Assembly: GCA_023205875.1 (NCBI GenBank)
Contig: CP060773.1
Span: forward strand, 186,001-250,000
Length of the DNA: 64,000 nt
DNA from: Chloropicon primus
Lineage: Eukaryota
Direction of reading: 5' to 3'
Numbering within the stretch: position 1 is the stretch's first letter; the number at the start of each line of letters is the position of its first letter. Of this stretch, positions 1 to 64,000 are shown one piece after another. Under the pieces are notes generated by a model, which worked only from the letters and a program-made list of their open reading frames with translations, was not told the origin of the DNA and made no database searches. Made by a program: the position numbers and the translations under genes.

Positions 1-211
1 GATGCGCCAGCCTCGTCGGAAGCTCCTCGTGCAGGAACTGGGCGCTCAGGAGCATCTGCCGGTTCACCGGGTTCTGCCCGAAGTCCATCATGTACTTCAA
101 ACTCACCCCCTTCTGCTTCTTCTTGCTCAGCTGCTTGATATCCTGCAACACGCTTTGTGGGATAACATCAGCAAGCCTCTTGACGGCTCCCCTCGCCGCT
201 GCTGCCGCCAT
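1..211 (-). CDS. PDK: Pyruvate dehydrogenase kinase, 5' part (runs off left edge)
   Basis: Manual translation from ATG 211: MAAAARGAVKRLADVIPQSVLQDIKQLSKKKQKGVSLKYMMDFGQNPVNRQMLLSAQFLHEELPTRLAH, matching the plant PDK N-terminus (GVSLxYMMxFG...SAQFLHxELPxR). Not in the ORF track. Confidence 0.9.
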   Translation of the reverse strand, partial: MAAAAARGAVKRLADVIPQSVLQDIKQLSKKKQKGVSLKYMMDFGQNPVNRQMLLSAQFLHEELPTRLAH

Positions 212-346
212 CACGACGGTCCTCGCCCTCTCCTCTGCCTCTCTCTCTCCGGAACACACAGAAACCTCCCTTCACCCAAACCTCTGACCTCCTCGCTTCT
301 ATCCTTCTCTGCCGTCCTTCCCTCTCTGTCTCTCGCCTCACGACGC

Positions 347-668
347 CAAACCAAGCTTGCGACCCACCAATCGAAAGAACGCGAGACAAAGCTTCGTCTA
401 GTACTCTCCTCTTCCCCTCTCGTTGCCGTTCCCGTCCTCACCGTCCTCGATAAGGTGGCTCAATAGGGTACTTCCTCCTTCACTTTCTGGAACAAAAGTC
501 GATGCCTCGACCAATCCGAGCACCAAATGGGTCAAGTGAGGGCTCGTTGGAAAGATCTCGAGAAGCTCTTTCGTCCAGTACCCTCCTCTTGTCCTTCAAT
601 CCTCGTCCACGCCCCCTGCGTCCTCCCTTGTCCGCCGCCTTTCGTGGAGGATGCACAGCGTGATCCAC
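347..668. repeat. Dispersed intergenic repeat family A, copy 1
   Basis: Closely similar direct copy at ~55785-56110 and a diverged inverted copy at ~4790-4990. Each lies upstream of a gene in the same relative orientation (PDK, ferredoxin, SBDS). Confidence 0.9.
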
Positions 669-719
669 AACGTGTTTTTGATTCTCTCGTGGCGCGCGAG
701 ACAAAAAGGAGGAAGATCC

Positions 720-1075
720 ACCGAGGAGGGGAAAGAACGAGATAGATGGCGAGAACGAGAGTGTGAGAGGGAAAGACGACAACGCATCGCGATAGAACAT
801 CTCTTTATCTTTCGAACGAGCCCTCACTCGACTCGTTTGACAACCGGAGTGGTCGCCAACTTTGGTCATCAAGGCATTGGGCAGAGCTTCAGGAGCAGGA
901 GTGGCGTGGCTTTGCGACGCAGTGGAGGGCGAGGGAGGTGGATCCGGAGGGCGAGGGCGTTACGGAGCGAAGCGTTGACTCGATATCTTTCGATTGGTGG
1001 GGCGCACGACCGGTTTCTCTCCCGGAACAAGGGTTTGCTTGAGTTGTGAAGGCACGAGAGAGGACACGGCAGAGG
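720..1075. repeat. Dispersed intergenic repeat family B, copy 1
   Basis: Near-identical direct copy at ~33808-34170 and inverted copy at ~29545-29831. Confidence 0.92.
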
Positions 1076-1199
1076 GATGACGCTCGAGGTTCCGGCCAAG
1101 GCGGAGGAAGGTAGGACGAGGGGAGGGAGTGGAGGAACAGATGCGGTGGTTTCGTTTCATCACGATCAGACGGGCTTATCTTGGCCACCTTGACTGAGG

Positions 1200-1943
1200 A
1201 TGAGGATGCTGTGGAGATGCAAACCACACATCCACGGCTTTCGTCCCGAGGACCAGGAGGAGAGTGCAGCAGGCAGACACACGTTTGGTCCGTCCTCGGG
1301 ACGGAAGCCGTGGCGTTGCCTTGCACGTCTGATCGTGATGAAACTGAACCTGCGAAGTGTCGTATTTGGTTCACCGTACGGTGCGGAGGGATCGCACACT
1401 CTCTGCTCAAACTGTTCAGAAGAAGACTGACGCGCGCGAGAACGCCGCCTTGGCTTCCTCGTTCCCTTTTGCTCTTTGCTCTTCGACCCGGAAGCCTTGC
1501 GGAGCAAGATGAAGGAAATCGCTCGACAGAACTGTGACGGCGTCATTCGGGACTTCGTGGAGTGCTCCAAGGAGACGGGCATCGCAGTGATGTGGAGCTG
1601 CCGAGAGCACCTCAAGCTCATGAACGCTTGTGTCAGCAAGTAGTAAGTCCCTTGGAAGAAAGCGGGAGGGGAAGGAAGGGAGGGCGCCGTCCCCTCGCTG
1701 CCTCTCGTTCGCACGTTGCTCGTTTTTGCCCGTCATTCGAGCACGGGAGAACTCGTGTGCGTTCTCGTACTGACAACACAATTCCTTTCGCTCCTCGCGC
1801 GTTCGCCACGCGGGTTACGCACGTGTCCTTCCTCGTGCGTTCGCAGCACCACCGACGAGGTGCTTGAAGGCATAAAGAAGCAGTGGATCGATGCCGGGAG
1901 ACCGTCACGCATCGACTGGAGGCCAAACGTGCCCAAAATCTAG
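1200..1943 (+). CDS. CMC1: CMC1-like twin-CX9C cytochrome c oxidase assembly protein (spliced; 5' exon uncertain)
   Basis: EALRSKMKEIARQNCDGVIRDFVECSKETGIAVMWSCREHLKLMNACVSK, then GTAAGT intron (~1643-1846), then TTDEVLEGIKKQW...PKI*. CX9C-CX9C spacing is present. Confidence 0.75.
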
Positions 1944-2640
1944 CACCCCTAACGACTCTGTAAAACATATCGACGACGTGATACAAATACGCCAAAACAA
2001 AAGCTCACAAGCGCACGACGACGTGTCAGGGCAGGGTCACAAGGGAGGATCGCGTCCTCCCACCCTCCCTCTCCTTCCCTCTCCCTCTCTCCCTCTCTCT
2101 CTCTCTCTCTGTGTGTGTGATTGTCTAATCAACTCCATCACCTCCATCACCTCCTCCTCCTCCTCCTCCTGCATCGATGGGACACCTCCAGGAGGTTCAG
2201 TCGACAAAGAGCAAGGAGGTTCAGTCGACATACTTGAACGCAAAACGATGGAGGAACGGCCGAAGCAATGATCCACCATCCCCTGACCCAATCCCCTTCA
2301 ACCTGTCCCCGCTTTTGTGGCGTCCTGTGTGCCATGGCCACCATGGACACAGTGAGGGGACATCCTTGGACTTGGTCTCCAACCTGTTGGAGCAGTTGAG
2401 GGGACTTGAAGGAAGAGAGTCGTATGTAGTCCCACAGGAGTAAAAGCAATGATGGTCCAGAACTTTGAGCATTCTGGTCGACCATCAAGGCAGCACCTTG
2501 CAGGAGTAGACCACCAAGCTTGGCACACACCACCACCACAAGCAACAAGCAGCAACTCAGCAGAGAGGGATAGAGTTAGAGTTATCCTAACTCCTCCGTT
2601 GGCTTGCAGTAGGAGGAAGGAAAGGCTTTGCTCTTCCAGG

Positions 2641-2678
<38 letters not shown>

Positions 2679-2728
2679 GCCTTGCATTGCCAAGTGGTGA
2701 GGCAAGAGGGAGACAGAGGGATTGAGAT

Positions 2729-3882
2729 ATGGACAACGAGGTTGCTGTGTCCCAGGGGGTTGGAGCTGGTGCTCCCTGTGTTGATGTGGAGGAGGATCGG
2801 TGCTGGATCTGTCATGAAGTTGGAGTGGAAGGCAGAGAGCTTCATGTCCACTGCAAGTGTCATTCGCTGAAGGCACACGACGATTGCATTGCCCACTGGC
2901 AGCTCCGTAACGCCGGAACGGATGCCGAAATGAAGTACGTTTGATCATCTTTGTCGATCCTCGTCCATCGATGTGTGCTGACTGATGGGACCTCTCTCTC
3001 TCTCTGTGCAGGTGCAGGCTGTGCTCAATGAAGCTGCCGGACTGGAAGGACACGGCTTACCTGAACGGGACGAGATCCCTTGCCAAGGTGGTGACTTTGG
3101 CCGTCCAAGGTACGCTAGCTAGGTCCAGTCCCCTTCCCTCATGCTCATCATCGTCATCGTCGTCGTTCTGACTGACCAACCGCTTGTGTGTGTGTGCAGT
3201 GAACGGGGTGACCAAGTACATGAAAGTGAAGCTTGGCGGAGAGGAGAAGGCCGAAGAGTTCAAGCAAAAGTTGATCAGAGCTTTTAACTTGCCTTGTACG
3301 ACTCACTTGGACATCGACTTCAGCGTCTCGAACCCTTTCACTGCCGAAGACGTCTTGAAACTCAATGGCATCGGCTCGTACTCAGCTGCTATCCACTGCG
3401 GTGCCCTGATTGACCGAGAGGAGGACGAGGACGAGAAGGACGAGGATCCAGGCCAAGGCAACAGTTCCAAAGGTAACTCCAGCCGAAGGACGAGAACGAG
3501 AACGAGTCCCCTCCCCCTCCAAGGGGAGGAGGAGGACAGCGATACTGAATACAGCAGCAACACCGATACGGACCTGAACACCGACTCTGAAGCCGAGAGC
3601 GAGGAACCCAACTTGAGGGTCTCTTGCATCGACCGGTACGAGAGGTTGAGGCAGAGGAGACGGGAGAGGATCTTGCGAGAGCAACAGGAGCTTCGACAGG
3701 ACTCTCGAATCACGCAAGAGATTTTGAGCGAAGCCGAGGACAGTGACAGCGAAGGTCAAGTCGACTTGGAGCACATTCCAACATCTTCCAGCCAAGCTTT
3801 TCTGTCCTGCATGAACCTCCTGTGCCCCAAGCTTCGAAGGAAGAGAAGGAGAGTCGTCGGCATCGCCCCGCTCACCATCTAA
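2729..3882 (+). CDS. RING-variant (RINGv/C4HC3) zinc-finger protein, spliced
   Basis: CWIC...HCKC...AHDDCIAHW, intron, CRLC; second intron ~3110-3199; acidic low-complexity C-terminus. Upstream exons are possible. Confidence 0.7.
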
Positions 3883-4028
3883 ACCAACAACCTCTTCCAC
3901 CGTCGTCGTCGTCGTCGTGTTTGTTCATAAAAAATATCCTAAAAGACTTCGAGTCATTAAGTCACACGCAGTTTGTTATGTATTGTTTGCTCCACTTGAA
4001 TCACGCACGACCCACCCAGTGGAGCAAG

Positions 4029-4389
4029 TTACTGCCTGGAAGCTTCTGCCTCCTTCACCCTCTTCTTATAGTCCTTGTACTGGCACAACTCATAGACGTG
4101 CCTCTCGTGCTCGCACCTTCACCAACGAGAAGAATGGACAGAAAGCAAGGGAGAGAAAGAGTCAGTGACACGAGCGTTACCACCTCCGGGCGTTACGATC
4201 GCCAAACCTCCTGCACTTCACAAGAAGAAGAAGAAAGAAGAAGAAAGAAGAGACTTACTTCCATGGCAAGTAGTGCTCCTTCTTCCTGCATTCATTCAAT
4301 GGAATCAGCAAGTGAGCGCAAGTGTCTCGCCAAACTTGAGGAACCTGCGCGTCATCACATGCCTCCTTCGTCGTAGCGAAGCCAGACAT
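4029..4389 (-). CDS. NDUFB7: NADH dehydrogenase 1 beta subcomplex subunit 7 (B18)
   Basis: Exon 1 MSGFATTKEACDDAQVPQVWRDTCAHLLIPLNECRKKEHYLPWK, intron 4117-4258 (GTAAGT..AG), exon 2 CEHERHVYELCQYKDYKKRVKEAEASRQ*. Confidence 0.92.
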
Positions 4390-4496
4390 CCCGCAAAACT
4401 TCTTTCTTTTTCTTCCGCTCCTCGTTTGCTCTTTCCATTGCCAAGGATTGAGAAACATGAAAACCAATCGATTCAGTTGAGAAGAACTTCGTCACA

Positions 4497-4790
4497 AGAG
4501 CGCCATCTTCTTCGTGCGACCACTCATTGGAAAGCTCGCGAGATGCTCTTTCCATCAATTCCTCCCTCGTCCTCTCCCTCTCTTGTTGCCGTCCTCGTTG
4601 TCGCGCTGAAGTTCACTCACTCACCTCGGTGCTCCTCCACCCGTCGCCTCGTGGAAAAGAAAGTGAGACCCCATCGGGCGGCGAGGAACACCGAGGTGAG
4701 TTCAGGGAGCCAGGGGACGACGAGGACGGGGGCCAGAGCGGACGAGGGAGGTATTGATGGAAAGAGCGTCTCGCGAGCTTTCCAATGATC
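4497..4790. repeat. Repeat family C (MITE-like, long imperfect terminal inverted repeats), copy 1
   Basis: CATTGGAAAGCTCGCGAGATGCTCTTTCCATCAATTCCTCCCTCGTCC at the left is inverted at ~4740-4787. Further copies at ~25892-26210 (inverted) and ~52455-52775. Confidence 0.88.
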
Positions 4791-5243
4791 CCTCGCTCGA
4801 CTCGTTTGGTGCTCGGATGGGTCGAGGGATTGACTGGGAGGACTGGATGTGAAGCAGAAACCACCCGAATGCCTAGTCTTATTGAGGACGGTGAAGAAAG
4901 TGACGGCCATGAGAGGGGAAGACGATCGCACGGAACGAAGAGTTGTCTCGCGATGTTCCGATTGGTGGGGCGCAAGCTTGGTTTGGCGTCTTGAGTCGAG
5001 AGGCAGAGAGGGAAAAGGAAGCGAGAAGCTACAGAACTTTTAGGCAGAGGCATTGGGCGTTCACTATAGTGGGTGGACTTGACGTCTGTGTACCTCAAAA
5101 GCTGACCATCTTTTGGTTCCATTAGGATTCACTGGTGTGCGGAGTGACGGAGGCGGTGGTATGACCGAGGACCGTCGGCGTTGAAGGTTGCCACCGGAGG
5201 GAGAAGGAGCGTCGAAAGGGGGGGGTTTCTTTGACGGAGGAGC

Positions 5244-6434
5244 ATGAGTCGAGCTGTGAAGCAGCCCGTGGGGCAGAAGCGGCTGACAAACATCGCCATC
5301 GTAAGGTACAAGACGCACGGGATACGTTTCGAGATCGCTTGCTACAAGAACAAAGTGTTTGACTGGAGGAGCGGCAGCGAGCAGGACCTTGATGAAGTGC
5401 TCCAGACGGACCAGGTGTTCTCCAACGTGTCCAAGGGAATCATGGCAAAGGAGAAGGACCTGAAGAAGGCTTTTGGCAAAAAGAAATCCATGGAAGAGGT
5501 CTGCAAGGAGATCCTGGCCAAGGGGGAGCTCCAGGTGAGCGACAGGGAGAGAGCCCTCCAGTTGGACTCGAGGCTTCGAGATGTGGCCAGCATCATCGTC
5601 GAGAAGTGTGTGGACAGCATCACGAAGAAGCCATTCCCTCACGCTCTCGTCGAGAGGGCGTTGAAGGATCCAAAAATCAGATTCATACCGGATAACCGAA
5701 AGTCCGCGAAGCAGCAGATGCTTGAGATCGTGCCCAAGCTGCAGGAACACAAAGTGCTCAACATCGAAAGAGCGCGGATGAGAGTCCAGCTGACGGTCCA
5801 CAGCAAGGGCATGAAGCAAAAGGTCTTGGAGCAGCTTCAGGCGAAGCCTCTCGCGGACACGTGCCAAGTGGAAAGGGAGAAGGAGGAGGAGGGGGAGGAG
5901 GAGGGAGCAGGAGCATCGAGCTCCGACGACGGGGGTCTGTACACGTACTGCTGCGTGCTGAAGATCGAGCCGGGGTCCTTCAGAGCCATCGATTCGATCG
6001 TGAGGGGGAATACGGCCAAGGAAAACATGGGAAGGCTCGAGGTTCTTGATTTAGCCGTGCACAACGACTCTTCTGCTGCGAATGGAAATGGCAGGGAAGC
6101 TGGTGGTAGTGCTGGTGCCCCGGGAGGCACCACCAGCAGCCCCGCCTCGTTGAAGTCCTTAGGGAAAGGAATCCAATCGATGGGGCTGACCGGGGACCAA
6201 ACAATTGCAGTGGCCTCGGCCGCTACTGCCGTGGTCGGTCGGTTCAAGTGCAATACCTGCCAAGTGGGTTTCGACGACTCCAAGCAGCACCGGGAGCACT
6301 TCAAATCGGATTGGCACAGGATCAACCTGAAAAGAAAGTCCCAAAAGCTGCCCATCTTGTCTCAGGAAGAGTGCGAGGCGATCGCGCTGATGGAGTCATC
6401 CGCGGCGTCAGACCTGGACGATTTTGCGTTCTAA
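5244..6434 (+). CDS. SBDS: Ribosome maturation factor SBDS with C-terminal C2H2 zinc finger
   Basis: QPVGQKRLTNIAIVRYK..RFEIACYKNKV..DLDEVLQ..VFSNVSKG; C-terminal CNTC..HFKSDWHRINLKRK as in plant SBDS. Confidence 0.96.
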   Translation: MSRAVKQPVGQKRLTNIAIVRYKTHGIRFEIACYKNKVFDWRSGSEQDLDEVLQTDQVFSNVSKGIMAKEKDLKKAFGKKKSMEEVCKEILAKGELQVSDRERALQLDSRLRDVASIIVEKCVDSITKKPFPHALVERALKDPKIRFIPDNRKSAKQQMLEIVPKLQEHKVLNIERARMRVQLTVHSKGMKQKVLEQLQAKPLADTCQVEREKEEEGEEEGAGASSSDDGGLYTYCCVLKIEPGSFRAIDSIVRGNTAKENMGRLEVLDLAVHNDSSAANGNGREAGGSAGAPGGTTSSPASLKSLGKGIQSMGLTGDQTIAVASAATAVVGRFKCNTCQVGFDDSKQHREHFKSDWHRINLKRKSQKLPILSQEECEAIALMESSAASDLDDFAF

Positions 6435-6489
6435 AGGCTTGTTTCACACTAAAAACTTCATTCATTTAAACGATACTACTGCTCCATCC

Positions 6490-9400
6490 TCACTCCCTTG
6501 CACCAGCAGCACTGAGCTCAAAAGACTCCTCCGTGGCAGCAGCATTTTCGAAAACGAGCTTTGCGTCGGCAAAGGTGTTGCCATCGATGGCCTCCTCATC
6601 CAAGCTTCTGCTCTCGAGCTTGATGCTGATGTCGCTTCCCTCCTCGAAGGACCCCTTGAGCAGGAGCTTTGCCAGTGGGTTCTCGATCTCCTGCCTCATC
6701 ACCCTCTTCACGGGCCTCGCTCCAAAGACTGGATCGTAGCCCTTGCGCGCGAGATACTCCAGGGCCTCGGGGCTCAAGCTGATGCTGATCTTCCTGTCCT
6801 TCAGCCTGTCCTTCAGCCTCTCCAACTGAAGCAGAACGATGTTCTCAATCTGCTTTTCTGTGAGTGGCTCGAACACGATGAAATCGTCCACCCTGTTGAT
6901 GAACTCCGGCCTGAACTGCTGGTGGACGGATTGCATCATCTTCTCCTTCCTCTTTTCCCTTCTCTCTTGGCCGAGGCTGTCCATGTTCCCGTGCTCCTCA
7001 AAGTCCTCCAAGATGTGAGAGGAGCCCACGTTGGAAGTCATGATGATCACGCAGTTCTTGAAGTCGACGAGCCTGCCCTGCGAGTCTGTGATCCTCCCGT
7101 CGTCCAACACCTGGAGCAAGATGTTGAAGACCTCGCCGTGGGCTTTTTCCATCTCGTCGAAGAGGACGACGGAGTACGGCCGCCTCCGGATGGCCTCCGT
7201 GAGCTGCCCCCCCTCCTCGTGCCCAACGTAGCCAGGCGGGGCACCGATGAGTCTGCTCACCGTGTGCTTCTCCATGTACTCGCTCATGTCAATCCTGACC
7301 AGGGCGTCCTCGCTCTCGAACATCAAGCCAGCGAGGGCCTTGGCAAGCTCCGTTTTGCCCACGCCGGTGGGTCCCATGAAGAAGAAGGAAGCCGTGGGTC
7401 GCCTTGGGTCCGCGAGCCCCGCCCTGGACCTCTGAATGGCGTCCGCCACGGCCGTCACGGCCTCATCTTGGCCGATGACCCGCTCGTGGAGCTGATCCCC
7501 CAGAGTCAAGAGCTTCTCCCTCTCACTCTGCTGGAGCTTGTTGACGGGAATCCCGGTCCACTTGGAGATGACGTTGCAGATGTCGGCCGCATTCACCTCC
7601 TCCCGAAGCAAGTTGTGGCTCGACCCGGTGTCGTCCATGGCGCGCGCCTCGGCTTCGTCAAGGTCCTTCTGCAGGTTGAGCAGAGTGCCGTACTTGAGTT
7701 CCGCGGCCTTGTTCAGGTCGTAGTCCCTCTCCGCCTGGGTAATCTCGATCTGCACACGATCGATCTCCTCCTTCAGGCTCTGAACCTCCTCGATCAGCCC
7801 CTTCTCCTCCATCCACTGGGACTCGAGTTCAGACTCCTTGGTCTTGAGCCTCCGCAGGTCGTTCTCGATGGCGTCGAGCCGGTTGTTGGCCCGGCCGTTC
7901 TTCTTGGAGCCCCCTTGCCCCGAGTTCTCCCTCTCGAGGGACAGCCGCTCCATCTCGAGCTGCATGACTTTCCTCGTGATCCTATCCAGGGCTTGGGGCT
8001 TGGAGGTGATCTCCATCTTCAGCCCGGCGGCCGCCTCGTCCATCAGGTCGATAGCCTTGTCCGGCAGAAACCTGTCCGAGATGTACCGGTCGGACATCAC
8101 CGCGGCCTCCACCAGGGCCCCGTCCGAGATCCTCACCCCGTGGTGGAGCTCGTACCTCTCCCGGAGGCCCCTGAGGATGCTGATGGTGTCCTCCACGGTG
8201 GGGGCGTCCACGTAGACCTGCTGGAACCTCCTTTCCAGGGCGGCGTCCTTCTCGATGTACTTCCTGTACTCGTTCAGCGTCGTGGCGCCGATGCACCTCA
8301 GCTCCCCCCTCGCCAGCTGCGGCTTGAGGAGGTTCCCGGCGTCCATCGCCCCCTCCGAGGCCCCCGCCCCGACCAGCGTGTGCATCTCGTCGATGAAAAG
8401 GACCACCTTCCCGTCCGAGGCCTTGACCTCGTCGATGACCCCTTTGAGCCTGTCCTCGAACTCCCCCCTGAACTTGGCGCCGGCCAGCAGGCTTCCCATG
8501 TCCAGGGCGAAGATCTGCCTGTCCTGCAGGGACGCGGGGACGTCCCCCGCGACAACCCTCTGCGCCAGGGCCTCGATCACCGCGGTCTTCCCCACGCCCG
8601 GCTCCCCGATCAGGACCGGGTTGTTCTTGCTCCTCCGGGACAGGATGTGGACGCACCTCCTGATCTCCTCGTCCCTGCCGATGACCGGGTCGAGCTTCCC
8701 CTCCCTCGCCTCGTGGGTCAGGTCCCTCCCGTACTTGAGCAGAGACTCGTACGTGTCCTCCGCCTGCCTGGACTCCACCTTCTTGTGCGCCGGCCCCCTC
8801 ACGTTCCTCACGTGCTCCATCATCTTCTCCTTGCTGCTGCAGTCCTGCACCCCGCAGTTCCTCAGCCCCTGGTACCCGAACCTCTTCGTGTCCCTCGCCA
8901 GCGCAAGCACCAGGTGCTCCACCGACACGTACGAATCATCCATGTCCAACCGTATCTGTTCCGCCACCGCCATGCACCTCTCCAAGTTCTTCCCAAGCAC
9001 CTGACCCAACGAGGACTCGTCTTGGGTCTCCACCTTGGGCTGAGACATCAGAAACCTCTCCAAGTTCCCCTCCAGGGTCTCCACTTGGCCACCGCACTCC
9101 CTCACCACCCGCCGAGCGAGGCCCTTCCTGTCCTCAAGCAGTGCTTTCATCAAGTGCTCCGTCTCCACCACTTGGTGCTTGTACTCCTTGGCCACCTCTG
9201 GAGCACCCACCACCGCATCCCATGCCTTCTCCGTGAAGTTCTTCTGCTGGATCCTCCGCTTCGAAGAGGATGACGAAGAGGATGACCAAGACGATCCGTC
9301 GTCATCATTCGCACGCATCACCACAGTACGCCTCCTCCTCGACAAAACAGGACAAGACAACGTAGAGGAAGAATCACAAAACCTTCCTCGAGATACATAA

Positions 9401-9627
9401 GACCTCTTCACCGAAATCGGTGAAGAAATACGGACGTCATCCCGACCATGGACCTGGATCCCAGCACGTGCCCAACACGTTCTCATGCTTCTCGTGACCC
9501 CGTGGCGTGACGTTTTCGAAGAATTGCGTACCCATGGGTGCGTTACGCGACCATTGAAAGGCGTTACGATCGAACGGGCACGCATCCTGGACCCCGGATC
9601 CGTCATGCTCGTCGTCGTCGTCGTCAT
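6490..9627 (-). CDS. clpB: ClpB/HSP100 chaperone with organellar transit peptide
   Basis: Two AAA+ modules (GEPGVGKT, GPTGVGKT), RIDMSEY, GAPPGYVG, coiled-coil middle domain, S/R-rich N-terminal extension. First ATG at 9627; the ORF-track start at 9756 is not ATG. Confidence 0.96.
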   Translation of the reverse strand: MTTTTTSMTDPGSRMRARSIVTPFNGRVTHPWVRNSSKTSRHGVTRSMRTCWARAGIQVHGRDDVRISSPISVKRSYVSRGRFCDSSSTLSCPVLSRRRRTVVMRANDDDGSSWSSSSSSSSKRRIQQKNFTEKAWDAVVGAPEVAKEYKHQVVETEHLMKALLEDRKGLARRVVRECGGQVETLEGNLERFLMSQPKVETQDESSLGQVLGKNLERCMAVAEQIRLDMDDSYVSVEHLVLALARDTKRFGYQGLRNCGVQDCSSKEKMMEHVRNVRGPAHKKVESRQAEDTYESLLKYGRDLTHEAREGKLDPVIGRDEEIRRCVHILSRRSKNNPVLIGEPGVGKTAVIEALAQRVVAGDVPASLQDRQIFALDMGSLLAGAKFRGEFEDRLKGVIDEVKASDGKVVLFIDEMHTLVGAGASEGAMDAGNLLKPQLARGELRCIGATTLNEYRKYIEKDAALERRFQQVYVDAPTVEDTISILRGLRERYELHHGVRISDGALVEAAVMSDRYISDRFLPDKAIDLMDEAAAGLKMEITSKPQALDRITRKVMQLEMERLSLERENSGQGGSKKNGRANNRLDAIENDLRRLKTKESELESQWMEEKGLIEEVQSLKEEIDRVQIEITQAERDYDLNKAAELKYGTLLNLQKDLDEAEARAMDDTGSSHNLLREEVNAADICNVISKWTGIPVNKLQQSEREKLLTLGDQLHERVIGQDEAVTAVADAIQRSRAGLADPRRPTASFFFMGPTGVGKTELAKALAGLMFESEDALVRIDMSEYMEKHTVSRLIGAPPGYVGHEEGGQLTEAIRRRPYSVVLFDEMEKAHGEVFNILLQVLDDGRITDSQGRLVDFKNCVIIMTSNVGSSHILEDFEEHGNMDSLGQERREKRKEKMMQSVHQQFRPEFINRVDDFIVFEPLTEKQIENIVLLQLERLKDRLKDRKISISLSPEALEYLARKGYDPVFGARPVKRVMRQEIENPLAKLLLKGSFEEGSDISIKLESRSLDEEAIDGNTFADAKLVFENAAATEESFELSAAGARE

Positions 9628-9715
9628 GCTCGTCGTCGTCGTCGACCTTCTCTCTCTCTCTCTCTCTCGCTCTCTCGCCTCGTCTCGTCGCCTCGTGGAG
9701 ATTCGAACCCGGAAC

Positions 9716-9752
9716 TGGAACCTCCTCGAAAATTCTAGCGCTTTCTTGAACG
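9716..9752. promoter_or_regulatory. Heat-shock element (nGAAn/nTTCn array) upstream of clpB
   Basis: GGAACCTCCTCGAAAATTCTAGCGCTTTCTTGAAC about 100 bp upstream of the clpB ATG. Confidence 0.55.
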
Positions 9753-10478
9753 TCACCCACAGTAACGTAATACGTCTTTTTTGTTTTGTGTTCGTTTCAC
9801 GTCGTTACATTTGTACGTCTCCACACGCGTGACCCGGTCTCCGTCCCGAGGGATGAGTTGTGTCTCTCTCGACCCATCAATGTGGGATTTTCTACTTCGG
9901 AGCGTTTTTTTTTCATTTCCATTTTGCAGTTTATCAATAACTCTCTCACTGCATATTGTAACCACTCCTTCACCCAACAACATCACCCCTTTTTCGACGG
10001 AATTAAGAACGTATTGCACACCTTATTCTCTCTTTCTGGTGTGGTTTAAGTAACGACACTCTTTCGAATGTTTTCCCTTTCTTCGTTCTAGGACGTTATT
10101 GACCTGATTTACGAGATCTGGAAAGGATTTTATTTTTGTGGAGGAGAGAGCCCAAGAAGATTAATGCCCGAGCACGAGGAGGCGGAGGCGGAGAGCAGCG
10201 GAGGAGGAAGGCATTGACGAGGCCATTGACCGCGAGAGAGGGAAGAGAGGGAACACCCCCACTGGTTCCCTTAGGTCATCACGGAACACTCTCACCCTCC
10301 ACAAACAACAACCGCCTTCCTCCAGTGACGCCAACACGAAGAGAAGAGCTTCAGGAAAGGAAACCAAAAGTTGTCTTCTTTCCATTCATCTCTCTCTTCC
10401 ATTCATTGGATTGGAATTGGTTTGGCCTTCTCTTGAGCAACGCACGTGTTTTCATTCGTAACGCCTGAACGTTACGTG

Positions 10479-11309
10479 ATGAGCGCGCCTGTGGCGACGA
10501 GCGGTGGTGGGGTTGGGATGCCGGCGAGGCAGGAGGAAGTTTTGGCGACGGTTGCCTCGAGGGTGTGGACCACGATACGGGAAGAGGTGCAGAGGGATTA
10601 TCAGTCGGAACCACTTTTGTCTGGGTTCATGTTCTCGACGATCCTCGCTCATGACACCATGGAGGAATCCCTTGCGTTTATCTTGGCCAAGAAGCTGGAG
10701 AATGCGGTGCTCCCTGCGCCCAAGCTCTCGCAACTTTTCCAGGAAGTCTTGAGACTGGAGGAGGTGAGAAAGGATTACCTCGCGGACCTGATGGCGACGT
10801 ACGAGAGGGATCCCGCATGCAGGAGGTACAGCTCTTGCTTCTTGTACTACAAGGGGTTCCACGCGATCCAGACGCATAGGGTGGCGCACGCGCTGTACAA
10901 CCAGGGGAGGACTTCCCTGGCACTCTTCCTGCAGTCGAGGTCCTCGGAGGCGTTTCACGTGGACATCCACCCCGGGGCTCGGATAGGAAGGGGGATGATG
11001 CTCGATCACGCGACCGGGGTGGTCATGGGAGAGACTGCGGTTGTCGGGGACAACTGCTCGATGCTTCACTCGGTGACCCTCGGAGGGAGCGGGAAGGTCA
11101 CAGGCGACCGGCACCCGAAGATCGGGAAGGGGGTCTTCATCGGGGCGGGGGCAGTCATCCTGGGCAATGTCAAGGTTGGGGACGACAGCAAGATCGGGTC
11201 GTGTGCCGTGGTCACCAAGGAGGTGCCGGCCAAGCACGTGGCCGTGGGCATGCCGGCAAAGATGTTTCCGCTCAGGAGGCTGGAGAAGAGGATCAAGAGC
11301 AAGCTGTGA
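10479..11309 (+). CDS. SAT: Serine O-acetyltransferase
   Basis: ERDPAC..YKGFHAIQTHRVAH..VDIHPGARIG..LDHATGVVMGETAVVG..VTLGGSGK..DRHPKIG hexapeptide repeats. Confidence 0.96.
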   Translation: MSAPVATSGGGVGMPARQEEVLATVASRVWTTIREEVQRDYQSEPLLSGFMFSTILAHDTMEESLAFILAKKLENAVLPAPKLSQLFQEVLRLEEVRKDYLADLMATYERDPACRRYSSCFLYYKGFHAIQTHRVAHALYNQGRTSLALFLQSRSSEAFHVDIHPGARIGRGMMLDHATGVVMGETAVVGDNCSMLHSVTLGGSGKVTGDRHPKIGKGVFIGAGAVILGNVKVGDDSKIGSCAVVTKEVPAKHVAVGMPAKMFPLRRLEKRIKSKL

Positions 11310-11625
11310 GAGGCAGTTTGTTTGTTTGTTTGCGTGAGAGAATGCGCGCGTGTGTGTACGTGAAACACACGCACACAACACACACGTACTCGTGATACTC
11401 TCTCTCTCTCTCTCTCGTGATCGATCCAGGTGTAACAGGCAAGCGTCTGTCCGTCCGATTATTTTTCGATAAAGTAGATGTAAAATATAACGTCTCAAGG
11501 AACCCTCCTCCTCCTGCGCCTTCCCTGGCCAAGGAGGAGGAGAAGAAGCGTCCGAAAGGATCCCGTGGTGGTGGCATGCACCAACCCAAGGTTGCTGAGC
11601 CTCGTCTCGTCTCGTCTCTCCGGAG

Positions 11626-11708
11626 AGAAGCTCCTGGAACCGTCTGGCATCTTCCAGAATGGTCCGCGAGCCTTCCAGAACTTGCAGCTCCGGGGAGGCA
11701 TATATATA
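11626..11708 (+). promoter_or_regulatory. Heat-shock elements plus TATA box of HSP20
   Basis: AGAAG-CTCCT-GGAAC ... CTTCC-AGAAT ... CTTCC-AGAAC followed by TATATATA at 11701, about 150 bp before the ATG. Confidence 0.7.
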
Positions 11709-11857
11709 GGACGGATCATGATCCCGAGCACCATAATCATCGAGCACGCAGTCGAACAAGACCGAAGCAAGCAGACACACGAAGCAAACGCGAGCAAACA
11801 AACACAAAGCGAAACCTGATCCAAGGAGCACTTGAGCAAGCAAGCAAGGAATTCATC

Positions 11858-12304
11858 ATGGCACTCGTCTTTCCACACCAGAATATTTTGGAGCACGTCT
11901 TCGACGACTTGTTCTTCCCCCATCAGCAGGACCAGCCTTGCCACATGAGGGTGAGGAGAACCCAACAGCAGTGGCCGAGGCTCGACATCGTCGAGCACGA
12001 CAAGGAGTACAACGTCACCGTTGACGTCGCGGGCGTGCCAAAGCAGGAGCTCAAGGTCGAGGTGAACAAGGATGGCATCACCATCAGCTTCGACCACGAG
12101 GAGTCCAAGGAAGACACCGAGGCGAACGAGGGGAAGACCATCAGGAAGGAGAGAACCTACCGCTCCTTCAGGAGAACGATTGGCTTGCCCGCTGATGGCG
12201 CCGTCGACACCGAGAACGTCAAGGCAAACGTCAAGGATGGCGTCCTGTACCTCACCGTACCAAAGAGCCCAGAGAGAATTCCAAGAGCAGTCCCGATCGA
12301 GTAA
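11858..12304 (+). CDS. Small heat-shock protein (HSP20/alpha-crystallin)
   Basis: PRLDIVEHDKEYNVTVDVAGVPKQELKVEV...ERTYRSFRRTIGLP..VDTENVKANVKDGVLYLTVPK. Confidence 0.93.
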   Translation: MALVFPHQNILEHVFDDLFFPHQQDQPCHMRVRRTQQQWPRLDIVEHDKEYNVTVDVAGVPKQELKVEVNKDGITISFDHEESKEDTEANEGKTIRKERTYRSFRRTIGLPADGAVDTENVKANVKDGVLYLTVPKSPERIPRAVPIE

Positions 12305-12400
12305 ACAGAAACAGATCGCCTGCACCACTTTTCTTTAATCCATCATTTCATTCATTCCAAAGTTCGTCCCACCGTGCGCGGTCGACACCCTCACTCTCAT

Positions 12401-12735
12401 CACTCACCCTCATCATTACCCTCATCATCCTCTCTGCAGGGAACAAAAGTGAGCAAGTGAGGGCTCATTGGAAAGATGAAGAGACAATGCGTCCATCCCT
12501 CAATCCTTCTGTTGCCCTTTTCCGCTGTCCTCGTCTTGATCCCCTCCACCACCACCATCAACACCACTCACCCTCATCATTACCCTCATCATCCTCTCTG
12601 TAGGGAACAAAAGTGAGCAAGTGAGGGCTCATTGGAAAGAGAAAGAGATAATGCGTCCATCCCTCAATCCTTCTGTTGCCCTTTCCCCTTGCCCTCGTCT
12701 TGATCCCCTCCACCACCACCACCACTCCCCACCCT
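12401..12735. repeat. Tandem duplication of a ~164-bp unit (repeat family F)
   Basis: Two adjacent copies of ...GGAACAAAAGTGAGCAAGTGAGGGCTCATTGGAAAGA..GAGA.AATGCGTCCATCCCTC...; related tandem pair at ~14947-15230. Confidence 0.9.
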
Positions 12736-13042
12736 CCTCCACCCAAGATCTGCAAAAGGGAGTTTAAAACAAATTTAGAATTTTCAAAAGCGATCCTCAG
12801 ACAGCAGCAGCAGAGAACACGAAGGAGGCGAAGGTGAGTGTTGTCGACGAGGAGGGGGACGACGACGGGAGGCGACAGGGACAGGGAAGGACCCTCGCGT
12901 CTTCCTCCTCTCGTCCTCTTTCGAATGACCCCCTGGTCGAAGTGATCGAGACACTGACACAGCGATCCCGTCTGCTTTTCCTTCCATCAGCGACAAGAAC
13001 AGAGAAGACAGAGACAGTGACAGTGACAGAGAGAGAGAGACT

Positions 13043-14886
13043 ATGAGCATCATCAAAGGTAAGCGAGCGTTACGCGGACTCCCTCGAGAGTTACGAGACA
13101 CGCCTCCTTCGCCACCAAAAAAAAGAAAGCAAACTCTGTTGACGCGATCGACTTGACTCTCTCCCTCTCTCTCTCTGATCATGATCCAACATGATATGAT
13201 CATGATGATGATCATGATGATGATGATGATCGTCGTCGTCGTCGTCGTCGTCGTCTTCGTCGTCGTGCTTGGTGATGACGGTTCAGTCCAAGTGAAGTGG
13301 AAGAAGGGAAAGTACGATGTGGAAGTGGACACGGCGCAGCCGCCGAGCTTGTTCAAGATGCAGCTGTTTAGCCTGACTGGCGTCCCGCCGGAAAGGCAGA
13401 AGATATTGGTCAAGGGAGGGACCTTGAAGGACGACGGTGACTGGACCAAGGTAAGGCAAGGGAAAGGAACTGCCCTGGAGGCCGGATCAGGGCCCTGGAT
13501 GGATGGACTGACTTGTGGAGGGATGCTGCGTTTGCTCAGGTCGGCGTGAAAGCGAACCAGACGTTGATGATGATGGGTAGCGCGGAGCCTACGGCTGCGG
13601 AGGGTGACGCGGGGGCTTCGAACGGAGACACTGCTATGGAAGATGCGAGCAAAGGCCAGGTCGAGGCCGAGAGTGGCGAGAAGGGCGCCTCTGACGACAA
13701 GGGATCAAAGCCTTTTCAGCCACCTTGCGGTCTCACAAACCTCGGCAACACTTGCTACATGAACGCTACCATGCAGTGCCTTTACTCGATCGAGGAGCTC
13801 AAGACAGCTCTTAAGACTTACAACACAACGAGCCAGCTGGATCCGACGGCGAGGTTGACGGCCTCTGCGAGAGATCTCTTTCGCAAGATGGAGCTGGAGA
13901 CGTCCGGACAGCCTTCCATCTCGAGCGCCGGGGCCGGCAACCCAAGCGCCCAGAAGTTTGATCTGGACAACGAGGAGAAGGAGGAGGACGGCATGTACGA
14001 GGAGAAGAGCGTCACTCCGTCAGAGTTCTTGGCGAGCTTGAGGCAATCCTTTCCACAGTTCGCCCAGCAAGGAGCCGGCGGTTTGTACATGCAGCAGGAT
14101 GCGGAAGAATGTTACAGTCAGGTGCTGAACGCCTTGAGGGAGAAGTTGGACACGAGCGGCGACAAGAAAGACGTCAAGGACTTGTTTGGGATCGACATGG
14201 AGACGAACTTGGTGTGCGAGGAGAGCAAGGAGGAGGTGAACGAGAAGTCTACTCTGTACACTTTCAAGTGCAACATCTCCCAAGAGGTGAACCATTTGCA
14301 CGACGGCTTCAGGCTCAGTCTCTGCGAGGACAGAGAGAAGCACTCCCAAGCGCTCGGCCGAATGGCGCTCTTCAAGGGAGTCAGCAAGATCAACACGCTG
14401 CCAAAGTATCTCTCGGTCCAGCTGGTCAGGTTCTTGTACAGGAGGGACACCCAATCCAAGGCCAAGATCCTCAGGAGGGTCGGCTTCCCCCTGCAGATGC
14501 TCGACGTCTTCGAGTTCTGCTCGGACGAGTTGAAGGGCACCTTGGAAACGGGTAGAAAGACGTGGCAAAAGATGGAGGACGAGAAGGCGGAGTTGGCCAA
14601 GAAGCGAAGGACTGGGGAGAGCGGAGAGAGCCAGGAATCCCAGACCAGCGTCGTTATCGGGGACTCGAACCACACCGGTTTCTACGACCTGCACGCCATC
14701 ATCACTCACAAGGGAAGGAACGCGGACAGCGGTCACTACGTGAGTTGGGTCAAGAGAGACGGACAGTGGGTCGAGTTCGATGACGATGACGTCTATCCTG
14801 TCACGGATGAAGACATTCAGAAGCTTGATGGTGGTGGGGACTGGCACATGGCTTACGTTTGCATCTACAAAGCTCGCTTGGTCTAA
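13043..14886 (+). CDS. UBP6: Ubiquitin carboxyl-terminal hydrolase 6 (UBP6/USP14), 3 exons
   Basis: UBL domain (FKMQLFSLTGVPPERQKILVKGG), Cys box GLTNLGNTCYMN, QQDAEEC, His box HKGRNADSGHYVSW, GGGDWHMAY. Introns 13059-13286 and 13451-13539. Confidence 0.95.
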
Positions 14887-14946
14887 TCATTCTTCAATCA
14901 CAAAAAAATCTTCACAAAAATCCATCGCCTGGAAGCCTCCTCCTCG

Positions 14947-15230
14947 CCAAGTGAGGGCTCATTGGAAAGAGGAAGAGACGATGCGTCCATCCCTCTGTCT
15001 CCCTCCTCCTCTCCCTCCCCTCACCTGCCACCATCACCCCCATCATCACCAGCACCAACACCAACACCCTCATTACCCTCATCATCCTCTCTCTCTGTAG
15101 GAAACAAAAGTGAGCAAGTGATGGCTCATTGGAAAGAGGAAGAGACGATGCGTCCATCCCTCTGTCTCCCTCCTCCTCTCCCTCCCCTCACCCGCCACCA
15201 TCACCCCCATCATCCCCAGCACCACCCCTT
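14947..15230. repeat. Tandem duplication of a ~167-bp unit (repeat family F)
   Basis: Two copies of CAAGTGA.GGCTCATTGGAAAGAGGAAGAGACGATGCGTCCATCCCTCTGTCTCCCTCCTCCTCTCC... Confidence 0.9.
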
Positions 15231-15288
15231 CGCGCTTCAGTTTTCATCTCCCAGAGAGAGAGGAGATCAAAGCGGGAGGTGAGGTGCC

Positions 15289-16689
15289 ATGACGACGCGG
15301 GACGGGATCCTGAAAGCCTCCCTTGTTGTCCTCGTCGCCTCCGTCGCCATCACCCTGCTCCCTCGCTCCCCGCACCTCGTCTCCCTCCAACGAGACCAAC
15401 AACAACTCGAGAAAGTGTTGAGGAGGATGGAGGAACTCGTTCCATCATCTTCATCTTCATCTTCATCTTCATCTTCATCACCATCATCTTCATCATCATC
15501 GTCGTCAAGCGCAAGGACCGTCGAGGAGGAAGGACGCATCGCATCGATGAAGAGGAACGACGACGAGGACGACGAGGAGGAGAGGATCCCGAAGCTGCTT
15601 CACTTCACGTGGAAGACGGATGACTTGTCTGCCATCCCAAAACACTTTCGAGATTTTCACTTGAGGTGGAAGGAGGTGAACCCAACCTGGGATGCGAAGA
15701 TTTGGACGGATGATGACATTCTTGTCCTTGTGGAGAGGTGAGATCCGAAATGGTGGACGCCAACATCGTGATTCCCCTTTGGTTTCTTTCATTCTGGTTT
15801 TGAGTTGGACACTGACACCTACGCCGACCGTGGACGCTAACCCACTCCCTCCCTTGCTCTCTCTCTCTCTCTCTCTCTCTTGCTCTCGTCAAGACACTAC
15901 CCCAAGTGGTTGAGGATCATGAAGAGGAAGCTGCTGGCACCTGTTGTCAAGGCAGACATCTTTCGGTACATGCTCATGGACCGCTTCGGTGGTGTGTACG
16001 CGGACATGGATATGGAGCCCATCAAGCCGATGGAAGAACTGATACGGTGAGTGTCGTTGCTCTCTTCGATCTGTGAGCGTTGCTCCACCAGACTGTGTTT
16101 GTTCTCTGACTCTCCTTGCATGTGCAACAGGACGCTTGGCTACCCCACTTGCATCTTGGGACAGGAGCCAAGAGAACATGCTTTGCTCTTGGAAGAGCAA
16201 GAAGTCCTGGTCTGCAACGCCGTGCTCGTCAGCGTGCCCGGCCACCCTCTGTGGCAGGAAGTGCTGGAGAGCATCTACCTCCGCATGACAACCGGATGGA
16301 TGAAGTATCATCCCAACCCAAATCCAGTGGAACTGACGGGCCCGAAGAAACTGACGCAAGTTTTGGAAGCGACTAATGAGAAACTTTCCGGTGCTTGCGA
16401 GTTGCTCGAGCCCGACGTGTTCTACCCCCTGGCGGATAACTCTGCTTCCTTGGACAAGCGATGTATTTCTCTTCTGAAGAGAATGGATCACCAAGGTCGT
16501 GGTGACAGTGAGAGGGCGAGAAACGTGGCGAACGCGTGCGGAAGGGTGCTGCGGGCTCTGGAAAAACAGATCCAGAGAGCCAAGGGACTGCAGGTAGAGC
16601 CAGAATACCCCGACGCCACCTATGCGGTCCACCACTGGACCCACACGTGGATTTCGAGGCACAAGAAAGAGCTTCAGAGTCATGTGTAG
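15289..16689 (+). CDS. Glycosyltransferase family 32 (OCH1/SUR1-like, DxD), type II membrane, spliced
   Basis: N-terminal TM; IPKLLHFTWK..WKEVNPTW..WTDDD; KADIFRY..GGVYADMD; NAVLVSVPGHPLW; TGP; YAVHHW. Introns ~15738-15893 and ~16047-16130. Confidence 0.88.
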
Positions 16690-19600
16690 AAGTGTACAGT
16701 ATCTATGTGACAACATAATGTAACTCTCTGTTTTGTTTACAATTCTTGTGATACAGCCGAGGACTTGATGTACCTGCAAGTGTGGGAGGACGGCAGCAGC
16801 AAAAAAAAGTCAGTGTCCGGTCGCGCAAACAAGCAAGGTATCCATTTGCCAAACAAAGTTGTGGTGATGTTCATGAGTTGGTAAGGGGGTGTGAACACTG
16901 AGAAAGATCGCATCGCCCAGCTACTCATCAATAGTTTCCTTTGCCATCATTAAGGAAGCCTCGTTTTGCAATTTGAGTGTGCTAAGCAAGGGGCAATATG
17001 TGGCGCCGTCGTCGAAACCAAAAGAGTCTCTCCTTCACTCACCGTCTTGCCTACATCCTCCTCGGGGGGTTGTCTACACCCTCCGCGTGAGCGAGGCCCT
17101 GGCTTTCCCCCTTGAAACAAGAAGCAGTGGAGAGAATGTCAGCAATTGATAATTCAGCTTACTCATTTCAAGTCGTAAGCAAACTCAACATCATGCTAGA
17201 ACTTTAGACCCGTTGGGGAACTCATCACACACGGTTATAGTTGCGACGAGGGAAGAATTTAGGGTCAGAGATGCCTGCAGACTCGTCCTGGGCTTACCTG
17301 AAATTGCCTGGGCCCTTCCCATCCCAGGGCCTTGCCCCTTCCGCCGAAAAGCTGCGCCGGACTCAACGTAGCGCGTCGTCCCTGGAAAAAGAAAAAAAAC
17401 AGGATGAGTTCGAACGTTTAGTCCAGTGCCTGGCAGAAAGCATGTCTGCGGCCGTGCTCCCTCACACTCAAAAACCTTCATCTCCTTGGGTGGGTAAATC
17501 AGAGAAATGAATGGAATTGCCTCAAAGGGTCTTTAAACACCGCAACATAAAAACTCAATACGAGTCCTATGCTACCGCTTCAGACATCTAATTGTGTCAT
17601 CACTTTTACCCTGTATAGAGCTCCGCACCAACACTTCCTCGATCGTGAATACTGCATCGCGCGATACTTTTCAAGGCTTCAGCTCTGGTGCCAACCAAAG
17701 TTTATCTACAAATTGAATTCAGACGGTAATTCCAATGCGTTGTATCGTCATCAGCCCCACAGTGAAAGTATCGCAGCAGCAGTGGACCTTGGCGTGTGTC
17801 TTGTGTGTGCGGACCTCATCCCAGTTCGATAAAGGTAATGCACTCTTGTTCGTTCAGTACTTCTTAGAGGATAAATGCCATCATCAGACGCCTGCTAAAA
17901 CGTCTTAAGAGGATTGACAGTTAAAAGATGTCATCCCCACGAACGCAGATGCTTTTGTTTTTGAGTTCCTGTCTTCGGATCGACACGAAAGGCGCTCTCG
18001 GATGACCCAGTAATCATGTTGGAATGATCATACGGCACTTCCTATTTTTTTTAACGGTTGTGTTTTCGTCACAGAGCTCTCTCTCTCTCTCTCTTTCTCT
18101 CTCGTCTTCTTCTTCGACAGGCAGCGGAGAAGAAGGAGTCCCTTTTGCGTGCGGGCACTTACATCTCTACGCTGAATCTGATGGAGGTGGTGAAGGAAAA
18201 AGCAAAGAGTCAGCAAATGGCTTCTTTGCTTTCGAGATTTTTGCATCAGCAATGGCACCAATACCCAATCTAAACACTGGGACACTAGCTTCCTAAGATG
18301 AGTTGGTCGTTCGACTCAATGTAAGCCAGCCTTTAGCGATATGACATCAGAACTAAAATTCAGCACACCGTGGCAAGGAGGCTAAGGTCTTCTTCATCTC
18401 TTTCGAGCGGTTGGGTGAGCACGTCAGATCACCTCCTTACCTTGTTCGTGGCACGAAGGAAAAGCTCGTCGCCGCCTCTCGCGCGTGTGGAGCAACGAAC
18501 TGAACGAAAACCGTTTTGTCAGAATCACCCGCAAGTTTACGAGGACAAAGAATGTTGGGCATACATAGACACATGAAGACGTACGGGAGAATGTACAAAC
18601 GTCTTATGCAACACGATGCCAAAACCATAGGCACAGTATTTAGCACACCAAAGTGGGACCCTCGCTGGTGTGGAAAATAGAAACCTAGGAGAGTCCGGGG
18701 TATAAATGTGTGCATGTGTGATGGCGCAGGTCGCCCCCTCGCACGGTTGTCTTACCTTCCCTCTTCGTACCTTCGCAGCCACGGAACTCGAGAGAAAGCC
18801 GAGGCCGTTTGTTTTACCTGGAAGAATGAGAACGAAGAAGCCAAGAGCAAAAGAGTCAGCCACTGGTTCTCTGCAAAGCGTTTTCGCGAAAACATACGAA
18901 TATTCCAGTGAGACAGGTCGGCGCTGCAAGTGGAGAAAACAAGCAAGCGAACGCCGGTTTAAAACTGGATGAAAACGTTTTCATTGTATGCTCCCCAAGC
19001 TAACCTTGTTCACAACAACTCCCGTGAAGGAGTTTTAGAAACAACAACGCAGCGAGAATCCCATTTTGCCTCTTGGGACCTCCGTGAAGAGCAATAGGAC
19101 CGATCGGACGCGGTTTCGAGGACGGGAGGCACTTACATGAAGATGGTGAGCGGCTACCGGACCCACATCAACGCTGCTGGGACTCACGAGGACCTGAAGT
19201 GGTTTGAGGGGACCAGAGAGGCGCGGTGTGTTAGTCAAGCGAGGCAGGACGCAAGCAAATCGGCAGGAGGACTGTATCCTGGCTGTAGACCTTAGCACCA
19301 TGAACTGGTGGTCAGGAGGATTTTATCAGGAATATTTCCTTGTCGCCCAACTACACAAGTAAGCGTCCAGCTAGCATTCTAGTGGCATAGCCAGACGTGT
19401 TGGAAGGGACTCGACTCTCTCTCTCTCTCTCTCTCTCGTTCGTTCTCGGTGCCCTCGGGACCGCAAAGACCAGAGAGAGAGGTGGTGGTGAGCTTCCGAG
19501 GCAAAACCATTGAGCTGGTATCGGAGACAACATTCTTTTGAGGCCTTCCGGAGCCAAAAAAAAATCATCTCACGACCCAACCCAAAAACCTAAAACCAAG

Positions 19601-20680
19601 CAAAGCTTGGCAGCAGGGGGAAGTGAGACAAGCTTCGGGAATGAAAGCAGAGCTCCGTGTTGCTATGATAATAATTCGATTCCGTTGCTGCACGTCTATC
19701 ACCACATCGTATAGGTCTGCAGAGGGAGCGTGCGATTTCATCATAGCTCTTCTTTCTCTTCCGAATGCAGTGGACCACGGCATGGCATGCCCTCGGTCCT
19801 TCCCACCTCAAGGTTTTCCTCCACGAAGCTTACCGTCGCGTGTCACCACGGACGCCAAAATTTTCGTGCGAACACTCGTTGGAAAGATCGAAAGAAGGTC
19901 TTTCGAATAAAACTGACCTCCCAACCTTCCACTCTCGTAATCGAGCGCTCTCAGGCCGCGAAACACGCCGACGTACCTTTGGCTCCCCTGGCCGCCGCCA
20001 TCCGACTGCATTTCTCCATTTCTTCAAATTTGAAGTTCAGCAGAGGGAAATGGAAATTGAGTGTAAACCTAATTTCCCGTTGGAAAAAAATTTTCGGAGT
20101 CAGAGCCAAAGGTGAAGTGCCAGGGGGAGGAGGTGAACACGAAAGGTGAGTTTCAGGACGGAAGTTGAGGAGGACGGAGGTAAACACTTCGCAAGAGAGT
20201 TACATCATTGGAACAAGCGTCTCGTCTTCTTTCCAATGATGTGCTTCATGCGTGGTTTGGTGAAGTTTGGATACTAACTTTGTCCGCATGAAGTGTCTCG
20301 CTTGGGACCCAGAAGTGAAACACAGAAGGTGAGTTTCAGGAAGGATGTTGAGGGTGACGGAGGGGAACACTTCCCGTAAAGGTGGCATCATCGGACGCAC
20401 CTTGCTCTCCTCTTTCGATTGGTGTACCGCATGCCACGAGTTCTGAAGTTTCGGACCCACCTTTGGTGCTGACAAGACAGTCTCCTGCCTCCTCTTGCAG
20501 AGAGACAGACCCAACAGGGGGACAGGTGCTGGCCACAGGAGGAGAGAGGGTGAAGCAGGAGGCGATGCCGTGGACCTTCTGAAGGGGAAGTCAATTCTAG
20601 AGAGCGGAGCCTGGCCATTGAAGACGAACGGAGAGAGACAGAGAGAGAGACAGAGAGAGAGGGGAAGGTGACCACCAAAG

Positions 20681-21367
20681 ATGAACAACCAGTTCATGGG
20701 TCAAGGAGGCTTCAGGCCAGATATGCAAGCACAAGCAGGACCGAGCTTCCAGCAAGGGATGGGCCCAATGTCGATGAGTCCACAACAGATGCAGCAGATG
20801 GACCCTAGTGGCATGGGTATGGGCATGATGGGACCGCCTATGACGAGTCCTGGAGGAGGAGGAGGAGGCACGACGTACACTGGTCCTTACCCATGGAAGC
20901 AAGGAGTGTGCGAGTGCACACAGAGCGGAGACATTTGCATGGAGGGTTTCTTCTGCCTCCCTTGCCTTTACGGCTCGACGGTGTCCAAAGTTCAAGGAAC
21001 ACCGTGCCTGCAACCGACGGTCGCCTTTGCTTTCAGCATGCTCTTCTGCGCGTGTTCCTTCGTAGGAGCAAAGTCAAGGAAGGACATTAGAGTCAAGTTC
21101 AACCTCGTATCAGAACCATTCAGTGACTGGCTCACTTACTTTTTGTATCCTTTCTGCACAGTGTGTCAGGAAGCGTACGAGCTGAGAGCAAGAGGTTTCG
21201 GTTCACAGTTTGGTCCTCCTATGGGTGGCATGATGGGTGGTAGCATGATGGGTGGACACCCTATGATGTCTCCGCCTGGACAGGTCATGATGCCTCCACC
21301 TCCTGGACAGATGGGTATGCCCACTCCAGGAAGCATGTACCAACAACAACAACCTGGCCGGTTCTAG
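20681..21367 (+). CDS. PLAC8-family Cys-rich membrane protein with M/G/P/Q-rich ends
   Basis: WKQGVCEC..CMEGFFCLPCLYG..RKDIRVKFNL..DWL...PFCTVCQEAYEL. Confidence 0.85.
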   Translation: MNNQFMGQGGFRPDMQAQAGPSFQQGMGPMSMSPQQMQQMDPSGMGMGMMGPPMTSPGGGGGGTTYTGPYPWKQGVCECTQSGDICMEGFFCLPCLYGSTVSKVQGTPCLQPTVAFAFSMLFCACSFVGAKSRKDIRVKFNLVSEPFSDWLTYFLYPFCTVCQEAYELRARGFGSQFGPPMGGMMGGSMMGGHPMMSPPGQVMMPPPPGQMGMPTPGSMYQQQQPGRF

Positions 21368-21865
21368 GACCCACGATAACCGACGACGATAACCGACGAC
21401 GACGAGGAGGACGACGACGACGACGGTCCAACACAACACAGCACACAAAAGTAAAAAGTTATAATGCACCTAACCTAAAAGCAAGGAAGAAGAGGACGGT
21501 GAATGGTGGTGAGTGAGCGAGACGCAGGGCACACAGGAGTAGTAGGATGGATGGATGGATGGATGCATTGTCTCTTCCTCTTTCCAAACAACCAAGCCAC
21601 TCCTCCACTTGCATCCATGCATTCCCTAGAGACAGAGACAGAGACAGAGGACAGAGACAGAAGCTGTTAATGATGGATGGATGGTGATGGTGGTGGTGGT
21701 GGTGGTGGTGATTGCCCATGCCAGGCTTCCATCTTTCCTTTCCTCTCCTCTTGTCTCTCCCGCCTGCTTCCGCTTCCTTCCAAGAGAGACAGAGGAGCCC
21801 ATCGGTGAGAGAGCAGACAGAAGCAAGAGGAGCACCACCGAGCCATCCATCCACCTCCTGCTGCC

Positions 21866-21900
<35 letters not shown>

Positions 21901-22020
21901 TGAAAGGATGAAGAGACACGTGGAGGAGGAAGAGGCTTCGTAATTGACTTTTTTGGTTCACCTCCTCTTCATCTTCTCATCTTCTCAGCTTCATCTTCAG
22001 CTTCCGTTTGACTGTGTGGC

Positions 22021-22467
22021 ATGATGAAGTCTGGTGGTGATGGGAACGTGAAGCGAGGGTTCTCGAGCCGCTTGAGTTCGATGAAGTTCATGCAACGTGG
22101 CAGAGGGAGTGACAAGTCGAAGAAGGATGCCAGTGACGTGAAGAGGGGCAAGGAATGCAGCAGTACCGTGATGGACAAGGGCAAGGAGAAGGAGAAGCTG
22201 AGGGTTGTGGTGGAATCGGATCCTTTGCCACGAGGGAGGACAACCGGTCGGTTAAGTTTTGGTAGCAAGAAGAAGACCAAGGAGATGGATGATGGCTCCC
22301 CTGATGCTAATGTTAAGGAACCTCTTGGTGCTGAGGTCAAGAACCCAACGTATGATGAAGGGGAGCAAGACAGGAGCAAGGGCAAGAGGAAAGCAGAGAG
22401 GAGTTTCATGAAACCTGCAGGAGCAGGAGACGTGAAAAAGTTCACGAAACGTTCTAAGAAAGTTTAG
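22021..22467 (+). CDS. MPP6: M-phase phosphoprotein 6-like exosome cofactor
   Basis: SSRLSSMKFMQR and GRLSFGS motifs in a small basic protein. Confidence 0.65.
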   Translation: MMKSGGDGNVKRGFSSRLSSMKFMQRGRGSDKSKKDASDVKRGKECSSTVMDKGKEKEKLRVVVESDPLPRGRTTGRLSFGSKKKTKEMDDGSPDANVKEPLGAEVKNPTYDEGEQDRSKGKRKAERSFMKPAGAGDVKKFTKRSKKV

Positions 22468-22591
22468 ATCCATCGTGCCAGGGAAACAAAAACACTTCTC
22501 TAACAGTGCAATTGCAAATTCTTTTTAAAGCGGTGGGCTGCTGGCCTTGGCTGCTGTTCACTTTCACTGGTTCACTGGTTCCTATGGCGCT

Positions 22592-23712
22592 TCACTTGCC
22601 ATAAGGCAGCGTGTCCATGGAAGAATCAAAGGGGACGCTGGAGTTGGGAGAACCCACGAACGGATCTGCTGGAGGGCTAGGAGCGCTCAGCAGGGGTGAG
22701 GTCGTGGGAGCTTGCGTGCTCGGGGGTGGTATCTCGTCCTCCAACTGGATGAGAGGTGGAGGTTCGAGAGCCTCGATGCTATCGAGGTGGTCACCTCCCT
22801 CAGTGGGAGGGGCTCCATCGTTCGGCTGGGGAGCACTCGACTGAGGCTGGCTGCCACCTTCCGAAGCTTTCTTGTACTCGCCCAAGCACGAGTCGAGCAT
22901 ATCCTTTGCTTCCAAGGCGTCTGCGAGGGCGGACTCGGACGCGGCTTGATCTCCGCCGATGCCTTCGATCTGGTTGCGAATGGACCCCCTGAGCTGGCTG
23001 TTGAGCATCTCAGCCTTCTGGACAAGGTCTTGCATCTGGGCGGCCATCGCAGGGTCCTGCGAACAGGGGAAGCGGAAGGAGGTGCACGAGCAGCGGAGCC
23101 CTCCGGCGTCAGCAAGCGAGAAGCCAGTCAGTCCCTCTCTTCGTCTTCGACTTTACCTTGTCACCGCAGCCCGACTGGAAAGCGATGGTCTCCCACAGAA
23201 GCTCCGCAGCCTCCCTCGCCAGCAGCGTCGTCTGCACCATCATCTCAGCCTGGCCGACGACGACAAGCAGAGGAAGAAACTCTTCACGTCAGTTCAAGCG
23301 GTGACACAACAAACAAAGGGAAGGGAAGGGAAGGGAAGGAGACCACCAAAAAGTGTTTCTCTCTTACCTCAGAAGGAACTTCCGCCATCCCAGGCACCAC
23401 TCCACTCGTCCTGGGAACCGGAGCGACATAGTTCGCGGAACGGTGGGAACTCGAGTCCTGTCCAATCGTCGTCCCATCACCCTCTTCGGAAAGCAAAGAC
23501 TCGTTCAAGTTGTTGTACGCTCCAGCGTGAGACATGTCTCCCCTCCCTTGACCGGTCAACACCCTCTTCGCTTTCTCTCCGAAAGCGCTCAACCTCTCGG
23601 ACAACTTGCTCATCTCTTGCGCTGCTCTCGTTCTGATCCTCGTCGCTGCGCTCTCTCTCTCACGGAAACCTAACTCCGCCGACCTCATGTGGTAGTCATC
23701 CGCCGCCATCAT
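22592..23712 (-). CDS. Hypothetical protein with GAT-like helical domain, 3 exons
   Basis: Spliced reading AREAAELLWETI..MQDLVQKAEMLNSQLRGSI..ESALADALEAKDMLDSCLGEY resembles TOM1/GGA GAT domains. Introns ~23058-23156 and ~23283-23367. Confidence 0.5.
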
Positions 23713-24444
23713 CGCTTACGCTTACTCCTCTCCTCTCCTCTCCTCTGCTCTTCTCGTTCGCCACGGCCAACACTCTCACTGCTGCATCAAGAAGACACGA
23801 AAGGCTTCCTCGTCAGTCCTTCGCTCCTCCCTTACGCCATTCCCGTCCATTCGCGACGTGGATGGTATCATTCGAAAGAGAAAGAAGAGACGCTTCCGTC
23901 GATCTCACCCTCGCTTGGTATTTCCCCCTCTTTTGTCTCACCTAACCTCGTTTGTTTGCGTCCTGTCGCCCCCTCGCGCGGCCCTTTGGTCTCGTAACGG
24001 AAGACCAGCCCCCTTCCCTGGAGAGGAACTTCATACGACACTTGAAGATGAGAAGATGCATGAGGAGGAGGAGGAAGTGGATGGTAATGGAGGAGAGGGA
24101 GAGGATGATCGGGGGGTGGTAGGCAGTTTCACGATCTTGTTGATTCCTCTTCTTTGCTCTCTTCATTCTCTTTCCAACGAACCATCACTTGCTGGGGACA
24201 CCTGAGGAGAGGAGAGGAAAGGATGCATGAGGAGGATTATGGAATGGATGGATGGAGAGGGACTGAGTTGATCCTCGCCTGGTGACGGGTGGGATGCCAC
24301 ACTCCTCGCTCACCTGATCCTTGCTCCTTGAGAAGCTCTAAAATAATAATAATAAAACGGAAACCTTCTTCTTCTTATAATGAGTCGTCGTCGGTCGGTC
24401 GTCTTCATCATCGTCGCCTTCCACGAGGAGGCCTCGTTCCAGCC

Positions 24445-25511
24445 TTACCCCTGGAGCCTTATGGTCTTGGGCTGCTTCTTCGGTGGAGCCGCCTTGGCCT
24501 TAGCCAACACGTCGAGCCAGTCGTCCGCCTTGGTTCTCATCCTGCTCTGGATGTGGCCCTTGGACGCCTTGATGTGGTAACTAATGAACGAGTAAAAGGT
24601 GCACATCTTCCAGGCCACCGAGTCCACCTTGTCCGCGGTGTTCACGTGGCGGCTGAAGAGAGAGAAAGACATGTAACCGCCATTCGCCTTGTCGTCGCCC
24701 GAGAGCGCAGTGGAGTCGCTGCGCATGCCCTCTTGGACCTCCAACGGAGGGTTGAGGTGGTACGCGCAAGAGGGAGAGTTGGCCAGGTTCTGCTGGGTTC
24801 TCTTCGTCTCCGCAAAGTGCTGCAAAAAGTTGACGGCGAGCGTGGCGTCGTTCTCGTCCTCAAAGTGGACCGGAAACACGACGACGACGGAATCCACAAG
24901 TGGCTTGACGTACATGGCGCGCTTCCTCTTGTACCTGATGCAAGTGGCTTGCTTCTCCGTGGACTTCCCTTGGTTCAAGTCCGTCAAGATCTTTCGGAGC
25001 GGGATGCATTGCACGAGCGACCTCAGCATCGATATCTTGCTACAGAAGAGCGCCCCTTGCTCCTCGGATTGAATCTTGCTCAAGTCACACTCCACCGTCA
25101 AGTCGTACCCCCTCTCGCTCGGGGACCTCACGCCAACACAGTCGGCCGCAAGGGCATCGTACGACTGCTTCACCACCTGGGCGGCGCCCTGCAACAGACG
25201 AGGAGGAAAGGAAGACGAAGCCAATGTCAGGCAAAGCAATCACAAGGAGAGGAGGAAGCACACAAGTCCCGTCGTTGTTCGTTGTTGGGACTTACCGTGG
25301 GCAGTGGAATGCCTTTTGGCAGCGCGAGGGAGAGCGTCACCTTGTGTGGAACATTCTTCTCGGCCTTAATGTTGTAGTATACCTCATCAAACTCAGGTAT
25401 CTTGACATCAAACACTTCACCCTTGGTAGCTTTGCCCAAAACAGCTTTCACTCTCCTCGCCACAGTATCCCTCACCACAGCGTTCTCCTGGGAAACTTGC
25501 AGGTGACTCAT
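24445..25511 (-). CDS. ARPC2: Arp2/3 complex 34-kDa subunit, spliced
   Basis: EFDEVYY..GYDLTV..DSVVVVFPVHFEDENDATLAVNFLQHF..FSLFSRHV..YHIKASKGHIQSRMR. Intron ~25189-25295. Confidence 0.9.
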
Positions 25512-25664
25512 GACGCCCTCTTCTATCGACTCAATCGAGGATCAAAAACAAACCACCAAGTTTCGTAACGACGACTCGACCGTTACGCTCCCTCTCCTCT
25601 CTCTCTCTGTCTCTCTCTCTCTCTGTCTCTCCCTCTGGTGTGGGGCACCCCTGGACAGCCAAGC

Positions 25665-26260
25665 AAAAACGATGCAAACAAAACCCTTCGATTCAGTTTC
25701 AATCCCTCGTCAGGGCGCCATCTCCTTCGTGCGGATGCTCAAACGAAAGAGCGCGAGATGATCTTTCCATCGATGCCTTCCTCGTCTGCTCTGGCCCTCG
25801 TTCTCGCCTCCGGTGTCGTCCACATGAACTCACCTGCCTGGCCAAGAAAAAGGGAAACTTTCTCGCGTCAATCGAGTAAAACTTTCTCACTAGAGCGCCA
25901 TCTTTTTCGTGCGGATGCTCATTGGAAAGATCGCGAGACGCTCTTTCCATCTATACCTCCCTCGTCCGCTCTGGCCCCCGTCCTCGTCGTCCCCTGGCTC
26001 CCTGAACTCACCTCGGTGTTCCTCGCCGCCCGATGGGGTCTCACTTTCTTTTCCACGAGGCGACGGGTGGAGGAGCACCGAGGTGAGTGAGTGAACTTCA
26101 GCGCGACAACGAGGACGGCAACAAGAGAGGGAGAGGACGAGGGAGGAATTGATGGAAAGAGCATCTCGCGAGCTTTCCAATGAGTGGTCGCACGAAGAAG
26201 ATGGCGCTCTGACGAGGGATTGAAACTGAATCGAAGGGTTTTGTTTGCATTGTTTTTTGT
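25665..26260. repeat. Composite repeat (family C plus extra arm) filling the ARPC2/LSM3 divergent promoter
   Basis: 25665-25722 is inverted at ~26200-26258. The block 25665-26210 is largely the reverse complement of 52455-52995. Confidence 0.85.
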
Positions 26261-26307
26261 TTTTGCCATGCCATGGCTGCCTGGAACACAGAGAGACAGA
26301 GGAGAGG

Positions 26308-26804
26308 ATGGCCGAGGTCGCAGCGCAGAAGCATCATGGCGAAGTGGAGGAGGATGTTGCGGTGAAAGAGCCACTCGATTTGATCAGACTTTCTTTAGAC
26401 GAAACGGTGTATGTCAAGCTCAAGGGAGACAGAGAGATCAAAGGACGGTTGCACGTAAGTTGTTGAAGCCCGAAACATCCTAACCCGAGACATGGTGATC
26501 CCCTCCTCCTCATTCTTGTCCCTTGTTTTCTTTTTCTTCTTCTTCTCATTCTCATTCCCTTTGCTCCGCTTGGACTAACGGAGGTGACTCTCTGCTTTGG
26601 TGTTGCATAACGACGACGGCGTTCGTTCAGGCCTATGACCAGCACTTGAACATGGTGCTCGGGGAAGCGGAGGAGACGGTGAACTACTATGAGATCGATG
26701 ACGAGACGTACGAGGAGAATCTCAAGAGTGAGAAGAGGTTTAAGCCTTTCTTGTTCGTCAGAGGTGATGTCGTTATATTGATATCCCCATCACTCAGACA
26801 GTAA
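26308..26804 (+). CDS. LSM3: U6 snRNA-associated Sm-like protein LSm3
   Basis: [31 protein letters not shown], intron 26455-26630, [28 protein letters not shown]. Confidence 0.96.
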
Positions 26805-26871
26805 CAGACCACCGGCGCTCAATACCATACCATAGGAGAGGAAACTGTATTAATACCAAAACTTTTCTTCA

Positions 26872-26906
<35 letters not shown>

Positions 26907-27158
26907 TTGTGTTAGTCGCCAGCGCAAGGCAAAAGCAAAGGAAAGAGGAGCGAGTGAGTCTTCCTTATTGAGGTGAACCTGCAGCATCATCTCCAATGAA
27001 TCCAACACACACATAGAGAAAAAGAGAGAGCGAGAAAAAAAGTAAAGGACAATGCCTCTCTCCCTCTCCCTCTCCATTCCATCCACCATCCATCCATCAT
27101 TCTCTCTCTTCCTCCTCTCCTCTCCTCTTCTCTCCCAAGCTCTCACTTCTCAGAAGAA

Positions 27159-27195
<37 letters not shown>

Positions 27196-27205
27196 GTGGT
27201 TTGTC

Positions 27206-28255
27206 ATGAGGTCGAGCGTTGTGGGAAGGTCGTGCGTTACGTCTTCATCGACGACTGTAACGCTCGGATGCTCCCATCCATCCTCATACCGCAACCCTCT
27301 CCCTTCACTCCTTGCGAGGTGTCCCCATCAGCTTCGCCATCAGGATAAGGTAAGGAAGGATGAATGATGATGATGTTGAGGAACGCAACGAGTGACATGA
27401 TGGCGAGGTCCTCGCATTGCCTTCTCCCTTGAGGAGGGAAGGAATCAAACTCACGCCATCCTCTTCGCCTCTTTGCTGCTTGCTGCTTGCTGTTGATGAT
27501 ATGATGGATATGATTGATGGCGTGATGTTGTTGTTGATGTTGTTGATGATGGGGAAGGTGTTGGCCCCGGTGAGAGTCTGGAAGAAGAACAGTGCCGAGG
27601 TGAAGGTTCCCGTGCCAGTGGATGTGTGCTGGGACTTGTGGGATGACAGGTGAGTCAAGCTTGCTAGAGAAAGGAAGGAAGGGAGGAGACACTGACGACC
27701 TGGTGTGTTTGGGGTTCTGAAACCCAAAAGGCCACGCATACCCGAGTGGATGGGTTGGATTAGCTCTGTAACTGTGCAGGAAGATGATGACAGGTTGAGC
27801 TTGTGGTCCCTCGAGACGGAGCAGTTTGGGCAGACCTTCAAGTTCTCTTGGTTCTCCAAGAACTTGACGCCGATAAGGCACAGGCTGATACACTGGGTGA
27901 GCGTGGACGATGGAAACAGAGGAGGAGGTAAGGGAACTTAATTCCTGCTTGGGGCAACTTGTCTCTCTCTCTCTCTCTCTGGTGCTGATAACCCATGCTC
28001 TTCTTCTTCTTAGGGTTGCTTCGGGGTTTCGTGAGCGTGAAGAACAAGGGAGAGATACAGTTTCGGACGCTGAGCGAAGAGGAGTGTGTGATCAGGCTGG
28101 TCATCAGTTACGAGCTTCCCACTGTGCTCATGCCTTTGGCGGACTTGCTCAAGCCAACCGTGGACGGAATCCTTCTCGAGTACATGAACAAGTTCGAAAC
28201 GGTTGCCAAGAACGAGCACTCGAAACTGAAACTGCTTGCGGAAGAAGACAGTTGA
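27206..28255 (+). CDS. SRPBCC/polyketide cyclase-like (START fold) protein, probably plastid-targeted, spliced
   Basis: AEVKVPVPVDVCWDLWDD..IPEWMGWISSVTV..SLWSL..FSWFSKNLTPIRHRLIHWVSVD..NKGEIQF..ISYELP. S/T-rich N-terminal exon; start approximate. Confidence 0.78.
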
Positions 28256-28364
28256 GTGAGGCGGCGGCGGCCAAGGCGAGAACCACGTGAATAACAAAAG
28301 AAAAGCGATTTTGAGAATGATAGTTTTGAACCACCGATCAAGCCGTCTGCCCACCAAAGTCAAG

Positions 28365-29588
28365 TCAATCGATGAGGTGGCTCACGTCCGCCGTCCCAAG
28401 CTTGCCGCTGTAACTCCCGTTCCACACCTGCTTGGCGAACGTCTCGTTGGGAAGAATGATGCTGAGCATGTAGAGCTTCTCGGCAGCGTCAGGATTGACG
28501 ATGGAATGAACGTTCTTCGGCTTCACGAGAAGCGTGTCGCCCTCCGCACCCGTGACTGGCTCGTCGCTCTGATTCAGGTACAGATCCGCCCTTCCCGAAA
28601 GCACGATGAACAGCTCGTAGGCCTCGTCATGCAGGTGCCTTGGTATCACGCCCTGTGGATCCAAGATCTCGATGCTGCACGTGAAAGGGGTGCAATCCCG
28701 GAAAGGGTCGAAGACCGGAGCTATCCTGTTGTTCATGCTCGGCAATTGAAACGTCAGCAGCTCGGCCGTCCTCCGCAACCTGGAGCTCAGCAGGCAGCTT
28801 TCCGTTTCCTGCTGCTTGAGCTTGATTTGCGCCGGAACGTCCATGGAGTTCCTCCTGTCCACCGGAGAAGAAGATCGCCTGTGATCCATCGACCAGGTCT
28901 TGCTTCCCCCTCCGGCCCCTTGGGCGGCAATCACACCCTTGTGCGCCGCAAGTGAGACCGGGACGGATATGCTCAACATGACCATCCCTTCCTTCCCCCC
29001 GCCCCCCCGCGATTCTCCCCCCCTCGTCTCTATAGCGTAAGGCACCCTCGGAGCTATCGCAAAGATGTCCCCGGACTCGAGCTCCACCACGTCGCTGACT
29101 TTTGTCGACTCCGTCCCGAAGGACAAGTGGCCCAGCCGCCCGCTGCCGGAGAGGATGTAATACACGTGGTAGCAGTCCACTTCCACCCTCACCCTCGACC
29201 TCTCGGAGCTGGCGGACGCCTCCGACCCTCCCAAGCCAGCTTCATCTGCAACGAGCTCGAGCTCCACGCCAAAGGGGCTGCCTTCCCCGTCCCGACTCCG
29301 CTTCAACACGGTGTCGACGAGCCTTCCTCTGTCATCCTTCAACCACTTGTGGTCCTTACTCGAGAGCAACCGAGCCAAACTTCGCTCCGGCCTTTCGCAC
29401 ATCCTCTCCCTTCGGTCATTCCCCCCCGACCTCGCCCTCTGCGACTCTCTCCCCCGCCGCCTCACCGGCCTCGCACCACCGGGGACACCTAGGCTCCCCG
29501 TCGTCGTCGCCCTGCCACCCCTGTTGATCATCCTCAATGAATCAAGCACAAAACCAAAAAAGGGAGATAAACCGGTCGTGCTCCCCAC
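28365..29588 (-). CDS. Double cupin-domain protein
   Basis: VYYILSGSGR..LESGDIFAIAPRVPYAI and IPRHLHDEAYELFIVLSGRA..GDTLLVKPKNVHSIVN. The true start may be the ATG near 29531. Confidence 0.8.
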   Translation of the reverse strand: MGSTTGLSPFFGFVLDSLRMINRGGRATTTGSLGVPGGARPVRRRGRESQRARSGGNDRRERMCERPERSLARLLSSKDHKWLKDDRGRLVDTVLKRSRDGEGSPFGVELELVADEAGLGGSEASASSERSRVRVEVDCYHVYYILSGSGRLGHLSFGTESTKVSDVVELESGDIFAIAPRVPYAIETRGGESRGGGGKEGMVMLSISVPVSLAAHKGVIAAQGAGGGSKTWSMDHRRSSSPVDRRNSMDVPAQIKLKQQETESCLLSSRLRRTAELLTFQLPSMNNRIAPVFDPFRDCTPFTCSIEILDPQGVIPRHLHDEAYELFIVLSGRADLYLNQSDEPVTGAEGDTLLVKPKNVHSIVNPDAAEKLYMLSIILPNETFAKQVWNGSYSGKLGTADVSHLID

Positions 29589-29831
29589 TAATCGAAAGAT
29601 ATCGAGTCAATTCTTCGCTCCGTAACGCCCTCGCCCTCCGGATCCACCTCCCTCGCCCTCCACTGCGTCACAAAGTCACGCCACTCCTGCTCCTGAAGCT
29701 CTGCCCAATGCCTTGATGACCAAAGTTGGCGACCACTCCGGTTGCCAAACGAGTCGAGTGAGGGCTCGTTCGAAAGAGAAAGAGATGTTCTACCGCGATG
29801 CGTTGTCGTCTTTCCCTCTCACGCTCTCGTT
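29545..29831. repeat. Repeat family B, inverted copy truncated at 29831
   Basis: Reverse complement of ~754-1040. Similarity stops abruptly at 29831, next to the Fanzor 3' region. Confidence 0.9.
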
Positions 29832-30018
29832 ACCGTCAATAATCGACGACGGGAAATATCTTTCTCTTCTGCAATATCTTTCTCTTCTACAACGGTAGGG
29901 AAATCACAGTCAATACTGGAAGCACAAAGGCAAGTTCTCCTTTCCACTGAAAGAGAGAAACACGGAGAGAAACACGGAGAGAAACAGCCCCTTTCTTGAC
30001 GGCCCGGCCACAACTTAC

Positions 30019-30171
30019 CTGTTAGTTTTCTGCAAAGGTCGTTTCACCGAGTTTGTAAGTTTCTCGGCAGGGTAATTCGGCCCTACCACGACCATTCCAC
30101 CGTACATGAACGAATACTTCCGCCCACGCACGGCAGCCCGTACTAACAAACGTATGTGCAACCCTGAGGAG
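30019..30171 (-). ncRNA. Putative Fanzor omega-RNA (fRNA/reRNA) scaffold
   Basis: Directly 3' of the Fanzor stop. Complementary segments: 30142-30148 with 30020-30026 (UGUUAGU/ACUAACA); 15-bp hairpin 30100-30133; multibranch stem 30088-30093/30037-30042 enclosing two hairpins (GGUAGGG/CCCUGCC, CCGAG/CUCGG). Confidence 0.7.
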
Positions 30172-32268
30172 TTACACACTTTTTGGTTGACGCAAGTGCT
30201 TCAGGAGGACGTTGCGTGCCCCGTTCACATCCCGACCGCACTTGAAGCCACACTTCTGGCACTTGTACACCTCTGCTCCACCCAGGTTGTCCTTGATGTG
30301 TCCGCACCTGCCACAGGTCTTGGAGGTGTACTCCTCCGTCACGATCGCCAGCTCACTGCCGTGCAAGAGCACCTTGGAAGCCAAGAACGTTCTGAACGCA
30401 TAGTGCCTCAACGTCAAGAGCGTGCGAGCCGTCTTCTTCCTGATCACTCGGCGTCTCCCGTTGTTGTTCTTCTTCACCATGTCTTGGGACTTGAACTCCG
30501 GGAGGAGGATTGTGTCGAACCTCCTGCATAGATCGTTGGCTACCTTTTTGTGAAGCTCGTTCGTCAGACCTCGAAGTTTCTCCATGCAGGCGTATTGCTG
30601 TCTCTTCAAGTCGCGGCGGTCGAGGTAAGGGAGCTTCACCTTTGGGTCTTTGCGCTCGGAAATGATCCCATCAATCCTCCAGCAGAGGTTGAACAGCCTC
30701 GCGAAGCCTCGCTCGCCCGTGGCATACTCCCCGACGCCTTCTTGCGGCGAGTACGACGTCTGAAAGGTCCTGACTCCCGGATCCAGGGCGACAACCTTCC
30801 GCTTGTTCTCAGGCTTCAGGGGTGGCAGGCGATCCCATGGCGTCGCGATGGGAATGTGCATGTGGAACTGCCCAAGGCGATTTCTTGTGATCTTCACGGC
30901 ACCCTCGATCTTGCCCCCGGGGATCTCCTCCGTCAAGTACAGGGGCCCGCCGGCCATCTTCTTCTTGAACACCTCCAGCTTGGTCCACTTGCGTCGTTTC
31001 TTGTGCTTCGTATCATCCTTGTGTCTCGTGTTTGGCCTTTCGATCGTCTCCACGTTCTTTAACTCTCTTGCATCAATTTCAATGGTCCAAGAACTCGGTT
31101 GCTGACGTTGACGATACTTGAGAACGAAGCGGTGCCCCTTCTCCTCGCCGCGCTCCTTCATCGCTTCCTGCTTCGCGGTGTTCGAATCCCATGCCTTGAT
31201 GAGACTTCGCACGGCAGCTTGTCTGATGGCACAGGGGGTATCCTTCAGCCAAGGATGCTTCTGATTTACAAAGGCCCCGCTAACGTAGTCCCGGTCCTTG
31301 CCCACTTGGATGCGAAAAGCTCTGCCTCCAATTTGGCTCTCGAGTCTGTTCTCTCTGGCCGCGAAAAGCTCTGCCTCCTGTTTTGTCCATGGCCGTGGAG
31401 AGCATTGGATTTCTTTCAGCTCTTTCTTCAGGCCCTGAAAGACCTCAGGGCCTCGAGGTTTGGCCGTCACAAATCTGTCCAGCAGGACGGTCCAAACCAG
31501 CGGAAAACGCTCCTTCTTGACCGCCTCCAAACACTTGTTGTATGTGAAACGCGCAGCTCCCATCCAGTTGCAAAGGCACTTCGCCTGCTCAGGGTTCAAG
31601 CGCATCCTCAGCTTCCTCGTCCGTATCACCGTTCGCTCCGACAATAGCTTGGAGGTCTTCAGTTTCTGCCCCCTCTTCCTTTTGGCGGGCGGCTGCAATG
31701 TCTCGACGGATACCACAGAATCTTCTGGAAGGTTCAAGCACGACCTCCATCCCGTCTTCGGACACTTTACCTCTTCAAGTTCTCTCTTCATCGATGAGAA
31801 CCAGGTCTTCTTCACGCTGTCGTCCGCCAAGCCACCCGGCTGCTTCCCTGCTTTCTTCCCCCTCTTGTTCTTCTTCTTCTTACCCTTCTTCTTGTTCTTC
31901 TTCTTGCCCTTCTTGCGAGGCTTCTTGCGAGGCTTGCCTGACGAGCTCGAACTCTCACCCGCAGAGGAAGCCGCCTCCGGCGGCTTCCCCTTCTCCTTCC
32001 GCTTCCCCCCCCGCTTCTTGCGAGGCGTGCTCGAACCCTCACCCGCAGAGGCGGGGTCGTCCGCGATAGGAAGCAGGCACAACGAGTAGAGCAACTGCAA
32101 GCCCTGATTCCAGAACCGACGTAACGGCCGCTCCGTCGTCGGAGACTCCTGCCCCGACTTCGAAGCGCCCTGAGCATGACTCTCGCCAGAGTGCGACCTC
32201 CTTGTGGAACTCGTCGAGCCACTCCCCTGCTTCTCCTTTTTCTTACGGCGCTTCCCTGATCGCGCCAT
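30172..32268 (-). CDS. Fanzor2 RNA-guided endonuclease (IS607-type TnpB derivative), 698 aa
   Basis: RTRKLRMRLNPEQ..WMGAARFTYNKCL (OrfB HTH); RuvC-I VVALDPGVRTF; ILLPEF with Pro at the canonical Glu position and shifted Glu in VTEEYTSKT; zinc finger CGRC..CQKC; RuvC-III RDVNGARNV; K/R-rich N-terminus. Confidence 0.93.
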   Translation of the reverse strand: MARSGKRRKKKEKQGSGSTSSTRRSHSGESHAQGASKSGQESPTTERPLRRFWNQGLQLLYSLCLLPIADDPASAGEGSSTPRKKRGGKRKEKGKPPEAASSAGESSSSSGKPRKKPRKKGKKKNKKKGKKKKNKRGKKAGKQPGGLADDSVKKTWFSSMKRELEEVKCPKTGWRSCLNLPEDSVVSVETLQPPAKRKRGQKLKTSKLLSERTVIRTRKLRMRLNPEQAKCLCNWMGAARFTYNKCLEAVKKERFPLVWTVLLDRFVTAKPRGPEVFQGLKKELKEIQCSPRPWTKQEAELFAARENRLESQIGGRAFRIQVGKDRDYVSGAFVNQKHPWLKDTPCAIRQAAVRSLIKAWDSNTAKQEAMKERGEEKGHRFVLKYRQRQQPSSWTIEIDARELKNVETIERPNTRHKDDTKHKKRRKWTKLEVFKKKMAGGPLYLTEEIPGGKIEGAVKITRNRLGQFHMHIPIATPWDRLPPLKPENKRKVVALDPGVRTFQTSYSPQEGVGEYATGERGFARLFNLCWRIDGIISERKDPKVKLPYLDRRDLKRQQYACMEKLRGLTNELHKKVANDLCRRFDTILLPEFKSQDMVKKNNNGRRRVIRKKTARTLLTLRHYAFRTFLASKVLLHGSELAIVTEEYTSKTCGRCGHIKDNLGGAEVYKCQKCGFKCGRDVNGARNVLLKHLRQPKSV

Positions 32269-32496
32269 GACTGCTAGGGTTTCACTCGCCGTCCTCGTCC
32301 CTCGTCCCTCGCGACAAACTCAACCGATCGATCGATCGTCTGCCAACTCGAACTGACGCTGCTCTCTCTCTCTCTCGAGGCGCGAAAATGTTTTCAAATC
32401 CCCCCCAAAAGAAGCGAAATCACTTGTAAATTTATTACACTCGTTTCGATACACAGGGCGAGGTTTGTTTTTCAGGGGAGGGGGTCGAACTCTTCG

Positions 32497-32670
32497 TTCT
32501 GGTGGATTTCTCCCTTCCGCTGAACCATCATAACGGCCGAGCACGAGGGCGAACCAGGAGGAGGGAGAGAGAGAGAAGGGGGACGGGAGAGCGCGGAGGA
32601 GGAAGAGGGAGGCGGAGGACCGGACAGAAGGAAGCGTCGTCTCGTGCTCTTTCGAAAGAGCCCTCGCTCG
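32497..32670. repeat. Repeat family E
   Basis: Reverse complement of ~58335-58503 (TGGTGGATTTCTCCCTTCCGCTGAACCATCATAACGGCCGAGCACGAGGGCGAACCAGGAGG...); partly present again at 40051-40190. Confidence 0.85.
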
Positions 32671-32716
32671 AAGAGAACGACCCGGTGGTGAGGATCTGAG
32701 GAGCACGGGCGTGAAG

Positions 32717-33710
32717 ATGGCGGTGACAGGGGGAGCGAGCAAGAGGCAGAGGACGGAGGGATGCGCTGGAGGTGCTTCCCGAGTGGGCGTGGTTCCTGGT
32801 CTTGAAGCAGCTGGACGATTACGACCACCTTGCTTTTGGGGTTGACCTGCAGGACGTTCCTCGAGGCGGTGACGAAGGCGACGAGCCCCGAGGAGAAGAA
32901 GAAGGCTCGCCTGAGGACGGACCTGTCGCAAGAGAAGTTGTTCGATCAGGTGCCTTCCTTCACTTTGGGTTGGTACCAGCGGATGTTCCAATCGTTCAAA
33001 AGGAAGAAGTCTCGGAGATTTGAAAGAAAGAAGGGAGCACGGTTCAATTTTGTACCTCTGTATGGACACTCCAACTACTTGTACCTCTCCGACTACACGT
33101 ACGACGTCGAGCTGATGTACCTCGCCGCTTTCCAGGGCAGCAAGAAGGTGATGAAGTGGCTGGTGAGCCAAGGGATCCCTTTGGGTATCATTCTTCGCGG
33201 TTTACCTCATGAGGAGCGGTAGCAGTTGAAAGAGCTGCTGAAGGAGGTCACATTGATGTTCTGGAATGGTTGAGGAGCGAGGGGTGCGGGTTTGGTGAGG
33301 AGGCTTGTGCGGGTGCAGCTCGAGGAGGCCACCTTGACGCTCTGCAGTGGCTTCGAAGCCTGGAACCGCCTTGCCGTTGGAGCGGGTGGACTTCTTTTAG
33401 TGCAGCTCAAGGAGGCCACCTTCATATTCTCAAGTGGCTTCGAAGCCTGGATCCGCCTTGCCCTTGGGACGTGGAGACTTGTGAATATGCAGCTAGAGGA
33501 GGTCACCTTGATGTTCTCAAGTGGGCTCGTAGCCAGCGTCCGCCTTGCCCTTGGAACAAGAATACTTGTTGGCAGGCAGCTGAAAGAGGTCACTTTCATG
33601 TTCTCAAGTGGCTTCGAAGCCAGCATCCGCCTTGCCCTTGGAAACCAAAGAAATGCAAAATCGTAACCCGAAACCCGAAAGTCGTCAAGTGGATCCAGGA
33701 GAACTCTTAA
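32717..33710 (+). pseudogene. Frameshifted F-box-like/ankyrin-repeat gene (AAxGGHLxxLKWLRSxxPPCPW repeats)
   Basis: The reading jumps frame near 32757, 32838 and 33205, joining MAVTGG.. / DALEVLPEWAWFLVLKQL..LAF / GLTCRTF..LMYLAAFQG / AAEGGHIDVLEWL plus 4 further ankyrin-like repeats. Confidence 0.75.
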
Positions 33711-33807
33711 CCAAGACAATGTCTCACCAACCTGTCATCGACTTTCCTTTCCTGGTTTCTCCTCCTTTCTCCTTTCTCCTCTCTGATCGATGCTGGGCAG
33801 CAGGTCG

Positions 33808-34170
33808 ACCGAGGAGGGGAAAGAACGAGAACGAGATAGATGGCGAGAACGAGAGTGTGAGAAGGAAAGACGACAACGCATCGCGGTAGAACATCTCTTT
33901 ATCTTTCGAACGAGCCCTCACTCGACTCGTTTGGCAACCGGAGTGGTCGCCAACTTTGGTCATCAAGGCATTGGGCAGAGCTTCAGGAGCAGGAGTGGCG
34001 TGACTTTGCGACGCAGTGGAGGGCGAGGGAGGTGAATCCGGAGGGCGAGGGCGCTACAGAGCGAAGCGTTGACTCGATATCTTTCGATTGGTGGGGCGCA
34101 CGACCGGTTTCTCTCCCGGAACAAGGGTTTGCTTGAGTTGTGAAGGCACGAGAGAGGACACGGCAAAGGG
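33808..34170. repeat. Repeat family B, direct copy
   Basis: Near-identical to 720-1075. Confidence 0.92.
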
Positions 34171-34219
34171 ACGTGGAGGAGCCAGGAGGGCAGAGAGCCA
34201 AGAGGTTTTGGGCGTGGTG

Positions 34220-35500
34220 ATGAGGAACACCGGGGCTGCAGGGCGAATCAGCCGAAGGATGGGGCACGTGAGACGCGGCATGAGACTCTCCTGCTCTCTG
34301 TCCTCGTCCCCAGAAGCCAAGGACACCGTAGCAGTCCTCGGCGGAGGCATCTCTGGCTTGGTGTGTGCCTTGGACGTGAAGCGCGCGAGGGAGGACACCA
34401 AGGTAGTCCTGTTCGAGCAATCGAGGAGAGCGGGAGGGAGGGCGTCGAGCCGAGTGGTGTGGCGCGACGGGCCGACGAAGGACTTTGCTTGGGACCACGG
34501 GTGCCAGTTCCTCACGCCCAAGTCAGCGGTCGTGAAGGAGATGTGCGGGAGCTTGGTCGAGAGGGGAGTCCTCGCGGAGTGGACGGGAACCTTCGGGCTC
34601 CTGGACGCGAGGGCCGGCACGTTTTCGGAGGACAAGAGGGAAAGGTGGAGGCTCGTGGGCAAGCCGATGATGGGCGCTCTGGCGGAGCACCTGGCGAGGG
34701 AAGCCCAAGACCTCGCGGGGGTGGACGTTCGCTTCGACGCTCGGGTGACCGGGATACGGAGGCGACGGGGCTCGCTGGGCACTGGGCGCTGGGTCATCAC
34801 CTCAAAGGGGAGGGGGGGTGACCCCGTGGAGACCTTGGCCGACGTGGTCGTCGCGAGCGACTGCCTCCAAGCGAACCTGGTGAAGGACCTCGGAGGGGCG
34901 AGCAAGGTCTTCGAGGCCATGAACGCCGCGGGAAGGAGGAGCTCCGTGGGGGGCTCCCCCCCGAGCTTCGCGGCGATGGTCGCGGTGAGGGGGCCCACGG
35001 GCCTCCCGGAGGGCGTAGCGGTCACGGGAAGCGACCGAGTGAGCTGGATGGCCAAGGACAGCAGCAAGCCGGGGAGGTCCTCCTGCGCGCCGGACGGCGT
35101 CGAGCTGTGGACCCTCCAGGCCTCCCCGTCCTACGCCTCGAGGATCGTCGAGGAGAGGGGTTTCACGCGGAGAGGGACCCCGGAGCACGAGGCCCTGCTC
35201 CAAGAGGTGGCGCGGGACCTCACGTCCGGGGCGAGGGAGGCCTTCGCGAGCATCGGGCAGGACTTTCCGGGCGATCGCCTCCTCGTGGGCGCGCCGACGA
35301 GCCACCGGTGGGGCTCGGCCTTCCCGCCGCCCTGCGCGTCCGGGGAGGTCGGCGCGGCCCGCCTCGCGGCGTCGGAGGACGGCACGCTCCTGGCGTGTGG
35401 GGACTGGGCGGCGCCCGAGGGGGAGGAGGGCAGGGTGGAGGCGGCGATCCTGTCCGGGAAAGCGGCGGCGAGGAGGACAGGCACCCTACTACTTAGATGA
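34220..35500 (+). CDS. FAD/NAD(P)-binding oxidoreductase (renalase-like)
   Basis: VAVLGGGISGL..VVLFEQSRRAGGRASSR..WDHGCQF..VSWMAKDSSKPGR..HRWGSAFP..ACGDW..RVEAAILSG. Confidence 0.88.
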   Translation: MRNTGAAGRISRRMGHVRRGMRLSCSLSSSPEAKDTVAVLGGGISGLVCALDVKRAREDTKVVLFEQSRRAGGRASSRVVWRDGPTKDFAWDHGCQFLTPKSAVVKEMCGSLVERGVLAEWTGTFGLLDARAGTFSEDKRERWRLVGKPMMGALAEHLAREAQDLAGVDVRFDARVTGIRRRRGSLGTGRWVITSKGRGGDPVETLADVVVASDCLQANLVKDLGGASKVFEAMNAAGRRSSVGGSPPSFAAMVAVRGPTGLPEGVAVTGSDRVSWMAKDSSKPGRSSCAPDGVELWTLQASPSYASRIVEERGFTRRGTPEHEALLQEVARDLTSGAREAFASIGQDFPGDRLLVGAPTSHRWGSAFPPPCASGEVGAARLAASEDGTLLACGDWAAPEGEEGRVEAAILSGKAAARRTGTLLLR

Positions 35501-35621
35501 TACTAATCCCAGGAGAAGGGGGAGGGGAGGAGGGGGAAGGGAACGCGGTGGGCGGGCGGCGTGCGTCCCTCTCAGTCTCTGTCTCTCTTGGATCGCATCT
35601 TTGATTCGAAAAACTTTGGTC

Positions 35622-36053
35622 TTAGGGGCGGTGAAGCCCGAGGTACCTCCACCTTGGTCGGAGGGTCCAGCCCCTCGAGAAGGCCGAGGCGCTGCTGGTG
35701 GCCGAGGCGTCCGCCCCGCCGTTGAACCCGGGGTTCGTGCCACTCGACAGCCCGAGGGCGCTGCTGGAGCTTCTTCCCCTGGACTTGGCCGTCCCGTAAT
35801 CGTGGTCATCCGGGAACGGGGTGTCGATGACCTCCCCCACCGCGGAGGCCCCGCCCTGGCTCACCCCCACCGCAAAGTTGCTGAAGTCCCTGCCCACCAG
35901 CCCCGCGTCCATCAGCTTGTACGCCAGCGTCTTGGTGTTGGTGTCCGGGAACGGGCTCTTGAGCGACCCCGATGCCGACGCCGAGGACACTAGGAGGCCA
36001 AGCAGGCCAAGGACAACCACGCCTGGGACCGACAAGGTTGCCATCATCATCAC
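35622..36053 (-). CDS. Small secreted G/S/A-rich hypothetical protein
   Basis: Signal peptide (VVVLGLLGLLVSSASA); GC3-rich coding frame. Confidence 0.6.
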   Translation of the reverse strand: MMMMATLSVPGVVVLGLLGLLVSSASASGSLKSPFPDTNTKTLAYKLMDAGLVGRDFSNFAVGVSQGGASAVGEVIDTPFPDDHDYGTAKSRGRSSSSALGLSSGTNPGFNGGADASATSSASAFSRGWTLRPRWRYLGLHRP

Positions 36054-36483
36054 CCACGCAGATCAGATGCGTGCTTTGTGCTTTGGGGGAGGATGCCACG
36101 CCAGGAAGCAAGGAAGCAAGGAAAACGCAAAAGCAAAAGCTGTCACCTTTCTGTCGTTCCGTCCGCCCGTCCGTCGTCCGTCGTCGTCGGCGACACCAGC
36201 AAAGTGACAAATGGGCTCTGGCTCCTCATCTCCTGATCAAATTTTTTTTTCCAAAATGCGTCACGTCACCACATTCACAGCAGACAGCACAGATTGCATT
36301 TTCCGGGTGATCAAGGTCAGGATGATCATGGCGGTTACACCGGAGCACTCGTGTTCGTAACGGCAGCGCGCATTGGGTACGGGCGGCATTGGAGAGGTGA
36401 TCCATCTCAAGAGAACTTTGTTTTCTCTCTCTTTCTCTTTCTCTTTCTCTTGGTTTCCAGACTTTGCGACGACGACGACGACG

Positions 36484-37428
36484 ATGATGAGAACCGGCAG
36501 GAGGTGTTCCCTCGCTGCTGCCATGGTGGTGGTGATCCTGGTGGTGGTCGCCTCCTCGACGGTGGAGGCGTCCCAGGGACGGTTCGGGGACAGGTGGCTG
36601 TGCGGGATCTTCTCCGACGCGAGGCACTGCGGCCGGCCTGGTTCGTCCCCTGCGGCGATGGATTCGACCTCCTCCTCCGACTCCGGGTGCGAGGCCAGGC
36701 ACATCGAGTGGGAGAACTTCGCGTCCCGGGCCAGGTTCGTGAGCGCGTCCTCGAGGGAGGAGTTCAAGAAGCGGAGGCTGGGGGACTGCTACGATTGGAA
36801 GCCGGAGCCCGAGGAGCCCCGGGCCTGCTGCAGGGCCCTGAACCTGTTTTGCTTGAGCCAGTGCGCGGGCTTGAGCGAGGAGGAGTTCTGCGAGGCCAAC
36901 CCCGGGCACCAGGTGTGCCCCGCCCCCAACAGGATGTGCTGCGAGGCCCTGAACGCCGAGTGCAACGCTTGCAGGGAGGGGCAGACGGTTAAGGCGTACT
37001 GCCAGTACAACCCTTCCGTGAGCGGGTGCGGCGAGGACGAGCCCGCCGCGAGGCCACCGAGGCCCGCGCCAAAGTGCTGCAAGGCGGTGACCGCCAGCTG
37101 CATGTCGTGCGCCCTCGGAATCACGGAGCGGGAGTACTGCAGGGACAACCCGACCACCTCGGGGTGCCCGGAGCCGCCCAAGAAGGAGGAGCCCCGAGTG
37201 TGCTGCATGGCGATGACCGCGAGCTGCCTGTCGTGCTCCGAGGGGATCTCCAAGAGGGAGTTCTGCTCCAGGTACAGGAACAAGCGGGTGCAGGGGTGCA
37301 GCTCGTTGAGGGCCGAGAGGCCTGAGAGGCCTGAGAGGCCCCAGAGGTCGAGGAGCGGCATCGGCTCCAGCCTCCTGGAGAACCTGAGCTTCCTGGGCTC
37401 CCCGCGCGCGGTGGGACGAAAGGATTGA
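36484..37428 (+). CDS. Secreted Cys-rich protein with four CCxAxxAxCxxC repeats
   Basis: Signal peptide; repeats CCRALNLFCLSQC, CCEALNAECNAC, CCKAVTASCMSC, CCMAMTASCLSC, each followed by G..(F/Y)C..C. Confidence 0.8.
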   Translation: MMRTGRRCSLAAAMVVVILVVVASSTVEASQGRFGDRWLCGIFSDARHCGRPGSSPAAMDSTSSSDSGCEARHIEWENFASRARFVSASSREEFKKRRLGDCYDWKPEPEEPRACCRALNLFCLSQCAGLSEEEFCEANPGHQVCPAPNRMCCEALNAECNACREGQTVKAYCQYNPSVSGCGEDEPAARPPRPAPKCCKAVTASCMSCALGITEREYCRDNPTTSGCPEPPKKEEPRVCCMAMTASCLSCSEGISKREFCSRYRNKRVQGCSSLRAERPERPERPQRSRSGIGSSLLENLSFLGSPRAVGRKD

Positions 37429-37684
37429 TTGGGTTGACTGAGAGACAGAAATAGGGGGGAGGAGGGTAGAGGCAGTTACTAACGAACCACTAAAGAGACG
37501 TGTAATGCGCAAACGAAACCAAGCCCTCGCTTGCTTGTGGACCAAAGTCACTTGCACTCGATTCATTCTTTTCTTCTCGCTCCCTGCCTCTGGCTTTCGT
37601 GGTTTGGTTTTTGGACTGAACGACGGTTACGTTGATTGATTACATGGTATGTTGTTGCTGCTGCGTTTGCGCACACGTTGGTCC

Positions 37685-38116
37685 TCACCCGGTCCAGACC
37701 CAGGCGGGCAGGGCGCGGGAAGTCGTGTCCGTGTACGAGGTGACGTACTCCTTGGCTCCGCTCGACGCCCCGGAGTGGAAGCGCCCTCCCATGTACCCGT
37801 TCTCGCCACCGCTCCCGCCGAGGGCCGTGCCGGTGCTACCGGAGCTGCCCACGGACTCAGACTTGGTGTTGACCGCCCAGGGCGTGATCTCCCTCACAGT
37901 CGCGCTCCTCCCCGCCGCGTCCGACCCGGACGCCGCGAACACGTTCGGGCTCACCAGCGTCGGGTTCGTGTTCATCCTCAGCTGGAACAGGTTCGAGGGC
38001 TGCTTGAACCTCGCGCTCCTCGCCCTGTGGCTCCTCGCGGAGGCCGGAGCCAGGCCCACCACCAGACCGAGAACGGCCAGCAGGGGGATCACCACCCTCA
38101 TCCTCATCCTCATCAT
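37685..38116 (-). CDS. Small secreted G/S-rich hypothetical protein
   Basis: Signal peptide (VVIPLLAVLGLVVGLAPASA); GC3-rich frame. Confidence 0.6.
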   Translation of the reverse strand: MMRMRMRVVIPLLAVLGLVVGLAPASARSHRARSARFKQPSNLFQLRMNTNPTLVSPNVFAASGSDAAGRSATVREITPWAVNTKSESVGSSGSTGTALGGSGGENGYMGGRFHSGASSGAKEYVTSYTDTTSRALPAWVWTG

Positions 38117-38717
38117 CCTGTGTGTGCCTGCCTGAAAGCGTTACGATGTGCGCCGCGGAGGGGGTTGATGTGGGAAGAGTCCGCGGATCTAGAGTTCAAA
38201 CCACTCAAGCGTTCCAAAGTTCCTTGCTTTCTCGACCGCCACCGGCCTCGCTGTTTTTGTCTGAATCTCCAGACCAGTGATGATGCGACCCCCATCGCTA
38301 TGGTGAACCACAGGGCTGTGGCCCCCTGCACAGCACCACGAAGCATGTCTTCGACGAGTGAAGTTCTTGACGACGAAAAGAGAAAACGGCCGAGCAGAGA
38401 GAGAGGAACGAGAACGAACGAGAACGACGACGGGCCTGAGACAAGCTAAGCTTGTGTTGCTTGCTTGGATCCTAGTCCTCATCCTCTCTCCGCGAGGACG
38501 AAGCGGACGCCTTTGCTCCGACACCACCACCAGCAGGAAAGGACGCGACCCTTTCTCTTACTCTTACTCTTTCTCTTTTTCGCGCGAAAACAGGGAGAGA
38601 GAGGGGGGGGGGAGGCATTACGTTCCGTCTCAAGCCTTACGCTTGGGTTGGCGTCGTCGTCGTCGTCGTCGAGCGTTTTCTTTACTTCTTCTGCTTCTGC
38701 TTCTTTTGCTTGGTGTC

Positions 38718-39818
38718 ATGTCGCAGTACATGAACGAGTCTCAGCTGGAGGTGGCGAGCGTGGTGGAGGAAGCGAGGAGGGAGGCGAGGGCGAGGGCGAT
38801 GACGCGGTGCGAGTACGAGTCCGTACGCCCGTACGCAGTACAGTGGGCTGGGACGACGGAGATTAAGGACCACCAGAAGTCGAGCACGTGGTGGCTGTAC
38901 CGGCCGTCGATGAAGTCGATCGTGGATTACTCTTGCGCGCCGGAGACGGAGGGGGAGATGACGTTCGAGGAGGAAAGGAGGCTACTGATCAACCTGGAGA
39001 TGCTCCCCGACGAGAGGATGCGTAAGGTGTGGCACATCATCCAGGAGTCCCCGGGCGTCACCAGGGAGGCCGAGGAGTCCATGAGGAGTCAGAACAGGCT
39101 GGCGAACTTCGACGCTCTGGACGCCGCGACCCTGTGGAGGCTGCACCGGTACGTCAACTCGTGCTACAAGGAGGAGGCCCTGAGGGAGCTGCGGAAGACC
39201 ATGGGCCTGGGCTGCGCGTTCTGCGGGTACAAGACCCAGGGGTGCTCCTACTGCAACCCCAACAAGGAGAGGAGGATCAAGGCCAAGGTGGCGTGCCTGG
39301 CCCACAGGATCGGGGCCGTCACCGACCAGCTCCACTGGCTGAGGGCGGCGTACGAGAAGCAGATGATGACCCACGGCACTGTCGTCGCCCAGACCGGAAG
39401 GAACACGGCGTTGATGCAGGACCTGGAAGACCAGGCCGTCAGGACCGTCAAGACGCTGGACAAGCTCCGCGAGGCGGAGCGCTCCTACTGCAGGAAGGTC
39501 GTCTCGGACAAGCTCTCCATCCTCCCTCATGAGAAGATCCTGGAGTGCCACGACATGATCCGCAAGGGGACCAGCAGGGACGCCCTCTACGAGTGCGGCG
39601 GCCAGCGCAATGGCCGAGGCAGTAGCAGCAGGAGGGACGACAAGGTCGGGGTCAACTTTGCCATGCTCGACGAGCAGACCATGCGCGAGGTGAACAAGTT
39701 CGTGAACAAGGCGCTCGGCGAGTGCGGAATAGAGTGCTTTTCCGACGCGGTGACGTTCTGGGAGAAGATGGAGGAGGACAGAGAGGGGCTCATGGCAGCG
39801 ATGGGGGGACTGATGTGA
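38718..39818 (+). CDS. Protein with two ET/NET-like domains and a central CxxC-x5-GCxxC motif
   Basis: MTFEEERRLLINLEMLPDERMRKVWHIIQ..NFDALDAATLWRLHRYV; second copy KLSILPHEKILECHDMIR..VNFAMLDEQTMREVNKFV; GCAFCGYKTQGCSYC. Confidence 0.75.
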   Translation: MSQYMNESQLEVASVVEEARREARARAMTRCEYESVRPYAVQWAGTTEIKDHQKSSTWWLYRPSMKSIVDYSCAPETEGEMTFEEERRLLINLEMLPDERMRKVWHIIQESPGVTREAEESMRSQNRLANFDALDAATLWRLHRYVNSCYKEEALRELRKTMGLGCAFCGYKTQGCSYCNPNKERRIKAKVACLAHRIGAVTDQLHWLRAAYEKQMMTHGTVVAQTGRNTALMQDLEDQAVRTVKTLDKLREAERSYCRKVVSDKLSILPHEKILECHDMIRKGTSRDALYECGGQRNGRGSSSRRDDKVGVNFAMLDEQTMREVNKFVNKALGECGIECFSDAVTFWEKMEEDREGLMAAMGGLM

Positions 39819-40050
39819 TTAGCGGGCAGTCGGAGTGGAGGCTTGAGCTTGCTTCGAAATCATTTGGAAAGAAAGTAAAAATAGTGATAGTAACAGGATA
39901 GATCGATTCGATAGAAAACGCGGGCTCGCTTGTGGGAAGCACTAGCACGTCACCTCGATTGGACGGAGACTGATCCTTCACCAAGAAGACAACGTTGTCT
40001 CACGAGCTAGACCTTTGCTTTCCCCGTCTCCTCATGCGTCATCATGAATG

Positions 40051-40630
40051 ATAACGGCCGAGCACGAGGGCGAACCAGGAGGAGGGAGAGAGAGAGAAGG
40101 GGGACGGGAGAGCGCGGAGGAGGAAGAGGGAAGCGGAGGACCGGTCAGAAGGAAGCGTCGTCTCGTGCTCTTTCGAAAGAGCCCTCGCTCGAAGAGAACG
40201 ACCCGGTGGTGAGGATCTGAGGAGCACGGGCGTGAAGATGGCGGTGACAGGGGGAGCGAGCAAGAGGCAGAGGACGGAGGGATGCGCTGGAGGTGCTTCC
40301 CGAGTGGGCGTGGTTCCTGGTCTTGAAGCAGCTGGACGATTACGACCACCTTGCTTTTGGGGTTGACCTGCAGGACGTTCCTCGAGGCGGTGACGAAGGC
40401 GACGAGCCCCGAGGAGAAGAAGAAGGCTCGCCTGAGGACGGACCTGTCGCAAGAGAAGCCGCCTTGCCCTTGGGACCGGTGGACTTGTACGTACGCAGCT
40501 TCAGGGGGTCACCTTGACATTCTGCAGTAGGCTCGAAGCCAGAATCCGCCTTGCCCTTGGAACCCAGTGGAATGCAGATCCGCAGCGAATCGTCACCCGA
40601 AAGTCCTCAAGTGGATCCAGGAGAACTCTT
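40051..40630 (+). pseudogene. Internally deleted duplicate of the ankyrin pseudogene
   Basis: 40051-40458 is a near-identical 408-bp copy of 32530-32937, joined directly to degenerate ankyrin repeats ending ...GTGGATCCAGGAGAACTCTT as at 33708. Confidence 0.88.
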
Positions 40631-41185
40631 CACAACACAAACGAATCGCTTGTCACGTTGCATTGCGCCCTCCCCCCCCCTCCTCCATGATCCTCCTCTT
40701 TTTTGCCGCCATGTGCATCTAATTTCCCTTCCCCATGTTTTTAGTCTCCCCAAACCACACCACAGCATTTCGAGAAAAAAGATTGCAGATATTCTTCCAA
40801 CCACGGTGGTTCGGCATCATTCATCGCTTGACCCCGGCGCCCGTTGCGGAACTGAAGGTGAGTGACGACGACGATGACGATGACGATGACGAGAAGCGCG
40901 ATGCACACCTCCTCCGCATCCCTCCCTCCATCGCTTCCGCTTCCCTCCATCCATCCATCCATGCTTTCCTCCTCACCAACGCTTGCGAAGATGTGTGTGA
41001 TGCAACATGCATGCACCCTCGACGACCTCCACGACACCGTGACTAACTCCTTCCATGCTCCTGCTCCTTCTCTGTCTCTCTTTGCTTCTGCTGCTGCTGC
41101 TGCTTTCTGCCGAATACCCGCACTGCTCTGCACGTAACGCACGCCCGTGCGTTACAAAGAAGAAACCAGAAACCACAAAGGCATC

Positions 41186-42175
41186 ATGATGAGAGCCCCC
41201 ACGCTCCTCCTCGCCGCGGCGATGGCACTTGCCTTGAGCCTCGTCGCTGCTCCCGCGTTTGTCGCCGCGGACGACGATTGGATCAACTACGCTTCTGCGA
41301 GTTCCTCGGCGTCGTCGACGTCCTCGAGCATCGGCGCGTTCACCGTGTCCGACTCCACCACCGAGGCCAAGGGAGAGAACGCACACGCTGATGCCACCGC
41401 CGATGCCGAGGCCACCTCCACGTTCGAGGCGTACGATTACGATTTCGGTTACTTGCACGACGAGTACGCGATGGCCACGTCCGGCTCGGATGCGTCTTCC
41501 CACATAGACGACGGCTTCATCGCCCAGAACGCGGACACGACCACGCACGCCGAGACGTACGGGGACTACGTGATCGCGAACGCCCAGGGCGACGCGGTTG
41601 CGGACAGCAAGGTGAAGAACGACCACCCTTACGAGGATGAGGAGGATGAGTGGAAGTCGGAGGCCCACGCCGACGCCAAGGGCATTGCCGGGGCGGGAAA
41701 CAACGCGATCCACATGTACGGGGGCAACCCGAACGGGCACGAGTTGGGAACCTTCACGTACACGGACGCCAACGCCATGTCCAAGGGCATGAACATCGAA
41801 AACACGGCCGACGCCAAGTCCAACGCGGACGCCGCTGTTCCGATCTACTACCCTGTGTGGAAGGAGGACGAGCACGGCTGGTGGGGTTACGACCTCGAGT
41901 ACGTCGGGGATGACACCGCCTCCTCCGACTCGACCTCCTACGCCTTTGCCAACATCAACGAGATGGCGGTCGCCACTGCCGACTCCCAAGGCACCGTCAT
42001 GACCTCCACGAGCGGCGGCCCCATCGGTGCGGGTGGCTCCGCCACCGCAGACGCCGAGGCGAAGGCCAAGCTGTGGAAGAAGAACGGATGGGTCGACCCC
42101 GCTCCAAAGTGGGAGAGTCACCCCTACTGGAAGCCAAGGAGAGGCTGGATCGTCAGGGAGGCCGAAGGCAAGTAA
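41186..42175 (+). CDS. Secreted Ala/Ser/Thr/Asp-rich hypothetical protein
   Basis: Signal peptide MMRAPTLLLAAAMALALSLVAAPAFVAA; many alternating AxAxAxA tracts; W/K-rich C-terminus. Confidence 0.75.
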   Translation: MMRAPTLLLAAAMALALSLVAAPAFVAADDDWINYASASSSASSTSSSIGAFTVSDSTTEAKGENAHADATADAEATSTFEAYDYDFGYLHDEYAMATSGSDASSHIDDGFIAQNADTTTHAETYGDYVIANAQGDAVADSKVKNDHPYEDEEDEWKSEAHADAKGIAGAGNNAIHMYGGNPNGHELGTFTYTDANAMSKGMNIENTADAKSNADAAVPIYYPVWKEDEHGWWGYDLEYVGDDTASSDSTSYAFANINEMAVATADSQGTVMTSTSGGPIGAGGSATADAEAKAKLWKKNGWVDPAPKWESHPYWKPRRGWIVREAEGK

Positions 42176-42859
42176 CTGCGGAGGATCACCAAGGAACGAC
42201 GGCGAGAGAGTCCTGTACGTCCGTCCGTCATCATGACAAGAGTGTCACCAAGAGAAATAAAGCAAGCCGATGCATGTCATTCACATTCAAGAACTGGGAC
42301 TTCCATCCTCCTCCTCCTCAGCAGCAGCAGCATCCTCTCTCCTCCTCTCCCTAGTGTAAAAAGATCATGCACAAGAAGCAAACCAGAGTGAAGTGACACA
42401 CAGAGAGAGAGAGAGAGAGTAAGAAAGAGACAGCGACAAAGAAAGAGGAAGAGAAGTCCACATTCATCCTCCATCTCCTCACTCCTCTCTTCTTCTTCTT
42501 CTTCTCTACATTTCCCAAGATGGCGGGAAATTTCAGTTCGCGCCAAAAAAACGAAAATTTTTTCTTCCCTTCGCAAAAGGGACGGCGACGGGACGAAGGA
42601 ACGAAGGACGAGGCGAAGCCCAAAACCTCCTCCCCTTCCAAGGAACAACCACCGAGGAGCAAACACAAACACAAACACAAACACACAAGAGAGACAGAAC
42701 CAAACACTTCCACCATTCCAATCATCCATCCGATCATTTCCAGTCGCTTCCAATCTCGAAGCGGCTTCAGTGTTGATCCCCATCTCCACCTCCTAGGAGG
42801 AAGTTTTCAATCCTTGTTTGATTGATTGATTGAACTCTTCGCCTCTTGTTGTTGTTGAG

Positions 42860-44848
42860 ATGAGGAAGAGGTTGCGTGCATCACCGCACGCGGTTGACCT
42901 CGTCGATGGTGTTGATGATGGTGTTGATGATGGAGAGAGGTACAGCAGGAGGAGGCGGACGCCCGCTCAAGCTTGGTGGATCGCTTCCTCGGAGAAAGAA
43001 AAGAAAACTCACACCAGAACCAACGCAAACGCAAACGCAAACGCAAACGCCGTGAAGAAGAACTCATCCTCATCCTCCTCTTCTGTTCATCAGAATCAGC
43101 AGCCTCAGCTGAAGCAGCTGAAGTTGGAGGGGACGAGGACGGCGAAGAGGACGACGGCCAAGGCGACCAAGAACAAGAAGAAGTTGTTCCCAACTTCCTC
43201 CCCTTGTCCTCCGGCTGTCAAACCTGTGGTGACTGCTGAGGTGGTGGTGGTGAATGACGAGATGCAGCAGCAGGAGCAGAACCCGTCTCCCTCGTCCAAG
43301 CAGCAGCAGCAGCAGGATCAGCAGCGGGATCAGCAGCGTCCTCGTCGTCCGAACGAGAGGACCAGGAAGCGAATTCAAGCGATGCTGGACAGCGAGAGCG
43401 AGTCGTCCTACGAGGAGGAGAGCGAGGAGGAGAGTTACAGCGGAGGCGAGGTGGTGGAGGACGAGTTCGACGACTTGGGGCTGACCCCTCGGGAGAAATC
43501 AAAATCAAAACCGTCGCCCCCGTCCCCGCTCGATGACGACTTGGGTGGGCTGACCCCTCGGGAGCAATCAAAGTCAAAGTCGTCGTCTCCCTCCTCGCCG
43601 CAGACTCCGTCCCCCTCGGTGCAGTCGAAGGCGGCCAGGCAGCGCGACGACGAGGACGACGAGGAGAAGAGCATCTTGTACTGCGGGAGGGTTCTGAGCC
43701 CCGCGGCGAGCTCCTCGGGGGAGGGGAAGGTGACCCTGGTGAGGTACGACCCGGCGAGCAGGTCGTGGACCGTGAAGGTCGAGAAGGCGGGCCAGTCAGC
43801 CTCCAAGACGATGGACTGGTTTGACATCTTGAAGCTGGTGACGTCCGAGGACGAGGAGAACCTTCCGAGCCAGACGGGGATGCTTGGAAGTCCGGGGAAA
43901 GTCTTCAAGGCAAACAACTTTGTGAGCGAGATGGTCGACCTGTGGTCGAACAACCCGAACGGGAACAAGGAGCAGCAATCGTGCTCCCCGAAGGAATCGA
44001 ATCAGGGGAGCCAGGAGCTCGCCGCGAACTTTGGGGGCGGGCCCTTCTCGTCCCCCATCCAGCAGCAGGCGACGACGAGCAGCAGCGACCAGAGGTTCGT
44101 AATGAACCTCCTCTCGACTCCGGGGAGCACCGAGGTGACCCCCGAGAGCAAGCCTGCCGAGCAGCAGGCGAGTGGGACCCCCACCGCCGACCATCGCTCC
44201 GGCAGCCCCTACAAGTCCATCGTGATCCCCCGGCAGATTCTGAGCAGCCCGATGAGGAGGGCGAGGAGGGCCGCCTCGGCGGTCTCCCTGGACTCGCCGC
44301 TGTCCGCCCAGAAGGACAAGGGTCTGGGCATCGCGGTCGCCAAGGGCGTCGGGCTCTCCAACAACAGCGGGAGCAGCCCCTCCTCCTCTTTCGGCTTGAG
44401 TGCAGCAAAATCCAGCAGCGCGAGGAAGAAGCTGAAGCTGACTTGCGACAAGGAGCTCCTGGAGAACGAGCTGTGCAACTTGCTCATCAACAAGAAGATC
44501 ATCAAGCACTGGAGGGAGGGGAACGAGTGGGCCTGCAAGGACGTGAACGGCAAGGCGTTGGACGCCTACAGGATCGCGGAGCTCGAGGAGAGGCTCATCT
44601 CGACGGCGAGGGAGGCAAGGCACAACTTCACGGGGCTCGAGATCGATCAAATCTCCAGAAGGGCCCACGCGGAGTGGAGGCAGCTCAAGGAGAAGCAGCA
44701 GTTCGATCAGAACGTGAGCCCCCAGCGGCCCCTCAAGGGCATACTCAAGCACTATCAGGTGGCAAGACCCACGCCAAGCGCGAACAAGAAGGTCACCTTC
44801 TTGGCCGAACTCGTGGAGTTCGGATCGCCGATGAAGCCCATGCACTAA
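42860..44848 (+). CDS. Largely disordered SP/TP-rich protein with C-terminal GILK and KKVTF motifs
   Basis: Long ORF with coding-like codon use; small beta-rich domain (GRVLS..VRYDPASRSWTVKVE); LKGILK...KKVTF at the C-terminus. Confidence 0.7.
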   Translation: MRKRLRASPHAVDLVDGVDDGVDDGERYSRRRRTPAQAWWIASSEKEKKTHTRTNANANANANAVKKNSSSSSSSVHQNQQPQLKQLKLEGTRTAKRTTAKATKNKKKLFPTSSPCPPAVKPVVTAEVVVVNDEMQQQEQNPSPSSKQQQQQDQQRDQQRPRRPNERTRKRIQAMLDSESESSYEEESEEESYSGGEVVEDEFDDLGLTPREKSKSKPSPPSPLDDDLGGLTPREQSKSKSSSPSSPQTPSPSVQSKAARQRDDEDDEEKSILYCGRVLSPAASSSGEGKVTLVRYDPASRSWTVKVEKAGQSASKTMDWFDILKLVTSEDEENLPSQTGMLGSPGKVFKANNFVSEMVDLWSNNPNGNKEQQSCSPKESNQGSQELAANFGGGPFSSPIQQQATTSSSDQRFVMNLLSTPGSTEVTPESKPAEQQASGTPTADHRSGSPYKSIVIPRQILSSPMRRARRAASAVSLDSPLSAQKDKGLGIAVAKGVGLSNNSGSSPSSSFGLSAAKSSSARKKLKLTCDKELLENELCNLLINKKIIKHWREGNEWACKDVNGKALDAYRIAELEERLISTAREARHNFTGLEIDQISRRAHAEWRQLKEKQQFDQNVSPQRPLKGILKHYQVARPTPSANKKVTFLAELVEFGSPMKPMH

Positions 44849-44976
44849 ATCTCTAATATAGTCACATGGCTCTTGTGTAGCAGTAGGTTATCCTCAACTT
44901 TTTGTACATAACGCCGACCGACGCCGTCCACACGCACACACACACACGCACGCAGGCACCGCTTTCATTCCTATTC

Positions 44977-45330
44977 CTATTCACCGTTGTTGTTGTTCAA
45001 TCCGCCGCCGCGTGCAAACCTGGCGGTCATCTCCCTCAGCTTCTGGCGGAACAGAGGGTCGTCAGGCGAAGCGCTCCGGAAGAAAGCCTCCACCTCTGCC
45101 TTGTACTCCTTCCAATCTCTTTCCATCTCAGGGTCATTCTCAAACCCAGTGGCCTCAATCTGTTCAAAGCCTTTCTGCAATATCTGCTCGCAGATGTTCG
45201 CCCGGACTCTCTCCATGCCCTGCTCGTCCTCTGCCAGTGCCCTCATCGCTTCAGGGGTCAGCCCTTGGCTTGGCCTGCTCACTTCCTTCCCCTCCTCCCT
45301 CTCCTCGGTCATCTTTGGGGGGTCCTCCAC
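44977..45330 (-). CDS. Hypothetical protein (last exon; 5' structure unclear)
   Basis: 117-aa acidic helical ORF preceded by a plausible acceptor near 45333. Confidence 0.4.
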   Translation of the reverse strand: MEDPPKMTEEREEGKEVSRPSQGLTPEAMRALAEDEQGMERVRANICEQILQKGFEQIEATGFENDPEMERDWKEYKAEVEAFFRSASPDDPLFRQKLREMTARFARGGGLNNNNGE

Positions 45331-45846
45331 TTGTCAGGAGCAACAAAAGGTAAAAACCTAACCAGCAGTCTCACAAAAGGCGATCCCCTTTCGAGAAGAG
45401 GAATGAAAGACACGAAGGGTTCCTCTGGCTTGTCCTCCTCCCCTCCTTCTCTGTCCTCCTCTTCCTCTGCTCTCCAACCCTGCCCTGCCAAGAGTTTGAT
45501 CGTGTCCTTGGGATGAATGCACCACCAAAGGGGTAGGAAGAGAGAGGGAGGCTTCCGAAGGCCTTTGGATGGACTTGATCGTGAACTGTGAGAGTGATTG
45601 TGCGTAATTGTCCAACAGAGGCCTGATCACTCCCAAGGCTTCCTCCAATCAACCAACAACGCACGTCCAGCATATAGATCGAACAGGAAGGGAAAGGGAA
45701 AGCGACTCCAACGACGTGGAAACTTCCGATTTTACAATTGAGATAGGATACTTCTTCGCCTTCTACTACTGATCACTCTTCGCTTTCTAGTTTATTTCAA
45801 AGGTTGATTCCCTTGGTCGGTCGACGTCGGGCGCCCGTGCGATCAC

Positions 45847-46764
45847 TTACGACGTGTCCATGGCGTTGTTCTTCTTCCTGCCCCTCTTTGGGAAAGCTTT
45901 GGGAGTCGTGGCGCCGGACTTTCCCAGTCTAGTGAGGACCTGGCTTTGAGGCGGCTGGACTTCCAAAGCTGCACCGTCGAGCAGGTTGCAGCAACGAGAA
46001 AGGCGACGAGGGAGATGTTTCGGTTTCGTTCAGTTCACCCCGAGTCCTGTTTCCCAGCTGCGGTGGCTGTTCTTACCTTGAATCTGCATGACCCTTCCGT
46101 CAAGCGTCCTCCCGTTGTATTGCTTCACGGCCTTGAGGGCGTCCGCCCTGTGCCTGAAGATGACGTCAGCAGTGCCCTGAGACTTGCCTCCCTCTCTGAA
46201 GTGGATGTTGTGAGCCTTCAGTGGTCCGCACTCCCCGAATAGCTCCCTCAAATCCTTGTTCGTGACTCCAAAGTCCAAGTTCGAGATGAAGAGCTTCATT
46301 CCGTAGTCCGGCTTTTTCGCCTTTCCTTGGACGTTCTTCGACACGATCTTGGCCTTGGTGGAAACGATCTTGCCGCTCTTGTTCTTCGTCACCTTCTTCT
46401 TGATGGTCACCGTCTTCACACCGCCCACGGGCGTTCCGGCCTTCTTCGCGCCTCCGGCCTTCTTCTTGCCTCCTGCGCAGAGACAACACAACGACAACAC
46501 GACAACAACCAAGAAAAAAAAAAAACAAAAAAAAAACAGAGCAACAGCAGAGAAGCTCCCGCCTTCAGTACTCAAGCGCTTTCACGGGATGCGCTGCGTG
46601 TGGTCCTCCACCTGTCTCGTCACCGCCGTCGTACCTTTAGAGCCCGGCGTCGTCTTGGCCTTGGTCTTGCCACCTGCTGGCTTTGGCGACTTCTTCTTGT
46701 TCACCTTCTTGCTCTTCTTAATCATGTCGTCCAGGGACATGCCCAAGTTCGCTTCCGTGTTCAT
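45847..46764 (-). CDS. THOC4: ALY/REF mRNA export adaptor (THO complex subunit 4), spliced
   Basis: N-terminal [10 protein letters not shown] box; [54 protein letters not shown]; last exon ends NAMDTS*. Confidence 0.88.
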
Positions 46765-47882
46765 CTTGACGGACCGGGATATGGATGTTCTTGGCTCTTC
46801 TCTTCTCCAGCAAAAGCTTGACTCAGATCACAACACAGATGATCGATCGGATCTCTCGTCGTCGTGTTCTCCGTTTGAACTCCGCACGAAAAAAAAAAAC
46901 GAAAAGAGCGAGGACGTCGGCCGTTACGACAACTGCTGCTGGTCCACGGGAGCGAGGCGTTACACCGCGACGCGTTCGAGCAAACTACAGAACACGAGTG
47001 ATGATCCCAAGACAAAAACAAACAAGCAAAACTTCCCTTTCAGTTCCCTCATTCCAAGAACCTCTCGTCATTCGCTTCGAGTAACACGTCGTTCGAAAGG
47101 TCGCGAGACAATGCATCCATCGGTGACCCCCTCCGCTTCCCCGTCTCTCCCCCCTCTCCCCCCTCCTCGCCTCAAACTCACCTGGATCAGGCGAAAACCA
47201 AAGGAGGAAAAAAAAAACAACGTCTCAGCCTCTCAATTCCTCAATTCCTCACGAAACCTTTCGAGCGACACGTCGTTCGAAAGTTCGAGACGTAACGCAT
47301 CCGATGATGATTCGTAACGCCTCTATTGCTCTCGTCCGTCGCCGCCCTTGTCGTCCGAAAAGGGCCTACTCACCTCTCCGGTTTTTCGACTTCGGTTTTG
47401 ATATTTTTTCTCTCTCTCTCCTTCCCAAAATCGTAAAGGTGAACGAAGGAGAGGAGAGGAGAGGAGAGGACGAAGTTTGGCGGTCACCAAGGCAAGGGGA
47501 GGGTGGATACTTGCCAAGATAAACCAACTCATCGAAACTAGAGCTCACTATCTTTCGAAAGAGCCCTCACTCGACTCGGTTTACCCCCTGGTTGATCGAG
47601 AAAGGTGGTGCAGAAAGCCTCTGTGAGTGTCAGTGTCCGTGAGTGTTGGAAAGGAGTCCACAAAGTTGTGGACGGTCAAGGAAAGAGCGAGCGTTGAGAG
47701 GGTCGTGAGCCAACCAACCAAAACGTGCGTCCCAAGATCTTTCCATCCACTGCTGGACTCGCTTGCTTTGTGCTCCGAAGCGAGTGGGCAACCCTTCCTA
47801 ACACGATACTGCAGCAGCAGCAGCAAAGTGTCCTCCTCCTGGCGAAGAGTTTGAGCCTTCTGTTCCTCAAGCAGCAGCCGCA

Positions 47883-48644
47883 ATGAATGGCCAAGGGGCC
47901 ACGACGACGGGTGGAACGGCTTTGGGGATCCCAGCCCTGTTCGGTGCTCGAAGCAACTTCCGGCTCTCTACGACCGAACAAGTGGACAGGGTCCTTGCCC
48001 AGGACCCCCAGAGTCACAGCCAGAGCAACGTGCAGTGGGTCCTTGTGTCGCACTTCAAAACCGGAGGGTGCTACAAGGGAAAGAGGCACGCATTTCCGGA
48101 TCAGATGCCGCCAGAGCTCACGCACTTGGTCACCCACCACGAGTGGATGAACCAGGTCTATCCAGAAGTATCAGAGTGCCTCGAGCGTTTCACGGACCCC
48201 TTAAAGTACAACTACATCCACACCTTCCTCACAGTGCTGCTGGTCCTTCAGCTCGGCCTCTTCTTCATCGGCGAGGCTGCAGGGCGGGCAGCCAACTCGG
48301 GCGGAGGCATGACAATCGCGATGGGCTTTCCCATCGGCTTTCTTGTGTACTTCTCGGTTCTGGATGCCAAAGCAGGTAAGTGTGGGCTTCTTTTGCATTC
48401 CCTTTTCATGTTCTTGACTGACTTTTTTCGCTTGAAAGGACAACTGCTGCAGTTGAAGTTGAACAGCCTCAACACTTACTTTAGCTCGAGAGGGATTAGT
48501 TTCTACATGCTGAGACACGGCAAGGGAGGCCTTTCGAACTTCAGCATCCACTGCAGGATTGTCAGTGCCGCTGCCCAGCAGCATGCTTCATACGCAGGAC
48601 CGCCTCAGCAGCCGCCGGCTCCGATAACGCACTACGTGGTGTGA
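47883..48644 (+). CDS. Hypothetical two-TM membrane protein (weakly Erf4/golgin-A7-like)
   Basis: FPDQMPPELTHLVT..two hydrophobic segments..LNSLNTYFSSRGISF. Probable intron ~48376-48439. Confidence 0.5.
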   Translation: MNGQGATTTGGTALGIPALFGARSNFRLSTTEQVDRVLAQDPQSHSQSNVQWVLVSHFKTGGCYKGKRHAFPDQMPPELTHLVTHHEWMNQVYPEVSECLERFTDPLKYNYIHTFLTVLLVLQLGLFFIGEAAGRAANSGGGMTIAMGFPIGFLVYFSVLDAKAGKCGLLLHSLFMFLTDFFRLKGQLLQLKLNSLNTYFSSRGISFYMLRHGKGGLSNFSIHCRIVSAAAQQHASYAGPPQQPPAPITHYVV

Positions 48645-48734
48645 TCCGGGAGCGATTGATGGTTGTACACTACACAGAATTCGTAAAACTCGTTCAATTG
48701 TGGATTTGTTTAGAACTAAGTTTTGCCCTAAAAC

Positions 48735-50559
48735 CTACTGCCCTCCGTGAAAGTGGGATCTCACTGCCTCCATGATGGATTGTGCCAGCTGGTCAGCCCC
48801 TTGCTGGGTCTCAGCTTCCGCGTAAATTCGAACGATGTCTTCGGTTCCCGATGGGCGCACAAACGCACGGCCGAGGCTTGCCTTTGAAACGAGTTCATCG
48901 ACCTTCACTTGAAGCTCTTGGGGCTGCAGTATCTGCTGCTCTGCGTTCGTTGTCTTGATCTGAGACCTGTCCGGCACGACGCATTTTAGCATTCGGCTGG
49001 GAACGTCTCTGTACAGGTCGCACCATTCCCGGTGAGTCCACTTCTTGTGCGTTAGGATCACGTACACCAACAGAGCCATCGACAGGGCGTCGCCCACGGA
49101 AGGGTTTACGATGTCAGACAGCTCCAGCAGATGCATCGCACCTCCGTTCCCTTGCGGGACTTTCCTCAACCTCTCGAGAAAGCTCTCGGAAAACAAGACC
49201 GTCCCGTGGCCATTGGCTTCAAAGTAGACCGAGACATCAAAAGCGAGAGCCGAGTGGTGGAGGTGCTTCACCCCAGTCTTTGTTTTGACCACGCTCAGAC
49301 CGAGATTCTCTTCAAGGTATCTCGTGGAGCTTCCGTTCGCGTAGGCGGTCTGGATCACCCCGATGCTTGGCTTCGGCCCTGTCATCGCCCCGTCGAGCTT
49401 GGAGAGGCAAGACTTGAGGTGGGCCGCGATCAGACAAAGGATTTTGTCGCCATCGAGGAGGTCTACGGACCCCGGTGCCCCCTGACCCGACTGCCCAGCT
49501 CCGGGCAAGAAGAAGACAACTCGGTCGGCATCGCCATCGAGGCTCAAGCAGAGGGAATCACCAGGCAAGTCCACAAACGTTTCGGGAAGAACTTTCTCCT
49601 TCTGGACGTAATCTGCTCCGCATAGGTGGTTCACGACCCCTCCTCCGGTGTTCTTCAACGTCACCACGGTCCCTGCGTTCGATATGGCTGACACAACGCT
49701 CGGCGCTTTGAGTGCACCAACGCCGTTGGCGCAATCGATGATCAGATGACCCACCGGTTTGCTGCCCTGACCCGATAGCAGCCTGGAGCACCCTTCCCTC
49801 AATTTGTCAAAATAATCGCTCTCTTCCGACGGCTTCCCGCAATTCTTCATCAGGACCTGCCAGTGCAGCTGCGGCGTCGTTCTCAGCGTGTCCGTCGACC
49901 CCAGTGCCTCGCAACCCGCGGCCTTCACCCCCGCGATTGCGGCCGCGATCAAAGCCTCGCCCGTGGGACGAGTATCTCTCGCCAGGAGGACAACACCACC
50001 GGAAGCGGCGACGCACGTATTCTCGGGGCGCAGCACCTTCAAGACAGGGCATCATGGGAAACAAAAGCCGAACAGATCGAGTCGAGCGAGTTAGTACTGG
50101 CTTCCCTTCCTCCGCACAGAAAGACTGAGAGAGGGGTGCAACAGTGGTCTGCTTTGCGCGGCGCGGACACCACACACTTACAATCTTCTCCACAACCTGT
50201 TGGAGTTCCTGGCTCGATTGAGCGGCCACAACCTCTTCGGCATACTTCTCCCAAGACATGTGAAGCATCCCTCCGTCACCATCCACGAGCTTGATCCCAT
50301 TGTCCTCCACTGGGTTATGGGAAGCCGTGACAACCAAACCAGTGGCTTTCCCATCCAATGCTCTCGACCTCAAGCCAGCGAGCAAGCCGCAACGAAATGC
50401 CACGCCTCTCAGCGTCTCCCCCTTCCTCCTGAACCCCGCAGTCCCGTAACTGATCTTCACTCGACTCCTCCTCTCCTCCTCTCCATCAATCGTCTTCCAA
50501 AGCTCTCGGAAGAACTTGTCATCCTCTTCACGAACTTGAAGGTGATCCTGATGCCTCAT
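48735..50559 (-). CDS. PGM3: Phosphoacetylglucosamine mutase, spliced
   Basis: SYGTAGFR, VTASHNPVEDNGIK, DCANGVG, SLDGDADR, QTAYANG, YFEANGHG, RAFVRPSGTED. Intron ~50040-50180. Confidence 0.95.
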
Positions 50560-50589
50560 TCCTCTTCCTCGTGAAACAAACGACCCGTC

Positions 50590-50920
50590 AAACGAAAGAG
50601 CAAGAGACGAAGCTTCTCTCTCTGCAACTGTCCTCCCTTCCTCTCCCTTCCCCTCGCTCTCGTTCCCTCTGGACGGACAACTTCTCTCTCTCTCTCTCTC
50701 TGCCGTGTTCGATCGAAAGAGAAAGGAGATCAAATCCTATTCACTGGGTCAAAATCCTCGAGGCTGCACTCATTCGAAAGAGAAAGAGACGAAGCTTCTT
50801 CCTATGCACTTCTCCTCCCTCTCTGTCTCCTGCCCTCGCTCTCGTTCCCTCTGGACGGAACAACTTCTCTCTCTCTCTCTCTCTCTCTCTGCCGTGTGTT
50901 CTGATCGAAAGGGAAAGGAC
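50590..50920. repeat. Repeat family D (two tandem ~185-bp units)
   Basis: Two units GAAAGAG.AAGAGACGAAGCTTCT...CCCTCGCTCTCGTTCCCTCTGGACGGA..; reverse complement at ~56225-56460. Confidence 0.88.
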
Positions 50921-51329
50921 AAAGCATAACGGGCGAGCAGGATGGTGATGGTGATGGTGATGGGTGATGGTGATGGTGGGATTGGAAGGGGGGACTAGGG
51001 GGAAGAGGAAGGGCAGTGATGCAGGCGGAAGCATCGGGTCACGATCTTTCCATAGAGCATTCAATTGTTGAGAATGAAGCTCTGGTGGGGAAGTTTTGAT
51101 GTGGTGAGGTGGCGTGCACGGCGTACCCGCTTGCGAGAGGATTACTACCAAACAACAAACAAAACTATTCATCAAAATGATCAAAAGCCCCTCTCCCCTC
51201 TTTGGCAAGGGCGAGAGCAATCAGCTTTGACTCTTTACACACAAAAAAAAAACCTCTACACTCTCGAGTCGTAGATCCTCACCCGAGGATAGGATGAAAC
51301 CGTCGCCTGTCGTCGTCGTTGCGTCGTCC

Positions 51330-52198
51330 TCAAGCCTGCTGCTGGAGGGAAGACGACTCACTCGAGGAACAGGTCAAGCTGGCGCTAAAGTACTCGTCCA
51401 CGTCCACTTGGTGCAGACCACCGTAAAAGTCCAGCAGGTTGAGCGAATCGATCTTCAGTTCGTAAGGCTTGAAGCCGTGGTTGGGAGGCCAAGACTTGAT
51501 CGCAGGATGCCTTGATGCAAGCATCTCGATCGCGTAGTCGGCCTCGTCGTCCGAAACCGGCGCGAGGTCGCCCACGACCGTCATCTGCGAAGCGAGCCAG
51601 TCGAAAGCATCGTTAGAGAGAGAGAGAGAGAGAATAACCACGGAGGACAAAAGCATTCCCGAAATTAGGCGACACACAAGGTCGATCGGCTCACCTTGGC
51701 ACAAGTCGGGTCTTCCGCGTCCGTCCCTCCACAACCCAAGCTGGCCTCGGCCACGGTGAAAGAGACTTTGGGGTTCTCCGCGGCATCCCGTGCCGTCTCA
51801 TCCATCGTCGTCAGGTAGTAAAACAACCGGCCAGTCGAGTTGCACACCGGGCCGTCTGACAAGTCCACCACCTGCAGGCAGAAGAGGCCACCGCGTCAGG
51901 AGTTGAGCAAAGAAACCAATGGATGGTGAATCCAAACACTTACATTGGTCCAAGGCAATCCAGTGGCGATGCTTGTGGTCCCCATGACCCCCCACAAGCT
52001 CATGTGAGTCAAGTACCTGGCCATCTTCGCATAGTCTGTATAGGGTGGCCTTGGGATCGATGCCACCATCCCTGTCACCTCTTTGGTGCCATCATGATCC
52101 ACGTGTTGATCAAAAGATCGAGCTCCGTGAACACCACATGCTTGAATGAGGCAAACACAAACAAAAAACAAAGAAACAAATGGAAGATTCTCTCTCAT
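51330..52198 (-). CDS. CREG1-like FMN-binding split-barrel secreted protein, 3 exons
   Basis: Signal peptide; AKMARYLTH..WGVMGT; SDGP..STGRLFYYLTTMD..DAEDPTCAK; SRHPAIKSWP..H..LDFYGG. Confidence 0.88.
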
Positions 52199-52454
52199 CT
52201 TCTTCTTCTTCGTCATCATCAACATCAACAATCTGTCATGAAAAAAACAAAAACAAAACAAAAACTTCATCAGCTTCTCTCTTCCAGCCTCAACACGACG
52301 GCGTGCGTTACGAGTGACCACTCGTTGGAAAGAGGAGGACGTAACGGCAGCGGTGGCGTGAACCAAACCAGTCGTGACACTTTATATTTGCATCCTCTCG
52401 TCCACAACGCGTCACTGGCTCCAAACACCTCCATCCCTTTCTAAAATCCTCATC

Positions 52455-52995
52455 AGAGCGCCATCTTCTTCGTGCGACCACTCATTGGAAAGATCGCGAG
52501 ACACTCTTTCCATCAATTCCTCCCTCGTCCTCTCCCTCTCTTGTTGCCGTCCTCGTTGTCGCGCTGAAGTTCACTCACTCACCTCGGTGCTCCTCCACCC
52601 GTCGCCTCGTGGAAAAGAAAGTGAGACCCCATCGGGCGGCGAGGAACACCGAGGTGAGTTCAGGGAGCCAGGGGACGACGAGGACGGGGGCCAGAGCGGA
52701 CGAGGGAGGTATTGATGGAAAGAGCGGCTCGCGAGCTTTCCAATGAGCATCCGCACGAAAAAGATGGCGCTCTGACGAAGATTTGGGACGACTGAACGTG
52801 TTGTTTTCCGCCGTTTTGGGTTCCATGGGTGCCGCCTTTGCAGGTGAGTGAGCGAGGACACGGGGGCCAGAGCGGATGAGGAAGGCATCGATGGAAAGAT
52901 CATCTCGCTCTCTTTCGTTTGAGCATCCGCAGGAAGGAGATGGCGCCCTGACGAGGGATTGAAACTGAATTGAAGGGTTTTGTTTGCATCGTTTT
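52455..52995. repeat. Composite repeat (family C plus arm) in the CREG/DUF2045 divergent promoter
   Basis: ~75-bp imperfect TIRs AGAGCGCCATCTT.TTCGTGCG..CTCATTGGAAAG at 52455 and 52775; a third arm extends to 52995. Confidence 0.88.
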
Positions 52996-53194
52996 TTTCT
53001 CTTTCCTCTTGATCATGAACAAGGCAGTGAGGCACTTGGAGCTTGCCTCGGCGCGTGTTCGGATTCATTGTCAATCCAGGAAAGGCGAATCGTTTGTGTC
53101 CGAGTCGAGCGTTACTCTTCTTCCTTTGAGCGTTACGAGAATCGCGCTGGATGCCAAGGAGTTAGTGAGTTCGTTGCTGAGCTTGGTCATCCCT

Positions 53195-54637
53195 ATGGCT
53201 GTTGAGGAAGGAGGGAGTGGAGGCGGGGCCGTCGCCGTGCCGCTGGAGGAGTCTGAGGTCGATCCCCTCTCGAGGCAGGGCGACAAGGTGGGTCCCGAGG
53301 GGGGTGGAAGCAAGGGGCAAGACAAGGAGGAGGAAGGGGTGAGCGCTTACGAGGCTATTATGGGAACCGTGAGGAGCTACGCCGTCCGAACCCTCGGTGC
53401 GGCCGCGACGCCGGAGGCGAGCTCGGCGGGAGGCAAGGGGGAGAAGGGCGGCAAGGCAGACTCGGAGTGGGGGGGTGCTGAGTATTGGCAGGATGAGCAC
53501 TGGCGGACAGCGCTGGAGGAGCTCTTTTACAACAATCGCGAGAAGCGGAAAGAGAAGCAGGACGACATGGTGTTCTACGTCTACGACCAAGTCTTGAACG
53601 AGAGGTGGAAGTCCAAGAAGAAGGACAAAGGGGGAGCGAGCAAGAGCGGCAAGCTGGATGTCACGGTGCGGCGGTTCGGCTCCGGGGTTTTGAAGGATGA
53701 GGATTTTGGAGGCATCCAATGGATGGAGAGCGTGTACTTGAATCTCTTGCTGCACACGACCTACACCTGCACCGTTGCCATCTGCAGCAAGACGGCCTTG
53801 GAGAGGCACAAGAGCGGCCAGGCCGAGCCGGCTTTGCCCGTCTTCAAGACGTCGCGGCAGGTGTACGCGTCCCACACCCACATCTCCATCAACCTCAAGA
53901 CGAACTCCGGCTCCGGCAAGTTCGACAAGAAGGACAACTTTGATTTCAAGAACGCGGTGGAGCTGGCGTACCCTCAAGTGTACTTCTCCATCGACGATTT
54001 CGAGGACGCCTTCGAGGACTTGATTGTGGAGGACGAGGACCACTGCCTCTGCGTGCTGCTTTACGCCAGGGATGGACCGACGTTCAAGTGGAAGGGGTCC
54101 GCCGCGGCGACGGCCCAAGGGGACCAGGGAAAGAAGAGCAATAACCTGGGGCAGAACAAGAAGGTGTCCCTCTTCTCTGGCTACGTGCCGTACTCCCACC
54201 TTTGGAAGGCCGTGAGCAAGCAAGCGAGGGGCACGTCGGTCGGGGGGTTTCTAGGAATCTCGAGCGGGTCCGCGACGAGCAACGAGCAGCCAGAAAAGTT
54301 GGTCATGAGGGGCCCCGGAGGCAAGGGCCACGCGGAGGTCGCCGTCACGCTCCTCAACAGGAAGACCGTCCACACGACAGACCCTCTTCCTGATCCGTCG
54401 GAAGGGGGAGAGGGGGCTGAGCAAGTCCGCAACGCGGACGAGGGGAAGAGGGGGCTGAGAGGGTTATTCGCAGCGATGCAGAGCAACATCTCTCTGCCCA
54501 TCATCGGAAGCAGAAGCCCGAGCAGTGCCACGACGAGATCAAAAACGACGCAGCACATACGGTGTTGCCTGATGAACGTCAGCCTGCCTTGGCAGTCCCT
54601 CTGCCACGACATCCTAAAGTCGAGCAGAATGATGTGA
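53195..54637 (+). CDS. KIAA0930/DUF2045-like protein
   Basis: DDMVFYV, WMESVYLNLLL, VYAS, YPQVYFSIDDFEDAF, LFSGYVPY, MRGPGGKGHAEVAV. Confidence 0.82.
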   Translation: MAVEEGGSGGGAVAVPLEESEVDPLSRQGDKVGPEGGGSKGQDKEEEGVSAYEAIMGTVRSYAVRTLGAAATPEASSAGGKGEKGGKADSEWGGAEYWQDEHWRTALEELFYNNREKRKEKQDDMVFYVYDQVLNERWKSKKKDKGGASKSGKLDVTVRRFGSGVLKDEDFGGIQWMESVYLNLLLHTTYTCTVAICSKTALERHKSGQAEPALPVFKTSRQVYASHTHISINLKTNSGSGKFDKKDNFDFKNAVELAYPQVYFSIDDFEDAFEDLIVEDEDHCLCVLLYARDGPTFKWKGSAAATAQGDQGKKSNNLGQNKKVSLFSGYVPYSHLWKAVSKQARGTSVGGFLGISSGSATSNEQPEKLVMRGPGGKGHAEVAVTLLNRKTVHTTDPLPDPSEGGEGAEQVRNADEGKRGLRGLFAAMQSNISLPIIGSRSPSSATTRSKTTQHIRCCLMNVSLPWQSLCHDILKSSRMM

Positions 54638-54736
54638 GCGCTAGTGGTATCGTGATGATGTGTATATAAGATTCATTCTTCAAAAACAAGGCCTGAAAAG
54701 CTGTTGTTGTTGTTGTTGTTGTTCCAGAGTCCTGCC

Positions 54737-55545
54737 TCAGTGAGGCTTCGGAACGAAGCCGTCGACCGCCATGTTTCTGGTCGCGCTCGGGATTCTCACC
54801 CTGAGGCCCTCGAGCTCGTGGCAGCAAATGATTTGGCACCCCAACCTGCTGGTCTCCGTCAGGCCAAAGGCAAGGTCGAGCATGTCGTTCTCATCGTCCG
54901 TGGGCTCCTGGCCAATCTCGTCCAGCAGATCGAACTGCTCCTCGTCCTCCACGATCACGTGGCAAGTGGAGCAAGCCAGAGACCCTGCAAGAAGGTGAGA
55001 GGAGAAGGAAATGAAAAACGACAGTCAGACTCCGTCTCTTGCCCCTCGTGTCTGCTCACCGCCTTACCTTCGCAAGCACCCTCGAGCTCGATATCGTTCA
55101 TGTGAGCAATCTCGAGGAGGCTCTTGCCCACTGGCGCCTCTATGACTTCCTCCCCCCCATCCTTGTCTATGAACGTCACCGTTATGGTTTCCGCGTTGAA
55201 GTCTGCACCAAGCAGAGACTCCCCCCTGTGCCCCCTCACCTGCGTAGTCAGGCAACTCGCGGCGCCACCAAGTGGCTCAACAACTCCTTTTGCTGACCGC
55301 GCTGATTCCGCAAACTTGAGTGCCCTGCCGCTCGTCGGAGCCGCCACCGAAGAAAGAGTACGGTGAGCCAAGGAGGCACCCCAACGGAGTTCCAGCCTCA
55401 ACGGCGGCGCGGGCATACCATAGCAGCCGCCAAGCGCCTGTGATGCTGGGACTAGAGAGGGACTATGCTGTGCGTTCGGTTTCAGAGCATCACGAAACCC
55501 TCTGCTCAAGCACTCCACCACACGGTCCACAACCTTTCGTCGCAT
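54737..55545 (-). CDS. Mitochondrial adrenodoxin-like [2Fe-2S] ferredoxin, spliced
   Basis: [19 protein letters not shown] / [40 protein letters not shown]. Intron ~54985-55067. Confidence 0.95.
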
Positions 55546-55784
55546 ACTGCCTTGAGCTGCCTCAGCCTACCAACCTAACTCGCTAACTGGTTGTGAGAGA
55601 CCAAAGGACAAGAGTTACAGATGGTGAGGAAGGTGATAAGGAAGACGATGAAGATGAGGAATCGCGTCAGTTACGTGAGCGAACGTCCACTCGTAACGCT
55701 CAACCAGCCGCCTTACCCTCAAATTTCTAGACGCGTCTAGAATGAATGTGACCCCAGCTCCAACGAACAAAACCAAACGAAACC

Positions 55785-56460
55785 CAAACCAAGCTTGCGA
55801 CCCACCAATCGAAAGAGCGCGAGCCAAAGCTTCGTCTAGTACCCTCCTCTTCCCCTCTCAATGCCGTTCCCGTCGTCACCGTCCTCTATAAGGTGGCTCA
55901 ATCGGGTACTTCCTCCTTCACTTTCTGGAACAAAAGTCCATGCCTCGACCAATCCGAGCACCAAATGGGTCAAGTGAGGGCTCGTTGGAAAGACCTCGAG
56001 GAGATCTTTCGTCCAGTACCCTCGTCTTGTCCTTAAATCCTCGTACCCGCCTCCTAAGACCTCCGCTTTCTCTTCGGTCTCGTCTCGTCTCCTTCTTCGT
56101 GGAGGATGCCACAAAACACTTGTGGCTGCGGAGAGCCCAGCGACCAGCAGGTGAGTGAAGCTCGAGACTTCGCGATGAATCTGAGGGCGAGGGACGAGAG
56201 AGGAAGGAAGGAGAGGTGTATAGAAAGAAGCATCGTCTCTTTCTCTTTCGAATGAGTGCAGCCTCGAGGATTTTGACCCAGTGAATAGGATTTGATCTCC
56301 TTTCTCTTTCGATCGAACACGGCAGAGAGAGAGAGAGAGAAGTTGTCCGTCCAGAGGGAACGAGAGCGAGGGGAAGGGAGAGGAAGGGAGGACAGTTGCA
56401 GAGAGAGAAGCTTTGTCTCTTGCTCTTTTGAATGAGTGCAGCCTCGAGGATTTTGACCAA
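55785..56460. repeat. Repeat family A copy plus family D inverted copy in a divergent promoter
   Basis: 55785-56110 matches 347-668; 56225-56460 matches the reverse complement of 50590-50800. Confidence 0.88.
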
Positions 56461-56537
56461 GTTTTGACCAAGTTTCGTGACAACTGAGAAGGATTGTTTG
56501 CCCAAAAGTCTGCAGGATTGCATCGGGTGTGGACGTG

Positions 56538-57584
56538 ATGAGAGGAGGGGGTGGGAGGGGTGGGATGGCGGTGGCCTCGCCCTCCTCTTGCTTGAGAGGA
56601 TCGTGGTCAACGCTTCGTGGTGCTTCGTGCCGAATGTCTTGCAAGAGGAGGCTGGAAGGAGGTGGACTGAGGGGGCTGAAGGGGCATCTCCATCCCCGAG
56701 TGAGCGTCCGGGAGTGTCGTGGTGGTGAAGCAGAAGAGCCTGGTGGTCATGCTGCTGGACCGAGGGGGCTGAAGAGGCGCACCCGCTCGGCGATGAGGGA
56801 GGAGTCGCGAGAGGTTGGAAACGGGTTGGTGTTGGGAAGGAGGCTGGCAGGTGGACTTTTGACGTCGACACTGCCTTTGGCATGTGGAGCAAGGAGGGCC
56901 ATGGCTGCTCCTGAGCTCATTAGCGATGCGTGGGAGAAGCTTGGTGGGGGCCAAGCGGACATCTTTTATCCTGATTTGTTCGAGGGCTGTTGGCAAGTGG
57001 CTTCGACGCTCGTCGATGTTCAGCAAAAGGGTGAATACGATGCGGACCAAGTCCAGCAAGCGATCGAGAACGAGTTGAACAAGACCTTGAGGTATGAGCA
57101 GTGCTTTGTGAGGAACGGGAGGGGGCTTGTGGTCGCTGATCGGGGGCTGAATACGAAAAAGATCACCGAAGCGATACTCGGGGCGAGGGATGACATCAGG
57201 TACAACTGGAACGTGGACGATCCGAACGTCCTGAGGATTGACCTCAAGGGCTTGAAGATCTTCACGCGCGTCACGAGGAGGTTCAGTTCAGCGGGATCGG
57301 ACGTTGCCTCGCCGAGCTTGAGGACTCTGGAGACTTCCGAGCTCTTTGAGCAAGTCTTCGACAACGGCCTGGGGAATCCAAGGGTGAAGGCGTCTCGCCT
57401 CATTACTAAGTGGAAGTGGAGGACGCTCGACGAAACCCCAGAGGGGCAGCCCCGAATCCTTGCGAACCAGGTGCTCAGCAACTATGCGACTCCCTTGGAC
57501 TCGAACACCGCAGACCTGAGTTTCACCAATCTGTCGGAGCCTGCAAGCATCTACAAGTACAAAATGGCTTTCTTTAGTGTGTAA
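56538..57584 (+). CDS. Probable plastid/thylakoid hypothetical protein (cyanobacteria/plant conserved type)
   Basis: Transit-peptide-like N-terminus with RR; DIFYPDLFEGCWQVASTLV, VVADRGLN, WNVDDPN. Confidence 0.7.
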   Translation: MRGGGGRGGMAVASPSSCLRGSWSTLRGASCRMSCKRRLEGGGLRGLKGHLHPRVSVRECRGGEAEEPGGHAAGPRGLKRRTRSAMREESREVGNGLVLGRRLAGGLLTSTLPLACGARRAMAAPELISDAWEKLGGGQADIFYPDLFEGCWQVASTLVDVQQKGEYDADQVQQAIENELNKTLRYEQCFVRNGRGLVVADRGLNTKKITEAILGARDDIRYNWNVDDPNVLRIDLKGLKIFTRVTRRFSSAGSDVASPSLRTLETSELFEQVFDNGLGNPRVKASRLITKWKWRTLDETPEGQPRILANQVLSNYATPLDSNTADLSFTNLSEPASIYKYKMAFFSV

Positions 57585-57716
57585 CAAAATGTATCCTCCA
57601 CCTCCGCAGAGAGGCAGACACGGAGTCCGCTTTGTTTTGGGACAATCAAGGACGACTCCATCGGCAATGGCATATGTTCCAAAGTGTTACGTAACGCTTG
57701 CAATGTGATAGATGCA

Positions 57717-58319
57717 TCACTCGCCTTGCCTCTGAGAAGCGCCGAGAGCGAGGCCAAAGGCCGCGGACGCGAAGCTGAGGCCGAGGCCCAGCGGAAGAGC
57801 GCGAGGAACGGACAATGCAAGGACACCAAGTGCCCACACGTAGGGAACATTCTGCTTTGCTTTGGCGTCGAGTGTTCTCAAGCCTCCCTCCACTTCCCTC
57901 GACCGTCTGGTCTTCACATCGTCCAAGTCCTTGAAAGTTTGCTCCTTTTTCGTGGCCGCTTGGTAGAACAATCCCGACGAAGCAAGGACGCCGGCAGGAC
58001 CGAGTGGGCCCCAGGGAAGGCACTCCCCAGTAACCGCGCTCCATGTGGTGAATGGAAAGGTTCTCGTGTCAGCCGGGCACGGAGCGGTTTCTGGGCACGA
58101 GCATGGTGAGGAGGAGACGCTCTCCGCTGCTCTGGCTTCGTCACTAGTCACCACACCTTGAAGCACCACGAGCGTCGTCGCCACCGCGTCCCGCCTCCTG
58201 TAAAGCATCCGCCTCCTGGACAAGGAATTCTGGCGATGAGCGTCTTGGACGAAGGCAGTGTCCTCCACCGTGGTGGTTGCCTTCCTCTGCCCTCCACCGT
58301 GCCGAGTCACTCCACCCAT
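57717..58319 (-). CDS. Hypothetical protein, twin-Arg-like N-terminus and hydrophobic C-terminus
   Basis: RRRDAVATTLVVL..ARA; C-terminal TM segments. The ORF-track extension to 58499 lies in repeat E. Confidence 0.5.
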   Translation of the reverse strand: MGGVTRHGGGQRKATTTVEDTAFVQDAHRQNSLSRRRMLYRRRDAVATTLVVLQGVVTSDEARAAESVSSSPCSCPETAPCPADTRTFPFTTWSAVTGECLPWGPLGPAGVLASSGLFYQAATKKEQTFKDLDDVKTRRSREVEGGLRTLDAKAKQNVPYVWALGVLALSVPRALPLGLGLSFASAAFGLALGASQRQGE

Positions 58320-58580
58320 GGCGTCACGCGACGGCTCGTTCGAAAGAGCAAGAGATGACGCTTCCTTCTCTCCGGTTCTCCGTTGACCTGCTACCCCGCC
58401 GCGCGCGCTCCGTTCCTCCTTCTTTCTCTCTCTCTCCCTCCTCCTGGTTCGCCCTCGTGCTCGGCCGTTATGATGGTTCAGCGGAAGGGAGAAATCCACC
58501 AGAAGAGAAAAGAACAGAGAGGGGAGGAGGGAGGAAGGGAGAGAGGAGGAGGAAGAGGAGAGAGGAGGAGCTTACCATTA

Positions 58581-58615
<35 letters not shown>

Positions 58616-58822
58616 TTGTGTGTGCCCGGCATTGTTTGCAGGGTGAAGGATCATCAAGCAGAGACAGAGACACGCACAGAGACAGAGAGTTCTCGCTTGC
58701 TTGGCATCTTGGGACAACGAAGGTCATCTTTTTCTCGATGAATGTCAAAGTACAGGTTGTTGTTGTTGGTATTTATGGTGTTTAGAGCATCATTCATATT
58801 TACATTGTGCTCCATTGGGTGA

Positions 58823-61093
58823 TCACGCGTGTGCGTGCCGATGGTTCGAATGGTTGTGGTGAGGCTCTGAGGCACCCTCCTTCTCTTGCTCCTTGTGGTG
58901 GTGGCCTTTCGTGTGGTGCCCCTTCACGTTGAGCCTGTTCAGTGCGGTCAAGGCGTCCTCAAAGTGCTTGAAGAGCACGGCGACGTCCTGCGGGTCCATC
59001 TCCTCCGGCACGGAACCGATCTGGTCGATGTTGATGGGGTGCTTGAGAGAGCTCAAGACGTTCTCGTTCAGAACGTTCAGCTGCTCGGGGGCGTTGGCCT
59101 TCATCTTCTTCAGCATGTTCAGTATGCCCTGGTAAATGATGCGGAGCTCCTTCTTCACCTTGTACAGGCTCTTCGCCTTGGTCTCAAGCCCCGCGAGGTC
59201 GTTGTCCAGCTGAGCCTGAAGGGTGATGTGCCTCACTTCCTCATTCCTTTCCATGAAGATGCCCTTGCCGGTGAGATGAAGGAGCTCCAAATCCTCGTGA
59301 AGGGCCAGCTTGTCGGCCTTCATGTCGGCAAGCATCCTCTCGCGGCTCTCCTTCTCGTTGCGCAGGTTGATGAGACCCTCGACCGTTTTATTCCAGACAC
59401 TGACCACCTCGTCCGCGTTCGTCGTGTCGGTGACCTTGTACAACTTATGTAGCTTCACCATCGTGCTCGTCGTCTTGTCGACTTCGGTGGAGTCCTCGAC
59501 CTTGTCCATGTTGGCGTTCTGCACCGTGGTGATCAGCCCCAAGAAGTTCGTGTTGATGATCTGGCTCTCGGTGACGAGTCCCATCTTCTTCGATTGCTTC
59601 TTCAGCTTTGCGAGCTCATTCCTCTTGAAGGCAAGCATCTTTTGTTTCCTCTTCCTCTCCTCCTCGTGACGCTGGAGCCACTTGAATTTCTGAATCTTGG
59701 CCGCATTCACAGACGTTTTGATCTTCACCTGTTCCTTCTTCGCCAGCTTGGTATCCCCGACCTCCTCCTCCACCTCCTTCTGCTTCTCTTGCACCTTCTT
59801 GTACGTCTCGACGTGAAGCTTAGCGACCCGCTGCAAGATGTGCTTGAAGATCATCCTTCGGGCGATGATGACGAACCGGTCCTCCTCCCTCTCCGCGATC
59901 ATTTCCTTAATCTCCGCCTCCCGCTTCAAGAGCTTCTGCCGATGCTTCAGCTCCTTCTTGTGAGTCTTGTTCTTCAGCTTGATCGTCGCCCTCTGCGTCT
60001 TGATCAGCTCCTCCCCCTCGAGCGCCCGGAACTGAAGCCTGTCGTACTCCACCGCCAAGTTCCTGATCTTGTAACGCAGCTCGTCCTCGAAATCAGCGAT
60101 GAGGGCCTCGTTCTCCCTCTTCGCCTCGTTCTCCATCCAAGGGTCAAGCGAAGACTGCGTCGGGGTAGTCGCCTTGAGCTTCAAGAGGCTCTTGCCCTCC
60201 GGCGTGCTCTGGGCCGAGTCCACGCTCCACACCCCCGAGTCCTGCTTCGAGATCACGCCGGACATCGGGTTCGTATTCGGAGTGATTCTGTTGTTGGCGA
60301 CAAACTTTCTGCTCATGCTCCCCCTTCTCGATTGCATCGGGGTGCCCGACGCACTATTCTGCTGGCTCAGGCCCAGCCCTTCCCTATCCAGTGGCTGGCC
60401 CTCCGACAGAGACTCGAGCGCGAGTCCCAAGCCCACCGACGAGGTGAAGGTGTCCTCGAGGGATGCCACCACGCCGCCGTCGACGCTTCCCTTGCTCGCA
60501 TCCAAGTCCGATTCGCCCTTGGCCAGCCCCGAGATCTTGGGCAGACTCGTGTGACTCGACGAGAGCGAGCCGGGGGTGCCTGGCCCCGGGCTCGCCTTCT
60601 CCATCATTAGTTTCCGTTTCCTCGCGCTTTCTTTCCTCAGGCTCTGACTGTATTGCTGACTCCTCTCCCTCGAGTTCCGCAGTGCCTTCTCCTCCGGCGT
60701 CTCCTTCGTTCTCCTGGGCCTCCTCTTCCTCAGGACTGTGACCCTCTGACTCGGCGAGTCCCCGTCCGAGTCCGAACAAGACTTGGTGCTCGCTCCGGTG
60801 TTGCTGACTTGAAACGACAGCCGTGTCAGAGAAAAGTGCAACGAGGAGCTGTCCAAGTTCGGGTCATGCTCCTTGGAGAACGGTGACCCGAATGCTTCCC
60901 CTCCAGATGCACTCCCACCACCGTCCAGCAACAAGTCAGAAGACTCATCGTCCTCTCCGAACGTGCTGTACTTGAGCAGAGACTCAAAGGCTGGGCTCGT
61001 CTTTCCTGCGTTCTCCGCGAACCAGTCCGCGATATCATCGGGGCGAAGGCTCCCCGCACCAAACCTCATTGGTGAGGAGGTCCCTACGTCCAT
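58823..61093 (-). CDS. Large coiled-coil protein with disordered Ser-rich N-terminus
   Basis: 756-aa uninterrupted ORF; K/E-rich heptads in the C-terminal half. Confidence 0.75.
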   Translation of the reverse strand: MDVGTSSPMRFGAGSLRPDDIADWFAENAGKTSPAFESLLKYSTFGEDDESSDLLLDGGGSASGGEAFGSPFSKEHDPNLDSSSLHFSLTRLSFQVSNTGASTKSCSDSDGDSPSQRVTVLRKRRPRRTKETPEEKALRNSRERSQQYSQSLRKESARKRKLMMEKASPGPGTPGSLSSSHTSLPKISGLAKGESDLDASKGSVDGGVVASLEDTFTSSVGLGLALESLSEGQPLDREGLGLSQQNSASGTPMQSRRGSMSRKFVANNRITPNTNPMSGVISKQDSGVWSVDSAQSTPEGKSLLKLKATTPTQSSLDPWMENEAKRENEALIADFEDELRYKIRNLAVEYDRLQFRALEGEELIKTQRATIKLKNKTHKKELKHRQKLLKREAEIKEMIAEREEDRFVIIARRMIFKHILQRVAKLHVETYKKVQEKQKEVEEEVGDTKLAKKEQVKIKTSVNAAKIQKFKWLQRHEEERKRKQKMLAFKRNELAKLKKQSKKMGLVTESQIINTNFLGLITTVQNANMDKVEDSTEVDKTTSTMVKLHKLYKVTDTTNADEVVSVWNKTVEGLINLRNEKESRERMLADMKADKLALHEDLELLHLTGKGIFMERNEEVRHITLQAQLDNDLAGLETKAKSLYKVKKELRIIYQGILNMLKKMKANAPEQLNVLNENVLSSLKHPINIDQIGSVPEEMDPQDVAVLFKHFEDALTALNRLNVKGHHTKGHHHKEQEKEGASEPHHNHSNHRHAHA

Positions 61094-62055
61094 CTTCCCC
61101 CTCCTTCACACCTCGTGCCTCCTCTTACTGCAGTGCTTGCCTGTGGCACCAGGGCACCTCTTCGCTAAAGCTTGTGAACCGGTGACTCCTTCACCAGGAC
61201 GCCGTTCGCTTCGAGTGAAGGCTTGAAAGAAAGAGAAAGAGGCAAGAAAGACGAATCTGACTCCTCCTCTCTCCCCTCCCCTCGTCCTCGTCGCTTCTTT
61301 GTCCCTGGTACACTTTATCTCCCTCAGACCCCTTCAAGAAGGGGAAAGAACTTCGTGTCAGGTCAAACTTTCTCACCAGAGCGCCGTTTCCTTCAAGCGA
61401 CGGCTTATTCGAAAGATCAAGAGACGATCGTTTGGATCACGTCCTCACCTTTCGCCTCCCTTGCCGTCCCCGGCTTGGAATCGTCGACAAAGTCCTCCCC
61501 TTTCCCTGGTCCCAGAGTCAACGCCCTTGTCCTTGGGATGAATGCCCCGGGAAAATGAAAAAAATTTACTCTTGAAATTGGAATAAATTGGGTGGCGGAG
61601 AAGCGCAGAGAGCAGAAGAGGGTCGACGGTTTGTTGGAGGAAACGAGGGTCGACGGAGCGACAAGAGGACGAGGGAGAGAAAAAAGTACGAAACTAGATC
61701 TCAAAATCTTTCGAACGACCCCTTGCTTGACGAATTTGACAACCGGAGTCACCAGCATCATCGCGTCATCGGGGTCCTTTGTCCTTTGTGTCCTTTGTGA
61801 CCACTAGTTTGTCTGAACTCGTGAGAGACTTGTGGCGGTCGTGAAAGAGGCGAGGCGTTACGATACGCGGTAACGCTTGTCGAGATCTTTCGAACGACCC
61901 CTTGCTTAACGAATTTGACTACGGGATACATCCTTGGCGTCCGTTACAAGGTTCTGGTCCTGGGATTAAGGATCGACGACGAGAGGGGAGAGGAGCGAGG
62001 AAGTGAGAGGATCCAGGAGGAGCATTAGCATCACCATCACATCCGTGGAGCAACG

Positions 62056-64000
62056 ATGAGGACGGCAAAGCACGCTTGGGTCTGGAACAAGAAATTCGGA
62101 GTCCAAAGGACCGAACTGGTGCGTCAGCAGCAAACACCAGCCACTTGTCAACTTGGGATGAGTCAGCGGTTGGGTCCTCTGTCAAGGAGTTCTGGGTCAT
62201 GTGGCAGGAGGAAGAGGAGGACGGGGTTCGTCAGTGCGGTTTACAAGGCAGAAGCTCCCGTGGAGGAAGCGGGAGGAACTGGTTTTGTCGAGAATCTCGA
62301 CGTCGAGTTGATCGCGGACCTCGGTGTCAAGGACGACTCGGACACGGGAGCGTTGCTGAAGAGGCTGATCGAGCTGGGCAGCTCCTCGCCCGAGTTCGTC
62401 CTCCCCCAGCACGAGCTCACCGAGGAGAAGAGGGTGCCTGGCTGCGCTTCGAGGGTTTGGATCGACTGCGAGGTCCGCGAGGAGGATTCGCTCGTGCACT
62501 TTCGAGGGTACAGCGACAGCGCCATCTCCAAGGGCATGTGCAACTTGCTGTGCAGAAACTTTTCTGGAAAGTTGACGCCGGAGTCCTTCCTCTCGATCGA
62601 CGAGTCCTTCTTGAAGGAGGTGACGAGGGGCTTGGGCCCCGTGCTGAGCAGCAGCCACCGCAGGCATGGCCTCTTCTCCATATTCGATTCCATGAGGAAG
62701 AGGGTTCACCAGCTGGTTTCCGGTGGAATCGACGAGCCCTTTCCGTCGCTGGTGATCACGAAGGAGGACCTGATCCCGCAGGGAAAGTACGCCGAGTCGC
62801 AGGCGACTTACCTCAAGCCCGACCAGTCCAAGGTGGACGACCTCGTCCGCTCGCTGAAGGAGACCAAGTGCGGAGTCGTTGCTCACTTTTACATGGACCC
62901 CGAAGTTCAGGGCGTCTTGGCGGCAGCCCAAAAGGATTGGCCGCACATTCATATCAGTGACTCCCTCGTGATGGCAGACAGAGCCGTGGACATGGCGGCC
63001 GAGGGAGGCTGTGAGAACATTTGCGTTCTTGGAGTGGACTTCATGTCCGAGAACGTCAGAGCAACGCTGGACCACCAAGGGTACAACGACGTCAACGTCT
63101 ACAGAATGGACGTGGACCTCATCGGCTGCACTCTTGCGGAAGCAGCCGAGTCCGAGAGGTACGAGAGGTACCTGGAGGAAGCTGCCCGCGCCACGGAGAA
63201 CGCCTTGCATGTCGTCTACATCAACACGAGCCTGAAGACCAAAGCGGTGGCGCAGTCAAAAGTTCCGACGATCACTTGCACGTCCTCCAACGTCGTTCAA
63301 ACGATCTTGCAGTCTTCGAGCCAGCTCGACGGGGACCTGAGCGTCTTCTATGGGCCCGATGCTTACATGGGCGCGAACATCAAGGAGATGCTGGAGCAGT
63401 TGTGCGGAACGAGTGACGAGGAGGTGAGAAAAATTCACAAGGACCACGACATCTCGTCCATCAAGAACCTCCTGAGCAGGTTCAGGTACTACCAGGACGG
63501 CATCTGCCTCGTCCACGACATGTTTGGATCGGAGGTGGCGCAGACCATAAGAGAGAGCTACGCGGACGCGTTCTGCACCGCTCACTTTGAGGTCCCGGGC
63601 GAGATGTTCAAGCTCGCCTTGCACGCGAGCCACAACGGCGACAGGGGCGTGATCGGTTCCACCAAGAACATTCTTGATTTCATTCTGGGCAAGGTGGCCG
63701 AGGCGAACGAGCACAACCTCGAGAGCGAGAGGCTGCAATTCATCCTCGGAACGGAATCTGGCATGATCACCAGTGTCGTGAACGCGGTGCAGGAGTCTCT
63801 GAGAGAGGCAGGCAGCAACGTCGAGGTAGAAATCGTTTTCCCGGTGAACTCCAGTGCGATCACTTCCGCGTCCCAGGCGAATGCGCCGGCCATGCCCTTT
63901 GGTTTGGACATTGTCCCTGGCCCTGCGGGGGGCGAAGGGTGCAGCATGGAAGGCGGCTGCGCCAGCTGCCCTTACATGAAGATCAACTCCCTGGACGCCC
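62056..64000 (+). CDS. QS: Plastid quinolinate synthase (SufE-NadA fusion); runs off right edge
   Basis: Frame-1 translation: SufE RVPGCASRVW..DSAISKG; NadA VVAHFYMDPEVQ, DSLVMAD, LGVDFMSENV, GCTLA, VYINTS, CTSSN, CLVH, AHFEVP, GCASCPYMK. Absent from the ORF track because there is no stop in the window. Confidence 0.95.
   Translation, partial: MRTAKHAWVWNKKFGVQRTELVRQQQTPATCQLGMSQRLGPLSRSSGSCGRRKRRTGFVSAVYKAEAPVEEAGGTGFVENLDVELIADLGVKDDSDTGALLKRLIELGSSSPEFVLPQHELTEEKRVPGCASRVWIDCEVREEDSLVHFRGYSDSAISKGMCNLLCRNFSGKLTPESFLSIDESFLKEVTRGLGPVLSSSHRRHGLFSIFDSMRKRVHQLVSGGIDEPFPSLVITKEDLIPQGKYAESQATYLKPDQSKVDDLVRSLKETKCGVVAHFYMDPEVQGVLAAAQKDWPHIHISDSLVMADRAVDMAAEGGCENICVLGVDFMSENVRATLDHQGYNDVNVYRMDVDLIGCTLAEAAESERYERYLEEAARATENALHVVYINTSLKTKAVAQSKVPTITCTSSNVVQTILQSSSQLDGDLSVFYGPDAYMGANIKEMLEQLCGTSDEEVRKIHKDHDISSIKNLLSRFRYYQDGICLVHDMFGSEVAQTIRESYADAFCTAHFEVPGEMFKLALHASHNGDRGVIGSTKNILDFILGKVAEANEHNLESERLQFILGTESGMITSVVNAVQESLREAGSNVEVEIVFPVNSSAITSASQANAPAMPFGLDIVPGPAGGEGCSMEGGCASCPYMKINSLDA

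Follow-up and report, generated by a model that had tools for sequence, protein, structure and literature searches.

Nucleosome-sized sequence modules as predicted sites of the first nucleosomes at Chloropicon primus gene starts

Results

A motif that recurs near gene starts at about 180 bp is the conserved middle of a rhythmic stretch of about 150 bp. These stretches are probably modules that encode the +1 and +2 nucleosomes in their sequence, and that have been copied in whole units and swapped between promoters. The analysis covered one 64-kb window of one species, C. primus (the window is the whole stretch of DNA that was analysed). Our literature searches found no published description of such a module system.

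The conserved block measures about 42 bp, from about -18 to +24 relative to the first G of GAAAG. All 40 sites counted by hand in the original prediction carry the motif, with base and strand as stated there; 4959 and 56429 have a variant core. A matrix scan of the window yielded 46 copies with a score of at least 16, palindromic shadows having been taken out before counting. The six additional copies are 19882+, 21584-, 32653-, 40174-, 58342+, and 61229+. Ten order-4 Markov simulations of 64 kb each gave a mean of 0.1 matches of at least 12 and none of at least 20, with a single maximum of 19.5. The weak members are 61229, 20416, and 24174, and the last drops out under a leave-family-out test. 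None of the 46 cores overlaps the approximate CDS map, which covers 58.5% of the window. The description of the motif as intergenic is too simple: most copies are found in 5' UTRs or 5' introns. The loci are listed below by window position, with motifs named by the first G of GAAAG and strand; gene models are approximations.

312..1052, four-module cassette: 373+, 550+ / 813-, 991-; predicted open gap 635-728; neighbours PDK-like (-) and Cmc1 (+); spliced RNA contig over 681-1105
4469..5020, cassette: 4530+ / 4782-, 4959-; predicted gap 4615-4697; between a small spliced gene (-) and SBDS (+)
4431..4624 (-), 5' intron containing motif 4530; the intron donor falls on the predicted nucleosome edge, and runs X4 and X6 both have the joint 4430-4625 (CT..AC)
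10297..10443 (-), weak candidate module: 10382-, before a serine acetyltransferase gene; score 11.0, sole new match of a GAAAG-masked matrix
12410..12983, cassette: 12471+, 12635+ (recent 164-bp tandem pair) / 12922-; between an HSP20 end and a UBP6-like start
14904..15217 (+), recent tandem pair: 14965+, 15132+, 167 bp; upstream side of the gene at 15289; unit matched by eye by a published 165-bp heterozygous insertion
19821..20477, cassette: 19882+ / 20233-, 20416-; predicted gap 19967-20148; neighbours a spliced minus-strand transcript and a PLAC8 gene
19194..19976 (-), probable first intron containing motif 19882, on a weak basis: one X6 contig has a loose end of 15 letters that occurs once in the window, GT..AG ends
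21499..21645 (-), single module: 21584-, before an MPP6-like gene
23813..24235, facing pair: 23874+ / 24174- (24174- weak)
25684..26238, cassette: 25745+, 25925+ / 26177-; inverted copy (93-98%) of the cassettes at 4.5 kb and 52.5 kb
29533..29857 (+), arm: 29594+, 29772+, before a cupin gene; ends beside a Fanzor element; 95-96% like arms 813/991 and 33907/34085
32568..32714 (-), module: 32653-, before an ankyrin-like gene (label from reading alone); faces 29772+ across the Fanzor element
33822..34146 (-), arm: 33907-, 34085-, before an amine-oxidase-family gene
40089..40235 (-), module: 40174-; duplicated with 32653- along with the start of its gene
47034..47617, cassette: 47095+, 47279+ / 47556-; weak outer partner 47743- at 187 bp
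50533..51111, cassette: 50594+, 50776+ / 51050-; both plus-strand motifs within the 5' leader of phosphoacetylglucosamine mutase mRNA; spliced X4 contig reaches 50858
52267..52977, cassette: 52328+, 52488+ / 52740-, 52916-; between CREG-like (-) and DUF2045 (+)
55750..56490, cassette: 55811+, 55988+ / 56249-, 56429-; left arm 93% like 346-626, right arm 94% like 50595-50843
58281..58427 (+), single module: 58342+
61168..61952, cassette: 61229+, 61411+ / 61712-, 61891-; before a SufE/NadA gene (+)

Neighbours less than 600 bp apart formed 17 same-strand pairs, all at 160-184 bp and 14 of them at 176-184 bp; the three short spacings are 160, 164, and 167 bp. Eleven pairs faced each other, and none stood back to back. 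The claimed facing layout was found, with a span of 252-351 bp (about 250-300 bp in the original prediction); the claimed position between divergent genes applies to eight pairs, the other three lying between tandem genes. The spacing peak near 178 bp persisted after collapsing of repeat families (identity of at least 65%, judged by eye from the identity matrix), with seven of nine spacer families at 176-184 bp. None of 2,000,000 uniform draws (60-400 bp) matched the tightness of the family lengths. As predicted, similar spacing went with dissimilar sequence: spacers at background identity (45-59%) are still 176-184 bp long. Forty of the 46 copies sit 34-707 bp before gene starts and point to the gap, and six are on the upstream side of a gene. 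Module copies accompany 25 of 39 gene starts (about two thirds), and 14 have no motif. No third copy was found farther outward for 23 copies tested, and one weak second copy was seen. The window holds no long head-to-tail arrays of the tandem-satellite kind.

The flanks of 26 dereplicated copies were analysed for nucleosome signals. WW and SS dinucleotides had best periods of 10.25-10.75 bp on both flanks. A/T and G/C dinucleotides outside the motif take turns with a 10.4-bp period across about 150 bp, with the motif at the centre; this is a WW periodicity with antiphase SS over a nucleosome length, and its phase does not change between about -70 and +95. Masking of the motif placed the centre of the best 147-bp frame at +12, with a period of 10.4, which won narrowly over a dyad at +22 (gain 1.40 vs 1.30). 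This test was positive in 23 of 26 copies, as compared to 50% of 145 unrelated GAAAG sites. The phase learned on one flank predicted the other in 22 and 21 of the 26 copies. Leave-one-out phase tests succeeded in 23/26, 19/21, and 10/10 copies at 80, 70, and 65% collapsing; because of common ancestry the 26 copies are not fully independent, and ten are left at the strictest level. Phase-free autocorrelation of the predicted cores without the motif gave a best period of 10.3, and no such period appeared in CDS, other non-coding DNA, or 13 motif-free promoters. In six informative tandem pairs, the phase passes from one motif frame to the next at +85 to +105, that is, midway; in one of the six (50594), the outer-side flank shows the wrong frame. 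Since the rhythm is centred on the motif and resets in mid-spacer, the motif is predicted at the nucleosome dyad and not in the linker. Conservation persists at the periodic columns. The invariant GAAAG and the matching TTC across the dyad do not keep the phase of the bending rhythm.

Facing pairs would bracket a predicted open gap of 83-182 bp. A/T runs of at least four bases were more frequent there (16 in 1027 bp of gap vs 14 in 2646 bp of core, p = 0.003), with no overall A/T enrichment of the gap (0.37-0.53 vs 0.39-0.54). Spliced RNA contigs run through modules and reach into four predicted gaps, although contigs cannot show start sites; the runs are presumed to be RNA, and repeats may be joined wrongly in contigs. 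Motifs 813, 991, 50594, and 50776 lie within RNA-covered leaders, and motif 4530 is inside an intron whose 3' part is locus-specific. Donor-like hexamers occur at +80 to +100 in 8 of 23 cases. Element ends do not coincide with intron ends in the manner of introners. The dinucleotide phasing at 10.4 bp, the RNA in central gaps, and an indel peak at 181 bp (see below) favour the predicted nucleosome-sized promoter grammar.

The repeat families also foreseen in the original prediction are present, with arms 93-99% identical between loci. Among published heterozygous indels of C. primus, 27 of 73 measure 160-200 bp, compared with 11 and 6 in the bins on either side (p = 1.3e-4, the bin edges having been chosen after the sizes were seen). 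The peak has a median of 181, and the best period is 181. Pieces of about module size are thus gained and lost across the genome. Eight of these 27 indels contain the core octamer (2.6% by chance); it is absent from the other 19, and the 180-bp unit is therefore wider than this motif. Published indels of 559 and 665 bp are arrays of a few units.

The modules could alternatively be remains of MITE-like transposons, whose inverted ends with a factor-binding site were co-opted as promoters, the rhythm being inherited, as in CERP2/CELE2. The arms are indeed inverted and facing, one cassette of 300-345 bp recurs at three loci with 93-98% identity and has two arms that are 72-74% alike, and bending leaves the invariant GAAAG unexplained. 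According to the accessible part of the source, CERP2 promoters likewise have paired motifs and a 10-bp TT periodicity (10.1101/2022.01.21.477252). Homology ends, however, were different each time two copies were compared, and many lie within or close to the motif, so that no fixed element ends emerged, and inspection by eye of 12 homology ends, whose true positions may be eroded, showed no target-site duplication. Moreover, near-identical left and right arms come in new combinations from locus to locus, and motif-bearing published indels are mostly one or two units and not entire facing cassettes. The ragged ends and the lack of visible target duplication do not support a classical mobile family. 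We regard MITE-like remains as unlikely; an old transposon origin may still lie behind the modules and is compatible with the nucleosome reading.

A neutral, dispersed satellite-like repeat turned over by recombination in 5' regions is quite improbable. Here, 180 bp would be a by-product of linker breaks and the motif functionless shared ancestry. The recent tandem duplicates 12471/12635 and 14965/15132 agree with it, as does the absence of the motif core from most peak indels. It does not account for the constant length of spacers at background identity, the strict orientation to gene starts without back-to-back pairs, or the conserved periodic columns, and such a repeat would presumably be costly in a genome selected for small size.

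Huff and Zilberman reportedly described Dnmt5 linker methylation in Micromonas and Ostreococcus in 2014. The Dnmt5 lead of the original prediction was not supported in our window: predicted linkers were CpG-poor, CpG o/e was 0.87, and 48,928 unmasked bases showed no CG periodicity and no CG peak at 110-290 bp. In the part of the C. primus annotation that was covered, the matching labels are DNMT2 and a weak DNMT1-like entry, with no Dnmt5 label. For C. roscoffensis, two C5-methyltransferase orthogroups of unstated family are listed as species-specific. ApT was lower in predicted linkers than in cores (2.4% vs 3.7%), and the 6mA-linker idea was rejected. Gene A3770_04p34790 may be a candidate DNA 6mA enzyme. 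It is very unlikely that the motif is a linker sequence with periodic methylation (Dnmt5-type 5mC or 6mA) and nucleosomes between copies. In its favour, linker methylation occurs in related green algae, where the available parts of the sources place 6mA on the two linkers that come first downstream of the start site (PMC12636532, PMC12695648), in line with two copies per arm; many copies have CG-rich palindromes, and an MT-A70-type gene is annotated in C. primus. Against it, besides the CG results and labels above, the rhythm continues across the motif without interruption and is broken halfway from one copy to the next, and ApT at the motif is just 1.1-1.75 times background.

Several other candidates were rejected. 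An RNA hairpin was discarded, as perfect GAAAG..CTTTC symmetry occurs in just 11 of 46 copies with no covariation; complementarity around the motif centre showed no excess. The modules had no Rfam and no tRNA matches, as a structured RNA or a tRNA-derived SINE would give. For an snRNA-type USE promoter, the window contains no snRNA gene, and the Chloropicon passages in the accessible part of the USE paper concern telomeres only. Pattern scans matched viral contigs (7 loci) and metagenome contigs (10 loci); these were taken as chance, because they were single and had no paired copy.

Discussion

In our preferred reading, the motif would mark the dyad of the first and second nucleosomes, which sequence would position to either side of a predicted open gap in the promoter. 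The dyad of the bound histones would be at about +12, counted from the first G, with +22 as the second choice, and the gap of 83-182 bp would be nucleosome-free and contain the start sites. Slippage or unequal exchange of whole units may multiply the modules, and homology-driven exchange may carry them between promoters, with selection keeping the unit length. As the phase of GAAAG and TTC does not match that of the bending, they are probably read by a protein from the outward side of the nucleosome, which is the least secure part. A broader proposal is tentative and, in our view, doubtful: self-renewing nucleosome-sized modules would build most C. primus promoters as a natural genome-wide translational positioning code, with a dedicated protein reading the dyad-centred motif on the +1/+2 nucleosomes, and would have expanded after the loss of cytosine methyltransferases kept by the sister species.

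The modules share several features with WW-type sequence-positioned promoter nucleosomes. In both, a 10-bp WW signal and an antiphase SS signal extend for a nucleosome length to either side of a short gap, which measures 125-140 bp in the WW type and is predicted at 83-182 bp in C. primus; in both, the promoters are often bidirectional and serve housekeeping genes. The WW-type signal is statistical and its nucleosomes are mapped, whereas C. primus has an alignable module family with nucleosomes only predicted, a 42-bp motif at the predicted dyad, a second nucleosome included, and copying in whole units. Arabidopsis CEN178 and alpha satellite with the CENP-B box are centromeric, nucleosome-length monomers with one conserved box. 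The modules resemble them in both respects but form no long arrays: an arm in the window has no more than two units, and the modules are scattered over the starts of active genes.

In C. elegans, CERP2/CELE2 promoters derive from MITEs and contain m1m2 motifs to which HIM-17 binds; in the part of the source at hand, they share with our modules the repeat-derived promoters, the paired oriented motifs, the 10-bp periodicity, and a large promoter share, but m1 and m2 are separated by 10-30 bp and many copies are found away from promoters (10.1101/2022.01.21.477252). The C. primus modules have spacings of about 180 and 250-350 bp, all lie near gene ends or starts, and fixed ends were not found. 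Like the Dnmt5 algae Micromonas and Ostreococcus, as covered in the accessible sections of PMC12636532 and PMC12695648, C. primus is a small marine green alga whose sequence is organised at the nucleosome scale; it differs in having no CG periodicity or CpG excess, a signal limited to 5' regions, and a motif predicted at the dyad. Introner elements, according to the portion of PMC9860276 available, are likewise algal repeats tied to nucleosome geometry, with splice donors at the predicted nucleosome edge. The modules are not bounded by intron ends, also occur in exonic leaders, and are never within coding sequence.

The usual view, as given in the accessible part of PMC12724613, is that sequence sets the rotation of nucleosomes and remodelers set their position. 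Our results bear on the long-standing question of how far sequence alone sets the translational position of promoter nucleosomes. The motif can be aligned, its spacing is fixed, and single units are gained or lost in nature; together this leads to base-level predictions of dyads, start sites, and repeat length. If the nucleosome modules are real, promoters would evolve by exchange of whole nucleosome units, and algal work would gain positioning sequences of natural origin as well as bidirectional promoters that are ready for use.

Outside the modules, 13 dinucleotide and k-mer sets gave no clear peak of nucleosome-scale periodicity window-wide. AA/TT was best at 172 bp, at about 2 sd, and was not counted.

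Motif and spacing

The motif was present at all 40 of the hand-counted positions in the original prediction. By column counts, conservation extends from about −18 to +24 relative to the first G of GAAAG. A CCAAA block near −25 is weaker, and a pyrimidine-rich tract lies behind that block. A matrix scan, from which palindromic shadows were taken out first, yielded 46 copies in the window at a score of at least 16; simulated sequence gave ~0.1 matches of at least 12 per 64 kb. With GAAAG masked, the matrix found one additional site, which itself contains GAAAG. The invariance of GAAAG is thus not merely an artefact of the seed choice.

Among neighbors less than 600 bp apart, all 17 same-strand pairs were spaced by 160–184 bp and the 11 facing pairs by 252–351 bp, and back-to-back pairs did not occur in the window. 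The proposed peak near 178 bp survived the collapse of repeat families (7/9 spacer families at 176–184 bp), as did its persistence between dissimilar families, most of the nine having only background identity to one another. Pattern matching in viral and metagenome contigs (33–69% GC) returned loci L001–L017, single matches without a paired copy, which were taken as chance.

Nucleosome-like rhythm

For the rhythm analysis, copies were collapsed at 80% flank identity, leaving 26. A/T (WW) and G/C (SS) dinucleotides displayed best periods of 10.25–10.75 bp in both flanks, with a phase unchanged from about −70 to +95. When the motif was masked, the best 147-bp frame was centered at +12 (runner-up +22), coinciding with the center (+11) of the partial symmetry of the motif. 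The frame score was positive in 23 of the 26 copies, as compared with half of 145 control sites. WW peaks were found about 5, 15, 26, 36 bp and onward from the +12 center; WW at such distances from the dyad is the canonical pattern of DNA on a nucleosome. Flank-to-flank cross-validation and leave-one-out tests held with 26, 21 and 10 representatives. A phase-free test gave a period of 10.3 in the predicted 147-bp cores after excluding the motif, and no period in coding sequence, motif-free promoters or the remaining non-coding DNA of the window. Across the window, TpA falls far below expectation (o/e 0.34) and GA/TC is in excess (1.36); the 10.4-bp rhythm rests on AA, AT and CC, without TA.

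In 12 tandem pairs, the spacings were scattered across the helical turn (R = 0.07). In the six of these 12 pairs with differing frames, the phase switched at +85 to +105, so the break, which is probably the linker, falls between motif copies. The predicted cores of facing pairs would leave gaps of 83–182 bp (median 105), enriched in A/T runs with an overall A/T content no higher. Eight of 23 donor-like hexamers clustered at the predicted promoter-side nucleosome edge.

Gene context and proposed architecture

Gene models were approximate, built from ORFs, Pfam and RNA joints. In these models, none of the 46 motif cores overlapped coding sequence. Forty copies lay 34–707 bp ahead of 25 of the 39 gene starts, oriented back toward the central gap; the other six were on the upstream side of a gene. 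The RNA evidence consisted of contigs of runs presumed to be RNA, of which only the listed pieces were used. As contigs cannot show starts, transcription starts were placed in or beyond the gaps, without base precision. One spliced contig begins at 681, in the middle of the first gap, and runs through motifs 813 and 991; another passes through motifs 50594 and 50776 and extends to 50858. Intron 4431–4624, containing motif 4530, was found in two presumed RNA runs, and intron 19194–19976, containing motif 19882, rests on one 15-letter loose end of a contig.

A minus-strand, multi-exon spliced transcript without a long ORF (17110–19993), apparently starting in the predicted gap 19967–20148, may represent either a long non-coding RNA or a small-exon gene. 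The heat-shock genes ClpB and HSP20 (6490–12304) are near neighbors flanking a serine acetyltransferase gene, neither having the motif ahead of its start. The closest named relative of the SBDS protein is from Chloropicon laureae (62%). The host is taken to be C. primus, whose published indel table (below) has rows that two elements of the window match by eye.

The reading we consider probable is that DNA sequence seats the +1 and +2 nucleosomes on either side of a short open promoter. The motif would mark the predicted dyad, and modules would multiply through unit slippage and pass between promoters by homology-based exchange. GAAAG and its partner TTC, each ~10 bp from the predicted dyad and on opposite sides of it, do not follow the phase of the bending rhythm, a pattern suggestive of a reader protein. 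The module promoters are a real and precise architecture, apparently undescribed so far, akin to sequence-guided promoter nucleosomes, with predicted positions in one species. Neither nucleosome nor promoter is mentioned in the main texts of the Chloropicon genome papers (PMC6731263, PMC12301720), nor nucleosome in the supplement of the latter. A literature search, with subscription papers mostly outside it, found no publication on the motif; other supplements might cover repeat families.

Turnover of the modules

Arms and cassettes recur across loci at 93–99% identity in new combinations. In alignments, homology ends between copies were ragged, often falling inside or close to the motif. Inspection of 12 such ends by eye revealed no target duplication; an old MITE origin of the modules appears unlikely. 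According to a table in PMC12301720, repeats amount to 8.3–9.1% in C. primus versus 5.5–6.0% in C. roscoffensis.

In C. primus, 73 heterozygous indels of at least 100 bp have been published (PMC6731263, Supplementary Data 8). Twenty-seven measure 160–200 bp (median 181), whereas the 41-bp bins on either side contain 11 and 6, and seven measure 336–389 bp; sizes between 130 and 700 bp (n = 54) have a best period of 181. At least 13 rows, 153–386 bp long throughout, carry one of six core octamers (8/27 within the peak), although one (354 bp) looks like a chance match. Their spread over chromosomes 5, 6, 7, 9, 11, 13, 18 and 19 indicates that the motif is genome-wide and that modules are units of gain and loss, though 19/27 peak units lack the octamer. 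By eye, one tandem unit of the window matches a row of this table. We give purely neutral turnover of modules a still smaller chance than a MITE origin. Many motif-free 160–200 bp indels contain, by eye, a purine or pyrimidine tract bounded by GATC-rich runs, hinting at further module families, perhaps with 6mA-type linkers.

Methylation

The suggested Dnmt5-type linker methylation found no counterpart in the window: there was no CG periodicity outside modules (CpG o/e 0.87), and CpG was 1.9% in predicted linkers versus 7.6% in predicted cores. Linker methylation at the motif is highly improbable. Among the labels listed, the C. primus annotation has DNMT2 and a weak DNMT1-like label. PMC12301720 File S2 lists two orthogroups of C5 DNA methyltransferases as unique to C. 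roscoffensis and thus absent from C. primus according to that clustering; C. primus may have lost Dnmt5.

Neighboring elements

Two further elements adjoin modules in the window:
29832–32496: Fanzor/TnpB-like element with minus-strand ORF 30172–32268 (Pfam Cas12f1-like TNB and HTH_OrfB_IS605)
32497–33710, 40048–40640, 58328–58504: module plus start of an ankyrin-like gene (87-bp repeats), 99% duplicate

By eye, the former matches polymorphic 2.66–2.71 kb insertions of PMC6731263 Supplementary Data 8. It sits between 29772+ and 32653−, inside a would-be facing pair and its predicted open gap. Both copies of the ankyrin-like gene appear broken on reading, and the inner flank of its module also serves an unrelated ORF at 58319.

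Follow-up and report, generated by a model that had tools for sequence, protein, structure and literature searches.

Promoter cassettes shared by unrelated genes of Chloropicon primus are probably recent copies of an oriented promoter-flanking unit of about 177 bp

Inspection of a divergent promoter near the left end of a 64,000-nucleotide stretch of the Chloropicon primus genome (contig CP060773.1, positions 186,001 to 250,000; hereafter the window, from whose first letter all positions are counted) raises the question of how unrelated genes come to share nearly the same upstream DNA. The 5' part of a PDK/BCKDK-type kinase gene lies on the minus strand (1..211, start codon at 211, Pfam BCDHK_Adom3, 4e-8) and the CMC1 gene on the plus strand (1078..1944, Pfam Cmc1), with a first intron (1111–1494) marked by GT..AG joints in contigs of the read runs X3, X4 and X5. 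Between them stand two cassettes: A1 (346..626, plus strand), with two units anchored at 366 and 543, 177 bp apart and pointing to the centre, and B1 (714..1077, minus strand), with units at 820 and 998, which ends at the CMC1 start codon. The centre of the promoter, where A faces B, measures 87 bp (627..713) and is likely a nucleosome-free region that would hold the start sites; the inward motifs at 543 and 820 are 277 bp apart. The word TCGTGGA, a possible factor site judging from the letters, recurs in several promoter centres including those of A+B and A+D (641–655, 4640–4655, 9690–9700 and 56097–56110).

Self-BLAST of the window and pairwise alignments reveal cassettes that are near-identical (93–98%) between promoters of unrelated genes. 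The first-pass annotation had distinguished five such families, A to E, and all were recovered where it had placed them, at 86–98% identity, together with a diverged A copy (A') at 76%; the orientation of the cassette to its gene, which it had described as constant, is kept in all 10 gene–cassette pairs that it named. A1 matches A2 (55784..56064, plus strand, units 55804 and 55981, before a ferredoxin gene) at 93%, and A' occupies 4744–5014. B1 is 96% identical both to B2 (33802..34171, minus strand, units 33914 and 34092, before an FAD oxidoreductase gene) and to B3 (29562..29831, plus strand, units 29587 and 29765, before a cupin gene). C spans 4460–4788 in C1, with copies at 25919–26242 (95%) and 52447–52746 (98%), and is a whole two-armed bidirectional unit with self-inverted arms of 65–91 bp (87–89%). 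C2 (25665..26257) has three units and makes up the whole bidirectional promoter of an ARPC2/LSM gene pair; C3, together with a unit at 52321, forms that of CREG/DUF2045 (52321..52996), and similarity between the C2 region and 52448–52996 is 89% across 558 bp. D1 (units 50587 and 50769, a 182-bp tandem, before PGM3) lies with a back-side unit at 51057 in 50587..51057, and D2 (56183..56462, minus strand, units 56256 and 56436) precedes a DUF6816 gene; 50595–50843 and 56183–56428 are 94% identical. E1 (32497..32667, minus strand, unit 32660) precedes an ankyrin-like gene and matches E3 (58328..58504, plus strand, unit 58335, 16 bp from a start codon) at 86%, including 81 identical bp. The third E copy (E2, 40048..40458, minus strand, unit 40181) belongs to a 411-bp duplication, 99% identical to 32527–32937, which also takes in the beginning of the ankyrin-like gene. 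That gene (32717–33709) contains 87-bp repeats and seems to need frame changes, and its duplicate (40238–40640), which shares the 411 bp at 99%, is truncated. Pfam matches identify the PDK, CMC1, SBDS, cupin, FAD oxidoreductase, PGM3, DUF6816 and ankyrin genes, the Fer2 match of the ferredoxin gene being weak (E 0.008); the closest named relative of the SBDS protein is from Chloropicon laureae (62%).

The division into separate families could not be upheld. Every family is a variant of a single oriented unit, ~177 bp long, with a core motif of ~60 bp in which TC[AG]TT[CG]GAAAG is followed by GAGA and then by a degenerate CTTTC. A and reversed B are anciently related (76% across 66 bp). Trained on the window itself, a weight matrix of 60 bp gave 55 strand-hits, all scoring above 21, versus 0–1 above 12 per shuffle in 30 shuffles. 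Eight of these are mirror matches of palindromic cores, leaving 47 sites, whose motif positions serve as anchors. The core also occurs at genes without any family partner. Tandem 164-bp units at 12464 and 12628 (94% repeat) and a unit facing them at 12929 lie in 12398..12929 on the far side of a UBP6-like promoter, and tandem 167-bp units (97% repeat) occupy 14948..15224 on the plus strand, the one at 15125 being a chimera; the tandems of 12398–12724 and 14948–15224 are reversed relative to the next gene. Diverged units at 19875 (plus), 20240 and 20423 (both minus) lie in 19875..20434, with a 183-bp tandem and, in each, a splice-donor-like site at +94. The motif scan further yielded single units at 21591 (minus), 23867 (plus) and 24181 (minus) within 21546..24181, units without close partner at 47088, 47272 (both plus) and 47563 (minus) within 47088..47563, and four diverged units, two on either side of an A/T-rich centre, before a SufE–NadA gene (61222..61926).

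For the analysis of placement, 38 genes were defined from the sequence, open reading frames and Pfam, several starts being approximate and set from reading alone; the labels NDUFB7, GT and SRPBCC are our presumed assignments rather than Pfam matches. The genes (40.7 kb) contain none of the 47 sites. Divergent gaps hold 27 sites (in 9 of 11 gaps) and tandem gaps 20 (in 10 of 16), and the 10 convergent gaps hold none, although these total only 1.24 kb (P=0.08). No copy was found away from gene starts within the window, and units lie no more than about 560 bp from a start codon or promoter centre. Neighbours on the same strand are spaced 160–184 bp apart in 17 of 17 cases (176.6 ± 6.5 bp), and neighbours on opposite strands face inward in 11 of 11, at 266–365 bp. 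Layouts of 1+1, 2+1, 2+0 and 2+2 units all occur, and arms are found singly as well as in every combination. The gene side holds 40 sites, at the starts of 25 genes; the other 13 genes have no gene-side unit. A GC-rich block (34800–38200, 60–70%) contains four genes whose starts lack a motif unit. The remaining 7 of the 47 sites are on the far side of tandem promoters, one of which (19875) may serve an unannotated gene. Thus the orientation follows the promoter centre and not the gene, and the unit is a feature at the level of DNA; a rule tying orientation to the gene holds for the pairs named by the first-pass annotation but not in general. Unit 19875 points away from a stretch of ~3 kb (16700–19800) of lower GC (48–52%) without long open reading frame or annotatable gene, as if serving a minus-strand transcript.

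Read data cover positions 1–16800 of the window, a range outside which lie D, E, A2, B2, B3, C2 and C3, and the RNA and depth evidence applies within it. Runs X3 to X5 were judged to derive from RNA because they carry GT..AG joints without counterpart in the DNA run X1 and show near-zero depth at 2241–2800. A joint 4430–4625 with CT..AC ends, present in X3 and X4 and absent from X1 and X5, corresponds to removal in these RNA-like runs of a minus-strand GT..AG intron of 194 nt (4431..4624) from a 5' leader. The intron spans one unit (anchor 4523) and its donor is inside cassette C, so that the minus-strand transcript must start further inside C. On the other side contigs of X3, X4 and X5 run unspliced from 4851 through A' into SBDS, the exact starts not being given by the contigs. 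At least two units are therefore inside 5' leaders, one of them as a 194-nt intron, and the view of the cassettes as purely upstream modules does not hold, whereas their non-random placement does. Of the 47 sites, 14 have a donor-like site at +85 to +110 (6.6 when counted over 27 lineages, against a background of 0.024 per site), only one of the 14 being confirmed as spliced; it is lacking in the other 33, including all A, B and E units. At 25834, 47182 and 52846 an acceptor AG is immediately followed by a donor GTGAGT between tandem units, for which back-to-back leader introns of 175–196 nt with no exon between them, and recursive or alternative splicing, are predicted.

A spacing of ~177 bp is that of a nucleosome plus linker, and the units were examined for dinucleotide phasing after down-weighting related copies to 27 lineages and comparing periods of 6–16 bp. 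A/T-minus-G/C dinucleotides peak at 10.5 bp (range 10–10.75 bp), with 5.6 times the mean power over these periods; the phasing extends to the flanks outside the matrix, where none of 500 jittered controls reached the observed power. A 10-bp peak is absent from the core itself (-12 to +47). The units thus combine nucleosome-length spacing with ~10-bp dinucleotide phasing, as expected of positioning sequences, although the phasing could partly reflect common ancestry of the copies. The peaks, located between -68 and -18, agree with a dyad close to +6; the confirmed intron would then have its ends in the two linkers. Gene bodies in the window show no CG periodicity at 160–180 bp, and CG, ApT and A/T periodicity there lack a clear peak.

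Heterozygous indels published for C. primus (Supplementary Data 8 of PMC6731263, a table taken whole, with sequences beyond 400 letters available in part) show a related size preference. Among 73 indels of at least 100 bp, 25 measure 160–195 bp (mean 178), the equal bins to either side holding 7 and 8 (P=1.5e-4). A size of 330–390 bp is found in 7, versus 4 in both flanks together (P=0.04). The bins were chosen after inspection of the data. The exact core, searched as five short strings, is present in 12 rows (153, 171, 174, 177, 183, 184, 188, 192, 199, 274, 361 and 386 bp), and a 165-bp insertion resembles, by eye, the unit at 15059–15224. Core-bearing indels of unit size indicate that units are gained and lost between homologues. 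Of the 25 indels in the main peak only 7 contain the exact core, so the preference for this size may be a general property of the chromatin here. The passages of PMC6731263 available to us do not mention the single- and double-size peaks in its own table, and its main text gives no match to 'promoter'; its supplementary figures may describe repeats.

The manner of copying is recorded in the boundaries of the copies. Tandem duplicates of 164, 167, 180, 182 and 183 bp are present in separate lineages, and two units are chimeric. In the first, at 4789, the inner half is 98–100% identical to C, and the outer half shares 72% with A against 58% with C; the arrangement previously described as C+A is hence a C1/A' chimera (4460..5014) that is C up to 4788 and A-like past the motif, with A' in the SBDS leader. 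In the second, at 15125, the outer half resembles 12464/12628 (88–90%) and the inner half 14958 (98%). The switch point in both is the core motif. Swapping of modules between divergent promoters, as proposed by the first-pass annotation, is borne out to this extent. Homology ends vary from -79 to +8 on one side and from about +37 to +169 on the other, with no shared ends among the twelve copy pairs compared; flanking repeats (mostly 0–5 bp, one of 7 and one of 10 in a CCT run) resemble those of 300 random intervals and give no consistent target duplication. A patchwork of tracts whose ends vary within the shared homology is what gene conversion would be expected to leave. Of the 47 units, 25 have a half-partner at least 90% identical more than 1 kb away in the window. 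Of the two routes of spread suggested initially, conversion fits better than ordinary transposition, since ends differ between pairs and target duplications are absent. In X1 the single-copy depth is 123–145; position 405 reaches 262, with an extra contig carrying the A2 letter, position 840 in B 783, positions 884–908 in B 1180–2100, and the cores 4000–5000. Relative depth is thus ~2x for A, 4–16x for B (about 6x at 840, 9–16x at 884–908) and 30–40x for the core, contig depth not being copy number. If A had 2 and B 6–16 copies in ~19 Mb, co-occurrence within 64 kb would have P=0.003 (A) and 0.0001–0.001 (B), a hint that copies of the long type are not numerous and lie near one another. Tracts that are local, variable in extent and bounded by the motif agree better with repair from a nearby template than with cut-and-paste.

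A transposon reading of the same observations would derive the promoters from a MITE family in which each arm carries one or two transposase-binding motifs, the copies being co-opted, decayed and in some cases still mobile. The self-inverted arms of C, the old relationship between A and reversed B and the facing motif pairs agree with it, as does the TnpB-like gene within the window, and a TIR-type Fanzor element has been reported for C. primus (the accessible part of 10.1101/2023.08.09.552727 describes a Fanzor2). The precedent, and the nearest known case, is CERP2/CELE2 of Caenorhabditis (excerpts of 10.1101/2022.01.21.477252), where one motif family likewise stands inverted or in tandem at promoters of unrelated genes; its motifs, however, are 10–30 bp apart in defined MITEs with thousands of non-promoter pairs, whereas here the spacing is nucleosomal, ends are unfixed and the window shows no copy outside promoters. 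Terminal inverted repeats at fixed ends were not found, every pair of copies differing in its ends, and no target duplication was found; arms occur singly and in every combination, and units duplicate in tandem as monomers. We hold this origin of the present promoters to be doubtful, an old transposon origin of the units themselves being possible. Facing motif pairs are also known from Tc1-like IR/DR ends such as those of Sleeping Beauty, which carry two motif copies about 165–200 bp apart per facing arm; the units here lack both fixed ends and a TA duplication at the terminus. Alternatively, staggered breaks in promoters during local inversions or translocations could duplicate one or two nucleosomes of DNA at the junctions as by-products, without conversion of a standing promoter, and many pairs are in fact inverted (C1/C2, C2/C3, D1/D2, E1/E3, B1/B3 and A1/A', 4–55 kb apart). 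Direct pairs (A1/A2, B1/B2 and C1/C3) and the nested patchwork would require several such events, and the chimeras switch within the motif, which makes this explanation improbable.

Two further readings were considered. An Introner-like mobile intron inserting into 5'-leader linkers would account for the spliced 194-nt unit and for the excess of donor-like sites over the expected 0.024 per site, and Introners (in the portion of PMC9860276 available) are likewise repeated intron-forming units linked to nucleosome linkers. Those elements insert across genes with defined ends, whereas the present units are bound to promoters, are mostly donorless and are absent from genes, including coding-region introns; moreover, the ends of shared tracts do not coincide with splice sites, and A' is retained in the RNA contigs. 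We regard this as very improbable. That the motif forms a conserved hairpin in RNA, or that copies were selected for co-regulation, appears hardly credible. Some units are transcribed and the core has a partly palindromic sequence, but exact left half-sites occur in 45 of the 47 sites and exact, complementary right ones in only 12, Rfam gave no matches, both orientations relative to mRNA occur, and genes of one cassette family are functionally unrelated.

The cassettes are thus best read as recent copies of an oriented ~177-bp unit, flanking the majority of promoters in this alga, that is likely nucleosome-positioning and likely copied between nearby promoters by break repair starting in the core, a reading to which we assign a probability of roughly 0.58. 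On either side of a promoter the unit would position the first nucleosome or the first two, each unit wrapping one nucleosome whose dyad lies close to the core. When open promoter DNA breaks, repair would draw on the sister unit, with tandem gain or loss, or on the unit of another promoter tens of kb away by gene conversion or template switch, and would begin in the conserved core. Swaps would be tolerated because one unit can presumably substitute for another without upsetting the phasing. More tentatively, the units may be interchangeable one-nucleosome bricks, in which the core both sets the flanking nucleosomes and seeds recombination, so that leaders and promoter halves swap among unrelated neighbours and grow or shrink by whole nucleosomes, all without a transposase.

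Searches of the open-licence literature gave no description of this motif or unit, nor of nucleosome-sized indels in Chloropicon. The available parts of PMC12146615 describe green algal start sites flanked by nucleosome-linked A/T peaks (consecutive A/T peaks, CAPs), strongest among non-fungi in chlorophytes; its main text does not mention Chloropicon. CAPs resemble the present units in forming a periodic signal of nucleosome size to either side of the start site, but they are base-composition waves of about 150 bp, whereas here an oriented ~60-bp motif recurs every 177 bp in units near-identical between genes. Similarly, the accessible portion of PMC12633428 reports that 6mA marks the first two linkers of genes in Auxenochlorella, the same zone of one to two nucleosomes past the start site; the periodic 6mA is a chemical mark, and the present feature a copied sequence. 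The motif scan of viral contigs gave no match. A paired-motif scan gave two loci, neither matching the motif model. The one metagenome scanned gave two bacterial-looking loci, which match neither model nor window and were rejected as chance; the bacterial-looking contigs L001 and L002, chance matches to the pattern, overlap and carry secretion-system-like genes. The TnpB/Fanzor-like gene of the window (29890–32400, open reading frame 30172–32268 on the minus strand; Pfam Cas12f1-like_TNB, 8e-18, and HTH_OrfB_IS605) had no relative in a TnpB scan of the viral contigs. It lies between B3 and E1, as if inserted into the centre of a B+E divergent promoter, and three heterozygous insertions of 2.66–2.71 kb in Data 8 of PMC6731263 resemble it by eye.

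If the proposed reading is true, promoter nucleosome positions would be written in this alga as a discrete, findable motif and not as a diffuse base bias, and regulatory DNA would evolve through exchange between unrelated genes. It would then become testable in a small genome how far the sequence encodes +1/-1 nucleosome positioning and whether mutation size is governed by chromatin. Copied leaders would also confound promoter comparisons and short-read mapping in Chloropicon.

Follow-up and report, generated by a model that had tools for sequence, protein, structure and literature searches.

The window analysed here, the whole 64-kb stretch, shows the organization of a compact green-algal genome, with host genes that include ClpB, SBDS and cupin genes. 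Its minus strand carries an intact Fanzor2 open reading frame (ORF) that starts with a lysine-rich N-terminal extension (Table 1). The RuvC catalytic residues are all retained, namely D496 in a DPG motif, E646 and D680, and a zinc finger is formed by C652/C655 and C670/C673, with E646 lying six residues before C652. The window protein thus shows each of the residues by which the available text of PMC13565253 recognizes Fanzor2: DPG at RuvC-I, a catalytic glutamate six residues before the zinc finger, and the RuvC-III aspartate. The best PDB match is 9b0l (ApmFz2, E 2.7e-19), and the nearest protein relatives, annotated as 'putative IS605 transposase [Chloropicon primus]', are 90-99% identical and form a 46-member cluster. 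With a Fanzor2 as the closest solved relative and multiple copies in a eukaryote, the protein is assigned to Fanzor2 on the strength of its sequence. The accessible part of PMC6731263 gives a family size of 25 members in the C. primus genome, and the portions available of Yoon et al. (PMC10711439; bioRxiv 10.1101/2023.08.09.552727) describe the family as Fanzor2* in a non-autonomous element with terminal inverted repeats (TIRs) and a variable 5-nt target site duplication (TSD).

No resolvase Pfam match that would mark a serine-recombinase TnpA occurs in P0001 or the neighbouring ORFs (34 ORFs scanned). Exact 21-nt scaffold-end patterns have no match in viral contigs or prokaryotic genomes, and scans of viral, metagenome and genome sequences contain no near-identical copy of the element, the best reaching 56% identity. 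When 32268-31750 is compared by eye with the relatives L017 and L019, a remnant of a TnpA serine recombinase overlaps, in a different reading frame, the N-terminal part of the relatives, suggesting that part of the Fanzor N-terminus may have arisen from such a remnant. Two metagenomic proteins (P0031, P0069) consist of XPG nuclease domains fused to a TnpB-type C-terminus that is ~52% identical to the window Fanzor. A telomere-like AAACCCTA motif lies just upstream of the Fanzor start codon, at 32283-32274 on the minus strand, where it may act as a telo-box.

Table 1. Features of the Fanzor2 locus, in window coordinates; X1 to X7 are sequencing runs, and L numbers are related loci.
Feature	Position	Strand	Remarks
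Upstream segment	32488-32285	-	Low-copy in X1 (DNA), where its contig is 17,447 nt long
Fanzor2 ORF	32268-30172	-	698 aa, intact; PF07282, PF12323 (TnpB-type domains)
Predicted omega-RNA scaffold	30185-30019	-	Nominal 5' end; 3' end (30019) placed by comparison with relatives
Closing helix, 5' strand (UUGUUAGU)	30149-30142	-	Covaries with the 3' strand in L016, L017, L019, L002/L073 and L077
Closing helix, 3' strand ACUAAC, with terminal AG	30026-30019	-	Also the exon side of the donor
5' splice site GTAAGT	30018-30013	-	Invariant in DNA run X2; copies first branch at 30012
Probable GT-AG intron, 132 nt	30018-29887	-	Skipped in contigs of X4 and X7 (probable RNA)
Originally predicted acceptor TTTCAG	29952-29947	-	No joint; no YTRAY in the preceding 50 nt
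Branch-point-like TTGAC (predicted)	29913-29909	-	A lies 23 nt before the used acceptor
Acceptor TGTAG of the window copy	29891-29887	-	Window departs from most copies at 29891
Predicted post-splicing guide of the window copy	29886-29867	-	Within an 18-bp tandem duplication

The minus-strand segment 30200-30019 folds with a z-score of -3.8. Together with covariation, this gives the structured 3' omega-RNA with conserved terminal pairing that is a feature of Fanzor2. GUUAGU (30147-30142) can pair with ACUAAC (30026-30021), and in each of the relatives named for this helix in Table 1, a helix with compensating changes, followed by two bases ending in G, lies downstream of the ORF. None of the six distinct relatives has a GT directly after the helix and dinucleotide. 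Helix calls were obtained at 15 of 89 loci (11 distinct), and seven distinct ones, including the window, were kept by their common sequence context; the calls at L021, the L046 group, L068 and L078 were set aside as chance, and 74 loci gave no call. Anchored scripts replaced MAFFT, which misplaced the longer scaffold of the window. In ApmFz2, as far as the available text of PMC11832414 goes, a pseudoknot forms between the 3'-terminal bases of the scaffold and an upstream segment; the long-range closing helix is likely its equivalent. ACUAAC had also been proposed as a branch point; it covaries with GUUAGU in relatives and is therefore held by pairing, not a branch point.

Multi-copy relatives fix where the scaffold stops. 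In a set of 172 loci, 170 of which were examined, conservation within groups of copies ends 2 nt past the 3' strand of the helix, at CGG, CCG or CAG, with 11, 11, 6, 6, 4, 4, 3, 2 and 2 distinct flanks per diverging group, a count that leaves out internal polymorphisms and chance common flank bases (many of the listed groups). L002 and L073 likewise diverge directly after the helix and AG. Since relatives part at this point, we infer that the window scaffold ends at 30019, two bases past the closing helix; an element end at 30030 was rejected. Thermodynamic folding is equivocal on the helix: its modelled probability of 0.8-0.9 in the isolated scaffold drops to 0.15 once the spliced 20 nt are attached and to 0.01 with the unspliced 20 nt, and the MFE structures lack it. 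These models do not reliably separate spliced from unspliced forms. Run X5 holds a divergent family member over 30132-30303, with 17 differences in 172 nt and a scaffold that differs after 30132. By eye, the locus L018 (1051-1415, 3310-3660) has a flanking long direct repeat and an inverted copy of the downstream 80 nt, and the usual scaffold end is missing; it is possibly another capture.

GTAAGT lies directly 3' of the predicted scaffold end. This hexamer occurs 16 times, and CAGGTAAGT twice, per 128,000 positions, which makes the chance of GTAAGT at one fixed place ~16/128,000. The position of the donor is more than chance, given this rarity, a place fixed independently by the relatives, and its use in contigs of probable RNA runs. 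Seven of 21 sequencing runs were examined: X1 and X2, taken by guess as DNA, X4-X7, taken by guess as RNA, and X13, recorded as RNA. X13 yielded no contig at the locus, which is no proof of absence. Contig depth is a coarse and poor measure of level, and contigs drop rare forms.

The genomic copies of the element continue well past the donor. In X2, a single unbranched contig with no other letter covers 30072-30013 at a depth of 4700, and depth holds at ~3200 over 29986-29892 (3197.5 over 29986-29901) against 3623.6 over the scaffold; the minus-strand stretch 30018-29892 is thus multi-copy for 127 nt past the scaffold end. The unbranched contig and the multi-copy depth together indicate that GTAAGT is invariant and that the next 127 nt belong to the element. 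An element end at 30019 was accordingly rejected, and the IS607-type arrangement, in which the element ends on the dinucleotide that closes the scaffold, does not apply to DNA that is multi-copy for at least 127 nt beyond it. A constant GTAAGT and a stop of conservation at ...CTAACAG had been proposed as checks on the copies: the donor is constant, and conservation runs on to 29892. What had been taken for flank in the 'unspliced guide' is element sequence common to most copies.

The window copy itself has unusual ends. At 29891 it departs from X1, X2, X4 and X7, with loose ends at 29892 in X2, X4 and X7; past 29892, the four runs share a common pyrimidine-rich stretch, in which X4's 30 letters contain no AG. 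The right end of the window copy is therefore atypical. The left end looks atypical as well, and TGTAG is not repeated near it; a scan for a TIR/TSD pair at the window copy, both ends of which look atypical, gave weak pairs and none that was convincing. A 277-bp inverted repeat (29562-29838 and 33841-34117) was considered as the element TIRs and rejected: the repeat is dispersed, and a third copy lies at 747-1023. This ~280-370-bp repeat, 95-98% alike at 734-1033, 29562-29838 and 33828-34127, has many weaker relatives across the window and is MITE-like. A frameshifted gene with 87-bp (29-aa) ankyrin-like repeats occupies 32718-33712, with a shorter copy at 40048-40640; the annotated Fanzor copies P0005 and P0146 are also fused to an ankyrin-like tail in gene models.

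In the probable RNA runs, scaffold contigs stop at 30019 in X4, X5 and X7, and in X6 they run to 30018 before other sequence follows. Interior depth compares with scaffold depth as 105 vs 1888 in X4, 170 vs 1280 in X7, 0 vs 282 in X5 and 0 vs 28 in X6, which suggests that the spliced form is the main form in the contigs. At the junction, the X4 assembly divides into four nodes (depths 850, 700, 1350 and 127), and continuations from it measure 1555 nt and 817 nt; the X4 continuation that begins with T is a single unrelated contig, and the branching at 30019/30018 could be partly poly(A). Continuations after the scaffold end differ among X4, X6 and X7, and one of them has been mapped. The joint 29886-30019 (132 nt; CT..AC on the plus strand, GT..AG on the minus strand) appears at depth 28.9 in X4 and 20.5 in X7, two different studies. 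Record lengths leave no letters between its two sides (29+108=137; 38+29=67); the short side has 29 letters, below the 31-letter bar of the tool. The 132-nt stretch that these two runs skip, on a guessed RNA type and that 29-letter side, is present in the window DNA, where it combines GT-AG ends with a branch-like motif as in U2-type introns.

These joints modify the original prediction, which placed a 72-nt intron between 30018 and 29947. Its motif letters and coordinates are right, including ACTAACAG before the donor, the TTTCAG, the 72 nt from GT to AG and two 12-bp pyrimidine repeats between GTAAGT and TTTCAG. Among the joints listed in all four probable RNA runs (X4-X7), however, none connects 29946 with 30019, and the acceptor used at the locus is 29887 rather than 29947. 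The broader proposal, a functional spliceosomal site at the scaffold end through which splicing alters the guide, is supported; the scaffold end acts as a donor, contrary to the suggestion that the element end might serve as an acceptor. Splicing had been offered as a way to switch, remove or mature the guide, and contig depths with the spliced form as the main one fit maturation better than a minor switch.

A further contig in X4 and X5 follows the ORF over 31837-31740 of the minus strand, with five differences, and then jumps to a scaffold-end-like stretch in which GG, not AG, precedes the same GTAAGT. It is unspliced and turns A-rich after ~14 nt, and its depth in X4 (2331) exceeds that of the full ORF (1069). 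The closest relatives, L016 and L017, also have GG as this dinucleotide, and the contig is likely an internally deleted derivative of the element.

The best reading of 30018-29887 is an element-borne spliceosomal intron: its removal would take the transposon end out of the transcript and connect the scaffold with copy-specific RNA from further downstream. We assign a probability of roughly 0.6 to the view that splicing removes the element stretch and connects the scaffold to this copy-specific RNA as a putative guide. With a donor at the predicted scaffold end and assemblies that skip the element end, host splicing machinery likely supplies the targeting sequence of each copy. The mRNA would carry the ORF, scaffold, intron and flank in that order, and would be spliced and then cut into omega-RNA by analogy with bacterial TnpB, which trims its own mRNA to omega-RNA; for Fanzors, the consulted portion of PMC10690162 leaves the matter undecided. 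The Fanzor would then load the spliced omega-RNA and cut DNA matching the first 15-20 nt past the junction. As to origin, a terminal-repeat transposon likely captured an IS607-type Fanzor2, whose end came to lie before a donor within the new carrier. Such a capture by a TIR transposon would have separated the scaffold from the flank by well over 100 nt. In this arrangement the guide would be a fixed element sequence without splicing and copy-specific again with it. A variable TSD would be hard to build into a fixed scaffold end, a problem that an intron would remove.

A stronger version of the splicing model, in which the intron reaches an acceptor at the very end of typical copies, would have the spliceosome cut the terminal repeat of the transposon out of the RNA, rebuild a flank-derived guide and make the element a spliceosome-dependent, RNA-guided homing nuclease. 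This extension is tentative and appears less probable than splicing to a copy-specific guide as such. Homing would need the acceptor to lie at the end of typical copies. Discrimination is a weak point of the mechanism: within the window, the spliced guide of this copy best matches the locus itself, where TAG immediately precedes the match, so that an occupied site could not be told from an empty one.

The main rival is a poly(A) trap, which we consider unlikely. Here, the donor would serve to splice the Fanzor mRNA to host sequence further downstream, which would lend it a 3' end. The omega-RNA may be without use, changes to the guide would be a by-product, and the exact position of the donor would stem from an AG-ending IS607-type end landing once before a donor. 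The length of the two X4 continuations fits such a trap, as do annotated gene models (P0135, P0005, P0146) in which copies continue into SET-domain or ankyrin-like exons further downstream. However, the scaffold, helix and catalytic triad are intact, and the donor shows no variation, in contrast to the sequence from +7 on; a trap would, moreover, be compatible with guide use.

An IStron-like switch is improbable. In this scenario, the helix or bound Fanzor would hide from U1 the last three exon bases, 30021-30019, with which U1 presumably pairs; unspliced RNA would be loaded, and splicing would divert it. The sequence does place the helix strand over this U1-binding site, and the highly covered, internally deleted derivative (31740) keeps its donor unspliced. 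In IStrons, according to the accessible text of PMC10690162, scaffold structure and TnpB repress splicing. On the other hand, the unspliced guide is fixed for 6 nt and matches, in the window, the element itself only, and the unspliced RNA is the minor form in contigs.

That no splicing takes place is very improbable. The runs would then be DNA, or the joints strain-specific deletions or assembly artefacts at the 2-nt AG microhomology. Guessed run types, the 29-letter short side and a 'both' value of 2 leave some room for this, as does X2, whose cover leaves out 29840-29889 and which hence provides no same-locus DNA control. Yet two studies share the same GT-AG joint, several continuations in X4-X7 that are unrelated to each other all begin at a single base where DNA run X2 does not branch, and the cover of X4-X7 is uneven in the manner typical of RNA. 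Least probable of all is trans-splicing or the use of many alternative acceptors, by which the scaffold would be joined to many host RNAs in a guide library larger than the copy number: continuations do differ between runs and all but one are unmapped, but the mapped junction is in cis, and the depths of single continuations (29, 127, 241) are about those of one of ~25 copies (the family size in the available part of PMC6731263) in a total near 3000.

Splicing to a copy-specific guide bears on two open questions: how guide RNAs of Fanzors are made in their own hosts, and how a Fanzor keeps its guide variable once captured by a transposon whose terminal repeats are long. A spliceosome-assembled guide, if true, would be a eukaryote-only solution, and the guides of some Fanzors would be unreadable from the genome alone. 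It would also offer a natural design for Pol II-driven, splicing-gated guide RNAs. The homing version, if true, would add a third route by which an OMEGA guide can be adapted to a new transposon whose TSDs vary, beside taking a flanking base or the TSD into the scaffold, and would open guide choice to splicing control.

Among known systems, the closest is the C. primus Fanzor2* of Yoon et al., which is the same protein family (P0003 is UPR03652.1 in their Table S3). In the parts available, their element has degenerate TIRs, and the TIR and TSD are predicted to join the Fanzor2* scaffold, whereas at least 127 nt of element sequence follow the scaffold in the window. The word 'intron' occurs nowhere in both main texts and the supplement, and 'splic' nowhere in the bioRxiv text and supplement, figure alignments (2C/S3) lying outside this count. 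The IS607-encoded Fanzor2 and pro-Fanzor elements (ApmFz2, PDB 9B0L, PMC11832414; ISXfa1), in the text accessible, have the RuvC signatures and the long-range terminal pairing in common with the window element, and their scaffold likewise stops two bases past that pairing. Their guide is the directly adjacent flank, whereas the window element lacks TnpA and has a donor after the scaffold end that the relatives examined do not have. Intron-containing Fanzor1 genes (Jiang et al. 2023, PMC10530073) resemble the window case in that Fanzor transcripts pass the spliceosome; in the available text, these introns are treated as ORF features, with none at the scaffold/guide border. The accessible portions of PMC10530073, PMC10432273, PMC11423790, PMC13236599 and PMC12301720 contain no comparable spliced guide. 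An intron or splice site placed in this way at a Fanzor or TnpB guide border was not found in the literature searched, which excludes most subscription papers and Repbase, where an earlier note may exist. The locus represents a known element family with an apparently undescribed, well-placed probable intron.

In the Introners of algae, a DNA transposon supplies spliceosomal splice signals and is removed whole from host mRNA. The window element is not one intron as a whole: its donor is internal and follows the ORF and scaffold, and the intron comprises only the 3' end of the element, in a guide RNA. Bacterial IStrons combine IS607 or IS605 elements with a group I intron; their scaffold border is the 3' splice site, and splicing severs the guide (available text of PMC10690162 and PMC13565253). 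No group I intron is among the four sub-threshold Rfam matches in 29500-34500. The likeness is that, in a TnpB-family guide RNA, the border between scaffold and guide falls on a splice site. IStrons are self-splicing and excise the whole element, whereas splicing in the window is probably spliceosomal and would remove only the terminal part. There, the scaffold ends on a 3' splice site and is severed from its guide; here, it ends on the exon side of a 5' splice site and would be joined to one. The window case is therefore best read as the reverse, or mirror image, of bacterial IStrons.

What the first reader, a model, noticed from the sequence alone, without database searches (positions are those of the whole stretch)
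30019..32268. Intact stand-alone Fanzor2 RNA-guided nuclease with an adjacent omega-RNA-like structure
Seen: a 698-aa intron-less ORF with the OrfB HTH, DPG RuvC-I, ILLP, VTEEYTSKT-CxxC...CxxC and RDxNGA, plus an extremely K/R-rich NLS-like N-terminus, followed at once by a heavily base-paired ~150-nt non-coding tract. Known: DPG plus Pro at the canonical RuvC-II position and a Glu shifted next to the zinc finger mark Fanzors and IS607-type TnpB, whose guide RNA scaffold lies 3' of the ORF. Inference: a potentially active programmable nuclease in an algal nuclear genome. No serine-recombinase TnpA is in the window, so it is non-autonomous or domesticated.
Basis: partly seen in the sequence, partly recalled or inferred. 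Interest (0 to 1): 0.9.

Follow-up and report, generated by a model that had tools for sequence, protein, structure and literature searches.

The report
Algal Fanzor2 with splice-site guide
This is one copy of an already described jumping-gene family of a tiny marine green alga, encoding a likely working RNA-guided DNA cutter whose predicted guide RNA begins exactly at a splice-site sequence that is likely used, so it may get its target address in an unusual way.

Summary
The 698-aa ORF has an intact rearranged RuvC triad (D496, E645, D680) and zinc finger, and ApmFz2 is its best PDB match by sequence and fold. A strongly folded RNA follows (z -3.8). It is not new and not domesticated: it is 96-98% identical to the multi-copy Chloropicon primus Fanzor2* family, published as a non-autonomous TIR/TSD transposon (PMC10711439). 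(1) The N-terminus descends from DNA that in relatives also encodes IS607 TnpA in another frame; here that frame has 5 stops and is split by the K/R block. (2) The scaffold ends at 30019, directly before GTAAGT. Repeated DNA runs on to at least 29892, so the guide looks element-internal rather than flank-derived. Putative RNA contigs from three studies stop at 30018/30019 while DNA contigs from three studies continue, a weak hint of splicing at the guide boundary. This copy shows no TIR/TSD pair, and its ends look rearranged. No cleavage, TAM or small RNA was tested.

The parts
30172..32268 (-). Fanzor2 ORF, 698 aa
30781..30783 (-). RuvC-I D496 (DPG), aligns to ApmFz2 D324
30334..30336 (-). 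Shifted RuvC-II E645, aligns to ApmFz2 E467; P590 stands at the canonical position
30229..30231 (-). RuvC-III D680, aligns to ApmFz2 D501
30250..30315 (-). C4 zinc finger C652/C655/C670/C673
31513..31626 (-). HTH_OrfB_IS605 region (residues 215-252)
31840..32028 (-). K/R-rich block (residues 81-143), predicted disordered, NLS-like; holds an internal duplication and varies in length in frame among paralogues; lies between the two halves of the TnpA remnant
31629..32215 (-). Decayed IS607 TnpA (serine recombinase) remnant in the overlapping frame; 5 stop codons, no YxRVS motif
   Evidence: a broad TnpA profile did not detect it
30019..30185 (-). Predicted omega-RNA scaffold; 5' limit unknown; hairpin over the stop codon, then a multi-branch domain closed by a long-range stem
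30019..30026 (-). 3' arm of the closing stem (ACTAACAG), pairs with 30142-30149; same position as the AACGG scaffold end of IS607 elements
30004..30018 (-). Guide position in unspliced RNA; starts with the 5' splice-site consensus GTAAGT; the same sequence follows the scaffold in contigs of two wild metagenomes
29892..30018 (-). Repeated, unstructured 3' extension beyond the scaffold; candidate intron, with a pyrimidine-rich CAG acceptor ending at 29947 and another AG at 29887
29855..29892 (.). 18-bp tandem duplication at the right junction of this copy
32285..32488 (.). 204-bp piece that lies inside a single-copy 17-kb contig in DNA runs X1 and X2; it overlaps the element's left part by about 18 bp (32285-32302), behind which other copies continue with different sequence
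32717..33715 (+). Neighbouring frameshifted ankyrin-repeat pseudogene of a multi-copy family (second copy at 40048-40640)
29562..29838 (.). 277-bp dispersed repeat, inverted partner at 33841-34117, third copy at 747-1023; not shown to be this element's TIR

Best explanation
This is a copy of the published multi-copy Chloropicon primus Fanzor2* element: it encodes a likely active RNA-guided DNA nuclease and a predicted omega-RNA scaffold, it has lost its own transposase, and its guide is likely a fixed stretch of element DNA that starts with a splice donor, so splicing likely competes with guide formation. Shown: intact triad, zinc finger and fold; multi-copy family; a TnpA frame broken by 5 stops; GTAAGT directly after the scaffold end; repeated DNA continuing at least 127 bp. 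Inferred history: an IS607 unit with overlapping tnpA/tnpB was fixed at its GG end in front of a splice-donor sequence inside a larger repeat, lost TnpA, gained a K/R block inside the dead tnpA, and spread with that carrier using a transposase supplied in trans. Inferred mechanism: unspliced transcript would be trimmed to scaffold plus a guide from 30018 downward; the complex would cut DNA where that sequence follows a matching TAM, that is carrier copies or alleles that lack the Fanzor unit, and repair from an occupied copy would keep the gene. Spliced transcript would serve mainly as mRNA. This copy's own ends look rearranged, so it is likely immobile but may still supply protein and RNA.
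For: Triad maps to ApmFz2 D324/E467/D501 and is invariant in 116 of 116 aligned sequences. Model pLDDT 81.6, pTM 0.79; top fold match 9b0l, E 5e-20. 96-98% identity to C. primus paralogues; 21 of 23 listed C. primus proteins, the window's own included, match the triad pattern. Element unitigs in DNA run X1 have depth 2640-3573 against 98-132 for unique contigs (the tool warns that depth is no copy number). The closing stem has pair probabilities 0.87-0.94 and 6 of 6 standard pairs in 4 of 4 sequences, with two-sided changes. The tested ISXfa1 scaffold ends in GAACGG; relatives end AACGG or GCCG, this copy AACAG. DNA contigs of X8 and X9 run through 30018 to 30004, X1 depth stays at 4194-5608 over 29838-30019, and a deletion derivative carries nearly the same sequence after its scaffold end. 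AG|GTRAGT follows 19 of 9331 AG in the window. Putative RNA contigs of X4 and X6 stop at 30019 and of X5 at 30018.
Against: No cleavage, TAM, small RNA or raw reads were examined. The three RNA runs are only guessed to be RNA and are contigs; X6 carries another organism label with no matching DNA run. No empty carrier was seen: one search lists two joints and neither skips the element, and the window holds no extended match to the guide. The published text says TIR and TSD appear to form part of the scaffold in Fanzor2*, which would put the element end at the scaffold end; the figures that define the algal ends could not be seen. No TIR/TSD pair was found at this copy. The stem motif was chosen after looking at the four sequences, so one search is not an independent test. 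NCBIfam guided_TnpB scores 90 bits, below its cut-off of 100.
Confidence: 0.5

Rival explanations
1. Splice-programmed guide: the DNA between the scaffold and the element's right end is a spliceosomal intron; its removal joins the intact scaffold to downstream host sequence, which would give each copy a locus-specific guide and restore homing.
For: The donor falls exactly on the scaffold/guide boundary. X6 depth drops from 362 to 5.9 and then 0 below 30019, while DNA run X1 stays high. An X5 contig joins the scaffold to 46 foreign nt absent from the window. X4 and X6 contigs end without loose letters, which fits a branch into several continuations. Other copies continue beyond 29892 with a sequence that reads as a long U run on the transcribed strand. 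Only 1 of 94 related loci has GGTRAGT within 260 nt of the stop. Deposited gene models join Fanzor ends to host exons at two loci, though at other donors.
Against: No splice joint to 29946 or 29886 is listed in any run (one search shows 15 of 35 joints). The deletion derivative is read through its donor in X4 and X6. The single foreign junction could be a genomic insertion flank. A spliced guide's target would also exist on the occupied allele unless the TAM discriminates. IS607 inserts at GG, so landing in an existing AG|GT junction explains the donor without any role in guiding.
Confidence: 0.25
2. Biochemically intact but biologically idle passenger (or a copy on the way to host use): the fixed guide has no useful target, and the ORF is intact only because the family is young.
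For: Several paralogues carry internal deletions or truncations (P0003, P0004, P0123, P0127). A highly covered deletion derivative lacks RuvC. No target found in the window.
Against: TnpA-less or TnpA-dead relatives at 53-60% identity keep the triad. Length variation in the N-terminus of paralogues keeps the frame. About 25 copies argue against a domesticated single gene.
Confidence: 0.15
3. Conventional Fanzor2*: the element ends at 30019/30018, the guide is ordinary flank, and 29892-30018 is a separate repeat in which some copies happen to sit.
For: Published statement that TIR and TSD appear to lie in the Fanzor2* scaffold. RNA contigs branching at 30019 and the X5 foreign junction also fit variable flanks.
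Against: The same 15 nt follow the scaffold in the window and in X8 and X9 contigs, nearly the same in a deletion derivative, and X1 depth does not fall at 30019. No 5-nt TSD with a TIR fits this end.
Confidence: 0.1

Closest known systems
Chloropicon primus Fanzor2* element (Yoon et al. 2023, PMC10711439 and its preprint; passages, sections 23, 24 and 26 and supplement text read, figures not seen)
   Same: Same family: 96-98% protein identity to C. primus paralogues; UPR03652, UPR02811 and UPR04245 are in that paper's Table S3 and in the clusters found here; only the Fanzor is encoded.
   Different: This copy shows no TIR with 5-nt TSD. The passages read do not mention a tnpA remnant, an element-internal guide or a splice donor. 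No biochemical test of the algal protein appeared.
ApmFz2, Acanthamoeba polyphaga mimivirus Fanzor2 (PDB 9b0l; PMC11832414, passages read)
   Same: Rearranged D-E-D triad, zinc finger, disordered NLS-type N-terminus before a structured N-terminal domain, long-range pairing that closes the scaffold.
   Different: 18% structural identity; ApmFz2 sits in an IS607 element with TnpA; this protein is 178 aa longer.
IS607 pro-Fanzor TnpB such as ISXfa1 (PMC10711439)
   Same: DPG and shifted Glu; scaffold end of the AACGG type.
   Different: Bacterial, with an intact serine recombinase and a variable flank-derived guide.
IStrons, IS607/IS605 elements with a group I intron (10.1101/2023.11.20.567912, passages read)
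   Same: Works-like analogy only: splicing at the element's right end competes with omega-RNA formation.
   Different: There a self-splicing intron's 3' splice site lies at the right end and splicing removes the scaffold; here a spliceosomal 5' site would keep the scaffold and replace the guide. No group I intron here (one search found no Rfam match in 29800-30400).

Membership tests
Fanzor2 / pro-Fanzor clade | DPG in RuvC-I and Glu six residues before the zinc finger | tested here: met
Fanzor2 / pro-Fanzor clade | TnpB-like fold closest to Fanzor2 | tested here: met
   Fanzor1 (8gkh) is not among the listed rows
Fanzor2 / pro-Fanzor clade | Phylogenetic placement among IS607-associated Fanzor2 | tested here: inconclusive
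   nested (support 99) with TnpA-bearing loci L083, L084, L086; FastTree, 66 of 96 candidate rows, only 3 prokaryote rows, no named Fanzor1/Fanzor2 references and no outgroup
Fanzor2 / pro-Fanzor clade | Structured omega-RNA 3' of the ORF with conserved end pairing | tested here: met
   predicted only, 4 sequences; the relatives' own folds are weak (z -1.5 to -1.8)
Fanzor2 / pro-Fanzor clade | Eukaryotic nuclear context and N-terminal NLS | tested here: met
   host genes around it, C. primus paralogues, K/R block; import not tested
Fanzor2 / pro-Fanzor clade | RNA-guided, TAM-dependent DNA cleavage | not testable with these tools
   needs bench work
IS607 element | Intact serine-recombinase TnpA | tested here: not met
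   5 stops and no YxRVS motif in the remnant frame
IS607 element | Right end at the GG scaffold end with variable flank | tested here: not met
   repeated DNA continues past 30019 in X1, X8, X9
C. primus Fanzor2* TIR transposon | Near-identity to the family's proteins; multi-copy | tested here: met
C. primus Fanzor2* TIR transposon | Degenerate TIRs and 5-nt TSD at this copy | tested here: not met
   one search found no convincing pair in 29840-30040 against 32269-32560; other copies diverge from the window at 29892 and 32302, so this is filed as a rearranged copy of the family, not a complete element
Domesticated Fanzor | Single-copy, syntenic, free of repeat context | tested here: not met
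   synteny not testable, no genome held
IStron | Group I self-splicing intron in the element | tested here: not met
   no Rfam match in 29800-30400; the rest of the element is open reading frame

The most novel reading that the evidence does not exclude
A eukaryotic RNA-guided nuclease whose guide is written by the spliceosome: the element's right arm is an intron that starts at the first guide nucleotide, and splicing joins the intact omega-RNA scaffold to downstream host sequence, giving each of about 25 copies its own guide.
Probability: 0.25. Interest if true: 0.82.

Novelty: already known. Interest (0 to 1): 0.42.

Why it matters
As first described it is one more copy of a published family, useful only as an apparently untested green-algal Fanzor2 for tool mining. 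It still matters in two ways. The N-terminus shows how a Fanzor2 can keep the second reading frame of tnpA after the transposase dies and grow an NLS-like block inside it. And if the splice donor at the guide boundary is used to form guides, it would show how a Fanzor captured by a transposon with long ends keeps a flank-derived guide, and it would be a natural splice-programmed guide RNA. Public RNA-seq reads and the finished genomes can test this at once.

Tried and rejected
No whole genome is held, so copies could not be aligned. A TIR plus 5-nt TSD search at this copy gave nothing convincing. The 277-bp inverted repeats at 29562-29838 and 33841-34117 were considered as TIRs of a 4.5-kb composite element and set aside because a third, longer copy sits at 714-1077. 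A TnpA profile built from 134 ORFs of 239 loci found no remnant in the window; the remnant shows only against close relatives, and not against L087. A synonymous-codon shuffle did not show that the open +1 frame over tnpA beats chance in single loci (P 0.07-1.0 in 6 loci). Rfam: no match. MAFFT misaligned the four omega-RNAs and the 5' half of the N-terminal DNA, so no covariance model was built. A scan of viral contigs for the scaffold-end motif gave 0 matches; viral and prokaryotic relatives are 25-48% identical at best. The X5 foreign 30-mer is not in the window. Splicing to the internal acceptor at 29947 is not supported by any listed joint. The resemblance of that spliced guide to the abundant TTGGAAAG motif (7-8 nt) was judged chance. 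A supplement search of PMC6731263 for IS605 found nothing in 12 of 20 files. Lack of contig cover in parts of X5, X8 and X9 was not used as evidence of absence.

Full report
Observation. The ORF at 30172-32268 (-) is an uninterrupted 698 codons. Pfam finds the OrfB HTH (215-252) and the TNB zinc-finger domain (622-687) above cut-off; NCBIfam guided_TnpB scores 90 bits, under its cut-off of 100. The best PDB match by sequence (E 2.7e-19) and by fold (E 5e-20; model pLDDT 81.6, pTM 0.79) is mimivirus Fanzor2, 9b0l. Counting along the alignment, D496, E645 and D680 fall on its catalytic D324, E467 and D501. These three, P590 and the four cysteines are invariant in 116 of 116 aligned sequences. 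Residues 1-47 and 74-151 are predicted disordered.

Identity. The protein is 96-98% identical to proteins deposited as 'putative IS605 transposase' of Chloropicon primus and lies in a cluster of 46 members. The genome paper counts 25 such genes (PMC6731263, passages). Yoon et al. (PMC10711439) describe the C. primus Fanzor2 as Fanzor2*, carried by a cut-and-paste transposon with degenerate TIRs; the preprint adds a variable 5-nt TSD and that no autonomous partner was found. Their Table S3 lists three paralogues from the clusters found here. So the element is known and not domesticated. A search for Fanzor with Chloropicon gave 5 papers, listed as 2 works; I read only the Yoon paper of these, and saw no biochemical test of this protein.

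RNA scaffold. 30019-30200 folds with z -3.80 (0 of 200 shuffles) and better than 66 of 66 GC-matched tiles. Folding 30018-30185 gives a hairpin over the stop codon and a multi-branch domain closed by 30142-30149 pairing with 30019-30026, at pair probabilities of 0.87-0.94. The same two motif halves occur in 3 of 104 related loci, all among the four best metagenome matches, with 6 of 6 standard pairs in each and two-sided changes in L080 and L083. The motif was chosen after seeing these sequences. The tested ISXfa1 scaffold ends in GAACGG (supplement text); relatives end in AACGG or GCCG, this copy in AACAG at 30019. By that analogy the guide starts at 30018.

Dead transposase in the second frame. 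In 77 of 80 tnpA-tnpB pairs found among 239 related loci, the nuclease frame is the +1 frame of tnpA, and the open overlap has a median of 189-222 codons by collection. A per-locus codon shuffle did not show this to beat chance. Two earlier notes of this scan report the same overlap. In the window the matching frame aligns to relatives' TnpA (tblastn E 5e-15 with L081, 3e-4 with the intact L084; resolvase identity). Restricted to the resolvase part, the score beat all 200 shuffles for 4 of 6 relatives, tied for one and failed for one. A broad profile missed it. The frame has 5 stops and no catalytic motif. The K/R block sits between the two aligned halves. In the tree (FastTree, 66 of 96 rows, unrooted) the window groups with L081 (stop at the catalytic serine), L080 (5'-truncated tnpA) and L082 (none found), and L083, L084 and L086 with intact TnpA motifs form the sister group. 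Inference: the N-terminus descends from dual-coding DNA and outlived the transposase. The similarity is partly a by-product of conservation in the Fanzor frame. The word 'overlap' does not occur in PMC3627910, and the passages seen concern other matters.

Element ends. In DNA run X1, depth stays at 4194-5608 over 29838-30019 and falls to single-copy level after about 32300. Contigs from metagenomes X8 and X9 run from the scaffold to 30004, and X9 and X1 show a break at 29892. A deletion derivative joins 31740 to a scaffold end followed by nearly the same sequence. So the repeated unit extends at least 127 bp beyond the scaffold and the guide position looks fixed. Other copies continue differently beyond 29892 and 32302, both times with an A/T run, which may be the degenerate TIRs; that is a reading of short loose ends only. 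In this copy an 18-bp tandem duplication marks the right junction, a 204-bp piece that is unique elsewhere in X1 and X2 abuts the left, and no TIR/TSD pair was found. It looks like a rearranged copy, though strain differences could contribute.

Splice donor. The scaffold end reads CAG|GTAAGT. AG|GTRAGT follows 19 of 9331 AG in the window, and 1 of 94 related loci has GGTRAGT within 260 nt of the stop. A pyrimidine-rich CAG lies 72 nt downstream (61 of 2485 YAG have at least 17 pyrimidines in the 20 nt upstream). Contigs of three runs guessed to be RNA, from three studies, stop here: X4 and X6 at 30019 without loose letters, X5 at 30018 with 46 foreign nt. X6 depth falls from 362 to 5.9 to 0. 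The tool rates such a pattern a weak hint. Against: no splice joint is listed, the deletion derivative is read through its donor, X6 has another organism label, the X5 junction may be genomic, and a poly(A) site could also end contigs. Searches for a described case (listings only) returned none; the nearest analogy is IStrons (passages).

How it most likely works. By established TnpB/Fanzor biology, protein and omega-RNA come from one transcript and cut DNA at TAM plus guide match, and repair from an occupied copy preserves the element. Here I judge it most likely (0.5) that unspliced RNA gives a fixed guide aimed at carrier copies lacking the Fanzor unit, with splicing yielding mRNA. Rivals are a splice-programmed guide (0.25), an idle passenger (0.15) and a conventional flank guide (0.1). 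Confidence that it belongs to the known Fanzor2* family is about 0.97.

Papers seen. PMC10711439: outline, passages, sections 23, 24, 26, supplement text and table rows, no figures. Its preprint 10.1101/2023.08.09.552727: passages; supplement closed. PMC6731263, PMC12301720, PMC10530073, PMC3627910, PMC11832414, PMC10432273 and 10.1101/2023.11.20.567912: passages only. Splice-site consensus and the general homing model are recalled knowledge, the latter also stated. The unseen figures may already define the algal ends and bear on the internal-guide claim.

Verdict. Real, correctly identified, already known as a family; moderate interest from a cheaply testable oddity at the guide boundary.

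Noticed in passing
P0030 (947 aa) and P0067 (921 aa): XPG/Exo1-family nuclease fused in one ORF to a Fanzor2 with DPG, shifted Glu and final Asp; the two are 51% identical over their whole length, so the fusion is conserved. It could couple a guided cut to end resection. None of the 10 papers listed mentions Fanzor.
   Followed up: partly
loci L001-L239: 77 of 80 tnpA-tnpB pairs have the nuclease in the +1 frame of tnpA, with about 200 codons of open overlap, in viral, metagenomic and bacterial loci.
   Followed up: partly
window, 24 sites from 543 to 58335: Motif CTC[AGT]TT[CG]GAAAG occurs 24 times against 0 in base shuffles, mostly inside 150-590-bp dispersed, partly fold-back repeats between genes; promoter element or MITE family. 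Several of these repeats also hold AG|GTGAGT.
   Followed up: partly
window 31740 junction, runs X4 and X6: An internally deleted derivative joins the N-terminal third to the scaffold's last bases; its contig depth in X6 (363) exceeds that of the full-length contig beside it (77).
   Followed up: no
P0004, P0146, P0135, P0136: Deposited gene models join Fanzor C-termini to an ankyrin-family tail or to a SET-domain protein that is also deposited without the Fanzor; may be predictor artefacts or real chimeric splicing.
   Followed up: partly
window 32717-33715 and 40048-40640: Two broken ankyrin-repeat genes share 411 bp at 99% identity, including the upstream region; the family is high-copy in DNA runs.
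   Followed up: partly
L082:749-830, 1335-1416, 3311-3393 and 1047-1318, 3392-3662: A TnpA-less relative is flanked by 83-bp inverted repeats starting just after its stop codon and by a 272-bp direct repeat: perhaps an independent capture.
   Followed up: no
L081:486-503: Close relative whose TnpA has a stop codon exactly at the catalytic serine while the Fanzor frame stays open.
   Followed up: yes
window 5244-56000: Ordinary host genes nearby: SBDS, ClpB, serine acetyltransferase, HSP20, UCH, PLAC8, cupin, amine oxidase, BET domain, AMG1.
   Followed up: no
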